Assembly (NCBI GenBank): GCA_964519585.1
Contig: CAZFIO010000001.1
Span: 234-64,233, forward strand
Direction: 5' to 3'
Source: an uncultured Tissierellaceae bacterium
GTDB lineage: Bacteria; Bacillota; Clostridia; Tissierellales; Tissierellaceae
Length of the DNA stretch: 64,000 nt
Shown here: positions 1 to 64,000 of the stretch, piece by piece
Layout of the letters: each line of letters opens with the position of its first letter
Position numbering within the stretch: the stretch's first letter is position 1
Program-made: the position numbers and the translations under genes
The notes under the pieces: generated by a model
What the model saw: only the letters and a program-made list of their open reading frames with translations
What the model was told of the DNA's origin: nothing
Database searches by the model: none

Positions 1-1
1 A

Positions 2-520
2 CTTTTATTCCTAAGTATGGAGGATGGAGATTATGCTCTAGTGGGCCACGGATATGGGAATACTGTATTTACTGATTATGGTAAGGATGTCATGCTTGAT
101 AAGCATATACTTCCTCTTCTAGGCAAGGATAAATACTATGAAGCATTTTTAAAATATCTTGATTTATCTGAAGAATACCTTCTAATGGCAAGTGGTGGTC
201 AACCTTTTGACATAGATACAGATCCAAACTACGGGAAGATAGCTTTACCCATTAAGCTAGGGATTACCTTTCTTATACCTCTACTAATAGCTTTTTTAGT
301 TACAGGTTCATGGAAAAGAAAGATGAAAACTGCTAGATTAGCTACTAGTGCTGGTGATTATATTAGCGCTGAGGGTTTGAAGCTTACAAACCAAGCAGAT
401 CAGTTTTTATACCATACAACGAGCAGTAGGAAGATAGAAAAATCATCCTCTGGTGGTGGCGGAGGAGGAGGAACAAGTGTCAATAGTTCAGGTTATTCAG
501 GTAGGTCAGGAAAGTTTTAA
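2..520 (+). CDS. TPM-domain (YgcG-like) membrane protein, C-terminal part; 5' end cut by the window edge
   Basis: The frame is open from the window edge. The longer mirror copy reads ...DIAIITIDDMGYDEDAFDFASSLIEEYDMGYGSQKSILLLFLSMEDGDYALVGHGYG..., then one TM helix (ITFLIPLLIAFLVTG) and a Gly/Ser-rich tail SSSGGGGGGGTS. This pattern is typical of YgcG/TPM proteins. Call is by pattern memory only. Confidence 0.5.
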   Translation, partial: LLFLSMEDGDYALVGHGYGNTVFTDYGKDVMLDKHILPLLGKDKYYEAFLKYLDLSEEYLLMASGGQPFDIDTDPNYGKIALPIKLGITFLIPLLIAFLVTGSWKRKMKTARLATSAGDYISAEGLKLTNQADQFLYHTTSSRKIEKSSSGGGGGGGTSVNSSGYSGRSGKF

Positions 521-567
521 GAAATCCATCCAAAGATGAAAAATGGAGGGATTGGGGGTGGCATATT

Positions 568-957
568 TTGAAAATTGTTGTAATTAGCATGATGAATAGA
601 TTACTGTCAGGAGCAGTTATAAAATACTTAAGAGAACGTGGAGAATTGATGCCTATCCGGTTGACTGATTGCAATAAAGAAAATGAGCCTTATATAACCT
701 GTAAATCTCACAATGCAGATATACTTTTAATGGAAGTAATGCGGGTGCCACCTTTTACCTTGGAGGAAAGGCTAAGAACAGCAAAACAAATCAGGATAGA
801 GCTTCCAGAATGTAAGCTAGTCTTGCTTTGCGATGAAAATGCTGATCCTGATATGGCAGAAGCTGTAAAAGAAGCAAAAAAACAGGGTTTCATAGATAGT
901 TTTTTCTACAGTTCAGTGAGCGGGGAATACTTATCAGCTATGTTGGATGCACTTTAA
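568..957 (+). CDS. CheY-like receiver-fold protein lacking the phospho-acceptor residues (pseudo-receiver), stand-alone
   Basis: TTG start 7 nt after SD GGGGGTG. Alternating beta/alpha pattern KIVVIS...ADILLMEV...KLVLLCDE...GFIDSFF. The beta1 acidic pair is absent, the beta3 Asp position is Glu, and there is no conserved Lys-Pro after beta5. Confidence 0.45.
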   Translation: MKIVVISMMNRLLSGAVIKYLRERGELMPIRLTDCNKENEPYITCKSHNADILLMEVMRVPPFTLEERLRTAKQIRIELPECKLVLLCDENADPDMAEAVKEAKKQGFIDSFFYSSVSGEYLSAMLDAL

Positions 958-1006
958 TGGCACAGGGGGACGGTTCTATTGGGATATTTTTACAGGCTTT
1001 GACCAA

Positions 1007-1074
1007 GTAGGGGCTAGATTTGCTGGCCCGGAGGCCCAACAGAATGACATAGGCCAAGCAATTGCTTGATTATG
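1007..1074. repeat. Intergenic repeat family, minimal copy A (blocks b1 + b6)
   Basis: GTAGGGGCTAGATTTGCTGGCCC (1007-1029) and CAATTGCTTGATTATG (1059-1074) match blocks at 8840-8862/9124-9140 and 30804-30826/30906-30922. Confidence 0.7.
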
Positions 1075-1384
1075 TATTCCTGTTCTTTCCAAGTGACATT
1101 CATTTTGAACTATGGGGTTTTTACCTTGATGATTATTTAAATGATTTAGAGATTCCCTTTGGGAAAAATTCACCTGACGGAGCAACAACCATTATGTTTG
1201 AAGGAGGATTACCAAACATATGCGGAAGATTCCTTAGGAAATCCTATAAGTATAACTGTTCTTACAGTTCCTGAGGGAAATCATGAAGATACAGTTCCAT
1301 TAGATAACCCTGGCCTAATAGAAATGCTTGAATCAATATTTATAAAATAGCTAGTTTCATGTATAGTTAGGAGGTGACTTTGTC

Positions 1385-2779
1385 ATGAAAAACAAGCTTA
1401 CAGGTATTTTTCTGCTTTTTTTATGTATCTTAGTCTTGGTTGCCTGTGGGAAGAAAGAGAAAGGCCCAGGGGATGGAAACCGGGGAGAAAGGCTTGGTTT
1501 TGGAGAGAATAAAGGTGGAGTAATAGTAAGGGAAGATGCGAAAGGAATAATAAAAATCACTATAGAAGATGGTGAGGCAAATATATCCTTTGACTTAGAT
1601 AAATGTGAGGAATTTTACCAACTTTCTGAATACCCTGAATACTATAATGTAGCTGGTATAAGGGAAGGACCCTTTAAAATCCGGGTTATATCAGGCAGGG
1701 TCAAGGATGCCTTTGTAGGAGAACTACAGATTATGGACTATAGTGAATTAGATTTCACCGTAGCCACTGTAGTACTTACTATGGAAGATGGTAGTGTAGA
1801 ATGGGTTTATGCAGATCCCTTTAGCACTATAGGCTACAGTCACTATGAAGAAGAATATAGCAAAGATGGTAACTTTGAGAGTTATAGGGCATTGGCCTAT
1901 AAGGATAACTTTACTTCCTTTTCTTATGAAAACCATCATGAGGATCAGGATGCTATGGTTCTATATTTAATCAATGATAAGGGAGAAAAGTTTGATTTTT
2001 ACAAGTTATGGCTTGAAACTAAACTTACACAAGGGTCATGGGTCATGAAACTAGAGGATGATTTTGATGAGGATATTTCCCTCTACCTATATTTGAAATT
2101 TGAACCTCATGGGACCTTTACCCTAGATGTAGCAGGAAGCTATATGGACTATGAGATAGCATACTACCATGAAAACTGGGGAGGTTCCTATGAAATAGAT
2201 AGGGGGTCAAGTAAGAACTACTATATGGGAAGTTTTGACTTTGATTTACATCTATTGTGGTGGATAGATGAGGGAGATACTGGTCTCAAGACGGAACTTA
2301 GCGGCAGCTATAGCTTTGAAACAGATTCTACGGGTGATATTTCTTTGGTTTATGAATCAGGAGATAGAATCTACCAAAGAGGGAATATGGAGGTCTTTCC
2401 TTTAGTGAATATTCATGATGACTTGGAGGAATTTAGGGGGCAAACAATTGAAGGTATGGCTATCCTGGAGTTTTCTAGGTACCTAGCTGATGGTATGGAA
2501 TTTATAGTTGTTTGGGTGGAAGCGATTGAGGACCTAGAAGAAGCTAATGACTATAGGATTGAAAATGAGGATGTAGGATATTACCAGTTTACAACAGCTA
2601 CCTATGATCAGTATAGTCTGATGGAATACGACAAAGATGGTTTTGTAGATAGGGTAGACTATTATTTGACTGATTTTATAAATGAAGTTAGAAATTCCTA
2701 TAGGGATGGCAGAGTTCTAGCTAATATTGTAGTAGAAGATGGCCATATAATCTCAGCCCATGAAGTCTATCAACCCTAA
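1385..2779 (+). CDS. Lipoprotein of unknown function (paralog A)
   Basis: SD AGGAGGTG 9 nt upstream. Signal peptide with lipobox LVAC|GKK. Shares blocks with the 3054..4406 product (GPFKIRVISGRVKDAFVGE...VVLTMEDGSVEWVYADPFS vs GPFPIISLAGEVKDMVIGQ...IFILMDDGQVYYVYADIFS; FDFDLHL vs MFFDLHL). No domain recognised. Confidence 0.75.
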   Translation: MKNKLTGIFLLFLCILVLVACGKKEKGPGDGNRGERLGFGENKGGVIVREDAKGIIKITIEDGEANISFDLDKCEEFYQLSEYPEYYNVAGIREGPFKIRVISGRVKDAFVGELQIMDYSELDFTVATVVLTMEDGSVEWVYADPFSTIGYSHYEEEYSKDGNFESYRALAYKDNFTSFSYENHHEDQDAMVLYLINDKGEKFDFYKLWLETKLTQGSWVMKLEDDFDEDISLYLYLKFEPHGTFTLDVAGSYMDYEIAYYHENWGGSYEIDRGSSKNYYMGSFDFDLHLLWWIDEGDTGLKTELSGSYSFETDSTGDISLVYESGDRIYQRGNMEVFPLVNIHDDLEEFRGQTIEGMAILEFSRYLADGMEFIVVWVEAIEDLEEANDYRIENEDVGYYQFTTATYDQYSLMEYDKDGFVDRVDYYLTDFINEVRNSYRDGRVLANIVVEDGHIISAHEVYQP

Positions 2780-2978
2780 GACACAGGGGGACAGTTTGGA
2801 CCCCACTGGTAACTATGATTTTTTAAGTTTGTCATTCTGAACGCTAGTGTCAATCTTGTCTTTCCAATGATTTCAAGATTCGACCCTTCGCTTTGGATGA
2901 CAGAATAAGGAATTGACAGCGGCTTATGACTCTGTCAACTCGTATGCATAAGGATTGTTTTAAAAAAAGTAAAAACAG

Positions 2979-3034
2979 AGTAGAAAGTTTAAGATATAGG
3001 GCATAAGCCTTAGGCCTATTGCTTTCTACTTTTT
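2979..3034 (+). terminator. Terminator-like hairpin plus T-run abutting the SD of the next gene
   Basis: AGTAGAAAG (2979-2987) pairs with CTTTCTACT (3022-3030), followed by TTTT. The loop contains an inner hairpin. The structure ends 7 nt before AGGAGG of the 3054 gene. Confidence 0.5.
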
Positions 3035-3053
3035 CCTTAGAGGAGGTGGCAAC

Positions 3054-4406
3054 TTGTACAGAAAAATAATTATATTGCTTATCAGCCTATCATTAATTTT
3101 CCCCCTAACTGCTTGTAAAAGTTCAAAAGTAAATAGTCCCAATAACAATGGGAAAGATAATCCAGGAGAAACAAAAGACCCTATAAAGGATGAAGTCCTA
3201 GTCTATAAGGATGATACGAATCTTATGGAGATTCATGTAAGCAATAAGAGGGATGTTGAAGTTTACTTTAATCTTGAAAGATGGGAGGGGGACTTTACTC
3301 TTAGTCAAATAGGCGAGGGTGGAGACTTGGTAAATTATTTTAACAAGGAAAACTGGAGAGAGTTATTAGATATAGAAGATAGGTCATCCATGGGTGACAA
3401 TTATTATGGGCCCTTTCCTATAATCAGCCTAGCTGGAGAAGTAAAAGATATGGTTATAGGGCAAATTGCAGAGTTTGATTATGCAAATGGCTTGGAACAA
3501 ATGATGCCTACAATTTTTATTCTTATGGATGATGGCCAGGTTTACTATGTATATGCAGATATATTTTCAATAGAGAGAGGATTTACAGAATTTCACGCCT
3601 CGGGACCTTTACCTTGGGTTGAGAATATAGAATCTCTGGCCTATGAGAGTGATGGTGAGGGGATGGATGGCACTATGACAGCTTATGCAGTAGATAAGCA
3701 AGGTGCAAAATACGATTTAAGGATACCGGGTAAATTTCAAAATCTTTATATGGGTATGGATTGGGTATCCAACGAGAATGCAGAAGATCCAAATTATGAG
3801 TTTTCTAAGCCTGAATACTGTGCTGTTCTGAATTTTTTAGTGGATGGGACTGTTTCTTTGAAAAAAGGCTGGACCAATGAAGAAGCAATAAGATATAAGG
3901 GGACCTATAGGGTAAGCATGGGTGAAGATGATAATGGACCAGGTATTATGTTTTTTGACCTACACCTTGACTCAACAACTCCTTACGCGGAAGAAACTAT
4001 AAATGGATCCTACTTTGCAGACCTACATTTCGGCATCTCTTTGGAACTTTTCCCAGGAGATGGAGACCTACTCTTTGTTGAAGGAAGGAATGAATATGAG
4101 CCCTTTAAGTTTATATGGGGATATAGTCCTTTTGATAGGTCTGTTAATAGTGTAAGGATTAATGACTATGGGGATTATTTGATAAACAACTCCAGCCATA
4201 TAAGGGAGATGGTAACCAAACATAAAATGTCTCTGCTTGAAACAGGAGAAACCAGGGAAATTGGTGATGAGCTTTGTACAGATATATGGTTAGGCACCAA
4301 CCACAAAGACAACTTTGTAAAAGAAATTCTATATACTATTTCAGACACTGGAAACATCTATGAGTATGACCCTATAGGGGATGGATGGTTTCAAGTATGG
4401 AATTAA
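3054..4406 (+). CDS. Lipoprotein of unknown function (paralog B)
   Basis: TTG start after SD GGAGG. Signal peptide with lipobox LTAC|KSS. Paralogous to the 1385..2779 product. Confidence 0.75.
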   Translation: MYRKIIILLISLSLIFPLTACKSSKVNSPNNNGKDNPGETKDPIKDEVLVYKDDTNLMEIHVSNKRDVEVYFNLERWEGDFTLSQIGEGGDLVNYFNKENWRELLDIEDRSSMGDNYYGPFPIISLAGEVKDMVIGQIAEFDYANGLEQMMPTIFILMDDGQVYYVYADIFSIERGFTEFHASGPLPWVENIESLAYESDGEGMDGTMTAYAVDKQGAKYDLRIPGKFQNLYMGMDWVSNENAEDPNYEFSKPEYCAVLNFLVDGTVSLKKGWTNEEAIRYKGTYRVSMGEDDNGPGIMFFDLHLDSTTPYAEETINGSYFADLHFGISLELFPGDGDLLFVEGRNEYEPFKFIWGYSPFDRSVNSVRINDYGDYLINNSSHIREMVTKHKMSLLETGETREIGDELCTDIWLGTNHKDNFVKEILYTISDTGNIYEYDPIGDGWFQVWN

Positions 4407-4407
4407 G

Positions 4408-4435
4408 GCCAAGGAAAACCCTTGGCTTTTGTTTT
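4408..4435. terminator. Rho-independent terminator between convergent genes
   Basis: GCCAAGG-aaaac-CCTTGGC followed by TTTTGTTTT. It lies between the stop codons of the lipoprotein B gene and pepF. Confidence 0.75.
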
Positions 4436-6203
4436 ACCTATCCGCCAATTCAATAAATCTATCTATATCCTTCTCAATCAATTTCAAAGAGCTTCTAAAA
4501 AAGTCTGGCTTATGAATATCTATATTCATCATATCAGCGACATCTTTTATATTATTCTTGCCTGTAGCATTTAGTAGTTCATCATATTCCTTTACAAAAG
4601 ATTCACCTGTACTTAGGTATTCCGCATAAAGCCCCTTAGCAAACAAAAGTCCAAAGGCATAGGGGAAGTTGTAGAAGTTAAGTCCTGCTGAGTAGTAGTG
4701 GGGTTTATTCAACCACATATAAGGATGAAGGACACTATGATCTAAACCATTGCCATAGGACTTCTTTTGGGCATCCATCATTATATCCTTTAATTCCTTG
4801 ACTGGCAAAGAGGACTCCTTTCTCCTGTTAAACAATTCTGATTCAAAAAGGAATCTGCTATATATATCCACAATCACCTGGGCTGCATCTGAGATAGAGG
4901 ATTCAAGTATGCCTAGGGCTTCTTCATCACTAGCATCCTTTAGGGCAGCATTTGTTACTATGGTTTCACAAAATATAGAAGCAGTTTCAGCTATAGGCAT
5001 GGGATATCTAGAGTTTAAGATGGATTCATTTCTTAGATTTAGCCCATGGTAGCCATGGCCTAGTTCATGGGCCAGGGTAATCATATTTGAAAAACTTCCA
5101 TCAAAGTTGGCCAAAATCCTACTTTCACCTATAGGGTGCAAGTTGGAGCAGAAGGCCCCTCCCCTTTTACCGTCTCTGGGTTCCACATCTAACCAGTTAT
5201 TATCATAGGCCTCCTGCACAAAATCTGCCAATCTATCACTGAAAGTCCTGAAGTTTTTAACTATATAGTTTATGGCCTCTTCGTAGGTAAATCTTCTATC
5301 AACTTGTCCAAGGGGGGCAAATAAATCATAAAATGGAAGACCATCCTGGTGGCCCAAGATCTCTGCCTTTTTCTTAAAATACCTATGGAAGGCTGGTAGG
5401 AATTCCTCCATAGCTATAAGCATAGAGTCTAAGCTTTCCTTATTCATTCTTGATTTAAAAAGAGTTTCAGACAGTGGAGACTCAAAACCCCTCAACTCCG
5501 AGGTGGTTATTACTTCTCCCTTTATTCCATTTAAAGCTGCAGCTGAGGATTCTTCAACTTTTTCATAGGCCTTCAACTCTGCTTCATAGGCAGTTTTCCT
5601 TATCTTTTCATCCTTATCATAGGCTAGGTTTCTTACCATTGCTAGTGGTAGTTGTTTATCTTCACCATCTAAGTCTATATCTACCATCAAGGTTGAAGTT
5701 ATTTTATCCTGAAGATTTGACCAGGCTGTTGAGCCTGTATTCTTCATTTTGGATATAATGATTTCTTCTTTCTCGCTGAGCAAATATTTTGTAGATTCTT
5801 TGATTTGTGCTAAATAAAATTTATGCTTATTCAATAAGTCAGATTTTCCCACCAGATCTTCTAAATCTGGCAAATCCTTTAAAAAGTTCTTAAATTGAAC
5901 TTCTGGCTTAGTCAACTCTGTTCCCTTTAAACTAAGCTTATCCAAATATTCTAGGGCTTTTTCATCCCTGGCATTTGTAGAACTTGATAGGTTTGCATAA
6001 GCCCCTAATTTACTATATAGGTTGGAAATTTTAACTGAAAAATCAATATAGTATTCCAACTTTTCAATAGGATTATCTAAGGAGACAAGACTATCCCCAG
6101 CCCACTTAGCAAAATCCCCTATAAGCTTATCAAGTTTGTCAAAGTCTGTTAAAAATTCTTGAGAATCAAAAGAAGGGTACAATTCATCTAAAGACCACCT
6201 CAT
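4434..6203 (-). CDS. pepF: Oligoendopeptidase F (M3B metallopeptidase)
   Basis: HELGHGYH zinc motif and the length and sequence pattern of the PepF family. Start moved to ATG 6203 (MRWSLDELYPSF), which has SD GGAGG. The 30-codon MRQGPS... extension in the track is a translated REP hairpin. Confidence 0.9.
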   Translation of the reverse strand: MRWSLDELYPSFDSQEFLTDFDKLDKLIGDFAKWAGDSLVSLDNPIEKLEYYIDFSVKISNLYSKLGAYANLSSSTNARDEKALEYLDKLSLKGTELTKPEVQFKNFLKDLPDLEDLVGKSDLLNKHKFYLAQIKESTKYLLSEKEEIIISKMKNTGSTAWSNLQDKITSTLMVDIDLDGEDKQLPLAMVRNLAYDKDEKIRKTAYEAELKAYEKVEESSAAALNGIKGEVITTSELRGFESPLSETLFKSRMNKESLDSMLIAMEEFLPAFHRYFKKKAEILGHQDGLPFYDLFAPLGQVDRRFTYEEAINYIVKNFRTFSDRLADFVQEAYDNNWLDVEPRDGKRGGAFCSNLHPIGESRILANFDGSFSNMITLAHELGHGYHGLNLRNESILNSRYPMPIAETASIFCETIVTNAALKDASDEEALGILESSISDAAQVIVDIYSRFLFESELFNRRKESSLPVKELKDIMMDAQKKSYGNGLDHSVLHPYMWLNKPHYYSAGLNFYNFPYAFGLLFAKGLYAEYLSTGESFVKEYDELLNATGKNNIKDVADMMNIDIHKPDFFRSSLKLIEKDIDRFIELADR

Positions 6204-6262
6204 AATAAAACACCTCCATATATTTACAATAAGATTATACCACAATAGAAGGATTGCTAAAC

Positions 6263-6298
6263 AATAGTGCGCTAGGGACGGTCCTTGGCGCATTTTTG
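6263..6298. repeat. REP-like GC-rich hairpin (copy 1)
   Basis: AATAGTGCGCTAGGGACGGTCCTTGGCGCATTTTTG. Same family as the copies flanking the RAYT gene. Confidence 0.8.
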
Positions 6299-6377
6299 TA
6301 TATATTTTTTATATTTTTCTTGCAATATTGGTATATTAAGTATATACTTATTTAGTTATATATAAGGAGGAGAAAGA

Positions 6378-8018
6378 TTGAGTAAATTAGCATTTAATGA
6401 AATAAAATTATCAAATGGAATACAGCGGGGTATTTCAGAAATGGGTTTTGAAGAAATGTCACCAATTCAGGAACAGGCAATTCCTGTAATATTGGCAGGA
6501 AGGGATGTGATAGGTCAGGCCCAGACTGGGACAGGGAAAACCGCAGCTTTTGGAATTCCTATTTTAGAAACTTGTGATCCAAGCGACAAGAGATTGCAAG
6601 CACTGGTACTATGTCCCACAAGGGAGTTGTCAATTCAAGTAGCGGAAGAAATAAGGAATATCGGAAAGTTTATGAGCGGAATTAAGGTTCTACCTATATA
6701 TGGGGGTCAACCTATTGATAGGCAGATTAGGTCCTTGAAGGGTGGAGTTCAGATAGTTGTAGGCACACCAGGCCGGGTTATGGACCATATGAGAAGGAGG
6801 ACCTTAAAATTAGACAAGGTAAAAATGATGGTTCTTGATGAGGCCGACGAAATGTTTGATATGGGTTTTAGGGATGATATAGGCTTTGTTATGGATGAGT
6901 TGCCAGAGGAAAGACAAACTGTATTTTTTTCAGCTACCATGCCTAAGGAAATAATCAATTTTGCATCCAAATATCAAAACAATCCTGAATTAGTTAAGGT
7001 TGTTCATAAGGAATTAACATTACCTAAAATTGAGCAGTACTACTTCGAGCTAAAGGAACATATGAAGACTGAAATTCTAAGTCGTCTTATAGATATCAAT
7101 AATCCAAAACTTAGCATAGTTTTTTGTAATACAAAAAAGCGTGTAGATGAGTTGACAGAAAAGCTTACAGGAAGGGGTTATCTGGCAGATGGCCTCCATG
7201 GTGACTTAAAACAAAGCCAAAGAGATACTGTAATGAATAAGTTTAGAAATGGTACTATTGATATTTTAATTGCTACAGATGTAGCTGCTAGAGGCCTAGA
7301 TGTGGATGATATAGACCTGGTGGTAAACTATGATATACCTAGGGATGAAGAATATTATGTTCATAGGATTGGTAGGACAGCCAGAGCTGGCAGGGAGGGT
7401 GTAGCCTATAGCTTTGTAGTAGGTAGGGATAAAAACCTACTAGCAAATATTCAAAGATACGCCAATACAAAAATAAAGAGAAGAGACATACCTACTCTTA
7501 AAGATATGGAGCAAAACTACAGGACCAGTGCCCTAGATAAGATTAAGGATGAAATTACTAAGGGAGAACTAGGCAAGTATAGTAAAATAGTGGATGCTCT
7601 AATAGAAGAAGGATTTACTTCCTTTGATATTGCAGCTGCCCTGCTTAAGTTCTATATGGATGATAGTAAATATGAAAAACACGAAAAGTTAGAACAAGTA
7701 GACTTTGGAGGGAAATTCAGGTCTAGTGGGGGTAAAAATGAAAGGCTTTCAAAGGACACTACAAGATTGTTTATCAATATAGGAAGCAGAAAGGGAGCCA
7801 GCCAAAGACATATACTAGCAGCCCTAGTCCAAGATGCAAATTTACAGAAGAACCATGTAGGGGCTATAGATATATATGATAAGTTTTCCTTTGTGGAAAT
7901 TCCAGCAAATCTTGCCAATGATGTGGTAAGAAACCTAAATAATAAGAGGATCAGGGGAAGCATGGTACAGGTAGAGATTGCCACCCCTAAAAGAAAATCA
8001 GGTCCAAAAAGAAAATAG
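6378..8018 (+). CDS. DEAD-box ATP-dependent RNA helicase with a C-terminal DbpA-type RNA-binding domain
   Basis: TTG start 7 nt after AAGGAGG. Motifs: Q (FEEMSPIQEQAIP), AQTGTGKT, PTRELS, DEAD, SAT, HRIGRTARAG. C-terminal TRLFINIGSRKGASQRHILAALV...VEIPANLANDV. Confidence 0.92.
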   Translation: MSKLAFNEIKLSNGIQRGISEMGFEEMSPIQEQAIPVILAGRDVIGQAQTGTGKTAAFGIPILETCDPSDKRLQALVLCPTRELSIQVAEEIRNIGKFMSGIKVLPIYGGQPIDRQIRSLKGGVQIVVGTPGRVMDHMRRRTLKLDKVKMMVLDEADEMFDMGFRDDIGFVMDELPEERQTVFFSATMPKEIINFASKYQNNPELVKVVHKELTLPKIEQYYFELKEHMKTEILSRLIDINNPKLSIVFCNTKKRVDELTEKLTGRGYLADGLHGDLKQSQRDTVMNKFRNGTIDILIATDVAARGLDVDDIDLVVNYDIPRDEEYYVHRIGRTARAGREGVAYSFVVGRDKNLLANIQRYANTKIKRRDIPTLKDMEQNYRTSALDKIKDEITKGELGKYSKIVDALIEEGFTSFDIAAALLKFYMDDSKYEKHEKLEQVDFGGKFRSSGGKNERLSKDTTRLFINIGSRKGASQRHILAALVQDANLQKNHVGAIDIYDKFSFVEIPANLANDVVRNLNNKRIRGSMVQVEIATPKRKSGPKRK

Positions 8019-8042
8019 TCAGACTTAGTCTGACTGTTTTTT
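8017..8042. terminator. Hairpin terminator shared by convergent genes
   Basis: AGTCAGAC-tta-GTCTGACT followed by GTTTTTT. It overlaps the stop codons of both the helicase gene and plsY. Confidence 0.7.
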
Positions 8043-8648
8043 CTTTGATTTAAAGGTAGATCTTAGGCTTACTTCTCCACCATGGACAATTCTTTTAAAG
8101 TTTTCCCTATGCTTGTAAGCACTTTGTAGTGCTATAAGAACAGCAAAAATTAATGAAAGTTTACCATGCTCCAAATAGGCTGTTGCTATTATAAGAAAAA
8201 TAACTAGGCCCATGGTACCTAGAACTATATAATCAGTTGCTACTGTAATCACTAAAACTATTAGCATACCTAATAAACCTAACCTATAATCAATCCCATA
8301 TATCATTCCTACAGTAGAGGCAGTACCCTTTCCACCTTTAAAGCCCATGAAAAATGGATAATTATGACCTAAGATTACTGCAAATCCATTTAAATATATA
8401 GCAGACATATCCAAATTTCTAAATATATACCTTATCAAAAGGATGGATATAGTAGCCTTTAAAATATCAAGGATACCAACTGCTGCCCCCATCTTCCAGC
8501 CAAATACAGCTACAGTATTAGATGCCCCAGGATTTCCCATGCCAAGCGAACGTATATCCTTGCCTTTGATTATTCTTGTTAATATATAGGACCATTGTAA
8601 ACAACCAAATAAATAACCTATAAGAGCTACAATTATATATCTATCCAT
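8025..8648 (-). CDS. plsY: Glycerol-3-phosphate acyltransferase PlsY
   Basis: GMGNPGASNT and HNYPFFMGFKGGKGTAST motifs in a multi-TM protein of about 207 aa. Start set at the second ATG (MDRYIIV) because SD AAGGGG is only 1 nt from the first ATG (8657). Confidence 0.88.
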   Translation of the reverse strand: MDRYIIVALIGYLFGCLQWSYILTRIIKGKDIRSLGMGNPGASNTVAVFGWKMGAAVGILDILKATISILLIRYIFRNLDMSAIYLNGFAVILGHNYPFFMGFKGGKGTASTVGMIYGIDYRLGLLGMLIVLVITVATDYIVLGTMGLVIFLIIATAYLEHGKLSLIFAVLIALQSAYKHRENFKRIVHGGEVSLRSTFKSKKKQSD

Positions 8649-8960
8649 AGATATCATACCCCTTTATAATTGATAATTAATTATATCATATTTGTAGGAT
8701 AAATATTCTACATTTTCTGGATAAATGAGAAGGAGGAAAGCGGAAGGCAGAAAGCAAAGACGGTAAGACAGTTTGTCAGGGAAAATGATAATGAACAGTG
8801 AACAGTGTGATTAAACTTATTCTCTTGGGTCATAACAAGCTAGGGGCTAGCTTTGCTGGCCCGACGACCTAAAAGCTGGCCCCAAAAGTGAATTTGGGCC
8901 TGAAATTGGAATCAATGGAACAGGACGTGGATTGTTTCCAAGGAAATAATATTAAAAATT

Positions 8961-8974
8961 TTGACCTAGGTCAA
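8961..8974. promoter_or_regulatory. Perfect 14-bp palindrome TTGAC-CTAG-GTCAA (FNR/CRP-box-like)
   Basis: Same geometry as the FNR consensus TTGAT-N4-ATCAA. It lies about 190 bp upstream of the Crp/Fnr-family gene, in the divergent region with plsY. Confidence 0.4.
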
Positions 8975-9130
8975 TTTTACAATTAGATATTTAGGGTATA
9001 ATGAGAACGATAGCATAGCAATTATAAAAAAAATCTTGTATTAGGGTATTCTTATTGGGATTGGAATGCCTGTATAGCCTTGTAGGGAAGATACCAAGAC
9101 CCAGAAGCTAGACTATAACAAAACAATTGC

Positions 9131-9174
9131 TTGACTATCGTTTGACAACTGTTTGACTATCGCTTGACTATTGT
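9131..9174 (+). repeat. Four tandem 11-bp direct repeats, each starting TTGAC
   Basis: TTGACTATCGT (9131), TTGACAACTGT (9142), TTGACTATCGC (9153) and TTGACTATTGT (9164), spaced exactly 11 bp apart. Followed by AATAGGGGGGGTG. Confidence 0.85.
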
Positions 9175-9874
9175 TAATAGGGGGGGTGTTTTTATCAGAT
9201 GTTCTTGTTTTAAAAATGGAGGAAGAAACTGTATAGAATTAGTACCTATTTTTAGCAATCTTAGTCATGAAGAAATGCTTGAGATTGCTTCTATCACTAT
9301 AGATAAGACCTATGAAAAAGGCCAAATGATATATATGGCAGGAGACAGTAAAAGGAAGCTTTATGTAATTCACAAAGGCAAGGTGAAAATTAGCCGGATT
9401 ACTGAATCAGGCAAGGAACAGGTCATAAGGATTCTAGGACCTGGTGAGTTTATGGGAGAATTATCCCTTTTTTCCACAAAAGATTTGAAGGACAATGGGG
9501 AAGCCCTTGAAAAAACCACCATGTGCATCATAGATGGGGAAGCCTTGAAGAATTTAATGATTAAGTATCCTACCATAGGATTTAAGGTTATGGAGGAACT
9601 GAGTCAAAGACTAGAGAGGACTGAGACCTTAATAGAAAATATCAGTCTTTATTCTGTAGAAAAGAGGCTAGCCCAAACCCTCCTCAACATGTCAAATGCA
9701 AGGGGTGAAGTGGTTCTAAAAATGAGCAAAAGGGATCTAGCTTCCCATATAGGAATGAGCCAAGAAACCTTAAGCCGTAAGTTGTCAGCCTTTCAAGAAT
9801 TGGGCATAATAAGACTTATAGGACATAGAAGGGTGATAATAGAAAACAAATCAGCCCTAGAAGAAATAGAGTAA
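9164..9874 (+). CDS. Crp/Fnr-family transcriptional regulator with an FNR-like N-terminal Cys cluster
   Basis: cNMP-binding-type beta-barrel (GPGEFMGELSLF) and a C-terminal HTH (RDLASHIGMSQETLSRKL). Cys13, Cys15, Cys23 and Cys121 parallel E. coli FNR C20/C23/C29/C122. The start codon is uncertain: TTG 9164 lies inside the repeat and has no SD. Confidence 0.8.
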   Translation: MTIVNRGGVFIRCSCFKNGGRNCIELVPIFSNLSHEEMLEIASITIDKTYEKGQMIYMAGDSKRKLYVIHKGKVKISRITESGKEQVIRILGPGEFMGELSLFSTKDLKDNGEALEKTTMCIIDGEALKNLMIKYPTIGFKVMEELSQRLERTETLIENISLYSVEKRLAQTLLNMSNARGEVVLKMSKRDLASHIGMSQETLSRKLSAFQELGIIRLIGHRRVIIENKSALEEIE

Positions 9875-9887
9875 AGGAGTTTAATAT

Positions 9888-10454
9888 ATGGAATCAATTA
9901 AAATCATGGTGGAAGAGCATGAAATAATTAAAAGAATGTTGAAGGTTTTAAGAAAGGTGTCTTATGAGCTTATGGTTTTGGGTGACTATGATCTTGATGA
10001 CTACCCTATTGTAATAGATTTTATCCGGGTGTATGCAGACAAACACCACCATGGCAAGGAGGAGGATATACTCTTTGATACTATGAATAAGGAAATAGAG
10101 AGACTTGCTAAGTCTGGAGCTATAACAGGTATGTATATAGAGCATGATTTAGGGAGACTATATATGAAGAATTTAGAACTAGGTCTGGAGGACTTTAAGG
10201 CAGGCAATGATGAATCAAGACTAGACATAATTGCCAATAGTATAGCCTATACAGACCTACTGGAGAGACATATAGACAAGGAGAATTCTGTCATGTATAA
10301 GTTTGCAGAAAACATGCTTAACCAAGAGGCGAAAAACTTTATAGAAGACAAGTGTAAAGATATTGAAGATAAGGCAACTAAGGAAGGTCTACAGGAAAAG
10401 TATATTTTTATACTAGAAAATTTAGAGAACAAATACCTTCAGGCAGGGGAGTAA
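9888..10454 (+). CDS. Hemerythrin-like (HHE cation-binding) domain protein
   Basis: SD AAGGAG. The gene starts 13 nt after the regulator gene. His/Glu/Asp ligand pattern: ADKHHHGKEEDILF, IEHD, RHIDKEN. Confidence 0.6.
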   Translation: MESIKIMVEEHEIIKRMLKVLRKVSYELMVLGDYDLDDYPIVIDFIRVYADKHHHGKEEDILFDTMNKEIERLAKSGAITGMYIEHDLGRLYMKNLELGLEDFKAGNDESRLDIIANSIAYTDLLERHIDKENSVMYKFAENMLNQEAKNFIEDKCKDIEDKATKEGLQEKYIFILENLENKYLQAGE

Positions 10455-10558
10455 ATATTAAATAATCTTAGTAAGATACAAATTTATCCATACCTTGCAG
10501 GAATGAACAAATTTTGGGTATATATAAAAATATATAAATTAAAATAGGAGGGATTTAC

Positions 10559-11746
10559 ATGGGTTTTAAATTAACAGATAGGGTTACATGGGTAGGAAAG
10601 ATAGACTGGGAATTAAGAAGGTTCCATGGTGATGAATACTCTACTGATAGGGGCTCCTCATATAACTCTTACTTAATCAGGGATGAAAAGACAGTACTTA
10701 TTGATACAGTTTGGGAGCCTTTTGCTAAGGAATGGGTAGAAAAGTTAAAAAGAGAAATCGACCTAAATGAAATTGACTATATAATTGCACAGCACTCAGA
10801 GATTGACCATAGTGGGGCCTTGCCACTACTAATGAAGGAAATACCAAATACCCCAATTTATTGTACAGCCAATGGAGCAAAAATATTAAAAGGTCACTTC
10901 CATGAGGACTGGAACTTTGTAGAGGTAAAAACAGGTGACACCTTAAACATAGGTGAATCCACACTTACCTTTGTTGAAGCAAGAATGTTACACTGGCCAG
11001 ATAGTATGATGACCTATATGGACTCAGATGCTATTTTATTTTCTAATGATGCTTTTGGACAACACTATGCATCAGAAGCTATGTACAATGATTTAGTAGA
11101 CCAATGTGAATTATTTGAAGAAGCAATAAAGTACTATGCAAATATTTTAACTCCATTTTCTGCCCTGGTAACAAATAAGATTAAGGAAGTTCTAAGCTTC
11201 AATCTACCGCTTAATATGATAGCTACAAGCCATGGTATAATTTGGAGGGATAACCCTGCTCAAATAGTTGAAAAGTATCTTGAATGGGCAGATGCCTACC
11301 AAGAAAATCAAATCACTATAGTATATGACACTATGTGGCATGCAACTAGAAGAATGGCAGAAGCTATAGCAGAAGGAATCAAATCTGTGGATGGAGATAT
11401 AGTTGTAAAACTCTACAATGCTGCAAACACGGATAAAAATGATATAATCACAGAATTGTTTAGGGCAAAAGGAATCCTCTTTGGTTCATCAACAGTAAAC
11501 AAGGGAATAATGAATGCTACTGGTGGACTTCTAGAAATGATTAAGGGAATAGGCTTTAAGAACAAGAAGGCAGCAGGCTTTGGTTCTTATGGTTGGTCTG
11601 GAGAGTCAGTAGACATACTAGAAGGTAAGCTAAAGGATGCTAAACTGGATGTAATGGAGGGTGGGCCAAAAGCCCTTTGGAACCCAGACAAGGAAGCAAT
11701 TGAAAAATGTATAGAATTCGGTAAGGAATTTGCCAAGCAGTTCTAA
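10559..11746 (+). CDS. Flavodiiron protein (FprA-type A-type flavoprotein, O2/NO reductase)
   Basis: Metallo-beta-lactamase-like diiron motif HSEIDHSG followed by a C-terminal flavodoxin-like domain (ITIVYDTMWHATRRMAEAIAEG...GSSTVN). 395 aa. Confidence 0.85.
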   Translation: MGFKLTDRVTWVGKIDWELRRFHGDEYSTDRGSSYNSYLIRDEKTVLIDTVWEPFAKEWVEKLKREIDLNEIDYIIAQHSEIDHSGALPLLMKEIPNTPIYCTANGAKILKGHFHEDWNFVEVKTGDTLNIGESTLTFVEARMLHWPDSMMTYMDSDAILFSNDAFGQHYASEAMYNDLVDQCELFEEAIKYYANILTPFSALVTNKIKEVLSFNLPLNMIATSHGIIWRDNPAQIVEKYLEWADAYQENQITIVYDTMWHATRRMAEAIAEGIKSVDGDIVVKLYNAANTDKNDIITELFRAKGILFGSSTVNKGIMNATGGLLEMIKGIGFKNKKAAGFGSYGWSGESVDILEGKLKDAKLDVMEGGPKALWNPDKEAIEKCIEFGKEFAKQF

Positions 11747-11751
11747 AAGAT

Positions 11752-11782
11752 GGGATAGAGAAATCTATCCCTTTTATTTTTT
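11752..11782 (+). terminator. Rho-independent terminator
   Basis: GGGATAG-agaaat-CTATCCC followed by TTTTATTTTTT, 6 nt after the stop codon. Confidence 0.8.
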
Positions 11783-11830
11783 CCATTTTTGTTCTATACT
11801 TAAGCTAAGGAGTAGAAAAGTGGTGATTAT

Positions 11831-12349
11831 ATGGTTGATGAAAAAGTTCTTATGAAAATATTAAATTCAAGAGAGGAAAGGGCTAGAAAACAAAAAGAAC
11901 TACTAGATACTTACAATAGTACTCTTATCTCCTTTACTCTTAATATCCCAGGCAGGGAAAAGGATAATGATTTATATAGGAAAATTCATAAAAAAGGTTT
12001 CCAGGAGATTATTAAGGAAGTAAGCAAAAGGGATATAGAACTTGTTTATAAGGAGGAAATTGATAAATCTACTGGCAGGGAGGCCTATATACTTGTAGAT
12101 ATGGAACCCTTAAAGCTAAAAGATATCACAATAAATATAGAGGAATCCCATCCCCTGGGCCGGATTTTTGATATAGATGTATTTGATAGGCAGGGAAAAC
12201 AAATATCAAGATCAGATCTAAAGGCTGAACCTAGAAAATGCTTGCTTTGCAACAAGGAGGTAAGGCTCTGCATGAGGGAAAAGAATCACTCTTATGAGGA
12301 ATTGATATTGGCCATAAGGGAACTTGGACAAAAACATTTAAAAAGATAA
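11831..12349 (+). CDS. citX: Citrate lyase holo-ACP synthase (apo-citrate lyase phosphoribosyl-dephospho-CoA transferase) CitX-like
   Basis: About 172 aa with an N-terminal LNSREERARKQKELL...LISFTLNIPG pattern typical of CitX. Sits next to citG. Confidence 0.6.
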   Translation: MVDEKVLMKILNSREERARKQKELLDTYNSTLISFTLNIPGREKDNDLYRKIHKKGFQEIIKEVSKRDIELVYKEEIDKSTGREAYILVDMEPLKLKDITINIEESHPLGRIFDIDVFDRQGKQISRSDLKAEPRKCLLCNKEVRLCMREKNHSYEELILAIRELGQKHLKR

Positions 12350-12399
12350 AGAAAGGATACTAGGGTCAGGGGAACCCTTCCCCAAAGGGAGCACATGTC

Positions 12400-13320
12400 T
12401 TGGTCAAAATACCTAGTAAATATGATATGAATAAGAAAAACTTTTGCAATTATATAAGCAGTCTTTGTATTAAATCAATTTTATATGAATTGGCAGCTAG
12501 CCCAAAGCCTGGTCTTGTAGATAGGTATAACCCTGGTGCCCATGATGATATGGATGTATTTACCTTTTTGGGAAGTGCATCGGTTTTACCTCCCTATTTT
12601 CAAGAATGCACAAGAGCAGGTCTAGACTTCCAAGGAGATGATTATAGGAAATTGATGGAGGGACTTAGACCCATAGGTATAGAAGCTGAAAACCTTATGT
12701 TTCAGGCTACCTCAGGTATCAACACCCATAAGGGAGCCATATTCTCCCTAGGGATTATTGCTAGTGCTGTAGGCAGTCTTTATGGGAAGAATCATGACTC
12801 TTATTTCAAAACAGATAAGATTATAAAAAGGGTCAAAGAAATGACTGAAGGAATAAGCAAAGAATTAAAAAATATAGATAATAATAAAGACCTAACCTAT
12901 GGTGAAAGTCTTTACCTTAAATATGGGGTTAAGGGGATTAGGGGTGAGGTAGAATCAGGGTTTGAAACGGTCATAAATCATTCCTTACCAGTTTTAAAGG
13001 ATCTGATTAAGGCAGATGAATATTCAATTAATGATATTTTACTTCATACTCTCCTTCACCTGATAGCCCACACAGAAGATTCAAATATACTAGGCAGGCA
13101 TAATATGGGGGTCTTAAACTATAGTCAAGCTAGGGCCAAGAAGGCTCTAGACCTGGGGGGATATTTGACTGAAGAAGGGAAAAAAGAAGTAGGGCAAATG
13201 GATAGGGATTTTATTGAGAATAATATAAGTCCTGGAGGAGCAGCAGACCTACTTGGGGTGACTATATTTTTGTTTTATTTAGAAAATGGAAAAAGAGTCT
13301 GTAGAGCTGTTTTGAAGTAA
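12400..13320 (+). CDS. citG: Triphosphoribosyl-dephospho-CoA synthase CitG/MdcB family
   Basis: ELAASPKPGLVDR, GINTHKGAIFSLG, SNILGRH and SPGGAADLL blocks. TTG start 8 nt after GGGAG. An alternative ATG lies 9 codons downstream. Confidence 0.8.
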   Translation: MVKIPSKYDMNKKNFCNYISSLCIKSILYELAASPKPGLVDRYNPGAHDDMDVFTFLGSASVLPPYFQECTRAGLDFQGDDYRKLMEGLRPIGIEAENLMFQATSGINTHKGAIFSLGIIASAVGSLYGKNHDSYFKTDKIIKRVKEMTEGISKELKNIDNNKDLTYGESLYLKYGVKGIRGEVESGFETVINHSLPVLKDLIKADEYSINDILLHTLLHLIAHTEDSNILGRHNMGVLNYSQARAKKALDLGGYLTEEGKKEVGQMDRDFIENNISPGGAADLLGVTIFLFYLENGKRVCRAVLK

Positions 13321-13374
13321 TTGCCAAATTGTATTAATATGATGGTAGAAGGATAATTAAAGGAGGATTTATTC

Positions 13375-14163
13375 ATGTTTGATAATAGGCCTATAGGAGT
13401 TTTGGATTCTGGGGTAGGTGGACTAACTGTAGCAAAGGAGTTACAAAATTTATTGGAAAATGAAAGCATATACTATTTTGGAGACAATGCAAATGTACCC
13501 TATGGAAATAAGTCTGAGGAAGAAATATACCAGCTAACAAAAAGAATGGTAGATTTCCTTATAGAAAAGGATGTAAAATTGATTCTTGTAGCTTGTAACA
13601 CCATATCCACTATATTAGACAAGTATTTTTCTGACTACCCTCTACCAATCATAAGCATTATTAAGCCTGCAGCTGACTATGTAATAAGCGAAAATATTAA
13701 GGAGGTTGGGGTTATAGCAACTAAATTTACCATAGAAAGTGGAGCCCATGAAAAACTTATAAAAAGGGCCAATAAGAATGTGAAAGTGGTAAATGAGGGT
13801 AGCCCAAATCTAGCTAGCTTAATTGATAGTGGCGACTATACTAGTGAGGAGGTCCAGGCCTTAGTAGACCTACATATGAACAATATCATGGAAAAAGGAA
13901 GTCCTAAAGATATAATTTTGGGTTGTACCCATTATCCCATTGCAATAAAGGAATTTCAAAGAAAGTCACCTGAAACTAACTTCATAAACCCCGCCTATGA
14001 ACAAGTGAAATATGCTGAAGAACTTATGCTAGTAAACAATTCAAGGGCAGAAGAAGGAAAAAAAGCTACATTTAAGATATTTACCACAGGAAAAAAAGAG
14101 GTTTATAAGAAAATGATAGATTTATTAGGCATGAAAAAACCAGAAGAAATAAATATCCTATAG
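13375..14163 (+). CDS. murI: Glutamate racemase
   Basis: IGVLDSGVGGLTV, both catalytic Cys motifs (VACNT and GCTHYP), SD AAAGGAGG. Confidence 0.92.
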   Translation: MFDNRPIGVLDSGVGGLTVAKELQNLLENESIYYFGDNANVPYGNKSEEEIYQLTKRMVDFLIEKDVKLILVACNTISTILDKYFSDYPLPIISIIKPAADYVISENIKEVGVIATKFTIESGAHEKLIKRANKNVKVVNEGSPNLASLIDSGDYTSEEVQALVDLHMNNIMEKGSPKDIILGCTHYPIAIKEFQRKSPETNFINPAYEQVKYAEELMLVNNSRAEEGKKATFKIFTTGKKEVYKKMIDLLGMKKPEEINIL

Positions 14164-14211
14164 TTATCTTGTTATACATTATGAAATATTACGAAAAACA
14201 GGGGTGATGGT

Positions 14212-15555
14212 GTGCTGGGGCTTGGATTTATCTTGTCATTTATTATTCTCTTATATGGGGTTTTTAAGGGTGTCTTTATTGGCTACTGCTTATTAGGCTC
14301 TTATTTGATATTCTTCCTTATAGCCTTAAAAATGGGTTATAGTCTTAAACATATTTTGAAATATTCTTGGACAAGTGGAAAAAAGGCCTTTGTTGTACTA
14401 ACTATATTTGGCCTTATAGGCCTAGTTACTGCTTCATGGTTTTCTGCAGGAACTATCCCAGCAATAGTTTACTATAGTATGCAGGTTATGATTCCTAAGT
14501 ACTTTGTAGTATTTGCATTTTTATCATCCTGCCTTGTATCCTATATGCTTGGGACTGCTCTTGGCACGGCTTCTACCATAGGTATAGTATTGATAATTAT
14601 GGCCAGAACCAGTGATATAAATATAAATCTAATAGGAGGGGCAATTTTGGCAGGGTGTTTTTTTGGTGACCGGACATCACCCATGTCATCTTCAGCAAAC
14701 TTAGTTGCAAACCTAACTGGTGTGGACCTATATCCTATGCTTAAAAAGTTTGTAAAGACTAATTTAATCCCCTTTCTTGTAAGTGTAATAATTTATTTAG
14801 GCTTTTCATTTTTCAATCCATTAAATGTTAGTGACAGTCTGGTTATAGACCAGTTAAAAGAAAATTACATAATTAATTTTATTATACTGATACCTGCACT
14901 GGCCATGCTGATTTTAAGTATCTTCCAATTAAATGTGAAGAAATCTATGGTGGTAAGTATAGTGCTAGGCTCTTTAATCGGGGTATTTGTTCAGGGAGTA
15001 AGCTTAGCAGATTTACTTAAGACCCTTGTGCTAGGTTATCAATTAGGCCCAGATAATCCTTTAGCAGAAATAATCAAGGGTGGAGGGCTATTATCCATGG
15101 CAAAACCAGGCTTTACAATTTTCGTATCTTGCTCCATGGCAGGAATCCTGGAGGGCATGAATGTATTTTCTATGATAAATAAGTATTTTAAAAATATTAA
15201 AACCAGAAGCCAGGCTCTATTTACAACGGGGCTTGTATCTGTAATGACTGGTGCCTTTGGAGGCAACCAATCTATAGCTGTGGTTATGACCAGTGAAATA
15301 ATGAAGGAACTTTATGAAAAGGAAAATATAGGCAGCTATGAATTAGCCACGGACATAGGCAATACTGCTATACTCTTTGCAGCTATGATTCCCTGGAATA
15401 TAGCAAATTTAGTACCTGCTACCACCTTAAGTGTAGATCCCCTAAGGATTGTCCCCTATGCTTTTTACCTATATATAGTATTTATAGTTAACTATTTTTA
15501 CTTAAAATATAGGGATGTAAGTATAAGGTCCTCTGACAACTTACAAGAGAGTTAA
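14212..15555 (+). CDS. NhaC-family (Na+/H+ antiporter-like) membrane transporter
   Basis: About 11-12 predicted TM segments. FFGDRTSPMSSSANL resembles the conserved GDxxSPxSDT loop of the NhaC family. GTG start. Confidence 0.55.
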   Translation: MLGLGFILSFIILLYGVFKGVFIGYCLLGSYLIFFLIALKMGYSLKHILKYSWTSGKKAFVVLTIFGLIGLVTASWFSAGTIPAIVYYSMQVMIPKYFVVFAFLSSCLVSYMLGTALGTASTIGIVLIIMARTSDININLIGGAILAGCFFGDRTSPMSSSANLVANLTGVDLYPMLKKFVKTNLIPFLVSVIIYLGFSFFNPLNVSDSLVIDQLKENYIINFIILIPALAMLILSIFQLNVKKSMVVSIVLGSLIGVFVQGVSLADLLKTLVLGYQLGPDNPLAEIIKGGGLLSMAKPGFTIFVSCSMAGILEGMNVFSMINKYFKNIKTRSQALFTTGLVSVMTGAFGGNQSIAVVMTSEIMKELYEKENIGSYELATDIGNTAILFAAMIPWNIANLVPATTLSVDPLRIVPYAFYLYIVFIVNYFYLKYRDVSIRSSDNLQES

Positions 15556-15685
15556 GACACAAGAAAGATTAGATAAATATTTTTCTAAAATCAAGAAGAT
15601 ATAGGATTAACTATTTTCTTTTTTCTTTTAAATTTGCTTATATTGGGTATAACTATATTGTTGAAAAAATATATGGAGGGATAAT

Positions 15686-16900
15686 ATGTCTGAATTAATT
15701 AATAATAGAGAATATAGGCAGGAACAGCTTAAGGAAGTCATAAGAGAGTTGCATGAAGGGAAAACTGTAGAGGAAGTAAAGGAAAAGTTTGCAGCAGTTA
15801 TAGAAGGGGTTTCTCCAAAAGAAATTGGGGAGATGGAAGTCCAATTGGTTAAGGAAGGTTTACCTATTGAAGAGATACAATATCTATGCGATGTGCATGC
15901 AGCTGTATTTAAGGGGACCTTGGAAGAAATCCACCATCCAGAGCAGGTGCCAGGTCATCCAATATATACTATGAAGCAGGAAAATGAGGCCATCACTGAT
16001 TTAATTGATAATACAATCTTGCCTCATGTGGAAGAGTTTAAAAACGATGACTCAAGGGACAATATTGACAGTCTTATAGAAGACTTTAACAAGCTGTGGG
16101 AAATTGATAAACACTACAGCAGGAAAGAAAACCTAATATTTCCCTATCTAGAGAAATATGGGGTAACTGCACCACCTAAGGTAATGTGGGGAGTTCATGA
16201 TGAAATAAGGGGCAAAATCAAGGGAATACTTCTAGACTTGGATAAGTATACTGGCAAAAGGGATGAACTGGTAGAAAAAATGGAGGATGCCCTAAACCAA
16301 ACAAAGGAAATGGTCTTTAAGGAGGAAAACATCCTATTTCCCATGAGTCTAGATACCCTAATAGAAGATGAATGGATAACCATCTATAAAGAATCTGAGG
16401 AAATTGGGTTTGCCTTTATTGTGCCAGAAAAAGACTGGAAACTAAAAAGGGTTGACCTAGAGCAAGAAGAGGAGGACAAGGGCCTTCTAGAAGGTGGATA
16501 TGTAAAGTTTGATACAGGAGTATTGAATTCTGAAGAGATAGCTGCAATTATGGAGATTTTGCCAGGAGAACTATCTTTTGTAGATAAAAATGACAATGTA
16601 AAATTCTTTACCAAGGGGGAGCACAGGATTTTTGCTAGAACCAAGGCGGTAATAGGTCGTTCAGTAGAAAACTGCCATCCCCATACGTCAGTCCATAAGG
16701 TTAAGCAAATCTTGGAAGATTTCAAATCTGGTAAGAAGGATAATGAAGACTTCTGGATCCAGCTGGGAGAAATGTTTGTATTAATCCGTTTCTTTGCAGT
16801 AAGAAATAAGGATGGAGAATATCTAGGCACCCTAGAATATGTTCAAAATATTGCACCTATCCAAGAATTGACAGGTGAAAAAAGATTATTAAGTGAATAA
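15686..16900 (+). CDS. DUF438 / hemerythrin / PAS-domain protein
   Basis: N-terminal LHEGKTVEEVKEKFAAVIEGVSPKEIGEMEVQLV...YLCDVHAAVF (DUF438 pattern), a central His-rich hemerythrin-like part, and a C-terminal PAS-like FVDKNDNVKFF...GRSVENCHP...FFAVRNKDGEYLGTLEYVQ. Confidence 0.7.
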   Translation: MSELINNREYRQEQLKEVIRELHEGKTVEEVKEKFAAVIEGVSPKEIGEMEVQLVKEGLPIEEIQYLCDVHAAVFKGTLEEIHHPEQVPGHPIYTMKQENEAITDLIDNTILPHVEEFKNDDSRDNIDSLIEDFNKLWEIDKHYSRKENLIFPYLEKYGVTAPPKVMWGVHDEIRGKIKGILLDLDKYTGKRDELVEKMEDALNQTKEMVFKEENILFPMSLDTLIEDEWITIYKESEEIGFAFIVPEKDWKLKRVDLEQEEEDKGLLEGGYVKFDTGVLNSEEIAAIMEILPGELSFVDKNDNVKFFTKGEHRIFARTKAVIGRSVENCHPHTSVHKVKQILEDFKSGKKDNEDFWIQLGEMFVLIRFFAVRNKDGEYLGTLEYVQNIAPIQELTGEKRLLSE

Positions 16901-17019
16901 AGCATTAGTAAGTTTTCCTTAGAAGGTAATTAAATAGACTGAATAGTTTTTTAATTGTATTTCATCACTTATTGTAGTATTATTAAACCATGGTAACTAT
17001 TTATATCAAATAAATAGGG

Positions 17020-18042
17020 GTGATAGAAATGAGAAAGGAAAGAAAAAGGGAACATGTTGAAAATCACTTAAAGACAAGCTATGAGGGAGACACTTTATTT
17101 GGTGATGTATATTTGGAACACAATGCCTTGCCAGAATTAAATATTGGTGATATAGATACAAGAATAGATTTTCTAGGAAAAAAGGCCAATTACCCAATAA
17201 TTATAAATGCTATGACAGGTGGTACAGAGTTTGCTGGAGAGATAAACAGGGAGCTATCCCTACTAGCCAAGGAGTTTAATATACCCATGGCCGTAGGTTC
17301 TGAAACCATAATTGTATGTGAGGATGAGGGTTGCAAGGATTCCTTTAGGGTAGTAAGAAGAAACATGGGGCCTGAAGCTATAGTTTTGGCAAACCTGAGT
17401 GGTTTTGCTAGTCTAGATGATGCGAAAATTGCCATGGAGACCATTGAAGCGGATGCCCTACAAATACACTTGAATCCAGCCCAGGAACTAGCTATGGATG
17501 AGGGTGATAGGGACTTTAAGGGAATAATCAATAATATTGAAAAGATTATCCAGGCTACGGACAAGCCAGTTATAGTCAAGGAAGTAGGCTTTGGTATATC
17601 CAAGGATGTGGCAAGAAGGCTCTATGATATAGGAGTAAGATGTATAGACATATCAGGCCATGGGGGAACCAACTTTATAGAGATAGAAAATCTTAGGAAT
17701 TTAAATACTGATTTAACGGAACTGTATTCCTGGGGGATACCCTCAGCCCTAGCTATTATTAGGTCTAGGGAGCTACCCAGTGATTTAAAAATCATAGGCA
17801 GTGGTGGGATTAGAAATAGTTTGGACATAGCCAAGGCTCTAGTTTTGGGAGCAGAAATAGCAGGAATCAGTGGAGAACTTCTAAGATATCTAGTCCATGG
17901 TGGCTACGGACATGCAAAGACTTACCTAGAAGCCCTAACCTATAAGCTGAAGGTAATCATGCTACTAATGGGTAAGAAAAATATAGAAGAACTAAGAAAT
18001 GCAGACTATAGGCTAACAGGAAGATTAAAAGAATTACTGTAA
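17020..18042 (+). CDS. fni: Type 2 isopentenyl-diphosphate delta-isomerase (FMN-dependent)
   Basis: INAMTGG, VKEVGFG, SGHGGTNF and GSGGIRNSLD motifs. The GTG start is taken from the track. An in-frame ATG at 17029 is an alternative. Confidence 0.88.
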   Translation: MIEMRKERKREHVENHLKTSYEGDTLFGDVYLEHNALPELNIGDIDTRIDFLGKKANYPIIINAMTGGTEFAGEINRELSLLAKEFNIPMAVGSETIIVCEDEGCKDSFRVVRRNMGPEAIVLANLSGFASLDDAKIAMETIEADALQIHLNPAQELAMDEGDRDFKGIINNIEKIIQATDKPVIVKEVGFGISKDVARRLYDIGVRCIDISGHGGTNFIEIENLRNLNTDLTELYSWGIPSALAIIRSRELPSDLKIIGSGGIRNSLDIAKALVLGAEIAGISGELLRYLVHGGYGHAKTYLEALTYKLKVIMLLMGKKNIEELRNADYRLTGRLKELL

Positions 18043-18048
18043 ATTTTT

Positions 18049-18078
18049 AGGTGTTGGACAAGGGTCCAACACCTTTTG
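18049..18078 (+). terminator. Rho-independent terminator
   Basis: AGGTGTTGGAC-aagg-GTCCAACACCT followed by TTTT. Confidence 0.8.
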
Positions 18079-18128
18079 CTTATATATATTGTAATCCAGA
18101 GTGAAGCTAAGGATGAAAACTCTTTTAC

Positions 18129-19592
18129 TTAGAGACTAAGTCTATTTTTTATAGTGTTTTCTATGTGGTCATCCAGAAAATCCATTCCTTCTAGATCTAT
18201 ATAGATGACCTCCCTATCTTTTCTAAGGATTATTTCTGTTTTCATATAGTCTAGATAATAGGCTTCATCTACACCCCAAAAGCTTTCATCAGCCTTAATT
18301 ATGGAGTTGGCAAAGCCAACTTCCCTTAACTTTCTTTTGCCTTCAATTTTATCCATATCCTTTACTTTATTGAAATCTTCTTCATTAATTCCATAGAATT
18401 TTAAGAAACTATCAAATTCTCCATAATCAAAGGAATACCTAAATAAGTCATTAGTTCTAGTTACAAGGGCTTTTTTGGCCCGATTTTTATACCTCTTAAC
18501 TAAGTTTTGGGCAATAGAACTGTTTATTGCCCCAGCATATTCAGCTTTTATGGAACCAGCACTTCTAGAGTAGGAGTAAGATTCATAAGAGTGTGGAAAT
18601 AGGGGGCTAGAATTTCTATAAAAGGTTGCATAGTCTTCCCCTTCATCCAAGTCCTCCATTAAGACAATCTTATAGTCCTCCCTATCAGGAAGGTCCTGGT
18701 CTTGGTCCAGGAGTGCATCTATAAAATGCACACCTATAAAAGCATTAAGTGCGATAGTTAACAAAAGGGTAAAAACCAGGCCAATGGATTTTAACTCCAA
18801 TTCCATTCTTCTAGGCTTAACAATAAACCTATAGAGAGTCCCTATAGACACACCTATTATGCCAGGGATAAGGCCTATAATTGCACTTTTGTTTTCTAAG
18901 ATAAAGGCACTATATAGGATATGATAAAATAACAAAATAAAAACAATATTCATATATATTAATAATATTTTATATATAGGCTTCCTAGAACTATCAAAAT
19001 CTAGGGGAAGTCCTTCCTCAATATTTTTGCGATTTCTATTGATAAAACGATTTAGATCTATGATTTGAACAATTCCCAGGGCCAAGGCTGCTGGCATTAG
19101 AAATGCTAGAGAAAGATGCAAACCATCCTTGACAGCAGAGGTATTCTTAAAAACAGACCCTAAAATAAACCAAGATAGAACAACTGACAAAATGGTCATT
19201 AAATAGTTGCCTACTTCCTGTTTTTTACCTATGGCTTCCAGGCTTTTAAAAAGCTCCTCCTCATCAGTCTCCAAGGGCATGGCATCATCGGTCTTTTCCT
19301 TGTAATATATATGCAAATCTGAGGTCTTAGTAGCATAATTCCAGCCCACATGCTGACAAACACTTTGAAATTCTTCTAGATCAACCTTGGTCTTCCTGGT
19401 AAAAAAGGTCTCAATCTCATAAGGAGTTATGGAGAAGTCTAGGTCTTCAGGTTTTATTCTTTTATATACAAATATATAACCTTGGTAAATTTTGCTTATA
19501 AGCCAGCCTTCCCTAGCCTTTTTTTCAAAGAATCTTTCCATAAATGGATAATTATCAATATTTATATAGTTAATTTCTATTTTGAAATTCAT
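18129..19592 (-). CDS. DUF2812-type membrane protein (PadR-associated)
   Basis: N-terminal FMERFFEKKAREGWLISKIYQGYIFVYKRIKPEDLDFSI matches the DUF2812 pattern. Has central TM helices and overlaps the 3' end of the PadR gene by 23 nt. Confidence 0.6.
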   Translation of the reverse strand: MNFKIEINYINIDNYPFMERFFEKKAREGWLISKIYQGYIFVYKRIKPEDLDFSITPYEIETFFTRKTKVDLEEFQSVCQHVGWNYATKTSDLHIYYKEKTDDAMPLETDEEELFKSLEAIGKKQEVGNYLMTILSVVLSWFILGSVFKNTSAVKDGLHLSLAFLMPAALALGIVQIIDLNRFINRNRKNIEEGLPLDFDSSRKPIYKILLIYMNIVFILLFYHILYSAFILENKSAIIGLIPGIIGVSIGTLYRFIVKPRRMELELKSIGLVFTLLLTIALNAFIGVHFIDALLDQDQDLPDREDYKIVLMEDLDEGEDYATFYRNSSPLFPHSYESYSYSRSAGSIKAEYAGAINSSIAQNLVKRYKNRAKKALVTRTNDLFRYSFDYGEFDSFLKFYGINEEDFNKVKDMDKIEGKRKLREVGFANSIIKADESFWGVDEAYYLDYMKTEIILRKDREVIYIDLEGMDFLDDHIENTIKNRLSL

Positions 19593-19896
19593 CTTCCTTT
19601 CCCTCCTTTACATAGTTTGCATGACCTATCATGGCTTCAAATCTTTGAATCTCTCCATTTAAAACATCCCTACCTAAGTCAGTAATAAGATAGGTTTTTT
19701 TCTTGTCCTCTTCTGAAATCATTTCTATATATTTATCCTTTTCAAACCTAGGCAGTAGGGAGTAGAGGGTCCCAGGTCCTACCTGCACCTTACCTTCCGT
19801 AAGCCATTCTATATATTGCATAATTTCATAGCCATGTCTTTTTTCCTTTAAGGATAAAAGAATATAAAACATTGGCTGGGTTAGTGGTTTATTCAA
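19570..19896 (-). CDS. PadR-family transcriptional regulator
   Basis: Winged-helix pattern FYILLSLKEKRHGYEIMQYIE...GPGTLYSLLPRFEKDKYIE. Start moved to the TTG (MNKPLTQ) 7 nt after AAGGAGGGG. The longer ORF in the track runs through the operator repeats. Confidence 0.78.
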   Translation of the reverse strand: MNKPLTQPMFYILLSLKEKRHGYEIMQYIEWLTEGKVQVGPGTLYSLLPRFEKDKYIEMISEEDKKKTYLITDLGRDVLNGEIQRFEAMIGHANYVKEGKEDEFQNRN

Positions 19897-19914
19897 TAGC
19901 TTCCCCTCCTTAGG

Positions 19915-19989
19915 ATATATCAATACATGATATATCGACACATGATATAGTGATAATTTAAGTATATATCGACACCTGATACATGTCAA
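19915..19989 (-). promoter_or_regulatory. Promoter and triple operator-like repeat upstream of the PadR operon
   Basis: On the coding strand: TTGACA, 17 nt, TATACT. Three 17-bp repeats ATCA(G/T)GT(G/A)T(C/T)GATATAT, each containing TATC-N7-GATA dyad symmetry. The first overlaps the promoter. Confidence 0.55.
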
Positions 19990-20166
19990 GTCATATTTTC
20001 AATAAAGGGGATGGGAAATTTTGTTCATCTTATATTTTATAGACTACTCTTGGTTAGGGGCCTTATGATTGACAGGGATTTTTATAATGTGATATATTTT
20101 ATTTATAGAAAATTGCAGCAGTTATAGCTTCAATCTAATGTTTGTATTTTACAAGGAGGTAGAAAG

Positions 20167-21000
20167 ATGAAAAACTTTGTAAAGAAGGCTTGGTTGGAAG
20201 AAAATATTAATAAGGATAATTTAATAATCTTGGATGCAAGGGCGGATTTGTCTGATCCTGAAAAAGGTATGAAATTGTATGAAGAAGGTCATATAAAAGG
20301 AGCTCATTTTGTTTCACTTGAGGATACAATGACAGGTGAGCTAGGTATTCATGGGGGTAGGCATCCACTACCTGACATGAAGAGGTTTGTTGAAGATATG
20401 AAAGGCCTAGGAATCCATGATGATTCCCTACTTGTGATTTATGATGATGGAGCTTTAGCCATGGCTGCTAGGTTGTGGTGGTTACTAAAGTACATAGGGA
20501 AAAGCAAGGTTTATATACTAGAAGGTGGATTTGACAACTGGCTAAGGGAAGGTGGGGAAATCACAGATACAATTCTTAAAAGAAGAAAATCAAAAGGCTT
20601 ATCACTTAATATAAATAGTGACATAAGAGTAAATATGGAATATGTAAGGGATTCTATAGGCAAAGAAGGAACAGTTCTAATAGATGCCAGATCGTATGAA
20701 AGATATCTAGGCGAGGTTGAACCTTTAGACAAGTTTCCAGGTCGCATACCTTCCGCTATGAATTTACCCTGGGACTCCTTCTTAAATAAGGATGGGATAG
20801 ATATGGAGGATATAGGTAAGCTTCTAGAGCCCCTATTTCAACATAAAGAAATAATTGTATATTGTGGTTCTGGGGTCAGTGGAACAGTACCCTATATATT
20901 TATGGATGAAATAGGACTAAAACCAAAGCTTTACCCAGGTAGCTATAGTGACTGGATTTCCTATGATGAAAACCAGGTTGAAGTGGGAGATAAAGAATAA
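20167..21000 (+). CDS. Tandem-rhodanese sulfurtransferase (3-mercaptopyruvate/thiosulfate type)
   Basis: Two rhodanese domains. Active-site loop YCGSGVSGT (CGSGVT-type) in the second domain. SD AAGGAGG. Confidence 0.85.
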   Translation: MKNFVKKAWLEENINKDNLIILDARADLSDPEKGMKLYEEGHIKGAHFVSLEDTMTGELGIHGGRHPLPDMKRFVEDMKGLGIHDDSLLVIYDDGALAMAARLWWLLKYIGKSKVYILEGGFDNWLREGGEITDTILKRRKSKGLSLNINSDIRVNMEYVRDSIGKEGTVLIDARSYERYLGEVEPLDKFPGRIPSAMNLPWDSFLNKDGIDMEDIGKLLEPLFQHKEIIVYCGSGVSGTVPYIFMDEIGLKPKLYPGSYSDWISYDENQVEVGDKE

Positions 21001-21061
21001 GTATAGTCTTTAATAAGAAAAGGTGAAGAACTATACCCATCAATATTCGTTTTGCAAATAT

Positions 21062-21095
21062 AGATGCGCCAGGGACGGTCCTTGGCGCATTTTTG
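21062..21095. repeat. REP-like hairpin (copy 2)
   Basis: AGATGCGCCAGGGACGGTCCTTGGCGCATTTTTG. Confidence 0.8.
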
Positions 21096-21111
21096 CTTGA
21101 AAAATCTAGGT

Positions 21112-21148
21112 CAAAAATGCGCTGGGGACAGTCCCCAATGCATTTTTG
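21112..21148. repeat. REP-like hairpin (copy 3)
   Basis: CAAAAATGCGCTGGGGACAGTCCCCAATGCATTTTTG. Confidence 0.8.
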
Positions 21149-21227
21149 TTGAATTTTATTAAATAAAAAGAAGGATTTTATGTAATTATGTCGAATATTA
21201 TGGTAATAATATTTTTGGAGGAAAAAG

Positions 21228-22043
21228 ATGGCTAGATTAGCAAGGGCTCAGAGTCCAACTGATTATTATCATATTATGGTAAGAGGTAACAATAAAGAGG
21301 AAGTATTTAAAAATCCTGTGAATAAAAGATATTTCATAGAAACCTTATCTAAGCAAGAGGAAGAGGGCTTGATAGAAATAGGGGCATATTGTATTATGGA
21401 TAATCATGCACATATTTTGATTTGGGTTGAAATAGAAGACCTAGGCAAGGTAATGAAATGTATTAACACTAAGTATGCACTGCAATTCAACTATATAAAT
21501 GACAGGGTGGGCCATGTATTTCAAGGAAGATATAGAAGCGAGGTAATTACTGGTGACGAACACCTCCTAAATGTCCTAAGATATATACATAATAATCCTG
21601 TAAAAGCTGGTTTAGTAGGCCATCCTAGAAATTATAAATGGTCTAGCTATAATGAATACCTTAGGGGAGATGGAATATTGACCAATAGCCAAAGAGAATT
21701 AGTAATGTCATATTTTAATGAGAAAAAAAATAGCTTTATTGATTTCCATGGTGAATATGATGAGAATGAATATTTGGATACGCAAGAAGATATCCAAATG
21801 CTAAGATTTAATAAGAGTATAAAAATAATTTCACAATATTTAATGGATAATGGCCTAGAAAAGACTGAATTAGAAACAAATATGGAACATTTGGAGGGAA
21901 TTGTGACTAGGTTACTGGTAAATAAGGATTTATCACATAGACAAATTGCAGACTTACTAAATATTGGAAGGGGAATAGTACACAGGATAAGCCGACAAAA
22001 CAAAAATGCGCCAGGGACCGTCCCCAACGCACTGGAGGGGTGA
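21228..22043 (+). CDS. REP-associated tyrosine transposase (RAYT; IS200/IS605-like Y1 HUH transposase) with a C-terminal HTH tail
   Basis: HUH motif in DNHAHILIW. GRYRSE. Catalytic Tyr context LRYIHNNPVKAGLV. C-terminal LSHRQIADLLNIGRGIVHRI. The last 14 codons are encoded by REP copy 4. Confidence 0.8.
   Translation: MARLARAQSPTDYYHIMVRGNNKEEVFKNPVNKRYFIETLSKQEEEGLIEIGAYCIMDNHAHILIWVEIEDLGKVMKCINTKYALQFNYINDRVGHVFQGRYRSEVITGDEHLLNVLRYIHNNPVKAGLVGHPRNYKWSSYNEYLRGDGILTNSQRELVMSYFNEKKNSFIDFHGEYDENEYLDTQEDIQMLRFNKSIKIISQYLMDNGLEKTELETNMEHLEGIVTRLLVNKDLSHRQIADLLNIGRGIVHRISRQNKNAPGTVPNALEG
22001..22035. repeat. REP-like hairpin (copy 4), embedded in the RAYT 3' end
   Basis: CAAAAATGCGCCAGGGACCGTCCCCAACGCACTGG. 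The right arm has diverged and runs into the corA SD GGAGGGG. Confidence 0.8.
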
Positions 22044-22047
22044 GAAG

Positions 22048-23007
22048 ATGTTATACATAAAATATGATACCAATAGTATGGATAAAAGAAATATTGAGAA
22101 TATTGAAGATTTTACAAATGACAAGGATGATAGGATAAAGTGGCTACAAATAGTAGGGCTTGGTAATACTGACCTAATAAAGGATCTATGTAATAAGTTG
22201 GGTGTTCATTCCCTGGTTTCAGATGATATACTAGGGGACAATCAGAGGCCCAAGATTGATGACTATGAAGATTATATTTATATTAAGTCTCAAAATATTA
22301 TCCTTAATAATAATGATTTAAGCATACAAAAAGTTTCATTTATACTATTTATGGATAAAATGATTTCTTTCGAAGAATATGAGACAGATGTATTTATTAG
22401 TATAGAAGACAAACTACAAGATGGTACAATCCTTAGAAAGAATGGAGCTGATGATTTGCTTTATGCTCTTTTGAATTCTATAGTGGAAAACTATTTTGAT
22501 CTTATAGAGATGCTTGGTGATAAGATAGATGAATTAGAAGATGAGTTGTTACAGGATCCCAATAAAAAAATATTGGAAAAGATATACTATGTAAAAAGGG
22601 AGCTAATTACTATTAGAAATATCATGTGGCCTATGCGGGAAGTGGCAAGCAACCTATCAAAGAATGAATATGATCTAATCAATGGTAGAACCATATATTA
22701 TTTTAGAGATATAGCAGATGATATAATTCAAATAATAGATATAGTTGAGAACTATAGGGAAATATGTTCAGGTATGCTGGATACCTACTTATCCAGTATA
22801 GGCAATAAAACAAATGATGTGATGAAGGTCTTGACCATATTTACAACCATATTTACCCCCTTGACCTTTTTAGCAGGCATATATGGAATGAATTTTAAAT
22901 ATTTGCCAGAATTAGAGTGGAAGTATGGATACCTTAGCTTCTGGTTGATTAGTATAGGAATAATACTTTTAATGTTCAAGTACTTTAAGAAAAAGGGTTG
23001 GCTATAA
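22048..23007 (+). CDS. corA: CorA-family magnesium/cobalt transporter
   Basis: YGMNF signature (GIYGMNFKYLPE) followed by two C-terminal TM helices. Start moved to ATG 22048 (MLYIKYD) after SD GGAGGGG. The MRQGPS... extension in the track is REP-derived. Confidence 0.9.
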   Translation: MLYIKYDTNSMDKRNIENIEDFTNDKDDRIKWLQIVGLGNTDLIKDLCNKLGVHSLVSDDILGDNQRPKIDDYEDYIYIKSQNIILNNNDLSIQKVSFILFMDKMISFEEYETDVFISIEDKLQDGTILRKNGADDLLYALLNSIVENYFDLIEMLGDKIDELEDELLQDPNKKILEKIYYVKRELITIRNIMWPMREVASNLSKNEYDLINGRTIYYFRDIADDIIQIIDIVENYREICSGMLDTYLSSIGNKTNDVMKVLTIFTTIFTPLTFLAGIYGMNFKYLPELEWKYGYLSFWLISIGIILLMFKYFKKKGWL

Positions 23008-23009
23008 AA

Positions 23010-23046
23010 CAAAAATGCGCCAGGGACCGTCCCCAGCGCATTTTTG
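23010..23046. repeat. REP-like hairpin (copy 5)
   Basis: CAAAAATGCGCCAGGGACCGTCCCCAGCGCATTTTTG, the most symmetric copy. It lies between convergent corA and the FAD/Rieske gene. Confidence 0.85.
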
Positions 23047-23047
23047 A

Positions 23048-24607
23048 CTAAAAGTCTTCTTTGATTAACTTTATTAATATATTGGCATCCTTGTTAAAAT
23101 TCAAGGGTTTTACAGCTGGGCCTTGGATTATATTGCCTTCAAAGGTAAAGCGGGAACCATGACAAGGGCAATCCCAGGATCTTTCAGCATCATTCCAATT
23201 TAGTTCACAACCCAAATGGGTACAGGTGGTATCCACAAAGAAATACTCCCCCTTATCATCCCTATAGGCTCCAATTCTTTCACCGTCATGCTTAAAGACT
23301 TTTCCCTCACTTAAGCCTATATCCAGTTCGTCTGGAAGCTTAGAAAGTTTCCCCTTCAACAGTTGACCTGCAACATTGACATTCTGTGCTACAAATTCCT
23401 TGGCTGAAGCCATAAGATTTTTCCTGGATGGGCTATATATATCCTGCCAAGGACTTTCCCCCTTGATTATTAAATCTCTCAAAATCATAGATGAAACTAT
23501 AGAATTGGTCATTCCCCATTTTTGAAAGCCAGTGGCTATATATAGATTAGGGGTATCATCAGTAAAGTAGCCTACATAAGGGACCCCATCTATAGTCATA
23601 CAATCCTGGGTAGACCATCTAAAAGGCATTTCCTCTATGGTGAATATTTCCTTTGCAAACTGGATTAGGTTTCTATAATGAAGGCCAGTATCTTCACTTT
23701 GACCTACCTTATGCTTTTCACCTACTAGAAAAATCAATTCTCCATCCTCAGTTTTTTGGGATCTTAAAGATCGGCTAGGGTCCTCAGTATTTATATACAT
23801 GCCACCGGGAAACTTTTCCTTTGCGGTGATTGCAAGTATATAGGACCTTTCCACATAAATCTTGGAGAAATACATGGAGGCCTTATTGTAGAAGGGATAG
23901 TGGGAGGCTATGATAACCTTCTTTGCCCTAACTTTTTTTCCTTGGGAAGTCAACAAAACATATTCATCCCCATCCTCTTCCAAATCAATAACCCTACTAT
24001 TTTCATAAATAGACATGCCGTCCTTATGAGCTAGCTTTGCCAAAGGAAGCAAAAACTTTCTAGGGTGAAATTGGGCTTGATCTTCAAATCTGACCCCAGC
24101 CTTAATCTCCATATCGAAGGGTATTTCTTCCACATAGGATGCTTTTATACCTAGGGAAGATGCAGCTTCAACCTCATCTTCTATATTCTTTATTTTATTT
24201 TCATCTTGAGTATAAACAAATGAAGCTTGATTGCTATAATCACATTCAATATTGTTTTCTTCTGCTATTTCCTTTATTACCCCTATAGCCCTTTCATTGG
24301 CATGGGCATACTGTCTGGCCAAATCCTCACCAAATTGATTGATTAACTTATGGTAAATCAAACCATGCTGGGAGCTAATTTTTCCTGTGGTATGGGCTGT
24401 GGTTGAAGATAGGATTCCCCCTGCTTCTAAAATAGCTACTTTCAAACCTTGCTTTCTTAATTGATAGGCTGTGGTTATTCCTACCATCCCTCCACCTACT
24501 ATAGCTATATCTACATTTATATCCTTTTCCAAGGCTGGGTAAGAACTTTTATCTGTTGAAGCTAGCCAATAGGATTCTGGAAATTTATTGAACTTTAACG
24601 TATCCAT
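23048..24607 (-). CDS. FAD-dependent oxidoreductase fused to a C-terminal Rieske [2Fe-2S] domain
   Basis: N-terminal dinucleotide fold DIAIVGGGMVGITTAY. C-terminal Rieske ligands CTHLGC ... CPCHGSRF. SD AGGAGG. Confidence 0.8.
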   Translation of the reverse strand: MDTLKFNKFPESYWLASTDKSSYPALEKDINVDIAIVGGGMVGITTAYQLRKQGLKVAILEAGGILSSTTAHTTGKISSQHGLIYHKLINQFGEDLARQYAHANERAIGVIKEIAEENNIECDYSNQASFVYTQDENKIKNIEDEVEAASSLGIKASYVEEIPFDMEIKAGVRFEDQAQFHPRKFLLPLAKLAHKDGMSIYENSRVIDLEEDGDEYVLLTSQGKKVRAKKVIIASHYPFYNKASMYFSKIYVERSYILAITAKEKFPGGMYINTEDPSRSLRSQKTEDGELIFLVGEKHKVGQSEDTGLHYRNLIQFAKEIFTIEEMPFRWSTQDCMTIDGVPYVGYFTDDTPNLYIATGFQKWGMTNSIVSSMILRDLIIKGESPWQDIYSPSRKNLMASAKEFVAQNVNVAGQLLKGKLSKLPDELDIGLSEGKVFKHDGERIGAYRDDKGEYFFVDTTCTHLGCELNWNDAERSWDCPCHGSRFTFEGNIIQGPAVKPLNFNKDANILIKLIKEDF

Positions 24608-24742
24608 ATTTTCCTCCTGTTTTTTCTTTACCTATACTTTTTACACATTAATCCAAAATTATACTATTTTATAAAAATAGGAATATAATTTCTTTTATCC
24701 TAATAGAATAAAAGAAAAGAAAAAAGTATTTTCAAAAAAGGC

Positions 24743-24771
24743 TTTACATTTAAAATTATCTGTTGTATAAT
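24743..24771 (+). promoter_or_regulatory. Sigma-A-type promoter of the T-box leader
   Basis: TTTACA (24743-24748), 17 nt, TATAAT (24766-24771). Confidence 0.65.
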
Positions 24772-24777
24772 GATAAA

Positions 24778-25053
24778 AATTCAGAAAATGAAAATGACTC
24801 TGAAGAGGGGAGTAGTTTTAGGAAGTCTTTACAGCGAGTTCCACCTGGTGAAAGGGAACAGGACGAAAGAAACGAAAAGGGCCTCTGAGTTTTGCACCGA
24901 GATTAGATTCAAGGCTGCAAGGGGATCACCCCTTATAGTGATAGGGTATATATGTACCCAAAGAGGTCTATATAGCGATATATGGATAAATTAGGATGGC
25001 AACGCGACTAACTCTCGTTCCTAGAAGAGATTCTAGGAATGGGAGTTTTTTTT
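24778..25053 (+). promoter_or_regulatory. T-box riboswitch leader (tRNA-sensing transcription attenuator)
   Basis: Stem I carries AGTA (24811-24814), an AG-bulge ACAGCGAG and a distal loop ACCTGGTGAAAG. T-box 14-mer AGGATGGCAACGCG (24993-25006). Antiterminator helices TAGGA/TCCTA and GCGA/TCGT compete with the terminator ACTCTCGTTCCTAGAA...TTCTAGGAATGGGAGT plus T8 (25011-25053). Confidence 0.85.
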
Positions 25054-25250
25054 ATGACCTATCCCGATTAGCAAAGCTTTTTTGCAAATCGATGGAAGGT
25101 CAAACGCAACGAACACCAAATCTATGCGAACCAAGAGAGCTCTAGATTTGAAATTCGAGACTGCGTCATCTTCCACTAGGATAATTAAATCCTAAAGTCA
25201 CAAAAAAGTATTGGGAAATTAGTAATTTTACAATCTAAGGGGGAATTATA

Positions 25251-26144
25251 ATGTTAAAGAAGATGAGTAAAAAAATTAGTTTATTGTTAGTTTTAGTATT
25301 AGCCTTGTCAGTGGTATTGGTAGCTTGTGGTGAAAAACCTGAAGAACCAGAAGGACCAGGCCAAGTGGAGGAACCTGGTGAGGGAGAAAATGGTGGAGAA
25401 GAAAATGGCGAAGAACCTAGTGGTATCAAGACAGTTAAGGATATTCAAGACGCAGGTAAAATTGTACTTGGAACAAGTGCAGACTATCCTCCATTTGAAT
25501 TCCATGCTTTAATTAATGGTAAGGATGAAATTGTAGGGTTTGATATTGAGATAGCAAAATATATCGCAGAAAAATTAGGCGTAGAATTAGAAATTAATGA
25601 TATGGATTTTGATATTTTGGTTGCAGCTCTAGGTGCTGGAAGGGTAGATATAGTTATTGCAGGTATGAATCCAGACCCAGAAAGGGACGCTAATTTCTCA
25701 GACATATACTATGAAGCAAATCTAGCAGTCCTAGTTCCAAAGGGAAATCCTCTAGGAATCAATAAGGAAGCAGACTTGAAGGATAAAAAGATAGGTGTAC
25801 AGATAGGCACAACTCAGGAAGATGTGGCCAATGAAGCTGGAGGGAAAGAAGTATTGAGTCTAGCATCAAACTATGATTTAGTTATGAATTTAAAAACAAA
25901 TAAAGTTGATTGTGTAATTATGGAGACACCTGTAGCTGAAGCCTTTGCAAAAGCTAATGATGATGTAATAATGGTTGAAGGATTAGAAATTGACTCAGGT
26001 ACGGATGGAGTTGCTATAGCACTAAAAACAGGTAGTGATGAATTGACAGAGAAAATTAATGAAATTCTAGCTGAGATTAAGGTTAAAGGTTTAATCGAAA
26101 AATGGATGGCCGAAGCTGACGAATTAAGTCAAGAGGAAATCTAA
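25251..26144 (+). CDS. Amino-acid ABC transporter substrate-binding lipoprotein (polar/basic amino-acid type)
   Basis: Lipobox LVAC|GEK, an acidic Gly/Glu/Pro linker, then a type-3 SBP pattern: GTSADYPPFEF...GFDIEIAKYIAEKLG...DIVIAGM. Confidence 0.85.
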   Translation: MLKKMSKKISLLLVLVLALSVVLVACGEKPEEPEGPGQVEEPGEGENGGEENGEEPSGIKTVKDIQDAGKIVLGTSADYPPFEFHALINGKDEIVGFDIEIAKYIAEKLGVELEINDMDFDILVAALGAGRVDIVIAGMNPDPERDANFSDIYYEANLAVLVPKGNPLGINKEADLKDKKIGVQIGTTQEDVANEAGGKEVLSLASNYDLVMNLKTNKVDCVIMETPVAEAFAKANDDVIMVEGLEIDSGTDGVAIALKTGSDELTEKINEILAEIKVKGLIEKWMAEADELSQEEI

Positions 26145-26176
26145 GTCGAACCAGTGGAAATAAGGAGTAAAGAGGA

Positions 26177-26842
26177 GTGGAGTTTTTGGGAGTTTTAGAA
26201 CTATTTATCAAGTATAGATATTATTATTTCATAGGAATAAGAAATACAATTTTATTATCACTTTTTGCTTTAATTATAGGTAGTGCATTAGGCTTTATCT
26301 TAAGCCTAATGAGACTATCTAAGAACAAGATATTGAAATTTTTTTCCACGGTTTACATTGAGGCAATCAGGGGAACCCCTATCCTAGTACAAATTTCCAT
26401 GGTTTACTTTGGTACCTATGCCCTCTTGGGACTGGATATAGATAAGTTTTTATCAGCCCTTATAGCAGTAGCCTTAAACAGTGCAGCCTATGTGGCTGAA
26501 ATCATAAGGTCAGGGATCCAGTCTATAGACAAGGGTCAAACAGAGGCCAGTAGAAGTTTAGGAATTTCTCAAAAGGATACTATGAGGCACATTATATTAC
26601 CCCAGGCGATTAAGAACATCTTACCCGCCTTGGGTAATGAGTTTGTAACCCTGATTAAGGAAACATCTGTAGCTTCAGTCATAGGTACAGCAGACTTGAT
26701 GTATTCTTCAAAAATAGTTACAAGTAAATCCATGGCACCCTTTACACCCTTGGTGGTCATAGCCATAATCTACTTTATACTCACTTTTACCATATCCCAA
26801 CTTGTAGGACATTTTGAAAGGAGAATGGCTCATGATGATTAA
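26177..26842 (+). CDS. Amino-acid ABC transporter permease (HisM/GlnP type)
   Basis: GTG start 8 nt after AAGGAG. EAA-loop region [35 protein letters not shown]. Confidence 0.85.
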
Positions 26843-27563
26843 GATTGAAGGGTTAAACAAGTTTTTTGGAGATAAGCATGTATTAAAAGATATAGACCTT
26901 GATATAAAGGAAGGGGAGGTTATCGGACTCATAGGACCTTCTGGTTCTGGTAAGTCTACCTTGATTCGAAGTATAAATCTTTTGGAAGAACCTACATCAG
27001 GTAAGATTTATTTTAAGGGAGAATTATTAGATAAGACATCTAAAAAAATAGATGAGGTAAGACAGGAAATAGGCATGGTATTTCAACACTTCCACTTATT
27101 TCCCCATAAAACTGTATTGGATAATATAACCTTTGCCCCTATAACAACGGGTAAGTTAAAAAAGGATCAGGCAGAAAAAAAGGCAATAGAACTTCTTGGG
27201 GCTATGGATTTACTAGACAAAAAAGATGCCTATCCCAACTCCCTATCAGGGGGACAGAAACAAAGGGTGGCCATAGCCAGGGCCTTGGCAATGGATCCTG
27301 AACTTATGCTCTTTGACGAAGTAACATCAGCTCTAGACCCCGAAATGGTGGGGGAGGTTTTAAATGTAATGAAAAACCTTGCCAAAAGTGGTATGACTAT
27401 GGTTATAGTTACCCATGAAATGGCCTTTGCCAAGCAGGTAGCATCAAGGGTTATCTTTATGTCAGATGGAGAAATAGTAGAGGAAAATGAGGCGGTAGAA
27501 TTATTTGAAAACCCACAAAGAGAAAGAACCAAGGACTTCCTGTCCAAGGTATTGGAATACTAG
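26832..27563 (+). CDS. Amino-acid ABC transporter ATP-binding protein
   Basis: Walker [10 protein letters not shown], signature [15 protein letters not shown], Walker B LMLFDE. Start set at ATG 26832 after GGAG. Overlaps the permease stop codon by 11 nt. Confidence 0.9.
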
Positions 27564-27582
27564 TGAACCAGAGGGGAATAAT

Positions 27583-28560
27583 ATGATTAGATTAAAAGAC
27601 ATTGAAGCAGCCCACAATCGAATAGAGAAATATATTTATCATACCCCTTTAGAAAAGTCTATGGAATTAAGTATAGGGGACGGAAATGTGTTCTTAAAAC
27701 TGGAAAACCAACAGAAGACTGGGGCATATAAATTAAGAGGGGCCTTAAGTAAGCTTACTAGTCTTACAGAGGAAGAATTAGTCAAGGGTATAGGAGCCAT
27801 ATCCTCAGGTAACCATGGGGCAGCAGTTTCCTATGGGGCTAATTTATTGGGGATAAAGAGTCCGCATATATTTGTACCAGAAATAACTCCCAAGAGTAAA
27901 ATACAGAAGATTAACTATTATGGTGGCAATGTAATTAAATTAGGGAAAAACTATGATGAAGTCCACCAAGAAGGAATGAAAATGATTAAGGAAAATGACT
28001 ATAGTTTTATTGACCCCTGCTCAGATGAAGTAGTTATAGCTGGGCAAGGGTCTATTGCCTTGGAAATACTAGAAGAAAATCCCCAGATAGATACTATACT
28101 TGTTCCCATTGGTGGTGGAGGAATAATAACTGGTGTATCTATAGCAGCAAAAGCTATAAATCCTAAGATAAAGATTATAGGAGTCCAGACGGCAGCCTGT
28201 CCAGCAATGTTAGCATCTTTAAGAGACCAAGTCTTTTATGAATCCTATGAAAGTCAAGAATCTATCTGCGATGCCTTGGTTGGTGGGGTGGGCTATATAC
28301 CCTACAGCCTAGCTAGTGAGACCATAGATGATATAATCCTAGTTGAAGAGGAAGATATAAGAAGGGCAGTAAAACATCTCTTACTTAAAGAAAAAACTGT
28401 AGCAGAACCAGCTGGGGCTATTGGTGTAGGAGCCTTACTTTCAAACCCCAAATTTATTAAGGGCAAAAGTGTGGCAGTTGTTATAACAGGTGGCAATATA
28501 GATGAAGAATTGTTAAAAGAGATAGTTGGGGAAGCGAAAAGTTTAAAGCTAAGAGCGTAA
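27583..28560 (+). CDS. PLP-dependent threonine/serine dehydratase-family enzyme (tryptophan-synthase-beta fold)
   Basis: PLP-lysine context QQKTGAYKLRGA, plus SSGNHGAAVSYGA and the glycine loop PIGGGGIITG. Start moved to ATG 27583 (MIRLKDIEAAH) after GAGGGG. Confidence 0.8.
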   Translation: MIRLKDIEAAHNRIEKYIYHTPLEKSMELSIGDGNVFLKLENQQKTGAYKLRGALSKLTSLTEEELVKGIGAISSGNHGAAVSYGANLLGIKSPHIFVPEITPKSKIQKINYYGGNVIKLGKNYDEVHQEGMKMIKENDYSFIDPCSDEVVIAGQGSIALEILEENPQIDTILVPIGGGGIITGVSIAAKAINPKIKIIGVQTAACPAMLASLRDQVFYESYESQESICDALVGGVGYIPYSLASETIDDIILVEEEDIRRAVKHLLLKEKTVAEPAGAIGVGALLSNPKFIKGKSVAVVITGGNIDEELLKEIVGEAKSLKLRA

Positions 28561-28603
28561 AGCGGAAAGCGTAAAGTGTAAAGAAAAAGGCATAAAGTCT
28601 AAG
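28534..28603 (+). repeat. Ten consecutive 7-nt units G(C/T)NNAAA (A-rich heptad tract)
   Basis: gcgaaaa gtttaaa gctaaga gcgtaaa gcggaaa gcgtaaa gtgtaaa gaaaaag gcataaa gtctaag. The tract spans the stop codon of the PLP-enzyme gene. Confidence 0.7.
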
Positions 28604-28790
28604 ATATAGGATTAAAAGAAAAGTTTATTACTAATGAAGCTTTGAGCCTATATGGAGTATACATAAGACATGTATAAAAGGATGTTGGTTCTATATACAA
28701 CTCACATTCTTTTTTAATTTATCAAACTTGATATAAGCTTCTAGGTCGTATATCATGTATCTAAAGAATATTAAAACAGGGGGCGATAGG

Positions 28791-29711
28791 ATGAGTAAAA
28801 ATATTATAAATCTTCCAGGGGATAAGGTTATATATAAGTTTGAACCCAAGATGGAGCCAGTAATCACAGTTTCACCTGGAGATACAATTAAGGTAGATAG
28901 TAACGATTGTTTTTTTCAGCAAATTTTTGATGAAAGCCATACAATAGAGGGCCTGGATTTTGATAGGGTAAACCCTGCCACTGGACCAATATATGTAGAG
29001 GGAGCAAAGCCAGGAGATCTGCTAAAGGTTAAAATAGTCAGTATAGATGTAAAGGAAAAGGGAGTTGCAGCTACCATTCCAGGTGGAGGTTTATTGGGCG
29101 ACCAGGTTAAGGAGTCAGTTGTAAGAATTATAGATGTAAAAGACGGTTTTGCCCATTATCAGGGAGTAAAACTACCTATAAAACCAATGATTGGGGTAAT
29201 AGGAGTGGCACCTGCCGATGAAGATGGGGCATGGCCCACTGATACCCCTTGGAAGCATGGGGGCAATATGGATACTACAGATATAAGGCCGGGATCAACT
29301 CTATATTTCCCGGTATATCAAGAAGGAGCCCTTCTTGCCCTAGGTGATTGTCATGCGGCCATGGCTGATGGAGAGATTTGCTTTACTGGTTTGGAGATAG
29401 CTGCAGATGTGGTGATAGAAGTAGATGTAATTAAGGGTAAAACAGCAAAATGGCCCCTAATAGAAACAGAAGAATATACTGCTATTAATGCATCTGGGGA
29501 TGATTTACAAATGGCAACTTATGAGGCAGCCAATCAAGCAGTAAACCATATAAAAAACACCCTGGATATTCAGTGGGAAGATGCCTATATAATGGGGAGC
29601 TTAGCAGTAGATATGAAAATATCCCAAGTAGTAGACCCAAAAGTTACAGTAAGAGCAACAATTCCAAAACATATAATTTCAACAGAAGACTTAATAGAAA
29701 AGTCCTGTTAA
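28791..29711 (+). CDS. Acetamidase/formamidase-family protein
   Basis: N-terminal pattern EPVITVSPGDTIKVDSNDCF...NPATGPIYVEGAKPGDLLKVKI and GDCHAAMADGE are typical of the FmdA/AmdA family. Start set at ATG 28791 after GGGGG. Confidence 0.7.
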   Translation: MSKNIINLPGDKVIYKFEPKMEPVITVSPGDTIKVDSNDCFFQQIFDESHTIEGLDFDRVNPATGPIYVEGAKPGDLLKVKIVSIDVKEKGVAATIPGGGLLGDQVKESVVRIIDVKDGFAHYQGVKLPIKPMIGVIGVAPADEDGAWPTDTPWKHGGNMDTTDIRPGSTLYFPVYQEGALLALGDCHAAMADGEICFTGLEIAADVVIEVDVIKGKTAKWPLIETEEYTAINASGDDLQMATYEAANQAVNHIKNTLDIQWEDAYIMGSLAVDMKISQVVDPKVTVRATIPKHIISTEDLIEKSC

Positions 29712-29735
29712 AAAAAGCCCCTAGGGGCTTTTTTC
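29710..29735. terminator. Bidirectional terminator between convergent genes
   Basis: AAAAAAA-GCCCC-ta-GGGGC-TTTTTT. Confidence 0.8.
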
Positions 29736-30169
29736 TATAAATCCTTCATCATATCTACATGGGGGATGGTTCTATAATCATAGGCTTGACCAATAGTTTC
29801 ATAGCCAAGCTTATGGTAAAATTCTTCAACAATAGTCCTACCCATAAGATATACTTTCTTATAACCTTGTTTTCTAGCCAGGTCTTCAGCAAAGTCCATA
29901 AGATATTTCCCTAGACCCTTGCCACGGAAGTCTTCATATATGGCAACATTCCTAATCCTAACTACACCTTCTTCATGGTCTGTAAGAAAAACTGTTCCAA
30001 TTAATTTACCGTCTAAATAGGCTCCATAGATGTCCATTTCCTTATCAGGGCTTAAATCATCATCCTTAATATCCAAGCCCCAGGGCTTACGGAAGACCTC
30101 ATTCCTAAGGACAATGGTATCCTCATACTCCTCAGATCCATAAATAATTTTTTTCATAACAAGATCCAT
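29735..30169 (-). CDS. GNAT-family N-acetyltransferase
   Basis: Acetyl-CoA motif FRGKGLGKYLM. About 144 aa. Lies 13 nt downstream of the zinc-ribbon gene on the same strand. Confidence 0.8.
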   Translation of the reverse strand: MDLVMKKIIYGSEEYEDTIVLRNEVFRKPWGLDIKDDDLSPDKEMDIYGAYLDGKLIGTVFLTDHEEGVVRIRNVAIYEDFRGKGLGKYLMDFAEDLARKQGYKKVYLMGRTIVEEFYHKLGYETIGQAYDYRTIPHVDMMKDL

Positions 30170-30182
30170 AAAATCACCTCAT

Positions 30183-30575
30183 TTATGTATTTTTTATAGT
30201 TGTATTTTTACATTTGGGACATGTAACTTTAATCTTACCTTTACCCCTAGGAACCCTGATTTTTTGCCCGCAAAAGCTGCACTTAAAGTACTTAAAATGC
30301 TTTCTATTCTTTATCTTCGCTATTTGACTACTAAATTTATTTTTGATAGGATTCCATAGTTTCATAAATTTTATATTTTCTAAATACCTCTTGTTTATAT
30401 CCCTTGAGAAAATCCTGAAGTATGTATAAATCAGCATGATAAAAAAGCTTAGCTGTATAGTCTTGTAGGGAAAGAACCTATAAACAATAGCTAGGACAAT
30501 ACCAATTATAAGTTGAGCAATGGAAAGCTGGTCTACACCATATCTTCCTGCCATAAGTCTTCTAAACCAATTCAA
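30183..30575 (-). CDS. Small membrane protein with a C-terminal zinc-ribbon
   Basis: TTG start 7 nt after GGGGGGTG. Two N-terminal TM helices. CSFCGQKIRVPRGKGKIKVTCPKC (CxxC...CxxC). Confidence 0.55.
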   Translation of the reverse strand: MNWFRRLMAGRYGVDQLSIAQLIIGIVLAIVYRFFPYKTIQLSFFIMLIYTYFRIFSRDINKRYLENIKFMKLWNPIKNKFSSQIAKIKNRKHFKYFKCSFCGQKIRVPRGKGKIKVTCPKCKNTTIKNT

Positions 30576-30585
30576 AAAATCACCC

Positions 30586-30922
30586 CCCGATGAACAATAG
30601 TCAAACGGTAGTCAAACAGTTGCTATGTTTGGGTCTAGCTTGTGGGTCTTAATATACAAATTACAAGATTATTCGTTAATTTCCAGACTAAATTCGAAGC
30701 AGAAGCTTTAAAGATTTTTGACCCTAGGCCTGATGTTAAAACCTTTAAAGAATGACTAATCACCAGATAGTTAAACAATAGTCAAACGGTGAATAATGCA
30801 GAAGTAGGGGCCTAGCTTTTCTTGCCCAATATTTTCAAGCCAGATCCAAAACAATAGCATAGTGTGGAAGGGCACAGAGGCACCTTCCCTACAACCTTTG
30901 CTAGACAATTGCTTAGCTATTG
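30586..30922. repeat. Intergenic repeat family, copy C (two partial elements in opposite orientation)
   Basis: 30586-30650 holds blocks b7 and b5 on the minus strand. 30804-30922 holds b1 (GTAGGGGCCTAGCTTTTCTTGCCC), b3, an inverted b4 and b6 (CAATTGCTTAGCTATTG) on the plus strand. An extra TTGAC/TTAAC pair lies at 30764-30785. Confidence 0.65.
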
Positions 30923-30923
30923 T

Positions 30924-31709
30924 TTACATAGAATCATAATCTATAGCTATCCTTATCCTATCCCCAGACTTTTCATACTTAATAGGGTAGGGTACGAAAT
31001 CCTTGAGATTTTCCTGACTTAGCATCTCTTCTGTTTGACCAGATGAATAAACCCTTCCTTCCTTTAAAAGTAGTGTATGGCCAAAGCTAGGTAGGATCTC
31101 CTCGGTATTATGGGTTACATAAATTAAAGTAGGTGCATTTTTATCATTGGACAAATCCCTAATTATAGATAAGAGCTGCTCCCTAGCAATTATATCTAGA
31201 CCACTACAAGGCTCATCTAGAATTAACAATTTTGGCTCTGCCATAAGGGCCCTAGCAATTAAGACCCTTTGTTTTTCACCCTGGGAAAGAGTTCCATATT
31301 TCCTTTCTGATAGGTGCAAGGCATCAAGCTTATTTAAACAGGCATTGGCATGAACAGAATCCTCTTTTGAGATTTCATCATATAAATCAGTTGTGGCAAA
31401 TTTACCACTTATAACTATATCAATTACTTCACTTAAGGGATGGAGTTTTTCCTCCATAGCTGCACTAACCCAGCCAATGGACTTTCTAAGCTTTCTCATA
31501 TCATAGTGGCCAAGAGTTTTCCCCAGCACCCTAACCTCCCCTTCAGAAGGGAAGATATATCCATTAATCATATTTAGAAGCATGGTTTTTCCAGCCCCAT
31601 TCAGACCGAAAACTGCCCAGTGTTCGCCTTTTTTTATGGACCAATTCACATCTTTTAATATGTATTTATAATTTCTTAGTATAGATACATTGTTTAGTTC
31701 AACTATCAT
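30924..31709 (-). CDS. Orphan ABC-transporter ATP-binding protein (no permease gene adjacent)
   Basis: Walker A GLNGAGKT, signature LSQGEKQRVLIARAL, Walker B LLILDEP. Start set at the ATG (MIVELNNV) after AGGAGTGG. Confidence 0.85.
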   Translation of the reverse strand: MIVELNNVSILRNYKYILKDVNWSIKKGEHWAVFGLNGAGKTMLLNMINGYIFPSEGEVRVLGKTLGHYDMRKLRKSIGWVSAAMEEKLHPLSEVIDIVISGKFATTDLYDEISKEDSVHANACLNKLDALHLSERKYGTLSQGEKQRVLIARALMAEPKLLILDEPCSGLDIIAREQLLSIIRDLSNDKNAPTLIYVTHNTEEILPSFGHTLLLKEGRVYSSGQTEEMLSQENLKDFVPYPIKYEKSGDRIRIAIDYDSM

Positions 31710-31843
31710 AGACACCACTCCTAGTATTTAAATTATCAGGTATATAGCAGATAAAAGCATGATTATAATCAACCATATTCTATACTATATCATAAAATTC
31801 CCAATAATAAAGTTTGAAATATCAGATAATTTTTAAAAAGTAC

Positions 31844-31873
31844 TTGACATTTTATTTGTCCTAGATATATAAT
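31844..31873 (+). promoter_or_regulatory. Near-consensus sigma-A promoter pointing into the palindrome centre
   Basis: TTGACA (31844-31849), 18 nt, TATAAT (31868-31873). It is divergent from the ABC ATPase gene. Its transcript is cut off by the symmetry point about 57 nt downstream. Confidence 0.6.
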
Positions 31874-32001
31874 AGCTTCTAATAAGAAAAATATGAAAAT
31901 CAAATGCACTGAAAAAGAGAAAGATATCAAAAATCTATAGATTTTTGATATCTTTCTCTTTTTCAGTGCATTTGATTTTCATATTTTTCTTATTAGAAGC
32001 T

Positions 32002-32031
32002 ATTATATATCTAGGACAAATAAAATGTCAA
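32002..32031 (-). promoter_or_regulatory. Mirror copy of the centre-directed promoter
   Basis: Mirror of 31844..31873. Confidence 0.6.
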
Positions 32032-32165
32032 GTACTTTTTAAAAATTATCTGATATTTCAAACTTTATTATTGGGAATTTTATGATATAGTATAGAATAT
32101 GGTTGATTATAATCATGCTTTTATCTGCTATATACCTGATAATTTAAATACTAGGAGTGGTGTCT

Positions 32166-32951
32166 ATGATAGTTGAACTAAACAATGTATCTATACTAAG
32201 AAATTATAAATACATATTAAAAGATGTGAATTGGTCCATAAAAAAAGGCGAACACTGGGCAGTTTTCGGTCTGAATGGGGCTGGAAAAACCATGCTTCTA
32301 AATATGATTAATGGATATATCTTCCCTTCTGAAGGGGAGGTTAGGGTGCTGGGGAAAACTCTTGGCCACTATGATATGAGAAAGCTTAGAAAGTCCATTG
32401 GCTGGGTTAGTGCAGCTATGGAGGAAAAACTCCATCCCTTAAGTGAAGTAATTGATATAGTTATAAGTGGTAAATTTGCCACAACTGATTTATATGATGA
32501 AATCTCAAAAGAGGATTCTGTTCATGCCAATGCCTGTTTAAATAAGCTTGATGCCTTGCACCTATCAGAAAGGAAATATGGAACTCTTTCCCAGGGTGAA
32601 AAACAAAGGGTCTTAATTGCTAGGGCCCTTATGGCAGAGCCAAAATTGTTAATTCTAGATGAGCCTTGTAGTGGTCTAGATATAATTGCTAGGGAGCAGC
32701 TCTTATCTATAATTAGGGATTTGTCCAATGATAAAAATGCACCTACTTTAATTTATGTAACCCATAATACCGAGGAGATCCTACCTAGCTTTGGCCATAC
32801 ACTACTTTTAAAGGAAGGAAGGGTTTATTCATCTGGTCAAACAGAAGAGATGCTAAGTCAGGAAAATCTCAAGGATTTCGTACCCTACCCTATTAAGTAT
32901 GAAAAGTCTGGGGATAGGATAAGGATAGCTATAGATTATGATTCTATGTAA
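32166..32951 (+). CDS. Orphan ABC-transporter ATP-binding protein (mirror copy)
   Basis: Mirror of 30924..31709; identical translation. Confidence 0.85.
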   Translation: MIVELNNVSILRNYKYILKDVNWSIKKGEHWAVFGLNGAGKTMLLNMINGYIFPSEGEVRVLGKTLGHYDMRKLRKSIGWVSAAMEEKLHPLSEVIDIVISGKFATTDLYDEISKEDSVHANACLNKLDALHLSERKYGTLSQGEKQRVLIARALMAEPKLLILDEPCSGLDIIAREQLLSIIRDLSNDKNAPTLIYVTHNTEEILPSFGHTLLLKEGRVYSSGQTEEMLSQENLKDFVPYPIKYEKSGDRIRIAIDYDSM

Positions 32952-32952
32952 A

Positions 32953-33289
32953 CAATAGCTAAGCAATTGTCTAGCAAAGGTTGTAGGGAAGGTGCCTCTG
33001 TGCCCTTCCACACTATGCTATTGTTTTGGATCTGGCTTGAAAATATTGGGCAAGAAAAGCTAGGCCCCTACTTCTGCATTATTCACCGTTTGACTATTGT
33101 TTAACTATCTGGTGATTAGTCATTCTTTAAAGGTTTTAACATCAGGCCTAGGGTCAAAAATCTTTAAAGCTTCTGCTTCGAATTTAGTCTGGAAATTAAC
33201 GAATAATCTTGTAATTTGTATATTAAGACCCACAAGCTAGACCCAAACATAGCAACTGTTTGACTACCGTTTGACTATTGTTCATCGGG
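32953..33289. repeat. Intergenic repeat family copy C (mirror)
   Basis: Mirror of 30586..30922. Confidence 0.65.
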
Positions 33290-33299
33290 GGGTGATTTT

Positions 33300-33692
33300 T
33301 TGAATTGGTTTAGAAGACTTATGGCAGGAAGATATGGTGTAGACCAGCTTTCCATTGCTCAACTTATAATTGGTATTGTCCTAGCTATTGTTTATAGGTT
33401 CTTTCCCTACAAGACTATACAGCTAAGCTTTTTTATCATGCTGATTTATACATACTTCAGGATTTTCTCAAGGGATATAAACAAGAGGTATTTAGAAAAT
33501 ATAAAATTTATGAAACTATGGAATCCTATCAAAAATAAATTTAGTAGTCAAATAGCGAAGATAAAGAATAGAAAGCATTTTAAGTACTTTAAGTGCAGCT
33601 TTTGCGGGCAAAAAATCAGGGTTCCTAGGGGTAAAGGTAAGATTAAAGTTACATGTCCCAAATGTAAAAATACAACTATAAAAAATACATAA
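33300..33692 (+). CDS. Zinc-ribbon membrane protein (mirror copy)
   Basis: Mirror of 30183..30575; identical translation. Confidence 0.55.
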   Translation: MNWFRRLMAGRYGVDQLSIAQLIIGIVLAIVYRFFPYKTIQLSFFIMLIYTYFRIFSRDINKRYLENIKFMKLWNPIKNKFSSQIAKIKNRKHFKYFKCSFCGQKIRVPRGKGKIKVTCPKCKNTTIKNT

Positions 33693-33705
33693 ATGAGGTG
33701 ATTTT

Positions 33706-34140
33706 ATGGATCTTGTTATGAAAAAAATTATTTATGGATCTGAGGAGTATGAGGATACCATTGTCCTTAGGAATGAGGTCTTCCGTAAGCCCTGGGGCTT
33801 GGATATTAAGGATGATGATTTAAGCCCTGATAAGGAAATGGACATCTATGGAGCCTATTTAGACGGTAAATTAATTGGAACAGTTTTTCTTACAGACCAT
33901 GAAGAAGGTGTAGTTAGGATTAGGAATGTTGCCATATATGAAGACTTCCGTGGCAAGGGTCTAGGGAAATATCTTATGGACTTTGCTGAAGACCTGGCTA
34001 GAAAACAAGGTTATAAGAAAGTATATCTTATGGGTAGGACTATTGTTGAAGAATTTTACCATAAGCTTGGCTATGAAACTATTGGTCAAGCCTATGATTA
34101 TAGAACCATCCCCCATGTAGATATGATGAAGGATTTATAG
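33706..34140 (+). CDS. GNAT-family N-acetyltransferase (mirror copy)
   Basis: Mirror of 29735..30169. Confidence 0.8.
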   Translation: MDLVMKKIIYGSEEYEDTIVLRNEVFRKPWGLDIKDDDLSPDKEMDIYGAYLDGKLIGTVFLTDHEEGVVRIRNVAIYEDFRGKGLGKYLMDFAEDLARKQGYKKVYLMGRTIVEEFYHKLGYETIGQAYDYRTIPHVDMMKDL

Positions 34141-34165
34141 AAAAAAGCCCCTAGGGGCTTTTTTT
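34140..34165. terminator. Bidirectional terminator (mirror)
   Basis: Mirror of 29710..29735. Confidence 0.8.
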
Positions 34166-35084
34166 AACAGGACTTTTCTATTAAGTCTTCTGTTGAAATT
34201 ATATGTTTTGGAATTGTTGCTCTTACTGTAACTTTTGGGTCTACTACTTGGGATATTTTCATATCTACTGCTAAGCTCCCCATTATATAGGCATCTTCCC
34301 ACTGAATATCCAGGGTGTTTTTTATATGGTTTACTGCTTGATTGGCTGCCTCATAAGTTGCCATTTGTAAATCATCCCCAGATGCATTAATAGCAGTATA
34401 TTCTTCTGTTTCTATTAGGGGCCATTTTGCTGTTTTACCCTTAATTACATCTACTTCTATCACCACATCTGCAGCTATCTCCAAACCAGTAAAGCAAATC
34501 TCTCCATCAGCCATGGCCGCATGACAATCACCTAGGGCAAGAAGGGCTCCTTCTTGATATACCGGGAAATATAGAGTTGATCCCGGCCTTATATCTGTAG
34601 TATCCATATTGCCCCCATGCTTCCAAGGGGTATCAGTGGGCCATGCCCCATCTTCATCGGCAGGTGCCACTCCTATTACCCCAATCATTGGTTTTATAGG
34701 TAGTTTTACTCCCTGATAATGGGCAAAACCGTCTTTTACATCTATAATTCTTACAACTGACTCCTTAACCTGGTCGCCCAATAAACCTCCACCTGGAATG
34801 GTAGCTGCAACTCCCTTTTCCTTTACATCTATACTGACTATTTTAACCTTTAGCAGATCTCCTGGCTTTGCTCCCTCTACATATATTGGTCCAGTGGCAG
34901 GGTTTACCCTATCAAAATCCAGGCCCTCTATTGTATGGCTTTCATCAAAAATTTGCTGAAAAAAACAATCGTTACTATCTACCTTAATTGTATCTCCAGG
35001 TGAAACTGTGATTACTGGCTCCATCTTGGGTTCAAACTTATATATAACCTTATCCCCTGGAAGATTTATAATATTTTTACTCAT
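34164..35084 (-). CDS. Acetamidase/formamidase-family protein (mirror copy)
   Basis: Mirror of 28791..29711. Confidence 0.7.
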   Translation of the reverse strand: MSKNIINLPGDKVIYKFEPKMEPVITVSPGDTIKVDSNDCFFQQIFDESHTIEGLDFDRVNPATGPIYVEGAKPGDLLKVKIVSIDVKEKGVAATIPGGGLLGDQVKESVVRIIDVKDGFAHYQGVKLPIKPMIGVIGVAPADEDGAWPTDTPWKHGGNMDTTDIRPGSTLYFPVYQEGALLALGDCHAAMADGEICFTGLEIAADVVIEVDVIKGKTAKWPLIETEEYTAINASGDDLQMATYEAANQAVNHIKNTLDIQWEDAYIMGSLAVDMKISQVVDPKVTVRATIPKHIISTEDLIEKSC

Positions 35085-35271
35085 CCTATCGCCCCCTGTT
35101 TTAATATTCTTTAGATACATGATATACGACCTAGAAGCTTATATCAAGTTTGATAAATTAAAAAAGAATGTGAGTTGTATATAGAACCAACATCCTTTTA
35201 TACATGTCTTATGTATACTCCATATAGGCTCAAAGCTTCATTAGTAATAAACTTTTCTTTTAATCCTATAT

Positions 35272-35341
35272 CTTAGACTTTATGCCTTTTTCTTTACACT
35301 TTACGCTTTCCGCTTTACGCTCTTAGCTTTAAACTTTTCGC
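35272..35341 (-). repeat. 7-nt periodic tract (mirror)
   Basis: Mirror of 28534..28603. Confidence 0.7.
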
Positions 35342-36292
35342 TTCCCCAACTATCTCTTTTAACAATTCTTCATCTATATTGCCACCTGTTATAACAACTG
35401 CCACACTTTTGCCCTTAATAAATTTGGGGTTTGAAAGTAAGGCTCCTACACCAATAGCCCCAGCTGGTTCTGCTACAGTTTTTTCTTTAAGTAAGAGATG
35501 TTTTACTGCCCTTCTTATATCTTCCTCTTCAACTAGGATTATATCATCTATGGTCTCACTAGCTAGGCTGTAGGGTATATAGCCCACCCCACCAACCAAG
35601 GCATCGCAGATAGATTCTTGACTTTCATAGGATTCATAAAAGACTTGGTCTCTTAAAGATGCTAACATTGCTGGACAGGCTGCCGTCTGGACTCCTATAA
35701 TCTTTATCTTAGGATTTATAGCTTTTGCTGCTATAGATACACCAGTTATTATTCCTCCACCACCAATGGGAACAAGTATAGTATCTATCTGGGGATTTTC
35801 TTCTAGTATTTCCAAGGCAATAGACCCTTGCCCAGCTATAACTACTTCATCTGAGCAGGGGTCAATAAAACTATAGTCATTTTCCTTAATCATTTTCATT
35901 CCTTCTTGGTGGACTTCATCATAGTTTTTCCCTAATTTAATTACATTGCCACCATAATAGTTAATCTTCTGTATTTTACTCTTGGGAGTTATTTCTGGTA
36001 CAAATATATGCGGACTCTTTATCCCCAATAAATTAGCCCCATAGGAAACTGCTGCCCCATGGTTACCTGAGGATATGGCTCCTATACCCTTGACTAATTC
36101 TTCCTCTGTAAGACTAGTAAGCTTACTTAAGGCCCCTCTTAATTTATATGCCCCAGTCTTCTGTTGGTTTTCCAGTTTTAAGAACACATTTCCGTCCCCT
36201 ATACTTAATTCCATAGACTTTTCTAAAGGGGTATGATAAATATATTTCTCTATTCGATTGTGGGCTGCTTCAATGTCTTTTAATCTAATCAT
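35315..36292 (-). CDS. PLP-dependent threonine/serine dehydratase-family enzyme (mirror copy)
   Basis: Mirror of 27583..28560. Confidence 0.8.
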   Translation of the reverse strand: MIRLKDIEAAHNRIEKYIYHTPLEKSMELSIGDGNVFLKLENQQKTGAYKLRGALSKLTSLTEEELVKGIGAISSGNHGAAVSYGANLLGIKSPHIFVPEITPKSKIQKINYYGGNVIKLGKNYDEVHQEGMKMIKENDYSFIDPCSDEVVIAGQGSIALEILEENPQIDTILVPIGGGGIITGVSIAAKAINPKIKIIGVQTAACPAMLASLRDQVFYESYESQESICDALVGGVGYIPYSLASETIDDIILVEEEDIRRAVKHLLLKEKTVAEPAGAIGVGALLSNPKFIKGKSVAVVITGGNIDEELLKEIVGEAKSLKLRA

Positions 36293-36311
36293 ATTATTCC
36301 CCTCTGGTTCA

Positions 36312-37043
36312 CTAGTATTCCAATACCTTGGACAGGAAGTCCTTGGTTCTTTCTCTTTGTGGGTTTTCAAATAATTCTACCGCCTCATTTTCCTCTACTA
36401 TTTCTCCATCTGACATAAAGATAACCCTTGATGCTACCTGCTTGGCAAAGGCCATTTCATGGGTAACTATAACCATAGTCATACCACTTTTGGCAAGGTT
36501 TTTCATTACATTTAAAACCTCCCCCACCATTTCGGGGTCTAGAGCTGATGTTACTTCGTCAAAGAGCATAAGTTCAGGATCCATTGCCAAGGCCCTGGCT
36601 ATGGCCACCCTTTGTTTCTGTCCCCCTGATAGGGAGTTGGGATAGGCATCTTTTTTGTCTAGTAAATCCATAGCCCCAAGAAGTTCTATTGCCTTTTTTT
36701 CTGCCTGATCCTTTTTTAACTTACCCGTTGTTATAGGGGCAAAGGTTATATTATCCAATACAGTTTTATGGGGAAATAAGTGGAAGTGTTGAAATACCAT
36801 GCCTATTTCCTGTCTTACCTCATCTATTTTTTTAGATGTCTTATCTAATAATTCTCCCTTAAAATAAATCTTACCTGATGTAGGTTCTTCCAAAAGATTT
36901 ATACTTCGAATCAAGGTAGACTTACCAGAACCAGAAGGTCCTATGAGTCCGATAACCTCCCCTTCCTTTATATCAAGGTCTATATCTTTTAATACATGCT
37001 TATCTCCAAAAAACTTGTTTAACCCTTCAATCTTAATCATCAT
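36312..37043 (-). CDS. Amino-acid ABC transporter ATP-binding protein (mirror copy)
   Basis: Mirror of 26832..27563. Confidence 0.9.
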
Positions 37044-37698
37044 GAGCCATTCTCCTTTCAAAATGTCCTACAAGTTGGGATATGGTAAAAGTGAGTATAA
37101 AGTAGATTATGGCTATGACCACCAAGGGTGTAAAGGGTGCCATGGATTTACTTGTAACTATTTTTGAAGAATACATCAAGTCTGCTGTACCTATGACTGA
37201 AGCTACAGATGTTTCCTTAATCAGGGTTACAAACTCATTACCCAAGGCGGGTAAGATGTTCTTAATCGCCTGGGGTAATATAATGTGCCTCATAGTATCC
37301 TTTTGAGAAATTCCTAAACTTCTACTGGCCTCTGTTTGACCCTTGTCTATAGACTGGATCCCTGACCTTATGATTTCAGCCACATAGGCTGCACTGTTTA
37401 AGGCTACTGCTATAAGGGCTGATAAAAACTTATCTATATCCAGTCCCAAGAGGGCATAGGTACCAAAGTAAACCATGGAAATTTGTACTAGGATAGGGGT
37501 TCCCCTGATTGCCTCAATGTAAACCGTGGAAAAAAATTTCAATATCTTGTTCTTAGATAGTCTCATTAGGCTTAAGATAAAGCCTAATGCACTACCTATA
37601 ATTAAAGCAAAAAGTGATAATAAAATTGTATTTCTTATTCCTATGAAATAATAATATCTATACTTGATAAATAGTTCTAAAACTCCCAAAAACTCCAC
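37033..37698 (-). CDS. Amino-acid ABC transporter permease (mirror copy)
   Basis: Mirror of 26177..26842. Confidence 0.85.
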
Positions 37699-37730
37699 TC
37701 CTCTTTACTCCTTATTTCCACTGGTTCGAC

Positions 37731-38624
37731 TTAGATTTCCTCTTGACTTAATTCGTCAGCTTCGGCCATCCATTTTTCGATTAAACCTTTAACCTTAATC
37801 TCAGCTAGAATTTCATTAATTTTCTCTGTCAATTCATCACTACCTGTTTTTAGTGCTATAGCAACTCCATCCGTACCTGAGTCAATTTCTAATCCTTCAA
37901 CCATTATTACATCATCATTAGCTTTTGCAAAGGCTTCAGCTACAGGTGTCTCCATAATTACACAATCAACTTTATTTGTTTTTAAATTCATAACTAAATC
38001 ATAGTTTGATGCTAGACTCAATACTTCTTTCCCTCCAGCTTCATTGGCCACATCTTCCTGAGTTGTGCCTATCTGTACACCTATCTTTTTATCCTTCAAG
38101 TCTGCTTCCTTATTGATTCCTAGAGGATTTCCCTTTGGAACTAGGACTGCTAGATTTGCTTCATAGTATATGTCTGAGAAATTAGCGTCCCTTTCTGGGT
38201 CTGGATTCATACCTGCAATAACTATATCTACCCTTCCAGCACCTAGAGCTGCAACCAAAATATCAAAATCCATATCATTAATTTCTAATTCTACGCCTAA
38301 TTTTTCTGCGATATATTTTGCTATCTCAATATCAAACCCTACAATTTCATCCTTACCATTAATTAAAGCATGGAATTCAAATGGAGGATAGTCTGCACTT
38401 GTTCCAAGTACAATTTTACCTGCGTCTTGAATATCCTTAACTGTCTTGATACCACTAGGTTCTTCGCCATTTTCTTCTCCACCATTTTCTCCCTCACCAG
38501 GTTCCTCCACTTGGCCTGGTCCTTCTGGTTCTTCAGGTTTTTCACCACAAGCTACCAATACCACTGACAAGGCTAATACTAAAACTAACAATAAACTAAT
38601 TTTTTTACTCATCTTCTTTAACAT
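37731..38624 (-). CDS. Amino-acid ABC transporter substrate-binding lipoprotein (mirror copy)
   Basis: Mirror of 25251..26144. Confidence 0.85.
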   Translation of the reverse strand: MLKKMSKKISLLLVLVLALSVVLVACGEKPEEPEGPGQVEEPGEGENGGEENGEEPSGIKTVKDIQDAGKIVLGTSADYPPFEFHALINGKDEIVGFDIEIAKYIAEKLGVELEINDMDFDILVAALGAGRVDIVIAGMNPDPERDANFSDIYYEANLAVLVPKGNPLGINKEADLKDKKIGVQIGTTQEDVANEAGGKEVLSLASNYDLVMNLKTNKVDCVIMETPVAEAFAKANDDVIMVEGLEIDSGTDGVAIALKTGSDELTEKINEILAEIKVKGLIEKWMAEADELSQEEI

Positions 38625-38821
38625 TATAATTCCCCCTTAGATTGTAAAATTACTAATTTCCCAATACTTTTTTGTGACTTTAGGATTTAATTATCCTAGT
38701 GGAAGATGACGCAGTCTCGAATTTCAAATCTAGAGCTCTCTTGGTTCGCATAGATTTGGTGTTCGTTGCGTTTGACCTTCCATCGATTTGCAAAAAAGCT
38801 TTGCTAATCGGGATAGGTCAT

Positions 38822-39097
38822 AAAAAAAACTCCCATTCCTAGAATCTCTTCTAGGAACGAGAGTTAGTCGCGTTGCCATCCTAATTTATCCATATATCGC
38901 TATATAGACCTCTTTGGGTACATATATACCCTATCACTATAAGGGGTGATCCCCTTGCAGCCTTGAATCTAATCTCGGTGCAAAACTCAGAGGCCCTTTT
39001 CGTTTCTTTCGTCCTGTTCCCTTTCACCAGGTGGAACTCGCTGTAAAGACTTCCTAAAACTACTCCCCTCTTCAGAGTCATTTTCATTTTCTGAATT
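38822..39097 (-). promoter_or_regulatory. T-box riboswitch leader (mirror copy)
   Basis: Mirror of 24778..25053. Confidence 0.85.
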
Positions 39098-39103
39098 TTT
39101 ATC

Positions 39104-39132
39104 ATTATACAACAGATAATTTTAAATGTAAA
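39104..39132 (-). promoter_or_regulatory. T-box leader promoter (mirror)
   Basis: Mirror of 24743..24771. Confidence 0.65.
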
Positions 39133-39267
39133 GCCTTTTTTGAAAATACTTTTTTCTTTTCTTTTATTCTATTAGGATAAAAGAAATTATATTCCTATTT
39201 TTATAAAATAGTATAATTTTGGATTAATGTGTAAAAAGTATAGGTAAAGAAAAAACAGGAGGAAAAT

Positions 39268-40827
39268 ATGGATACGTTAAAGTTCAATAAATTTCCAGAA
39301 TCCTATTGGCTAGCTTCAACAGATAAAAGTTCTTACCCAGCCTTGGAAAAGGATATAAATGTAGATATAGCTATAGTAGGTGGAGGGATGGTAGGAATAA
39401 CCACAGCCTATCAATTAAGAAAGCAAGGTTTGAAAGTAGCTATTTTAGAAGCAGGGGGAATCCTATCTTCAACCACAGCCCATACCACAGGAAAAATTAG
39501 CTCCCAGCATGGTTTGATTTACCATAAGTTAATCAATCAATTTGGTGAGGATTTGGCCAGACAGTATGCCCATGCCAATGAAAGGGCTATAGGGGTAATA
39601 AAGGAAATAGCAGAAGAAAACAATATTGAATGTGATTATAGCAATCAAGCTTCATTTGTTTATACTCAAGATGAAAATAAAATAAAGAATATAGAAGATG
39701 AGGTTGAAGCTGCATCTTCCCTAGGTATAAAAGCATCCTATGTGGAAGAAATACCCTTCGATATGGAGATTAAGGCTGGGGTCAGATTTGAAGATCAAGC
39801 CCAATTTCACCCTAGAAAGTTTTTGCTTCCTTTGGCAAAGCTAGCTCATAAGGACGGCATGTCTATTTATGAAAATAGTAGGGTTATTGATTTGGAAGAG
39901 GATGGGGATGAATATGTTTTGTTGACTTCCCAAGGAAAAAAAGTTAGGGCAAAGAAGGTTATCATAGCCTCCCACTATCCCTTCTACAATAAGGCCTCCA
40001 TGTATTTCTCCAAGATTTATGTGGAAAGGTCCTATATACTTGCAATCACCGCAAAGGAAAAGTTTCCCGGTGGCATGTATATAAATACTGAGGACCCTAG
40101 CCGATCTTTAAGATCCCAAAAAACTGAGGATGGAGAATTGATTTTTCTAGTAGGTGAAAAGCATAAGGTAGGTCAAAGTGAAGATACTGGCCTTCATTAT
40201 AGAAACCTAATCCAGTTTGCAAAGGAAATATTCACCATAGAGGAAATGCCTTTTAGATGGTCTACCCAGGATTGTATGACTATAGATGGGGTCCCTTATG
40301 TAGGCTACTTTACTGATGATACCCCTAATCTATATATAGCCACTGGCTTTCAAAAATGGGGAATGACCAATTCTATAGTTTCATCTATGATTTTGAGAGA
40401 TTTAATAATCAAGGGGGAAAGTCCTTGGCAGGATATATATAGCCCATCCAGGAAAAATCTTATGGCTTCAGCCAAGGAATTTGTAGCACAGAATGTCAAT
40501 GTTGCAGGTCAACTGTTGAAGGGGAAACTTTCTAAGCTTCCAGACGAACTGGATATAGGCTTAAGTGAGGGAAAAGTCTTTAAGCATGACGGTGAAAGAA
40601 TTGGAGCCTATAGGGATGATAAGGGGGAGTATTTCTTTGTGGATACCACCTGTACCCATTTGGGTTGTGAACTAAATTGGAATGATGCTGAAAGATCCTG
40701 GGATTGCCCTTGTCATGGTTCCCGCTTTACCTTTGAAGGCAATATAATCCAAGGCCCAGCTGTAAAACCCTTGAATTTTAACAAGGATGCCAATATATTA
40801 ATAAAGTTAATCAAAGAAGACTTTTAG
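39268..40827 (+). CDS. FAD-dependent oxidoreductase with Rieske domain (mirror copy)
   Basis: Mirror of 23048..24607. Confidence 0.8.
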   Translation: MDTLKFNKFPESYWLASTDKSSYPALEKDINVDIAIVGGGMVGITTAYQLRKQGLKVAILEAGGILSSTTAHTTGKISSQHGLIYHKLINQFGEDLARQYAHANERAIGVIKEIAEENNIECDYSNQASFVYTQDENKIKNIEDEVEAASSLGIKASYVEEIPFDMEIKAGVRFEDQAQFHPRKFLLPLAKLAHKDGMSIYENSRVIDLEEDGDEYVLLTSQGKKVRAKKVIIASHYPFYNKASMYFSKIYVERSYILAITAKEKFPGGMYINTEDPSRSLRSQKTEDGELIFLVGEKHKVGQSEDTGLHYRNLIQFAKEIFTIEEMPFRWSTQDCMTIDGVPYVGYFTDDTPNLYIATGFQKWGMTNSIVSSMILRDLIIKGESPWQDIYSPSRKNLMASAKEFVAQNVNVAGQLLKGKLSKLPDELDIGLSEGKVFKHDGERIGAYRDDKGEYFFVDTTCTHLGCELNWNDAERSWDCPCHGSRFTFEGNIIQGPAVKPLNFNKDANILIKLIKEDF

Positions 40828-40828
40828 T

Positions 40829-40865
40829 CAAAAATGCGCTGGGGACGGTCCCTGGCGCATTTTTG
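40829..40865. repeat. REP-like hairpin copy 5 (mirror)
   Basis: Mirror of 23010..23046. Confidence 0.85.
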
Positions 40866-40867
40866 TT

Positions 40868-41827
40868 TTATAGCCAACCCTTTTTCTTAAAGTACTTGAA
40901 CATTAAAAGTATTATTCCTATACTAATCAACCAGAAGCTAAGGTATCCATACTTCCACTCTAATTCTGGCAAATATTTAAAATTCATTCCATATATGCCT
41001 GCTAAAAAGGTCAAGGGGGTAAATATGGTTGTAAATATGGTCAAGACCTTCATCACATCATTTGTTTTATTGCCTATACTGGATAAGTAGGTATCCAGCA
41101 TACCTGAACATATTTCCCTATAGTTCTCAACTATATCTATTATTTGAATTATATCATCTGCTATATCTCTAAAATAATATATGGTTCTACCATTGATTAG
41201 ATCATATTCATTCTTTGATAGGTTGCTTGCCACTTCCCGCATAGGCCACATGATATTTCTAATAGTAATTAGCTCCCTTTTTACATAGTATATCTTTTCC
41301 AATATTTTTTTATTGGGATCCTGTAACAACTCATCTTCTAATTCATCTATCTTATCACCAAGCATCTCTATAAGATCAAAATAGTTTTCCACTATAGAAT
41401 TCAAAAGAGCATAAAGCAAATCATCAGCTCCATTCTTTCTAAGGATTGTACCATCTTGTAGTTTGTCTTCTATACTAATAAATACATCTGTCTCATATTC
41501 TTCGAAAGAAATCATTTTATCCATAAATAGTATAAATGAAACTTTTTGTATGCTTAAATCATTATTATTAAGGATAATATTTTGAGACTTAATATAAATA
41601 TAATCTTCATAGTCATCAATCTTGGGCCTCTGATTGTCCCCTAGTATATCATCTGAAACCAGGGAATGAACACCCAACTTATTACATAGATCCTTTATTA
41701 GGTCAGTATTACCAAGCCCTACTATTTGTAGCCACTTTATCCTATCATCCTTGTCATTTGTAAAATCTTCAATATTCTCAATATTTCTTTTATCCATACT
41801 ATTGGTATCATATTTTATGTATAACAT
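40868..41827 (-). CDS. corA: CorA-family magnesium/cobalt transporter (mirror copy)
   Basis: Mirror of 22048..23007. Confidence 0.9.
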   Translation of the reverse strand: MLYIKYDTNSMDKRNIENIEDFTNDKDDRIKWLQIVGLGNTDLIKDLCNKLGVHSLVSDDILGDNQRPKIDDYEDYIYIKSQNIILNNNDLSIQKVSFILFMDKMISFEEYETDVFISIEDKLQDGTILRKNGADDLLYALLNSIVENYFDLIEMLGDKIDELEDELLQDPNKKILEKIYYVKRELITIRNIMWPMREVASNLSKNEYDLINGRTIYYFRDIADDIIQIIDIVENYREICSGMLDTYLSSIGNKTNDVMKVLTIFTTIFTPLTFLAGIYGMNFKYLPELEWKYGYLSFWLISIGIILLMFKYFKKKGWL

Positions 41828-41831
41828 CTTC

Positions 41832-42647
41832 TCACCCCTCCAGTGCGTTGGGGACGGTCCCTGGCGCATTTTTGTTTTGTCGGCTTATCCTGTGTACTAT
41901 TCCCCTTCCAATATTTAGTAAGTCTGCAATTTGTCTATGTGATAAATCCTTATTTACCAGTAACCTAGTCACAATTCCCTCCAAATGTTCCATATTTGTT
42001 TCTAATTCAGTCTTTTCTAGGCCATTATCCATTAAATATTGTGAAATTATTTTTATACTCTTATTAAATCTTAGCATTTGGATATCTTCTTGCGTATCCA
42101 AATATTCATTCTCATCATATTCACCATGGAAATCAATAAAGCTATTTTTTTTCTCATTAAAATATGACATTACTAATTCTCTTTGGCTATTGGTCAATAT
42201 TCCATCTCCCCTAAGGTATTCATTATAGCTAGACCATTTATAATTTCTAGGATGGCCTACTAAACCAGCTTTTACAGGATTATTATGTATATATCTTAGG
42301 ACATTTAGGAGGTGTTCGTCACCAGTAATTACCTCGCTTCTATATCTTCCTTGAAATACATGGCCCACCCTGTCATTTATATAGTTGAATTGCAGTGCAT
42401 ACTTAGTGTTAATACATTTCATTACCTTGCCTAGGTCTTCTATTTCAACCCAAATCAAAATATGTGCATGATTATCCATAATACAATATGCCCCTATTTC
42501 TATCAAGCCCTCTTCCTCTTGCTTAGATAAGGTTTCTATGAAATATCTTTTATTCACAGGATTTTTAAATACTTCCTCTTTATTGTTACCTCTTACCATA
42601 ATATGATAATAATCAGTTGGACTCTGAGCCCTTGCTAATCTAGCCAT
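41832..42647 (-). CDS. REP-associated tyrosine transposase RAYT (mirror copy)
   Basis: Mirror of 21228..22043. Confidence 0.8.
   Translation of the reverse strand: MARLARAQSPTDYYHIMVRGNNKEEVFKNPVNKRYFIETLSKQEEEGLIEIGAYCIMDNHAHILIWVEIEDLGKVMKCINTKYALQFNYINDRVGHVFQGRYRSEVITGDEHLLNVLRYIHNNPVKAGLVGHPRNYKWSSYNEYLRGDGILTNSQRELVMSYFNEKKNSFIDFHGEYDENEYLDTQEDIQMLRFNKSIKIISQYLMDNGLEKTELETNMEHLEGIVTRLLVNKDLSHRQIADLLNIGRGIVHRISRQNKNAPGTVPNALEG
41840..41874. repeat. REP-like hairpin copy 4 (mirror)
   Basis: Mirror of 22001..22035. Confidence 0.8.
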
Positions 42648-42726
42648 CTTTTTCCTCCAAAAATATTATTACCATAATATTCGACATAATTACATAAAAT
42701 CCTTCTTTTTATTTAATAAAATTCAA

Positions 42727-42763
42727 CAAAAATGCATTGGGGACTGTCCCCAGCGCATTTTTG
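42727..42763. repeat. REP-like hairpin copy 3 (mirror)
   Basis: Mirror of 21112..21148. Confidence 0.8.
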
Positions 42764-42779
42764 ACCTAGATTTTTCAAG

Positions 42780-42813
42780 CAAAAATGCGCCAAGGACCGT
42801 CCCTGGCGCATCT
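42780..42813. repeat. REP-like hairpin copy 2 (mirror)
   Basis: Mirror of 21062..21095. Confidence 0.8.
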
Positions 42814-42874
42814 ATATTTGCAAAACGAATATTGATGGGTATAGTTCTTCACCTTTTCTTATTAAAGACTATAC

Positions 42875-43708
42875 TTATTCTTTATCTCCCACTTCAACCT
42901 GGTTTTCATCATAGGAAATCCAGTCACTATAGCTACCTGGGTAAAGCTTTGGTTTTAGTCCTATTTCATCCATAAATATATAGGGTACTGTTCCACTGAC
43001 CCCAGAACCACAATATACAATTATTTCTTTATGTTGAAATAGGGGCTCTAGAAGCTTACCTATATCCTCCATATCTATCCCATCCTTATTTAAGAAGGAG
43101 TCCCAGGGTAAATTCATAGCGGAAGGTATGCGACCTGGAAACTTGTCTAAAGGTTCAACCTCGCCTAGATATCTTTCATACGATCTGGCATCTATTAGAA
43201 CTGTTCCTTCTTTGCCTATAGAATCCCTTACATATTCCATATTTACTCTTATGTCACTATTTATATTAAGTGATAAGCCTTTTGATTTTCTTCTTTTAAG
43301 AATTGTATCTGTGATTTCCCCACCTTCCCTTAGCCAGTTGTCAAATCCACCTTCTAGTATATAAACCTTGCTTTTCCCTATGTACTTTAGTAACCACCAC
43401 AACCTAGCAGCCATGGCTAAAGCTCCATCATCATAAATCACAAGTAGGGAATCATCATGGATTCCTAGGCCTTTCATATCTTCAACAAACCTCTTCATGT
43501 CAGGTAGTGGATGCCTACCCCCATGAATACCTAGCTCACCTGTCATTGTATCCTCAAGTGAAACAAAATGAGCTCCTTTTATATGACCTTCTTCATACAA
43601 TTTCATACCTTTTTCAGGATCAGACAAATCCGCCCTTGCATCCAAGATTATTAAATTATCCTTATTAATATTTTCTTCCAACCAAGCCTTCTTTACAAAG
43701 TTTTTCAT
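42875..43708 (-). CDS. Tandem-rhodanese sulfurtransferase (mirror copy)
   Basis: Mirror of 20167..21000. Confidence 0.85.
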   Translation of the reverse strand: MKNFVKKAWLEENINKDNLIILDARADLSDPEKGMKLYEEGHIKGAHFVSLEDTMTGELGIHGGRHPLPDMKRFVEDMKGLGIHDDSLLVIYDDGALAMAARLWWLLKYIGKSKVYILEGGFDNWLREGGEITDTILKRRKSKGLSLNINSDIRVNMEYVRDSIGKEGTVLIDARSYERYLGEVEPLDKFPGRIPSAMNLPWDSFLNKDGIDMEDIGKLLEPLFQHKEIIVYCGSGVSGTVPYIFMDEIGLKPKLYPGSYSDWISYDENQVEVGDKE

Positions 43709-43885
43709 CTTTCTACCTCCTTGTAAAATACAAACATTAGATTGAAGCTATAACTGCTGCAATTTTCTATAAATAAAATATATCACATTATAAAAATCCC
43801 TGTCAATCATAAGGCCCCTAACCAAGAGTAGTCTATAAAATATAAGATGAACAAAATTTCCCATCCCCTTTATTGAAAATATGAC

Positions 43886-43960
43886 TTGACATGTATCAGG
43901 TGTCGATATATACTTAAATTATCACTATATCATGTGTCGATATATCATGTATTGATATAT
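43886..43960 (+). promoter_or_regulatory. PadR operon promoter and triple operator-like repeat (mirror)
   Basis: TTGACA 43886-43891, TATACT 43909-43914. Repeats start at 43895, 43929 and 43944. Confidence 0.55.
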
Positions 43961-43978
43961 CCTAAGGAGGGGAAGCTA

Positions 43979-44305
43979 TTGAATAAACCACTAACCCAGC
44001 CAATGTTTTATATTCTTTTATCCTTAAAGGAAAAAAGACATGGCTATGAAATTATGCAATATATAGAATGGCTTACGGAAGGTAAGGTGCAGGTAGGACC
44101 TGGGACCCTCTACTCCCTACTGCCTAGGTTTGAAAAGGATAAATATATAGAAATGATTTCAGAAGAGGACAAGAAAAAAACCTATCTTATTACTGACTTA
44201 GGTAGGGATGTTTTAAATGGAGAGATTCAAAGATTTGAAGCCATGATAGGTCATGCAAACTATGTAAAGGAGGGAAAGGAAGATGAATTTCAAAATAGAA
44301 ATTAA
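43979..44305 (+). CDS. PadR-family transcriptional regulator (mirror copy)
   Basis: Mirror of 19570..19896. Confidence 0.78.
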   Translation: MNKPLTQPMFYILLSLKEKRHGYEIMQYIEWLTEGKVQVGPGTLYSLLPRFEKDKYIEMISEEDKKKTYLITDLGRDVLNGEIQRFEAMIGHANYVKEGKEDEFQNRN

Positions 44306-45746
44306 CTATATAAATATTGATAATTATCCATTTATGGAAAGATTCTTTGAAAAAAAGGCTAGGGAAGGCTGGCTTATAAGCAAAATTTACCAAGGTTATA
44401 TATTTGTATATAAAAGAATAAAACCTGAAGACCTAGACTTCTCCATAACTCCTTATGAGATTGAGACCTTTTTTACCAGGAAGACCAAGGTTGATCTAGA
44501 AGAATTTCAAAGTGTTTGTCAGCATGTGGGCTGGAATTATGCTACTAAGACCTCAGATTTGCATATATATTACAAGGAAAAGACCGATGATGCCATGCCC
44601 TTGGAGACTGATGAGGAGGAGCTTTTTAAAAGCCTGGAAGCCATAGGTAAAAAACAGGAAGTAGGCAACTATTTAATGACCATTTTGTCAGTTGTTCTAT
44701 CTTGGTTTATTTTAGGGTCTGTTTTTAAGAATACCTCTGCTGTCAAGGATGGTTTGCATCTTTCTCTAGCATTTCTAATGCCAGCAGCCTTGGCCCTGGG
44801 AATTGTTCAAATCATAGATCTAAATCGTTTTATCAATAGAAATCGCAAAAATATTGAGGAAGGACTTCCCCTAGATTTTGATAGTTCTAGGAAGCCTATA
44901 TATAAAATATTATTAATATATATGAATATTGTTTTTATTTTGTTATTTTATCATATCCTATATAGTGCCTTTATCTTAGAAAACAAAAGTGCAATTATAG
45001 GCCTTATCCCTGGCATAATAGGTGTGTCTATAGGGACTCTCTATAGGTTTATTGTTAAGCCTAGAAGAATGGAATTGGAGTTAAAATCCATTGGCCTGGT
45101 TTTTACCCTTTTGTTAACTATCGCACTTAATGCTTTTATAGGTGTGCATTTTATAGATGCACTCCTGGACCAAGACCAGGACCTTCCTGATAGGGAGGAC
45201 TATAAGATTGTCTTAATGGAGGACTTGGATGAAGGGGAAGACTATGCAACCTTTTATAGAAATTCTAGCCCCCTATTTCCACACTCTTATGAATCTTACT
45301 CCTACTCTAGAAGTGCTGGTTCCATAAAAGCTGAATATGCTGGGGCAATAAACAGTTCTATTGCCCAAAACTTAGTTAAGAGGTATAAAAATCGGGCCAA
45401 AAAAGCCCTTGTAACTAGAACTAATGACTTATTTAGGTATTCCTTTGATTATGGAGAATTTGATAGTTTCTTAAAATTCTATGGAATTAATGAAGAAGAT
45501 TTCAATAAAGTAAAGGATATGGATAAAATTGAAGGCAAAAGAAAGTTAAGGGAAGTTGGCTTTGCCAACTCCATAATTAAGGCTGATGAAAGCTTTTGGG
45601 GTGTAGATGAAGCCTATTATCTAGACTATATGAAAACAGAAATAATCCTTAGAAAAGATAGGGAGGTCATCTATATAGATCTAGAAGGAATGGATTTTCT
45701 GGATGACCACATAGAAAACACTATAAAAAATAGACTTAGTCTCTAA
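44283..45746 (+). CDS. DUF2812-type membrane protein (mirror copy)
   Basis: Mirror of 18129..19592. Confidence 0.6.
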   Translation: MNFKIEINYINIDNYPFMERFFEKKAREGWLISKIYQGYIFVYKRIKPEDLDFSITPYEIETFFTRKTKVDLEEFQSVCQHVGWNYATKTSDLHIYYKEKTDDAMPLETDEEELFKSLEAIGKKQEVGNYLMTILSVVLSWFILGSVFKNTSAVKDGLHLSLAFLMPAALALGIVQIIDLNRFINRNRKNIEEGLPLDFDSSRKPIYKILLIYMNIVFILLFYHILYSAFILENKSAIIGLIPGIIGVSIGTLYRFIVKPRRMELELKSIGLVFTLLLTIALNAFIGVHFIDALLDQDQDLPDREDYKIVLMEDLDEGEDYATFYRNSSPLFPHSYESYSYSRSAGSIKAEYAGAINSSIAQNLVKRYKNRAKKALVTRTNDLFRYSFDYGEFDSFLKFYGINEEDFNKVKDMDKIEGKRKLREVGFANSIIKADESFWGVDEAYYLDYMKTEIILRKDREVIYIDLEGMDFLDDHIENTIKNRLSL

Positions 45747-45796
45747 GTAAAAGAGTTTTCATCCTTAGCTTCACTCTGGATTACAATATATATAAG

Positions 45797-45826
45797 CAAA
45801 AGGTGTTGGACCCTTGTCCAACACCT
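45797..45826 (-). terminator. Rho-independent terminator (mirror)
   Basis: Mirror of 18049..18078. Confidence 0.8.
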
Positions 45827-45832
45827 AAAAAT

Positions 45833-46855
45833 TTACAGTAATTCTTTTAATCTTCCTGTTAGCCTATAGTCTGCATTTCTTAGTTCTTCTATATTTTTCT
45901 TACCCATTAGTAGCATGATTACCTTCAGCTTATAGGTTAGGGCTTCTAGGTAAGTCTTTGCATGTCCGTAGCCACCATGGACTAGATATCTTAGAAGTTC
46001 TCCACTGATTCCTGCTATTTCTGCTCCCAAAACTAGAGCCTTGGCTATGTCCAAACTATTTCTAATCCCACCACTGCCTATGATTTTTAAATCACTGGGT
46101 AGCTCCCTAGACCTAATAATAGCTAGGGCTGAGGGTATCCCCCAGGAATACAGTTCCGTTAAATCAGTATTTAAATTCCTAAGATTTTCTATCTCTATAA
46201 AGTTGGTTCCCCCATGGCCTGATATGTCTATACATCTTACTCCTATATCATAGAGCCTTCTTGCCACATCCTTGGATATACCAAAGCCTACTTCCTTGAC
46301 TATAACTGGCTTGTCCGTAGCCTGGATAATCTTTTCAATATTATTGATTATTCCCTTAAAGTCCCTATCACCCTCATCCATAGCTAGTTCCTGGGCTGGA
46401 TTCAAGTGTATTTGTAGGGCATCCGCTTCAATGGTCTCCATGGCAATTTTCGCATCATCTAGACTAGCAAAACCACTCAGGTTTGCCAAAACTATAGCTT
46501 CAGGCCCCATGTTTCTTCTTACTACCCTAAAGGAATCCTTGCAACCCTCATCCTCACATACAATTATGGTTTCAGAACCTACGGCCATGGGTATATTAAA
46601 CTCCTTGGCTAGTAGGGATAGCTCCCTGTTTATCTCTCCAGCAAACTCTGTACCACCTGTCATAGCATTTATAATTATTGGGTAATTGGCCTTTTTTCCT
46701 AGAAAATCTATTCTTGTATCTATATCACCAATATTTAATTCTGGCAAGGCATTGTGTTCCAAATATACATCACCAAATAAAGTGTCTCCCTCATAGCTTG
46801 TCTTTAAGTGATTTTCAACATGTTCCCTTTTTCTTTCCTTTCTCATTTCTATCAC
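45833..46855 (-). CDS. fni: Type 2 isopentenyl-diphosphate delta-isomerase (mirror copy)
   Basis: Mirror of 17020..18042. Confidence 0.88.
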   Translation of the reverse strand: MIEMRKERKREHVENHLKTSYEGDTLFGDVYLEHNALPELNIGDIDTRIDFLGKKANYPIIINAMTGGTEFAGEINRELSLLAKEFNIPMAVGSETIIVCEDEGCKDSFRVVRRNMGPEAIVLANLSGFASLDDAKIAMETIEADALQIHLNPAQELAMDEGDRDFKGIINNIEKIIQATDKPVIVKEVGFGISKDVARRLYDIGVRCIDISGHGGTNFIEIENLRNLNTDLTELYSWGIPSALAIIRSRELPSDLKIIGSGGIRNSLDIAKALVLGAEIAGISGELLRYLVHGGYGHAKTYLEALTYKLKVIMLLMGKKNIEELRNADYRLTGRLKELL

Positions 46856-46974
46856 CCCTATTTATTTGATATAAATAGTTACCATGGTTTAATAATACTA
46901 CAATAAGTGATGAAATACAATTAAAAAACTATTCAGTCTATTTAATTACCTTCTAAGGAAAACTTACTAATGCT

Positions 46975-48189
46975 TTATTCACTTAATAATCTTTTTTCAC
47001 CTGTCAATTCTTGGATAGGTGCAATATTTTGAACATATTCTAGGGTGCCTAGATATTCTCCATCCTTATTTCTTACTGCAAAGAAACGGATTAATACAAA
47101 CATTTCTCCCAGCTGGATCCAGAAGTCTTCATTATCCTTCTTACCAGATTTGAAATCTTCCAAGATTTGCTTAACCTTATGGACTGACGTATGGGGATGG
47201 CAGTTTTCTACTGAACGACCTATTACCGCCTTGGTTCTAGCAAAAATCCTGTGCTCCCCCTTGGTAAAGAATTTTACATTGTCATTTTTATCTACAAAAG
47301 ATAGTTCTCCTGGCAAAATCTCCATAATTGCAGCTATCTCTTCAGAATTCAATACTCCTGTATCAAACTTTACATATCCACCTTCTAGAAGGCCCTTGTC
47401 CTCCTCTTCTTGCTCTAGGTCAACCCTTTTTAGTTTCCAGTCTTTTTCTGGCACAATAAAGGCAAACCCAATTTCCTCAGATTCTTTATAGATGGTTATC
47501 CATTCATCTTCTATTAGGGTATCTAGACTCATGGGAAATAGGATGTTTTCCTCCTTAAAGACCATTTCCTTTGTTTGGTTTAGGGCATCCTCCATTTTTT
47601 CTACCAGTTCATCCCTTTTGCCAGTATACTTATCCAAGTCTAGAAGTATTCCCTTGATTTTGCCCCTTATTTCATCATGAACTCCCCACATTACCTTAGG
47701 TGGTGCAGTTACCCCATATTTCTCTAGATAGGGAAATATTAGGTTTTCTTTCCTGCTGTAGTGTTTATCAATTTCCCACAGCTTGTTAAAGTCTTCTATA
47801 AGACTGTCAATATTGTCCCTTGAGTCATCGTTTTTAAACTCTTCCACATGAGGCAAGATTGTATTATCAATTAAATCAGTGATGGCCTCATTTTCCTGCT
47901 TCATAGTATATATTGGATGACCTGGCACCTGCTCTGGATGGTGGATTTCTTCCAAGGTCCCCTTAAATACAGCTGCATGCACATCGCATAGATATTGTAT
48001 CTCTTCAATAGGTAAACCTTCCTTAACCAATTGGACTTCCATCTCCCCAATTTCTTTTGGAGAAACCCCTTCTATAACTGCTGCAAACTTTTCCTTTACT
48101 TCCTCTACAGTTTTCCCTTCATGCAACTCTCTTATGACTTCCTTAAGCTGTTCCTGCCTATATTCTCTATTATTAATTAATTCAGACAT
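46975..48189 (-). CDS. DUF438 / hemerythrin / PAS-domain protein (mirror copy)
   Basis: Mirror of 15686..16900. Confidence 0.7.
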   Translation of the reverse strand: MSELINNREYRQEQLKEVIRELHEGKTVEEVKEKFAAVIEGVSPKEIGEMEVQLVKEGLPIEEIQYLCDVHAAVFKGTLEEIHHPEQVPGHPIYTMKQENEAITDLIDNTILPHVEEFKNDDSRDNIDSLIEDFNKLWEIDKHYSRKENLIFPYLEKYGVTAPPKVMWGVHDEIRGKIKGILLDLDKYTGKRDELVEKMEDALNQTKEMVFKEENILFPMSLDTLIEDEWITIYKESEEIGFAFIVPEKDWKLKRVDLEQEEEDKGLLEGGYVKFDTGVLNSEEIAAIMEILPGELSFVDKNDNVKFFTKGEHRIFARTKAVIGRSVENCHPHTSVHKVKQILEDFKSGKKDNEDFWIQLGEMFVLIRFFAVRNKDGEYLGTLEYVQNIAPIQELTGEKRLLSE

Positions 48190-48319
48190 ATTATCCCTCC
48201 ATATATTTTTTCAACAATATAGTTATACCCAATATAAGCAAATTTAAAAGAAAAAAGAAAATAGTTAATCCTATATCTTCTTGATTTTAGAAAAATATTT
48301 ATCTAATCTTTCTTGTGTC

Positions 48320-49663
48320 TTAACTCTCTTGTAAGTTGTCAGAGGACCTTATACTTACATCCCTATATTTTAAGTAAAAATAGTTAACTATAAATACTAT
48401 ATATAGGTAAAAAGCATAGGGGACAATCCTTAGGGGATCTACACTTAAGGTGGTAGCAGGTACTAAATTTGCTATATTCCAGGGAATCATAGCTGCAAAG
48501 AGTATAGCAGTATTGCCTATGTCCGTGGCTAATTCATAGCTGCCTATATTTTCCTTTTCATAAAGTTCCTTCATTATTTCACTGGTCATAACCACAGCTA
48601 TAGATTGGTTGCCTCCAAAGGCACCAGTCATTACAGATACAAGCCCCGTTGTAAATAGAGCCTGGCTTCTGGTTTTAATATTTTTAAAATACTTATTTAT
48701 CATAGAAAATACATTCATGCCCTCCAGGATTCCTGCCATGGAGCAAGATACGAAAATTGTAAAGCCTGGTTTTGCCATGGATAATAGCCCTCCACCCTTG
48801 ATTATTTCTGCTAAAGGATTATCTGGGCCTAATTGATAACCTAGCACAAGGGTCTTAAGTAAATCTGCTAAGCTTACTCCCTGAACAAATACCCCGATTA
48901 AAGAGCCTAGCACTATACTTACCACCATAGATTTCTTCACATTTAATTGGAAGATACTTAAAATCAGCATGGCCAGTGCAGGTATCAGTATAATAAAATT
49001 AATTATGTAATTTTCTTTTAACTGGTCTATAACCAGACTGTCACTAACATTTAATGGATTGAAAAATGAAAAGCCTAAATAAATTATTACACTTACAAGA
49101 AAGGGGATTAAATTAGTCTTTACAAACTTTTTAAGCATAGGATATAGGTCCACACCAGTTAGGTTTGCAACTAAGTTTGCTGAAGATGACATGGGTGATG
49201 TCCGGTCACCAAAAAAACACCCTGCCAAAATTGCCCCTCCTATTAGATTTATATTTATATCACTGGTTCTGGCCATAATTATCAATACTATACCTATGGT
49301 AGAAGCCGTGCCAAGAGCAGTCCCAAGCATATAGGATACAAGGCAGGATGATAAAAATGCAAATACTACAAAGTACTTAGGAATCATAACCTGCATACTA
49401 TAGTAAACTATTGCTGGGATAGTTCCTGCAGAAAACCATGAAGCAGTAACTAGGCCTATAAGGCCAAATATAGTTAGTACAACAAAGGCCTTTTTTCCAC
49501 TTGTCCAAGAATATTTCAAAATATGTTTAAGACTATAACCCATTTTTAAGGCTATAAGGAAGAATATCAAATAAGAGCCTAATAAGCAGTAGCCAATAAA
49601 GACACCCTTAAAAACCCCATATAAGAGAATAATAAATGACAAGATAAATCCAAGCCCCAGCAC
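48320..49663 (-). CDS. NhaC-family membrane transporter (mirror copy)
   Basis: Mirror of 14212..15555. Confidence 0.55.
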   Translation of the reverse strand: MLGLGFILSFIILLYGVFKGVFIGYCLLGSYLIFFLIALKMGYSLKHILKYSWTSGKKAFVVLTIFGLIGLVTASWFSAGTIPAIVYYSMQVMIPKYFVVFAFLSSCLVSYMLGTALGTASTIGIVLIIMARTSDININLIGGAILAGCFFGDRTSPMSSSANLVANLTGVDLYPMLKKFVKTNLIPFLVSVIIYLGFSFFNPLNVSDSLVIDQLKENYIINFIILIPALAMLILSIFQLNVKKSMVVSIVLGSLIGVFVQGVSLADLLKTLVLGYQLGPDNPLAEIIKGGGLLSMAKPGFTIFVSCSMAGILEGMNVFSMINKYFKNIKTRSQALFTTGLVSVMTGAFGGNQSIAVVMTSEIMKELYEKENIGSYELATDIGNTAILFAAMIPWNIANLVPATTLSVDPLRIVPYAFYLYIVFIVNYFYLKYRDVSIRSSDNLQES

Positions 49664-49711
49664 ACCATCACCCCTGTTTTTCGTAATATTTCATAATGTA
49701 TAACAAGATAA

Positions 49712-50500
49712 CTATAGGATATTTATTTCTTCTGGTTTTTTCATGCCTAATAAATCTATCATTTTCTTATAAACCTCTTTTTTTCCTGTGGTAAATATCT
49801 TAAATGTAGCTTTTTTTCCTTCTTCTGCCCTTGAATTGTTTACTAGCATAAGTTCTTCAGCATATTTCACTTGTTCATAGGCGGGGTTTATGAAGTTAGT
49901 TTCAGGTGACTTTCTTTGAAATTCCTTTATTGCAATGGGATAATGGGTACAACCCAAAATTATATCTTTAGGACTTCCTTTTTCCATGATATTGTTCATA
50001 TGTAGGTCTACTAAGGCCTGGACCTCCTCACTAGTATAGTCGCCACTATCAATTAAGCTAGCTAGATTTGGGCTACCCTCATTTACCACTTTCACATTCT
50101 TATTGGCCCTTTTTATAAGTTTTTCATGGGCTCCACTTTCTATGGTAAATTTAGTTGCTATAACCCCAACCTCCTTAATATTTTCGCTTATTACATAGTC
50201 AGCTGCAGGCTTAATAATGCTTATGATTGGTAGAGGGTAGTCAGAAAAATACTTGTCTAATATAGTGGATATGGTGTTACAAGCTACAAGAATCAATTTT
50301 ACATCCTTTTCTATAAGGAAATCTACCATTCTTTTTGTTAGCTGGTATATTTCTTCCTCAGACTTATTTCCATAGGGTACATTTGCATTGTCTCCAAAAT
50401 AGTATATGCTTTCATTTTCCAATAAATTTTGTAACTCCTTTGCTACAGTTAGTCCACCTACCCCAGAATCCAAAACTCCTATAGGCCTATTATCAAACAT
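49712..50500 (-). CDS. murI: Glutamate racemase (mirror copy)
   Basis: Mirror of 13375..14163. Confidence 0.92.
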   Translation of the reverse strand: MFDNRPIGVLDSGVGGLTVAKELQNLLENESIYYFGDNANVPYGNKSEEEIYQLTKRMVDFLIEKDVKLILVACNTISTILDKYFSDYPLPIISIIKPAADYVISENIKEVGVIATKFTIESGAHEKLIKRANKNVKVVNEGSPNLASLIDSGDYTSEEVQALVDLHMNNIMEKGSPKDIILGCTHYPIAIKEFQRKSPETNFINPAYEQVKYAEELMLVNNSRAEEGKKATFKIFTTGKKEVYKKMIDLLGMKKPEEINIL

Positions 50501-50554
50501 GAATAAATCCTCCTTTAATTATCCTTCTACCATCATATTAATACAATTTGGCAA

Positions 50555-51475
50555 TTACTTCAAAACAGCTCTACAGACTCTTTTTCCATTTTCTAAATAA
50601 AACAAAAATATAGTCACCCCAAGTAGGTCTGCTGCTCCTCCAGGACTTATATTATTCTCAATAAAATCCCTATCCATTTGCCCTACTTCTTTTTTCCCTT
50701 CTTCAGTCAAATATCCCCCCAGGTCTAGAGCCTTCTTGGCCCTAGCTTGACTATAGTTTAAGACCCCCATATTATGCCTGCCTAGTATATTTGAATCTTC
50801 TGTGTGGGCTATCAGGTGAAGGAGAGTATGAAGTAAAATATCATTAATTGAATATTCATCTGCCTTAATCAGATCCTTTAAAACTGGTAAGGAATGATTT
50901 ATGACCGTTTCAAACCCTGATTCTACCTCACCCCTAATCCCCTTAACCCCATATTTAAGGTAAAGACTTTCACCATAGGTTAGGTCTTTATTATTATCTA
51001 TATTTTTTAATTCTTTGCTTATTCCTTCAGTCATTTCTTTGACCCTTTTTATAATCTTATCTGTTTTGAAATAAGAGTCATGATTCTTCCCATAAAGACT
51101 GCCTACAGCACTAGCAATAATCCCTAGGGAGAATATGGCTCCCTTATGGGTGTTGATACCTGAGGTAGCCTGAAACATAAGGTTTTCAGCTTCTATACCT
51201 ATGGGTCTAAGTCCCTCCATCAATTTCCTATAATCATCTCCTTGGAAGTCTAGACCTGCTCTTGTGCATTCTTGAAAATAGGGAGGTAAAACCGATGCAC
51301 TTCCCAAAAAGGTAAATACATCCATATCATCATGGGCACCAGGGTTATACCTATCTACAAGACCAGGCTTTGGGCTAGCTGCCAATTCATATAAAATTGA
51401 TTTAATACAAAGACTGCTTATATAATTGCAAAAGTTTTTCTTATTCATATCATATTTACTAGGTATTTTGACCAA
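50555..51475 (-). CDS. citG: Triphosphoribosyl-dephospho-CoA synthase CitG family (mirror copy)
   Basis: Mirror of 12400..13320. Confidence 0.8.
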   Translation of the reverse strand: MVKIPSKYDMNKKNFCNYISSLCIKSILYELAASPKPGLVDRYNPGAHDDMDVFTFLGSASVLPPYFQECTRAGLDFQGDDYRKLMEGLRPIGIEAENLMFQATSGINTHKGAIFSLGIIASAVGSLYGKNHDSYFKTDKIIKRVKEMTEGISKELKNIDNNKDLTYGESLYLKYGVKGIRGEVESGFETVINHSLPVLKDLIKADEYSINDILLHTLLHLIAHTEDSNILGRHNMGVLNYSQARAKKALDLGGYLTEEGKKEVGQMDRDFIENNISPGGAADLLGVTIFLFYLENGKRVCRAVLK

Positions 51476-51525
51476 GACATGTGCTCCCTTTGGGGAAGGG
51501 TTCCCCTGACCCTAGTATCCTTTCT

Positions 51526-52044
51526 TTATCTTTTTAAATGTTTTTGTCCAAGTTCCCTTATGGCCAATATCAATTCCTCATAAGAGTGATTCTTTTCCCT
51601 CATGCAGAGCCTTACCTCCTTGTTGCAAAGCAAGCATTTTCTAGGTTCAGCCTTTAGATCTGATCTTGATATTTGTTTTCCCTGCCTATCAAATACATCT
51701 ATATCAAAAATCCGGCCCAGGGGATGGGATTCCTCTATATTTATTGTGATATCTTTTAGCTTTAAGGGTTCCATATCTACAAGTATATAGGCCTCCCTGC
51801 CAGTAGATTTATCAATTTCCTCCTTATAAACAAGTTCTATATCCCTTTTGCTTACTTCCTTAATAATCTCCTGGAAACCTTTTTTATGAATTTTCCTATA
51901 TAAATCATTATCCTTTTCCCTGCCTGGGATATTAAGAGTAAAGGAGATAAGAGTACTATTGTAAGTATCTAGTAGTTCTTTTTGTTTTCTAGCCCTTTCC
52001 TCTCTTGAATTTAATATTTTCATAAGAACTTTTTCATCAACCAT
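51526..52044 (-). CDS. citX: CitX-like holo-ACP synthase (mirror copy)
   Basis: Mirror of 11831..12349. Confidence 0.6.
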   Translation of the reverse strand: MVDEKVLMKILNSREERARKQKELLDTYNSTLISFTLNIPGREKDNDLYRKIHKKGFQEIIKEVSKRDIELVYKEEIDKSTGREAYILVDMEPLKLKDITINIEESHPLGRIFDIDVFDRQGKQISRSDLKAEPRKCLLCNKEVRLCMREKNHSYEELILAIRELGQKHLKR

Positions 52045-52092
52045 ATAATCACCACTTTTCTACTCCTTAGCTTAAGTATAGAACAAAAATGG

Positions 52093-52123
52093 AAAAAATA
52101 AAAGGGATAGATTTCTCTATCCC
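52093..52123 (-). terminator. Rho-independent terminator (mirror)
   Basis: Mirror of 11752..11782. Confidence 0.8.
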
Positions 52124-52128
52124 ATCTT

Positions 52129-53316
52129 TTAGAACTGCTTGGCAAATTCCTTACCGAATTCTATACATTTTTCAATTGCTTCCTTGTCTGGGTTCCAAAG
52201 GGCTTTTGGCCCACCCTCCATTACATCCAGTTTAGCATCCTTTAGCTTACCTTCTAGTATGTCTACTGACTCTCCAGACCAACCATAAGAACCAAAGCCT
52301 GCTGCCTTCTTGTTCTTAAAGCCTATTCCCTTAATCATTTCTAGAAGTCCACCAGTAGCATTCATTATTCCCTTGTTTACTGTTGATGAACCAAAGAGGA
52401 TTCCTTTTGCCCTAAACAATTCTGTGATTATATCATTTTTATCCGTGTTTGCAGCATTGTAGAGTTTTACAACTATATCTCCATCCACAGATTTGATTCC
52501 TTCTGCTATAGCTTCTGCCATTCTTCTAGTTGCATGCCACATAGTGTCATATACTATAGTGATTTGATTTTCTTGGTAGGCATCTGCCCATTCAAGATAC
52601 TTTTCAACTATTTGAGCAGGGTTATCCCTCCAAATTATACCATGGCTTGTAGCTATCATATTAAGCGGTAGATTGAAGCTTAGAACTTCCTTAATCTTAT
52701 TTGTTACCAGGGCAGAAAATGGAGTTAAAATATTTGCATAGTACTTTATTGCTTCTTCAAATAATTCACATTGGTCTACTAAATCATTGTACATAGCTTC
52801 TGATGCATAGTGTTGTCCAAAAGCATCATTAGAAAATAAAATAGCATCTGAGTCCATATAGGTCATCATACTATCTGGCCAGTGTAACATTCTTGCTTCA
52901 ACAAAGGTAAGTGTGGATTCACCTATGTTTAAGGTGTCACCTGTTTTTACCTCTACAAAGTTCCAGTCCTCATGGAAGTGACCTTTTAATATTTTTGCTC
53001 CATTGGCTGTACAATAAATTGGGGTATTTGGTATTTCCTTCATTAGTAGTGGCAAGGCCCCACTATGGTCAATCTCTGAGTGCTGTGCAATTATATAGTC
53101 AATTTCATTTAGGTCGATTTCTCTTTTTAACTTTTCTACCCATTCCTTAGCAAAAGGCTCCCAAACTGTATCAATAAGTACTGTCTTTTCATCCCTGATT
53201 AAGTAAGAGTTATATGAGGAGCCCCTATCAGTAGAGTATTCATCACCATGGAACCTTCTTAATTCCCAGTCTATCTTTCCTACCCATGTAACCCTATCTG
53301 TTAATTTAAAACCCAT
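52129..53316 (-). CDS. Flavodiiron protein (mirror copy)
   Basis: Mirror of 10559..11746. Confidence 0.85.
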   Translation of the reverse strand: MGFKLTDRVTWVGKIDWELRRFHGDEYSTDRGSSYNSYLIRDEKTVLIDTVWEPFAKEWVEKLKREIDLNEIDYIIAQHSEIDHSGALPLLMKEIPNTPIYCTANGAKILKGHFHEDWNFVEVKTGDTLNIGESTLTFVEARMLHWPDSMMTYMDSDAILFSNDAFGQHYASEAMYNDLVDQCELFEEAIKYYANILTPFSALVTNKIKEVLSFNLPLNMIATSHGIIWRDNPAQIVEKYLEWADAYQENQITIVYDTMWHATRRMAEAIAEGIKSVDGDIVVKLYNAANTDKNDIITELFRAKGILFGSSTVNKGIMNATGGLLEMIKGIGFKNKKAAGFGSYGWSGESVDILEGKLKDAKLDVMEGGPKALWNPDKEAIEKCIEFGKEFAKQF

Positions 53317-53420
53317 GTAAATCCCTCCTATTTTAATTTATATATTTTTATATATACCCAAAATTTGTTCATTCCTGCAAGGTATGGATAAATTTGTATC
53401 TTACTAAGATTATTTAATAT

Positions 53421-53987
53421 TTACTCCCCTGCCTGAAGGTATTTGTTCTCTAAATTTTCTAGTATAAAAATATACTTTTCCTGTAGACCTTCCTTAGTTG
53501 CCTTATCTTCAATATCTTTACACTTGTCTTCTATAAAGTTTTTCGCCTCTTGGTTAAGCATGTTTTCTGCAAACTTATACATGACAGAATTCTCCTTGTC
53601 TATATGTCTCTCCAGTAGGTCTGTATAGGCTATACTATTGGCAATTATGTCTAGTCTTGATTCATCATTGCCTGCCTTAAAGTCCTCCAGACCTAGTTCT
53701 AAATTCTTCATATATAGTCTCCCTAAATCATGCTCTATATACATACCTGTTATAGCTCCAGACTTAGCAAGTCTCTCTATTTCCTTATTCATAGTATCAA
53801 AGAGTATATCCTCCTCCTTGCCATGGTGGTGTTTGTCTGCATACACCCGGATAAAATCTATTACAATAGGGTAGTCATCAAGATCATAGTCACCCAAAAC
53901 CATAAGCTCATAAGACACCTTTCTTAAAACCTTCAACATTCTTTTAATTATTTCATGCTCTTCCACCATGATTTTAATTGATTCCAT
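53421..53987 (-). CDS. Hemerythrin-like domain protein (mirror copy)
   Basis: Mirror of 9888..10454. Confidence 0.6.
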   Translation of the reverse strand: MESIKIMVEEHEIIKRMLKVLRKVSYELMVLGDYDLDDYPIVIDFIRVYADKHHHGKEEDILFDTMNKEIERLAKSGAITGMYIEHDLGRLYMKNLELGLEDFKAGNDESRLDIIANSIAYTDLLERHIDKENSVMYKFAENMLNQEAKNFIEDKCKDIEDKATKEGLQEKYIFILENLENKYLQAGE

Positions 53988-54000
53988 ATATTAAACTCCT

Positions 54001-54711
54001 TTACTCTATTTCTTCTAGGGCTGATTTGTTTTCTATTATCACCCTTCTATGTCCTATAAGTCTTATTATGCCCAATTCTTGAAAGGCTGACAACTTACGG
54101 CTTAAGGTTTCTTGGCTCATTCCTATATGGGAAGCTAGATCCCTTTTGCTCATTTTTAGAACCACTTCACCCCTTGCATTTGACATGTTGAGGAGGGTTT
54201 GGGCTAGCCTCTTTTCTACAGAATAAAGACTGATATTTTCTATTAAGGTCTCAGTCCTCTCTAGTCTTTGACTCAGTTCCTCCATAACCTTAAATCCTAT
54301 GGTAGGATACTTAATCATTAAATTCTTCAAGGCTTCCCCATCTATGATGCACATGGTGGTTTTTTCAAGGGCTTCCCCATTGTCCTTCAAATCTTTTGTG
54401 GAAAAAAGGGATAATTCTCCCATAAACTCACCAGGTCCTAGAATCCTTATGACCTGTTCCTTGCCTGATTCAGTAATCCGGCTAATTTTCACCTTGCCTT
54501 TGTGAATTACATAAAGCTTCCTTTTACTGTCTCCTGCCATATATATCATTTGGCCTTTTTCATAGGTCTTATCTATAGTGATAGAAGCAATCTCAAGCAT
54601 TTCTTCATGACTAAGATTGCTAAAAATAGGTACTAATTCTATACAGTTTCTTCCTCCATTTTTAAAACAAGAACATCTGATAAAAACACCCCCCCTATTA
54701 ACAATAGTCAA
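54001..54711 (-). CDS. Crp/Fnr-family regulator with FNR-like Cys cluster (mirror copy)
   Basis: Mirror of 9164..9874. Confidence 0.8.
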   Translation of the reverse strand: MTIVNRGGVFIRCSCFKNGGRNCIELVPIFSNLSHEEMLEIASITIDKTYEKGQMIYMAGDSKRKLYVIHKGKVKISRITESGKEQVIRILGPGEFMGELSLFSTKDLKDNGEALEKTTMCIIDGEALKNLMIKYPTIGFKVMEELSQRLERTETLIENISLYSVEKRLAQTLLNMSNARGEVVLKMSKRDLASHIGMSQETLSRKLSAFQELGIIRLIGHRRVIIENKSALEEIE

Positions 54712-54744
54712 GCGATAGTCAAACAGTTGTCAAACGATAGTCAA
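54701..54744 (-). repeat. Four 11-bp TTGAC direct repeats (mirror)
   Basis: Mirror of 9131..9174. Confidence 0.85.
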
Positions 54745-54900
54745 GCAATTGTTTTGTTATAGTCTAGCTTCTGGGTCTTGGTATCTTCCCTACAAGGCTA
54801 TACAGGCATTCCAATCCCAATAAGAATACCCTAATACAAGATTTTTTTTATAATTGCTATGCTATCGTTCTCATTATACCCTAAATATCTAATTGTAAAA

Positions 54901-54914
54901 TTGACCTAGGTCAA
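54901..54914. promoter_or_regulatory. TTGAC-CTAG-GTCAA palindrome (mirror)
   Basis: Mirror of 8961..8974. Confidence 0.4.
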
Positions 54915-55226
54915 AATTTTTAATATTATTTCCTTGGAAACAATCCACGTCCTGTTCCATTGATTCCAATTTCAGGCCCAAATTCACTTTTGGGGCCAGC
55001 TTTTAGGTCGTCGGGCCAGCAAAGCTAGCCCCTAGCTTGTTATGACCCAAGAGAATAAGTTTAATCACACTGTTCACTGTTCATTATCATTTTCCCTGAC
55101 AAACTGTCTTACCGTCTTTGCTTTCTGCCTTCCGCTTTCCTCCTTCTCATTTATCCAGAAAATGTAGAATATTTATCCTACAAATATGATATAATTAATT
55201 ATCAATTATAAAGGGGTATGATATCT

Positions 55227-55850
55227 ATGGATAGATATATAATTGTAGCTCTTATAGGTTATTTATTTGGTTGTTTACAATGGTCCTATATATTAACAAG
55301 AATAATCAAAGGCAAGGATATACGTTCGCTTGGCATGGGAAATCCTGGGGCATCTAATACTGTAGCTGTATTTGGCTGGAAGATGGGGGCAGCAGTTGGT
55401 ATCCTTGATATTTTAAAGGCTACTATATCCATCCTTTTGATAAGGTATATATTTAGAAATTTGGATATGTCTGCTATATATTTAAATGGATTTGCAGTAA
55501 TCTTAGGTCATAATTATCCATTTTTCATGGGCTTTAAAGGTGGAAAGGGTACTGCCTCTACTGTAGGAATGATATATGGGATTGATTATAGGTTAGGTTT
55601 ATTAGGTATGCTAATAGTTTTAGTGATTACAGTAGCAACTGATTATATAGTTCTAGGTACCATGGGCCTAGTTATTTTTCTTATAATAGCAACAGCCTAT
55701 TTGGAGCATGGTAAACTTTCATTAATTTTTGCTGTTCTTATAGCACTACAAAGTGCTTACAAGCATAGGGAAAACTTTAAAAGAATTGTCCATGGTGGAG
55801 AAGTAAGCCTAAGATCTACCTTTAAATCAAAGAAAAAACAGTCAGACTAA
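55227..55850 (+). CDS. plsY: Glycerol-3-phosphate acyltransferase PlsY (mirror copy)
   Basis: Mirror of 8025..8648. Confidence 0.88.
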   Translation: MDRYIIVALIGYLFGCLQWSYILTRIIKGKDIRSLGMGNPGASNTVAVFGWKMGAAVGILDILKATISILLIRYIFRNLDMSAIYLNGFAVILGHNYPFFMGFKGGKGTASTVGMIYGIDYRLGLLGMLIVLVITVATDYIVLGTMGLVIFLIIATAYLEHGKLSLIFAVLIALQSAYKHRENFKRIVHGGEVSLRSTFKSKKKQSD

Positions 55851-55858
55851 GTCTGACT
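55833..55858. terminator. Hairpin terminator (mirror)
   Basis: Mirror of 8017..8042. Confidence 0.7.
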
Positions 55859-57497
55859 ATTTTCTTTTTGGACCTGATTTTCTTTTAGGGGTGGCAATCT
55901 CTACCTGTACCATGCTTCCCCTGATCCTCTTATTATTTAGGTTTCTTACCACATCATTGGCAAGATTTGCTGGAATTTCCACAAAGGAAAACTTATCATA
56001 TATATCTATAGCCCCTACATGGTTCTTCTGTAAATTTGCATCTTGGACTAGGGCTGCTAGTATATGTCTTTGGCTGGCTCCCTTTCTGCTTCCTATATTG
56101 ATAAACAATCTTGTAGTGTCCTTTGAAAGCCTTTCATTTTTACCCCCACTAGACCTGAATTTCCCTCCAAAGTCTACTTGTTCTAACTTTTCGTGTTTTT
56201 CATATTTACTATCATCCATATAGAACTTAAGCAGGGCAGCTGCAATATCAAAGGAAGTAAATCCTTCTTCTATTAGAGCATCCACTATTTTACTATACTT
56301 GCCTAGTTCTCCCTTAGTAATTTCATCCTTAATCTTATCTAGGGCACTGGTCCTGTAGTTTTGCTCCATATCTTTAAGAGTAGGTATGTCTCTTCTCTTT
56401 ATTTTTGTATTGGCGTATCTTTGAATATTTGCTAGTAGGTTTTTATCCCTACCTACTACAAAGCTATAGGCTACACCCTCCCTGCCAGCTCTGGCTGTCC
56501 TACCAATCCTATGAACATAATATTCTTCATCCCTAGGTATATCATAGTTTACCACCAGGTCTATATCATCCACATCTAGGCCTCTAGCAGCTACATCTGT
56601 AGCAATTAAAATATCAATAGTACCATTTCTAAACTTATTCATTACAGTATCTCTTTGGCTTTGTTTTAAGTCACCATGGAGGCCATCTGCCAGATAACCC
56701 CTTCCTGTAAGCTTTTCTGTCAACTCATCTACACGCTTTTTTGTATTACAAAAAACTATGCTAAGTTTTGGATTATTGATATCTATAAGACGACTTAGAA
56801 TTTCAGTCTTCATATGTTCCTTTAGCTCGAAGTAGTACTGCTCAATTTTAGGTAATGTTAATTCCTTATGAACAACCTTAACTAATTCAGGATTGTTTTG
56901 ATATTTGGATGCAAAATTGATTATTTCCTTAGGCATGGTAGCTGAAAAAAATACAGTTTGTCTTTCCTCTGGCAACTCATCCATAACAAAGCCTATATCA
57001 TCCCTAAAACCCATATCAAACATTTCGTCGGCCTCATCAAGAACCATCATTTTTACCTTGTCTAATTTTAAGGTCCTCCTTCTCATATGGTCCATAACCC
57101 GGCCTGGTGTGCCTACAACTATCTGAACTCCACCCTTCAAGGACCTAATCTGCCTATCAATAGGTTGACCCCCATATATAGGTAGAACCTTAATTCCGCT
57201 CATAAACTTTCCGATATTCCTTATTTCTTCCGCTACTTGAATTGACAACTCCCTTGTGGGACATAGTACCAGTGCTTGCAATCTCTTGTCGCTTGGATCA
57301 CAAGTTTCTAAAATAGGAATTCCAAAAGCTGCGGTTTTCCCTGTCCCAGTCTGGGCCTGACCTATCACATCCCTTCCTGCCAATATTACAGGAATTGCCT
57401 GTTCCTGAATTGGTGACATTTCTTCAAAACCCATTTCTGAAATACCCCGCTGTATTCCATTTGATAATTTTATTTCATTAAATGCTAATTTACTCAA
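55857..57497 (-). CDS. DEAD-box RNA helicase (mirror copy)
   Basis: Mirror of 6378..8018. Confidence 0.92.
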   Translation of the reverse strand: MSKLAFNEIKLSNGIQRGISEMGFEEMSPIQEQAIPVILAGRDVIGQAQTGTGKTAAFGIPILETCDPSDKRLQALVLCPTRELSIQVAEEIRNIGKFMSGIKVLPIYGGQPIDRQIRSLKGGVQIVVGTPGRVMDHMRRRTLKLDKVKMMVLDEADEMFDMGFRDDIGFVMDELPEERQTVFFSATMPKEIINFASKYQNNPELVKVVHKELTLPKIEQYYFELKEHMKTEILSRLIDINNPKLSIVFCNTKKRVDELTEKLTGRGYLADGLHGDLKQSQRDTVMNKFRNGTIDILIATDVAARGLDVDDIDLVVNYDIPRDEEYYVHRIGRTARAGREGVAYSFVVGRDKNLLANIQRYANTKIKRRDIPTLKDMEQNYRTSALDKIKDEITKGELGKYSKIVDALIEEGFTSFDIAAALLKFYMDDSKYEKHEKLEQVDFGGKFRSSGGKNERLSKDTTRLFINIGSRKGASQRHILAALVQDANLQKNHVGAIDIYDKFSFVEIPANLANDVVRNLNNKRIRGSMVQVEIATPKRKSGPKRK

Positions 57498-57576
57498 TCT
57501 TTCTCCTCCTTATATATAACTAAATAAGTATATACTTAATATACCAATATTGCAAGAAAAATATAAAAAATATATA

Positions 57577-57612
57577 CAAAAATGCGCCAAGGACCGTCCC
57601 TAGCGCACTATT
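57577..57612. repeat. REP-like hairpin copy 1 (mirror)
   Basis: Mirror of 6263..6298. Confidence 0.8.
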
Positions 57613-57671
57613 GTTTAGCAATCCTTCTATTGTGGTATAATCTTATTGTAAATATATGGAGGTGTTTTATT

Positions 57672-59441
57672 ATGAGGTGGTCTTTAGATGAATTGTACCC
57701 TTCTTTTGATTCTCAAGAATTTTTAACAGACTTTGACAAACTTGATAAGCTTATAGGGGATTTTGCTAAGTGGGCTGGGGATAGTCTTGTCTCCTTAGAT
57801 AATCCTATTGAAAAGTTGGAATACTATATTGATTTTTCAGTTAAAATTTCCAACCTATATAGTAAATTAGGGGCTTATGCAAACCTATCAAGTTCTACAA
57901 ATGCCAGGGATGAAAAAGCCCTAGAATATTTGGATAAGCTTAGTTTAAAGGGAACAGAGTTGACTAAGCCAGAAGTTCAATTTAAGAACTTTTTAAAGGA
58001 TTTGCCAGATTTAGAAGATCTGGTGGGAAAATCTGACTTATTGAATAAGCATAAATTTTATTTAGCACAAATCAAAGAATCTACAAAATATTTGCTCAGC
58101 GAGAAAGAAGAAATCATTATATCCAAAATGAAGAATACAGGCTCAACAGCCTGGTCAAATCTTCAGGATAAAATAACTTCAACCTTGATGGTAGATATAG
58201 ACTTAGATGGTGAAGATAAACAACTACCACTAGCAATGGTAAGAAACCTAGCCTATGATAAGGATGAAAAGATAAGGAAAACTGCCTATGAAGCAGAGTT
58301 GAAGGCCTATGAAAAAGTTGAAGAATCCTCAGCTGCAGCTTTAAATGGAATAAAGGGAGAAGTAATAACCACCTCGGAGTTGAGGGGTTTTGAGTCTCCA
58401 CTGTCTGAAACTCTTTTTAAATCAAGAATGAATAAGGAAAGCTTAGACTCTATGCTTATAGCTATGGAGGAATTCCTACCAGCCTTCCATAGGTATTTTA
58501 AGAAAAAGGCAGAGATCTTGGGCCACCAGGATGGTCTTCCATTTTATGATTTATTTGCCCCCCTTGGACAAGTTGATAGAAGATTTACCTACGAAGAGGC
58601 CATAAACTATATAGTTAAAAACTTCAGGACTTTCAGTGATAGATTGGCAGATTTTGTGCAGGAGGCCTATGATAATAACTGGTTAGATGTGGAACCCAGA
58701 GACGGTAAAAGGGGAGGGGCCTTCTGCTCCAACTTGCACCCTATAGGTGAAAGTAGGATTTTGGCCAACTTTGATGGAAGTTTTTCAAATATGATTACCC
58801 TGGCCCATGAACTAGGCCATGGCTACCATGGGCTAAATCTAAGAAATGAATCCATCTTAAACTCTAGATATCCCATGCCTATAGCTGAAACTGCTTCTAT
58901 ATTTTGTGAAACCATAGTAACAAATGCTGCCCTAAAGGATGCTAGTGATGAAGAAGCCCTAGGCATACTTGAATCCTCTATCTCAGATGCAGCCCAGGTG
59001 ATTGTGGATATATATAGCAGATTCCTTTTTGAATCAGAATTGTTTAACAGGAGAAAGGAGTCCTCTTTGCCAGTCAAGGAATTAAAGGATATAATGATGG
59101 ATGCCCAAAAGAAGTCCTATGGCAATGGTTTAGATCATAGTGTCCTTCATCCTTATATGTGGTTGAATAAACCCCACTACTACTCAGCAGGACTTAACTT
59201 CTACAACTTCCCCTATGCCTTTGGACTTTTGTTTGCTAAGGGGCTTTATGCGGAATACCTAAGTACAGGTGAATCTTTTGTAAAGGAATATGATGAACTA
59301 CTAAATGCTACAGGCAAGAATAATATAAAAGATGTCGCTGATATGATGAATATAGATATTCATAAGCCAGACTTTTTTAGAAGCTCTTTGAAATTGATTG
59401 AGAAGGATATAGATAGATTTATTGAATTGGCGGATAGGTAA
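57672..59441 (+). CDS. pepF: Oligoendopeptidase F (mirror copy)
   Basis: Mirror of 4434..6203. Confidence 0.9.
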   Translation: MRWSLDELYPSFDSQEFLTDFDKLDKLIGDFAKWAGDSLVSLDNPIEKLEYYIDFSVKISNLYSKLGAYANLSSSTNARDEKALEYLDKLSLKGTELTKPEVQFKNFLKDLPDLEDLVGKSDLLNKHKFYLAQIKESTKYLLSEKEEIIISKMKNTGSTAWSNLQDKITSTLMVDIDLDGEDKQLPLAMVRNLAYDKDEKIRKTAYEAELKAYEKVEESSAAALNGIKGEVITTSELRGFESPLSETLFKSRMNKESLDSMLIAMEEFLPAFHRYFKKKAEILGHQDGLPFYDLFAPLGQVDRRFTYEEAINYIVKNFRTFSDRLADFVQEAYDNNWLDVEPRDGKRGGAFCSNLHPIGESRILANFDGSFSNMITLAHELGHGYHGLNLRNESILNSRYPMPIAETASIFCETIVTNAALKDASDEEALGILESSISDAAQVIVDIYSRFLFESELFNRRKESSLPVKELKDIMMDAQKKSYGNGLDHSVLHPYMWLNKPHYYSAGLNFYNFPYAFGLLFAKGLYAEYLSTGESFVKEYDELLNATGKNNIKDVADMMNIDIHKPDFFRSSLKLIEKDIDRFIELADR

Positions 59442-59467
59442 AACAAAAGCCAAGGGTTTTCCTTGGC
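59440..59467. terminator. Terminator between convergent genes (mirror)
   Basis: Mirror of 4408..4435. Confidence 0.75.
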
Positions 59468-59468
59468 C

Positions 59469-60821
59469 TTAATTCCATACTTGAAACCATCCATCCCCTA
59501 TAGGGTCATACTCATAGATGTTTCCAGTGTCTGAAATAGTATATAGAATTTCTTTTACAAAGTTGTCTTTGTGGTTGGTGCCTAACCATATATCTGTACA
59601 AAGCTCATCACCAATTTCCCTGGTTTCTCCTGTTTCAAGCAGAGACATTTTATGTTTGGTTACCATCTCCCTTATATGGCTGGAGTTGTTTATCAAATAA
59701 TCCCCATAGTCATTAATCCTTACACTATTAACAGACCTATCAAAAGGACTATATCCCCATATAAACTTAAAGGGCTCATATTCATTCCTTCCTTCAACAA
59801 AGAGTAGGTCTCCATCTCCTGGGAAAAGTTCCAAAGAGATGCCGAAATGTAGGTCTGCAAAGTAGGATCCATTTATAGTTTCTTCCGCGTAAGGAGTTGT
59901 TGAGTCAAGGTGTAGGTCAAAAAACATAATACCTGGTCCATTATCATCTTCACCCATGCTTACCCTATAGGTCCCCTTATATCTTATTGCTTCTTCATTG
60001 GTCCAGCCTTTTTTCAAAGAAACAGTCCCATCCACTAAAAAATTCAGAACAGCACAGTATTCAGGCTTAGAAAACTCATAATTTGGATCTTCTGCATTCT
60101 CGTTGGATACCCAATCCATACCCATATAAAGATTTTGAAATTTACCCGGTATCCTTAAATCGTATTTTGCACCTTGCTTATCTACTGCATAAGCTGTCAT
60201 AGTGCCATCCATCCCCTCACCATCACTCTCATAGGCCAGAGATTCTATATTCTCAACCCAAGGTAAAGGTCCCGAGGCGTGAAATTCTGTAAATCCTCTC
60301 TCTATTGAAAATATATCTGCATATACATAGTAAACCTGGCCATCATCCATAAGAATAAAAATTGTAGGCATCATTTGTTCCAAGCCATTTGCATAATCAA
60401 ACTCTGCAATTTGCCCTATAACCATATCTTTTACTTCTCCAGCTAGGCTGATTATAGGAAAGGGCCCATAATAATTGTCACCCATGGATGACCTATCTTC
60501 TATATCTAATAACTCTCTCCAGTTTTCCTTGTTAAAATAATTTACCAAGTCTCCACCCTCGCCTATTTGACTAAGAGTAAAGTCCCCCTCCCATCTTTCA
60601 AGATTAAAGTAAACTTCAACATCCCTCTTATTGCTTACATGAATCTCCATAAGATTCGTATCATCCTTATAGACTAGGACTTCATCCTTTATAGGGTCTT
60701 TTGTTTCTCCTGGATTATCTTTCCCATTGTTATTGGGACTATTTACTTTTGAACTTTTACAAGCAGTTAGGGGGAAAATTAATGATAGGCTGATAAGCAA
60801 TATAATTATTTTTCTGTACAA
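59469..60821 (-). CDS. Lipoprotein of unknown function, paralog B (mirror copy)
   Basis: Mirror of 3054..4406. Confidence 0.75.
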   Translation of the reverse strand: MYRKIIILLISLSLIFPLTACKSSKVNSPNNNGKDNPGETKDPIKDEVLVYKDDTNLMEIHVSNKRDVEVYFNLERWEGDFTLSQIGEGGDLVNYFNKENWRELLDIEDRSSMGDNYYGPFPIISLAGEVKDMVIGQIAEFDYANGLEQMMPTIFILMDDGQVYYVYADIFSIERGFTEFHASGPLPWVENIESLAYESDGEGMDGTMTAYAVDKQGAKYDLRIPGKFQNLYMGMDWVSNENAEDPNYEFSKPEYCAVLNFLVDGTVSLKKGWTNEEAIRYKGTYRVSMGEDDNGPGIMFFDLHLDSTTPYAEETINGSYFADLHFGISLELFPGDGDLLFVEGRNEYEPFKFIWGYSPFDRSVNSVRINDYGDYLINNSSHIREMVTKHKMSLLETGETREIGDELCTDIWLGTNHKDNFVKEILYTISDTGNIYEYDPIGDGWFQVWN

Positions 60822-60840
60822 GTTGCCACCTCCTCTAAGG

Positions 60841-60896
60841 AAAAAGTAGAAAGCAATAGGCCTAAGGCTTATGCCCTATATCTTAAACTTTCTACT
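60841..60896 (-). terminator. Terminator-like hairpin (mirror)
   Basis: Mirror of 2979..3034. Confidence 0.5.
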
Positions 60897-61095
60897 CTGT
60901 TTTTACTTTTTTTAAAACAATCCTTATGCATACGAGTTGACAGAGTCATAAGCCGCTGTCAATTCCTTATTCTGTCATCCAAAGCGAAGGGTCGAATCTT
61001 GAAATCATTGGAAAGACAAGATTGACACTAGCGTTCAGAATGACAAACTTAAAAAATCATAGTTACCAGTGGGGTCCAAACTGTCCCCCTGTGTC

Positions 61096-62490
61096 TTAGG
61101 GTTGATAGACTTCATGGGCTGAGATTATATGGCCATCTTCTACTACAATATTAGCTAGAACTCTGCCATCCCTATAGGAATTTCTAACTTCATTTATAAA
61201 ATCAGTCAAATAATAGTCTACCCTATCTACAAAACCATCTTTGTCGTATTCCATCAGACTATACTGATCATAGGTAGCTGTTGTAAACTGGTAATATCCT
61301 ACATCCTCATTTTCAATCCTATAGTCATTAGCTTCTTCTAGGTCCTCAATCGCTTCCACCCAAACAACTATAAATTCCATACCATCAGCTAGGTACCTAG
61401 AAAACTCCAGGATAGCCATACCTTCAATTGTTTGCCCCCTAAATTCCTCCAAGTCATCATGAATATTCACTAAAGGAAAGACCTCCATATTCCCTCTTTG
61501 GTAGATTCTATCTCCTGATTCATAAACCAAAGAAATATCACCCGTAGAATCTGTTTCAAAGCTATAGCTGCCGCTAAGTTCCGTCTTGAGACCAGTATCT
61601 CCCTCATCTATCCACCACAATAGATGTAAATCAAAGTCAAAACTTCCCATATAGTAGTTCTTACTTGACCCCCTATCTATTTCATAGGAACCTCCCCAGT
61701 TTTCATGGTAGTATGCTATCTCATAGTCCATATAGCTTCCTGCTACATCTAGGGTAAAGGTCCCATGAGGTTCAAATTTCAAATATAGGTAGAGGGAAAT
61801 ATCCTCATCAAAATCATCCTCTAGTTTCATGACCCATGACCCTTGTGTAAGTTTAGTTTCAAGCCATAACTTGTAAAAATCAAACTTTTCTCCCTTATCA
61901 TTGATTAAATATAGAACCATAGCATCCTGATCCTCATGATGGTTTTCATAAGAAAAGGAAGTAAAGTTATCCTTATAGGCCAATGCCCTATAACTCTCAA
62001 AGTTACCATCTTTGCTATATTCTTCTTCATAGTGACTGTAGCCTATAGTGCTAAAGGGATCTGCATAAACCCATTCTACACTACCATCTTCCATAGTAAG
62101 TACTACAGTGGCTACGGTGAAATCTAATTCACTATAGTCCATAATCTGTAGTTCTCCTACAAAGGCATCCTTGACCCTGCCTGATATAACCCGGATTTTA
62201 AAGGGTCCTTCCCTTATACCAGCTACATTATAGTATTCAGGGTATTCAGAAAGTTGGTAAAATTCCTCACATTTATCTAAGTCAAAGGATATATTTGCCT
62301 CACCATCTTCTATAGTGATTTTTATTATTCCTTTCGCATCTTCCCTTACTATTACTCCACCTTTATTCTCTCCAAAACCAAGCCTTTCTCCCCGGTTTCC
62401 ATCCCCTGGGCCTTTCTCTTTCTTCCCACAGGCAACCAAGACTAAGATACATAAAAAAAGCAGAAAAATACCTGTAAGCTTGTTTTTCAT
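61096..62490 (-). CDS. Lipoprotein of unknown function, paralog A (mirror copy)
   Basis: Mirror of 1385..2779. Confidence 0.75.
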   Translation of the reverse strand: MKNKLTGIFLLFLCILVLVACGKKEKGPGDGNRGERLGFGENKGGVIVREDAKGIIKITIEDGEANISFDLDKCEEFYQLSEYPEYYNVAGIREGPFKIRVISGRVKDAFVGELQIMDYSELDFTVATVVLTMEDGSVEWVYADPFSTIGYSHYEEEYSKDGNFESYRALAYKDNFTSFSYENHHEDQDAMVLYLINDKGEKFDFYKLWLETKLTQGSWVMKLEDDFDEDISLYLYLKFEPHGTFTLDVAGSYMDYEIAYYHENWGGSYEIDRGSSKNYYMGSFDFDLHLLWWIDEGDTGLKTELSGSYSFETDSTGDISLVYESGDRIYQRGNMEVFPLVNIHDDLEEFRGQTIEGMAILEFSRYLADGMEFIVVWVEAIEDLEEANDYRIENEDVGYYQFTTATYDQYSLMEYDKDGFVDRVDYYLTDFINEVRNSYRDGRVLANIVVEDGHIISAHEVYQP

Positions 62491-62800
62491 GACAAAGTCA
62501 CCTCCTAACTATACATGAAACTAGCTATTTTATAAATATTGATTCAAGCATTTCTATTAGGCCAGGGTTATCTAATGGAACTGTATCTTCATGATTTCCC
62601 TCAGGAACTGTAAGAACAGTTATACTTATAGGATTTCCTAAGGAATCTTCCGCATATGTTTGGTAATCCTCCTTCAAACATAATGGTTGTTGCTCCGTCA
62701 GGTGAATTTTTCCCAAAGGGAATCTCTAAATCATTTAAATAATCATCAAGGTAAAAACCCCATAGTTCAAAATGAATGTCACTTGGAAAGAACAGGAATA

Positions 62801-62868
62801 CATAATCAAGCAATTGCTTGGCCTATGTCATTCTGTTGGGCCTCCGGGCCAGCAAATCTAGCCCCTAC
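62801..62868. repeat. Intergenic repeat family copy A (mirror)
   Basis: Mirror of 1007..1074. Confidence 0.7.
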
Positions 62869-62917
62869 TTGGTCAAAGCCTGTAAAAATATCCCAATAGA
62901 ACCGTCCCCCTGTGCCA

Positions 62918-63307
62918 TTAAAGTGCATCCAACATAGCTGATAAGTATTCCCCGCTCACTGAACTGTAGAAAAAACTATCTATGAAACCCTGTTTTTTTG
63001 CTTCTTTTACAGCTTCTGCCATATCAGGATCAGCATTTTCATCGCAAAGCAAGACTAGCTTACATTCTGGAAGCTCTATCCTGATTTGTTTTGCTGTTCT
63101 TAGCCTTTCCTCCAAGGTAAAAGGTGGCACCCGCATTACTTCCATTAAAAGTATATCTGCATTGTGAGATTTACAGGTTATATAAGGCTCATTTTCTTTA
63201 TTGCAATCAGTCAACCGGATAGGCATCAATTCTCCACGTTCTCTTAAGTATTTTATAACTGCTCCTGACAGTAATCTATTCATCATGCTAATTACAACAA
63301 TTTTCAA
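62918..63307 (-). CDS. Pseudo-receiver (CheY-fold) protein (mirror copy)
   Basis: Mirror of 568..957. Confidence 0.45.
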   Translation of the reverse strand: MKIVVISMMNRLLSGAVIKYLRERGELMPIRLTDCNKENEPYITCKSHNADILLMEVMRVPPFTLEERLRTAKQIRIELPECKLVLLCDENADPDMAEAVKEAKKQGFIDSFFYSSVSGEYLSAMLDAL

Positions 63308-63354
63308 AATATGCCACCCCCAATCCCTCCATTTTTCATCTTTGGATGGATTTC

Positions 63355-64000
63355 TTAAAACTTTCCTGACCTACCTGAATAACCTGAACTATTGACACTT
63401 GTTCCTCCTCCTCCGCCACCACCAGAGGATGATTTTTCTATCTTCCTACTGCTCGTTGTATGGTATAAAAACTGATCTGCTTGGTTTGTAAGCTTCAAAC
63501 CCTCAGCGCTAATATAATCACCAGCACTAGTAGCTAATCTAGCAGTTTTCATCTTTCTTTTCCATGAACCTGTAACTAAAAAAGCTATTAGTAGAGGTAT
63601 AAGAAAGGTAATCCCTAGCTTAATGGGTAAAGCTATCTTCCCGTAGTTTGGATCTGTATCTATGTCAAAAGGTTGACCACCACTTGCCATTAGAAGGTAT
63701 TCTTCAGATAAATCAAGATATTTTAAAAATGCTTCATAGTATTTATCCTTGCCTAGAAGAGGAAGTATATGCTTATCAAGCATGACATCCTTACCATAAT
63801 CAGTAAATACAGTATTCCCATATCCGTGGCCCACTAGAGCATAATCTCCATCCTCCATACTTAGGAATAAAAGTAAAATACTTTTCTGGCTACCATAACC
63901 CATATCGTATTCTTCTATTAAACTTGAGGCAAAGTCAAAAGCATCTTCATCATAGCCCATATCATCTATAGTAATTATGGCTATATCACAGTAGTGATCC
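63355..64000 (-). CDS. TPM-domain (YgcG-like) membrane protein; 5' end runs off the window
   Basis: Mirror of 2..520 plus 126 nt more. The frame stays open from the first ATG (63960) up to the window edge (...DHYCDIAIITIDDMGYDED...), so the true start lies outside the window. Confidence 0.5.
   Translation of the reverse strand, partial: DHYCDIAIITIDDMGYDEDAFDFASSLIEEYDMGYGSQKSILLLFLSMEDGDYALVGHGYGNTVFTDYGKDVMLDKHILPLLGKDKYYEAFLKYLDLSEEYLLMASGGQPFDIDTDPNYGKIALPIKLGITFLIPLLIAFLVTGSWKRKMKTARLATSAGDYISAEGLKLTNQADQFLYHTTSSRKIEKSSSGGGGGGGTSVNSSGYSGRSGKF

Follow-up and report, generated by a model that had tools for sequence, protein, structure and literature searches.

The window (the whole stretch of 64,000 nucleotides that was analysed) reads as its own reverse complement over nearly its entire length. 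This raises the question of whether a bacterial genome really carries a giant palindrome at this locus or whether one ordinary segment was written out twice during assembly.

Symmetry and extent of the palindrome

The original prediction described a perfect, spacer-less palindrome of 31.9 kb, and comparison of all 31,937 base pairs bore this out: pairing each base x from 1 to 31937 with base 63875-x gave complementary letters throughout (0 mismatches), and the arms met without indels or spacer. This comparison answers the self reverse-complement check proposed at the same time and leaves the arms without divergence. The centre lies at 31937|31938 and reads ...AGAAAGATATCAAAAATCTA|TAGATTTTTGATATCTTTCT... 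(Table 1). Base counts of the window were likewise symmetric (A 20381 / T 20380; C 11626 / G 11613), GC skew was mirrored about the centre, where cumulative skew was maximal, and the REP copies reported earlier were present. Chance cannot be the source of a 31.9-kb symmetry. Centre aside, the 31.9-kb arm contained a single perfect palindrome that has no spacer and arms of 8 nt or more (24 nt, centred after 29722). The left arm displayed 30 ORFs of at least 90 aa, 24 of them on the + strand.

Table 1. Position and strand of the features discussed in the text
Feature	Position	Strand	Remarks
Left arm	1..31937	+	Single copy of ~32 kb of chromosomal DNA; 31938-63874 is its exact reverse complement
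Right arm, redundant copy	31938..63874	-	Left-arm sequence again as reverse complement
Extra 126 nt of the right arm	63875..64000	-	Arm sequence running on naturally, within a TPM_phosphatase-domain gene; no distinct outer flank
24-nt perfect palindrome AAAAAAGCCCCTAGGGGCTTTTTT, bidirectional terminator	29711..29734	.	Between formamidase and GNAT genes
Innermost gene, orphan ABC-transporter ATPase (P0001)	30924..31709	-	261 aa from ATG; start 228 nt from the centre
Consensus sigma-70-type promoter	31844..31873	+	TTGACA-18-TATAAT, 12/12; aims into the centre
15-codon ORF (MKIKCTEKEKDIKNL*)	31894..31941	+	Downstream of the promoter; TAG stop begins directly after the centre
Fold-back core, 20 nt, CAAAAATCTA|TAGATTTTTG	31928..31947	.	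Fold-back point 31937|31938
Mirror copy of the promoter	32031-32002	-	By palindrome symmetry
Mirror copy of the ABC-transporter ATPase gene	32166-32951	+	By palindrome symmetry

At its outer end the palindrome did not meet any different sequence. The 126-nt overhang of the right arm, also noticed originally, was present and proved to be normal genomic continuation, the reverse complement of positions 63875-64000 matching the heads of independent contigs L113, L114 and L116. Since the real genome carries on past the outer end of the arm (gene map of L113), the palindrome has no outer boundary. The largest contig on record with the protein of the innermost gene measures 64,340 bp and is the sole large one; as the palindrome spans at least 63,874 bp, it makes up essentially the entire contig.

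Maintained long inverted repeats, such as the terminal inverted repeats of Streptomyces or phytoplasmas and plastid IRs, resemble the window in being inverted duplications of tens of kilobases. Yet, theirs are split by unique sequence and have defined boundaries, whereas this one is spacer-less, boundary-less and contig-filling. Neither the spacer nor the distinct unique flanks of a stable chromosomal long inverted repeat were present. A biological duplication with zero divergence would have to be extremely recent. Such an event might consist of a break beside a short palindrome, capped by snap-back and replicated into a giant, isochromosome-like palindrome in part of the population. The identity of the arms is compatible with a very recent event of this sort, and the centre does sit on a natural palindrome able to form a stable hairpin. 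Long perfect palindromes are, however, prone to cleavage by SbcCD/Mre11-Rad50-type nucleases and to loss, and one that lacks a spacer and exceeds 64 kb would be expected to share this fate. Likewise, the missing outer boundary of the arms speaks against an in vivo duplication, an acentric fragment lacking an origin would not be kept, and a short-read assembler is unable to tell such a molecule from an artefact. On the cleavage and loss of long palindromes, see also PMC12624138. On balance, we consider a duplication in the living cell scarcely credible.

Gene content of the arm and features of its centre

The gene content had been described as housekeeping rather than plasmid or phage, and Pfam searches and gene calls agreed. 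The genes on the arm are ordinary chromosomal ones from an uncultured, Tissierellales/Natronincolaceae-like representative of the Bacillota. Among them are genes for a DEAD-box helicase, PlsY, a MurI-type racemase, CitX/CitG, an FMN-dependent dehydrogenase-type enzyme, CorA, a T-box-controlled amino-acid ABC transporter and a PLP-dependent enzyme. A plasmid or phage origin of the segment was dropped as megablast gave no plasmid or phage match for the arm. Searches against PHROGs recorded no PHROG or protelomerase match in the 32-kb arm, and Pfam and PHROGs together gave neither a telomere resolvase (ResT/TelA/TelN family) nor a phage-like gene in these 32 kb. The 24-nt terminator indicates that natural short palindromes do occur in this DNA; used as a control, it was run straight through by contigs L001 and L118 (see below).

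The fold-back core was the only stretch of the junction also present in another assembly (L001), and the central 72 nt folded into a perfect DNA hairpin (-35.4 kcal/mol). A check for adapter remnants at this point, suggested originally, turned up none: eight adapter sequences, aligned locally to the centre, scored at best within the range of random arm positions. This absence fits a junction formed on a natural palindrome. The 12/12 promoter is located 64 nt from the centre and aimed at it, without anything to transcribe, and its direction would imply transcribed sequence beyond the centre in the real genome. In addition, the first ORF upstream of the ABC gene homologue was divergently transcribed in 10 of the 13 relatives examined. 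Taken together, these two observations suggest that real sequence should follow the centre. An rRNA or ncRNA gene after the promoter was considered as an explanation for the contig breaks; an Rfam search with the stub transcript from promoter to centre gave a chance-level match only (E = 1.1).

A quite different reading makes the centre a real, covalently closed hairpin telomere: a linear chromosome or chromid would terminate here, its two strands continuous with each other at 31937|31938, and reads and assemblers would have passed round the tip. The genome would still hold one duplex copy of each gene, the doubling would be unreal and the centre would be a true biological terminus. Replicated hairpin telomere junctions (Borrelia ResT, Agrobacterium TelA, phage N15 TelN, 'Ca. 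Phytoplasma mali') are also spacer-less perfect inverted repeats with an AT-rich dyad, and reading round a hairpin end yields this exact topology. The junction without spacer or adapter is in keeping with such an end, as is the AT-rich tip, which resembles Borrelia and phytoplasma hairpins (PMC2459194). Moreover, hairpin-ended linear chromosomes exist in 'Ca. Phytoplasma mali', assigned to the Firmicutes by its authors (PMC2459194). Gene orientation and GC skew run centre-ward, as for replication towards a telomere, but one half of every circular chromosome shows this too. In contrast to the known telomeres, the present case displays no resolvase or phage-like gene in its terminal 32 kb and directs a 12/12 promoter straight at the putative tip, with nothing to express there. 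To our knowledge, and following a literature search, no linear chromosome is known in Clostridia or Tissierellia. Likewise, we know of no hairpin-ended linear chromosome in a walled Bacillota lineage, so that a Tissierellales/Natronincolaceae-like case, if true, would be the first and biologically important. The terminal sequence at the putative tip reads ...GATATCAAAAATCTA.

Contigs of the same strain and the search for the neighbouring sequence

Two further contigs of the same strain, both issued from short-read de Bruijn assemblers (MEGAHIT and Logan, respectively), carried the sequence once and were 100% identical to the window. L001 (ENA ERZ27247346, with a MEGAHIT k141 name, 4,845 bp) ends exactly 10 nt past the centre, these 10 nt including the same TAG stop of the 15-codon ORF, and L002 (Logan SRR8449813, 1,572 bp) ends 6 nt short of it. 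The three assemblies fold or stop within 16 nt of one point and none goes on into other sequence. Exact-protein look-ups with the three innermost genes matched only L001, L002 and L118, a Logan contig of 926 bp; a literature search on the accessions of both samples gave no match.

The end of L001 carries an assembly signature. In a de Bruijn simulation on the real sequence, a path meeting its own reverse complement ended at +10 nt with k=21, which is the smallest default k of MEGAHIT, and L001 and L002 give the junction no support past about (k-1)/2 nt. In a toy model with k=21, the end of L001 fitted a natural palindrome whose arm is either exactly 10 nt long or unlimited; for L002, k=31 called for a branch 36 nt away from the centre. 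The two contig ends could not be fitted with one length of the natural palindrome, and none was adopted. Under this model, the two ends together would require some further factor, for instance low coverage, a suppression of reads across the centre or a repeat that joins in 36 nt away from it.

A shared stopping point without continuation elsewhere is what a hairpin telomere would produce, and if coverage thinned out towards a physical end, the stop of L002 6 nt before the tip and the mere 10 nt that L001 gains round it would be accounted for. Yet, the same stop is expected from an artefact as well, given a coverage gap or a repeat. A real physical feature at the centre would make three assemblies fold or stop there, and a chance coverage gap is unlikely if the three rest on independent read sets.

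The true neighbour of the arm in related genomes, another check proposed originally, was looked for and not recovered. Neither relatives, exact-DNA scans nor protein look-ups provided a contig with different sequence past the centre. In the best GTDB-representative relatives, the ABC ATPase was only ~72% identical and synteny was absent on either flank; in the closest metagenomic relatives (L119 and L120) identity reached 76-78% and the upstream genes were unrelated. The 36-mer adjoining the centre had 0 matches among JGI metagenome contigs, a 30-mer had 0 in IMG/VR, and a search with the N-terminal 90 aa gave no near-identical fragments. A scan with the 20-nt core palindrome recorded 30 matches, all in unrelated organisms and with differing flanks; most belonged to a repeat family in contigs of ~20-26% GC from the Ga0214921 metagenome.

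In relatives, the terminal gene had its homologues inside large contigs, of up to 2.28 Mb for a Natronincolaceae homologue (71% identical), which distinguishes this locus from known telomeres and argues against a chromosome end here. Furthermore, whole-contig palindrome artefacts are, by a rough estimate, far commoner than sampled telomere contigs. A hairpin telomere is accordingly regarded as very improbable.

Origin of the fold-back and its consequences

The window is very probably a 'hairpin contig', i.e. an assembly artefact, the organism carrying one copy of a ~32-kb chromosomal segment; the 31.9-kb palindrome is almost certainly not a real genomic feature. A fold-back artefact doubling every gene had already been proposed, and the proposal is supported by the whole-contig scale, the lack of boundary or divergence, the chromosomal genes, the single-copy contigs ending at the centre and published precedent. 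In SPAdes assemblies of M. bovis, 81 whole-contig palindromes were judged assembly errors (PMC9455707), as were palindromic contigs in SAG assemblies (bioRxiv 10.1101/2023.06.06.543983). These de Bruijn palindromes share with the window genes doubled as reverse complement, identical DNA and ordinary chromosomal content. Yet, those reports leave the junction undescribed. In the window it coincides with a natural palindrome no shorter than 20 nt, and this is also where two more assemblies of the strain break off.

Such a contig could have formed as follows. The genome would contain a short natural perfect palindrome, at least CAAAAATCTA|TAGATTTTTG, ~228 nt upstream of the orphan ABC-ATPase gene, where the true continuation may have been left unassembled owing to a coverage gap or to repeated or variable sequence beyond. 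The strand would then have been linked to its own reverse complement, either by k-mers crossing the palindrome centre or by a few in vitro fold-back chimeric molecules, which arise when a single-stranded end folds onto itself at the palindrome and undergoes extension. Taking this link, the assembler would have walked the same 32 kb back on the other strand and emitted every gene twice, the arms showing zero differences because both would stem from the same reads. In vitro fold-back chimeras (MDA/phi29, end-repair snap-back) display a head-to-head inverted junction with no adapter between the arms, and their nucleation is expected on self-complementary sequence. Single molecules are, however, read- or fragment-sized, and the 31.9-kb arms found here must be assembler-extended from normal reads. 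The exact symmetry, the missing outer boundary, the whole-contig scale, the single-copy contigs with their ends at the centre and the (k-1)/2 signature are direct observations, whereas we infer how the link arose (molecularly or in the algorithm), which sequencing platform was used and why the neighbour is missing.

The same artefact might also have arisen through long reads or amplification, a single fold-back read having tied the region to its own opposite strand in a string-graph assembly. Such a read could come from an adapter-less SMRTbell molecule, a nanopore template-complement read or an MDA inverted chimera. A 31.9-kb arm and perfect identity after polishing would fit this route, and MDA palindromic reads are well documented (PMC13265396, PMC9984789). 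On the other hand, the centre lacks an adapter remnant, MDA junctions usually have a spacer unless formed on a natural palindrome, and the other contigs of the strain come from short-read de Bruijn assemblers, one of them with the k=21 fold-back overhang. This variant, whose probability was counted within that of the hairpin contig as a whole, is possible but rather doubtful. Of the original explanation, the fold-back itself stood and its long-read causes (a missed SMRTbell adapter, nanopore template-complement reads) lost their precedence: it is no less likely that the de Bruijn graph folded back on a short natural palindrome, perhaps with a few chimeric reads as the seed.

As an artefact, the palindrome matters for data hygiene only and serves as a quality-control warning. 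At least one public record lists about 30 genes in duplicate (the protein is recorded at NCBI and JGI), which inflates total contig size and duplicated-marker counts and creates a false GC-skew apex resembling a replication terminus. Screens for complete linear elements would score the palindrome as a giant inverted terminal repeat. A simple filter for contigs equal to their own reverse complement would remove such records.

Symmetry and extent of the palindrome

Comparison of the window with its own reverse complement gave 0 mismatches and 0 indels: base x was the complement of base 63875-x for all x from 1 to 31937, and no spacer separated the arms at the centre (between 31937 and 31938), which reads ...GATATCAAAAATCTA on its left and TAGATTTTTGATATC... 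on its right. The perfect, spacer-less palindrome of the original prediction was thus recovered by direct test, as was the 126-nt surplus of the right arm (63875-64000). Base composition and GC skew were likewise mirrored between the arms, with the cumulative skew maximum at the centre. Although genuine in the record, the symmetry almost certainly does not exist in the organism itself.

The innermost gene codes for an orphan ABC-transporter ATPase (P0001, 261 aa), entries for which exist in NCBI, JGI, Logan and ENA. The longest contig with this protein, presumably the source of the window, measured 64,340 bp and the palindrome spans at least 63,874 bp, so that it makes up essentially the whole contig. 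An outer boundary with distinct flanks is required of any genuine inverted repeat in a chromosome. Here, the genome simply runs on beyond the outer end of the arm: L113, a Logan contig from another sample (99.8% identical), displayed the complete TPM_phosphatase gene together with three further genes upstream of it, and the surplus of the right arm agrees with this genomic continuation. The palindrome is therefore devoid of such a boundary, which, together with the instability expected of such a structure, makes a giant palindrome existing in vivo in a subpopulation very improbable.

We consider it highly probable that the window is a hairpin contig, i.e. an assembly artefact in which one chromosomal segment was written forwards and then as its reverse complement. 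The fold-back artefact initially proposed is supported by the whole-contig scale, the lack of outer boundary, the chromosomal genes and the single-copy contigs ending at the centre (see below). The true continuation would have been left unassembled at a natural short palindrome, owing to a coverage gap or to a repeated or variable neighbour. The strand would then have been linked to its own reverse complement by k-mers across the palindrome centre or, alternatively, by a small number of chimeric molecules formed by snap-back in vitro, and the assembler would have retraced the same 32 kb in reverse. Zero divergence is automatic in such a contig since its two arms derive from one and the same set of reads. 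Palindromes of just this type, filling a whole contig, have been published: 81 from SPAdes assemblies of M. bovis were thrown out as assembly errors (PMC9455707), and others from single-cell assemblies were judged likewise (bioRxiv 10.1101/2023.06.06.543983). A long-read or MDA origin would be a variant of this explanation, and palindromic reads from MDA are well documented (PMC13265396, PMC9984789). As regards the missed adapter that had been envisaged, comparison with eight adapter sequences revealed no sequencing-adapter remnant at the centre.

Other assemblies ending at the centre

Two contigs from other assemblies of the same strain, both 100% identical to the window, contained the region once and ended at the centre: L001 (ENA ERZ27247346, 4,845 bp, with the MEGAHIT-style name k141_396491) and L002 (Logan SRR8449813, 1,572 bp). 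L001 starts at 31928, 10 nt past the centre, and these 10 nt obey the palindrome, while L002 starts at 31944, 6 nt short of it. A minimal canonical-k-mer unitig walker was run on the real sequence. When the palindrome was unlimited, or a hairpin was followed round its tip, the simulated unitig ended (k-1)/2 nt past the centre, which amounts to +10, +15 and +70 for k=21, 31 and 141, respectively. The +10 of L001 is thus the k=21 fold-back signature, 21 being the smallest default k of MEGAHIT. The same +10 at k=21 resulted from a natural palindrome whose arms measure exactly 10 nt. To account for the end of L002, either a gap in coverage or the junction of a second sequence 36 nt away from the centre would be needed. 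As no single natural arm length produced both ends in the simulation, none is claimed. A single local gap in coverage would account for all three assemblies, the window included, if they had reads in common.

Matching contig ends also occurred elsewhere, since L113 (SRR29457781) and L114 (SRR8449813), from different samples, both end at 2856. This position lies in an intergenic stretch holding 'GTCATTCTGAACGC...', which we suspect to be a dispersed repeat of this genome breaking k=31 assemblies. Several unrelated sequencing runs also contained the same species in low amounts (SRR29457781, SRR29457766, SRR29457759, SRR31053346 and SRR13522557; contigs L113 and L115-L118, 99.1-99.9% nucleotide identity); reads from which the true neighbour of the centre could be established therefore exist.

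Surroundings of the centre

The DNA around the centre is AT-rich and intergenic, the centre itself being situated 228 nt upstream of the start codon of the ABC ATPase. A promoter matching the consensus at 12/12 positions (TTGACA-18-TATAAT) and preceded by AT-rich DNA is aimed at the centre, 64 nt away. Downstream of it there is only a 15-codon ORF (MKIKCTEKEKDIKNL), the stop of which starts directly past the centre, and then the palindrome. An Rfam search of this promoter-to-centre stub gave no credible match; it could represent the beginning of a leader peptide, an sRNA or an rRNA/ncRNA operon, with its body beyond the fold-back point. Among relatives, the first ORF of 100 aa or more upstream of the homologous ABC gene was divergently transcribed from it in 10 of the 13 cases examined, the identity of this divergent gene varying among genomes. 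These observations point to real sequence beyond the centre and argue against a physical DNA end there.

Such an end, a covalently closed hairpin telomere with reads passing round its tip, would also cause all assemblers to stop or fold at a single nucleotide position with neither spacer nor adapter, and a hairpin-ended linear chromosome is described for 'Ca. Phytoplasma mali' (PMC2459194). Yet, no resolvase was found within 32 kb, the promoter is directed into the putative tip, the homologues of relatives are interior to large contigs (up to 2.28 Mb) and artefactual hairpin contigs are, by our rough estimate, much commoner. To our knowledge, hairpin-ended chromosomes have no precedent in Clostridia. 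A telomere is thus improbable; were it true, the genes would still be present once.

Genes and repeats of the arm

In the arm, 30 ORFs reach 90 aa or more; in the left arm, 24 of these are on the + strand. Besides the tabulated features, Pfam matches (names in brackets are our own reading) comprised M3 oligoendopeptidase, DEAD-box RNA helicase with DbpA domain, PlsY, Crp/Fnr-type regulator, hemerythrin-domain proteins, flavodiiron-type protein, CitX and CitG, Asp/Glu racemase (MurI-like), Na+/H+ antiporter, FMN-dependent dehydrogenase-type enzyme, PadR regulator adjoining a DUF2812 protein, rhodanese, CorA, FAD/Rieske oxidoreductase, a PLP-dependent enzyme also downstream of the T-box leader, formamidase and GNAT acetyltransferase. 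No tRNA gene was found in the arm, megablast gave no match to plasmids or phages, and PHROG searches of its unannotated ORFs were negative. The housekeeping rather than plasmid or phage content announced beforehand thus held: the arm is an ordinary piece of the chromosome of an undescribed lineage of Bacillota, the closest genomes (ca. 70-72% protein identity) being uncultured Clostridiaceae, Alkaliphilus, Tissierella and Natronincolaceae-type MAGs.

Features of the left arm
Feature	Position	Strand	Remarks
Predicted lipoprotein	1385-2779	+	464 aa
Intergenic stretch	~2820-2940		between two genes; putative dispersed repeat
Predicted lipoprotein	3054-4406	+	450 aa
REP-like repeats, 37 nt	6262-6298, 21059-21095, 21112-21148, 22001-22037, 23010-23046		mirror copies in right arm
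REP-like repeat, weaker copy	15432-15468		mirror copy in right arm
Inverted pair, 48 nt	9146-9193, 30575-30622		85% complementary
IS200-like Y1 transposase	21228-22043	+	PF01797, 271 aa
T-box leader	24791-25025	+	104.7 bits, exceeds Rfam gathering score
Amino-acid ABC transporter operon	25251-27563		behind T-box leader
Palindrome, 24 nt	29711-29734		centred after 29722
Orphan ABC ATPase	30924-31709	-	innermost gene; mirror copy 32166-32951 (+)
Promoter	31844-31873	+	directed at centre
Possible leader or ncRNA start	31844-31941	+

Short natural perfect palindromes occur in this genome. The 24-nt AAAAAAGCCCCTAGGGGCTTTTTT, between the convergent formamidase and GNAT genes, is the sole one in the arm with arms of at least 8 nt, the centre aside. 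It was crossed without break by L001 and by L118, a contig of the same species, and looks like a bidirectional intrinsic terminator. The REP copies previously noted do form a family of REP-like palindromic repeats (CAAAAATGCGCCAGGGACCGTCCCCAGCGCATTTTTG). They flank the transposase gene on both sides, an arrangement that resembles a REP/RAYT-type pairing, here in a genome of the class Clostridia, and they yield spurious ORF starts ('MRQGPS...').

The two adjacent lipoproteins, both of which have a signal peptide and a Cys lipobox, had no Pfam or PHROG match and are distant paralogues (26% identity, E = 2e-15). The 48-nt pair lies upstream of two unrelated genes, coding for the Crp/Fnr-type regulator and a 130-aa zinc-ribbon-like protein, and holds tandem 'TTGACTAT' motifs (CAACTGTTTGACTATCGCTTGACTATTGTT); the pair may constitute an operator or promoter module common to both genes. 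Finally, the 20-mer CAAAAATCTATAGATTTTTG, the core palindrome of the centre, is also the core of a dispersed repeat in contigs of ca. 20-26% GC from JGI metagenome Ga0214921 (L085, L088, L090, L091, L093, L094, L096, L097, L100-L102, L105, L108-L110 and L112). Some of these contigs carry two copies, with conserved flanks TATAAAATCAAAAATCTATAGATTTTTGATT[C/A/T]TATAA...GACTGCGATACGAAATTCAAAATTC, and the repeat is unrelated to the window.
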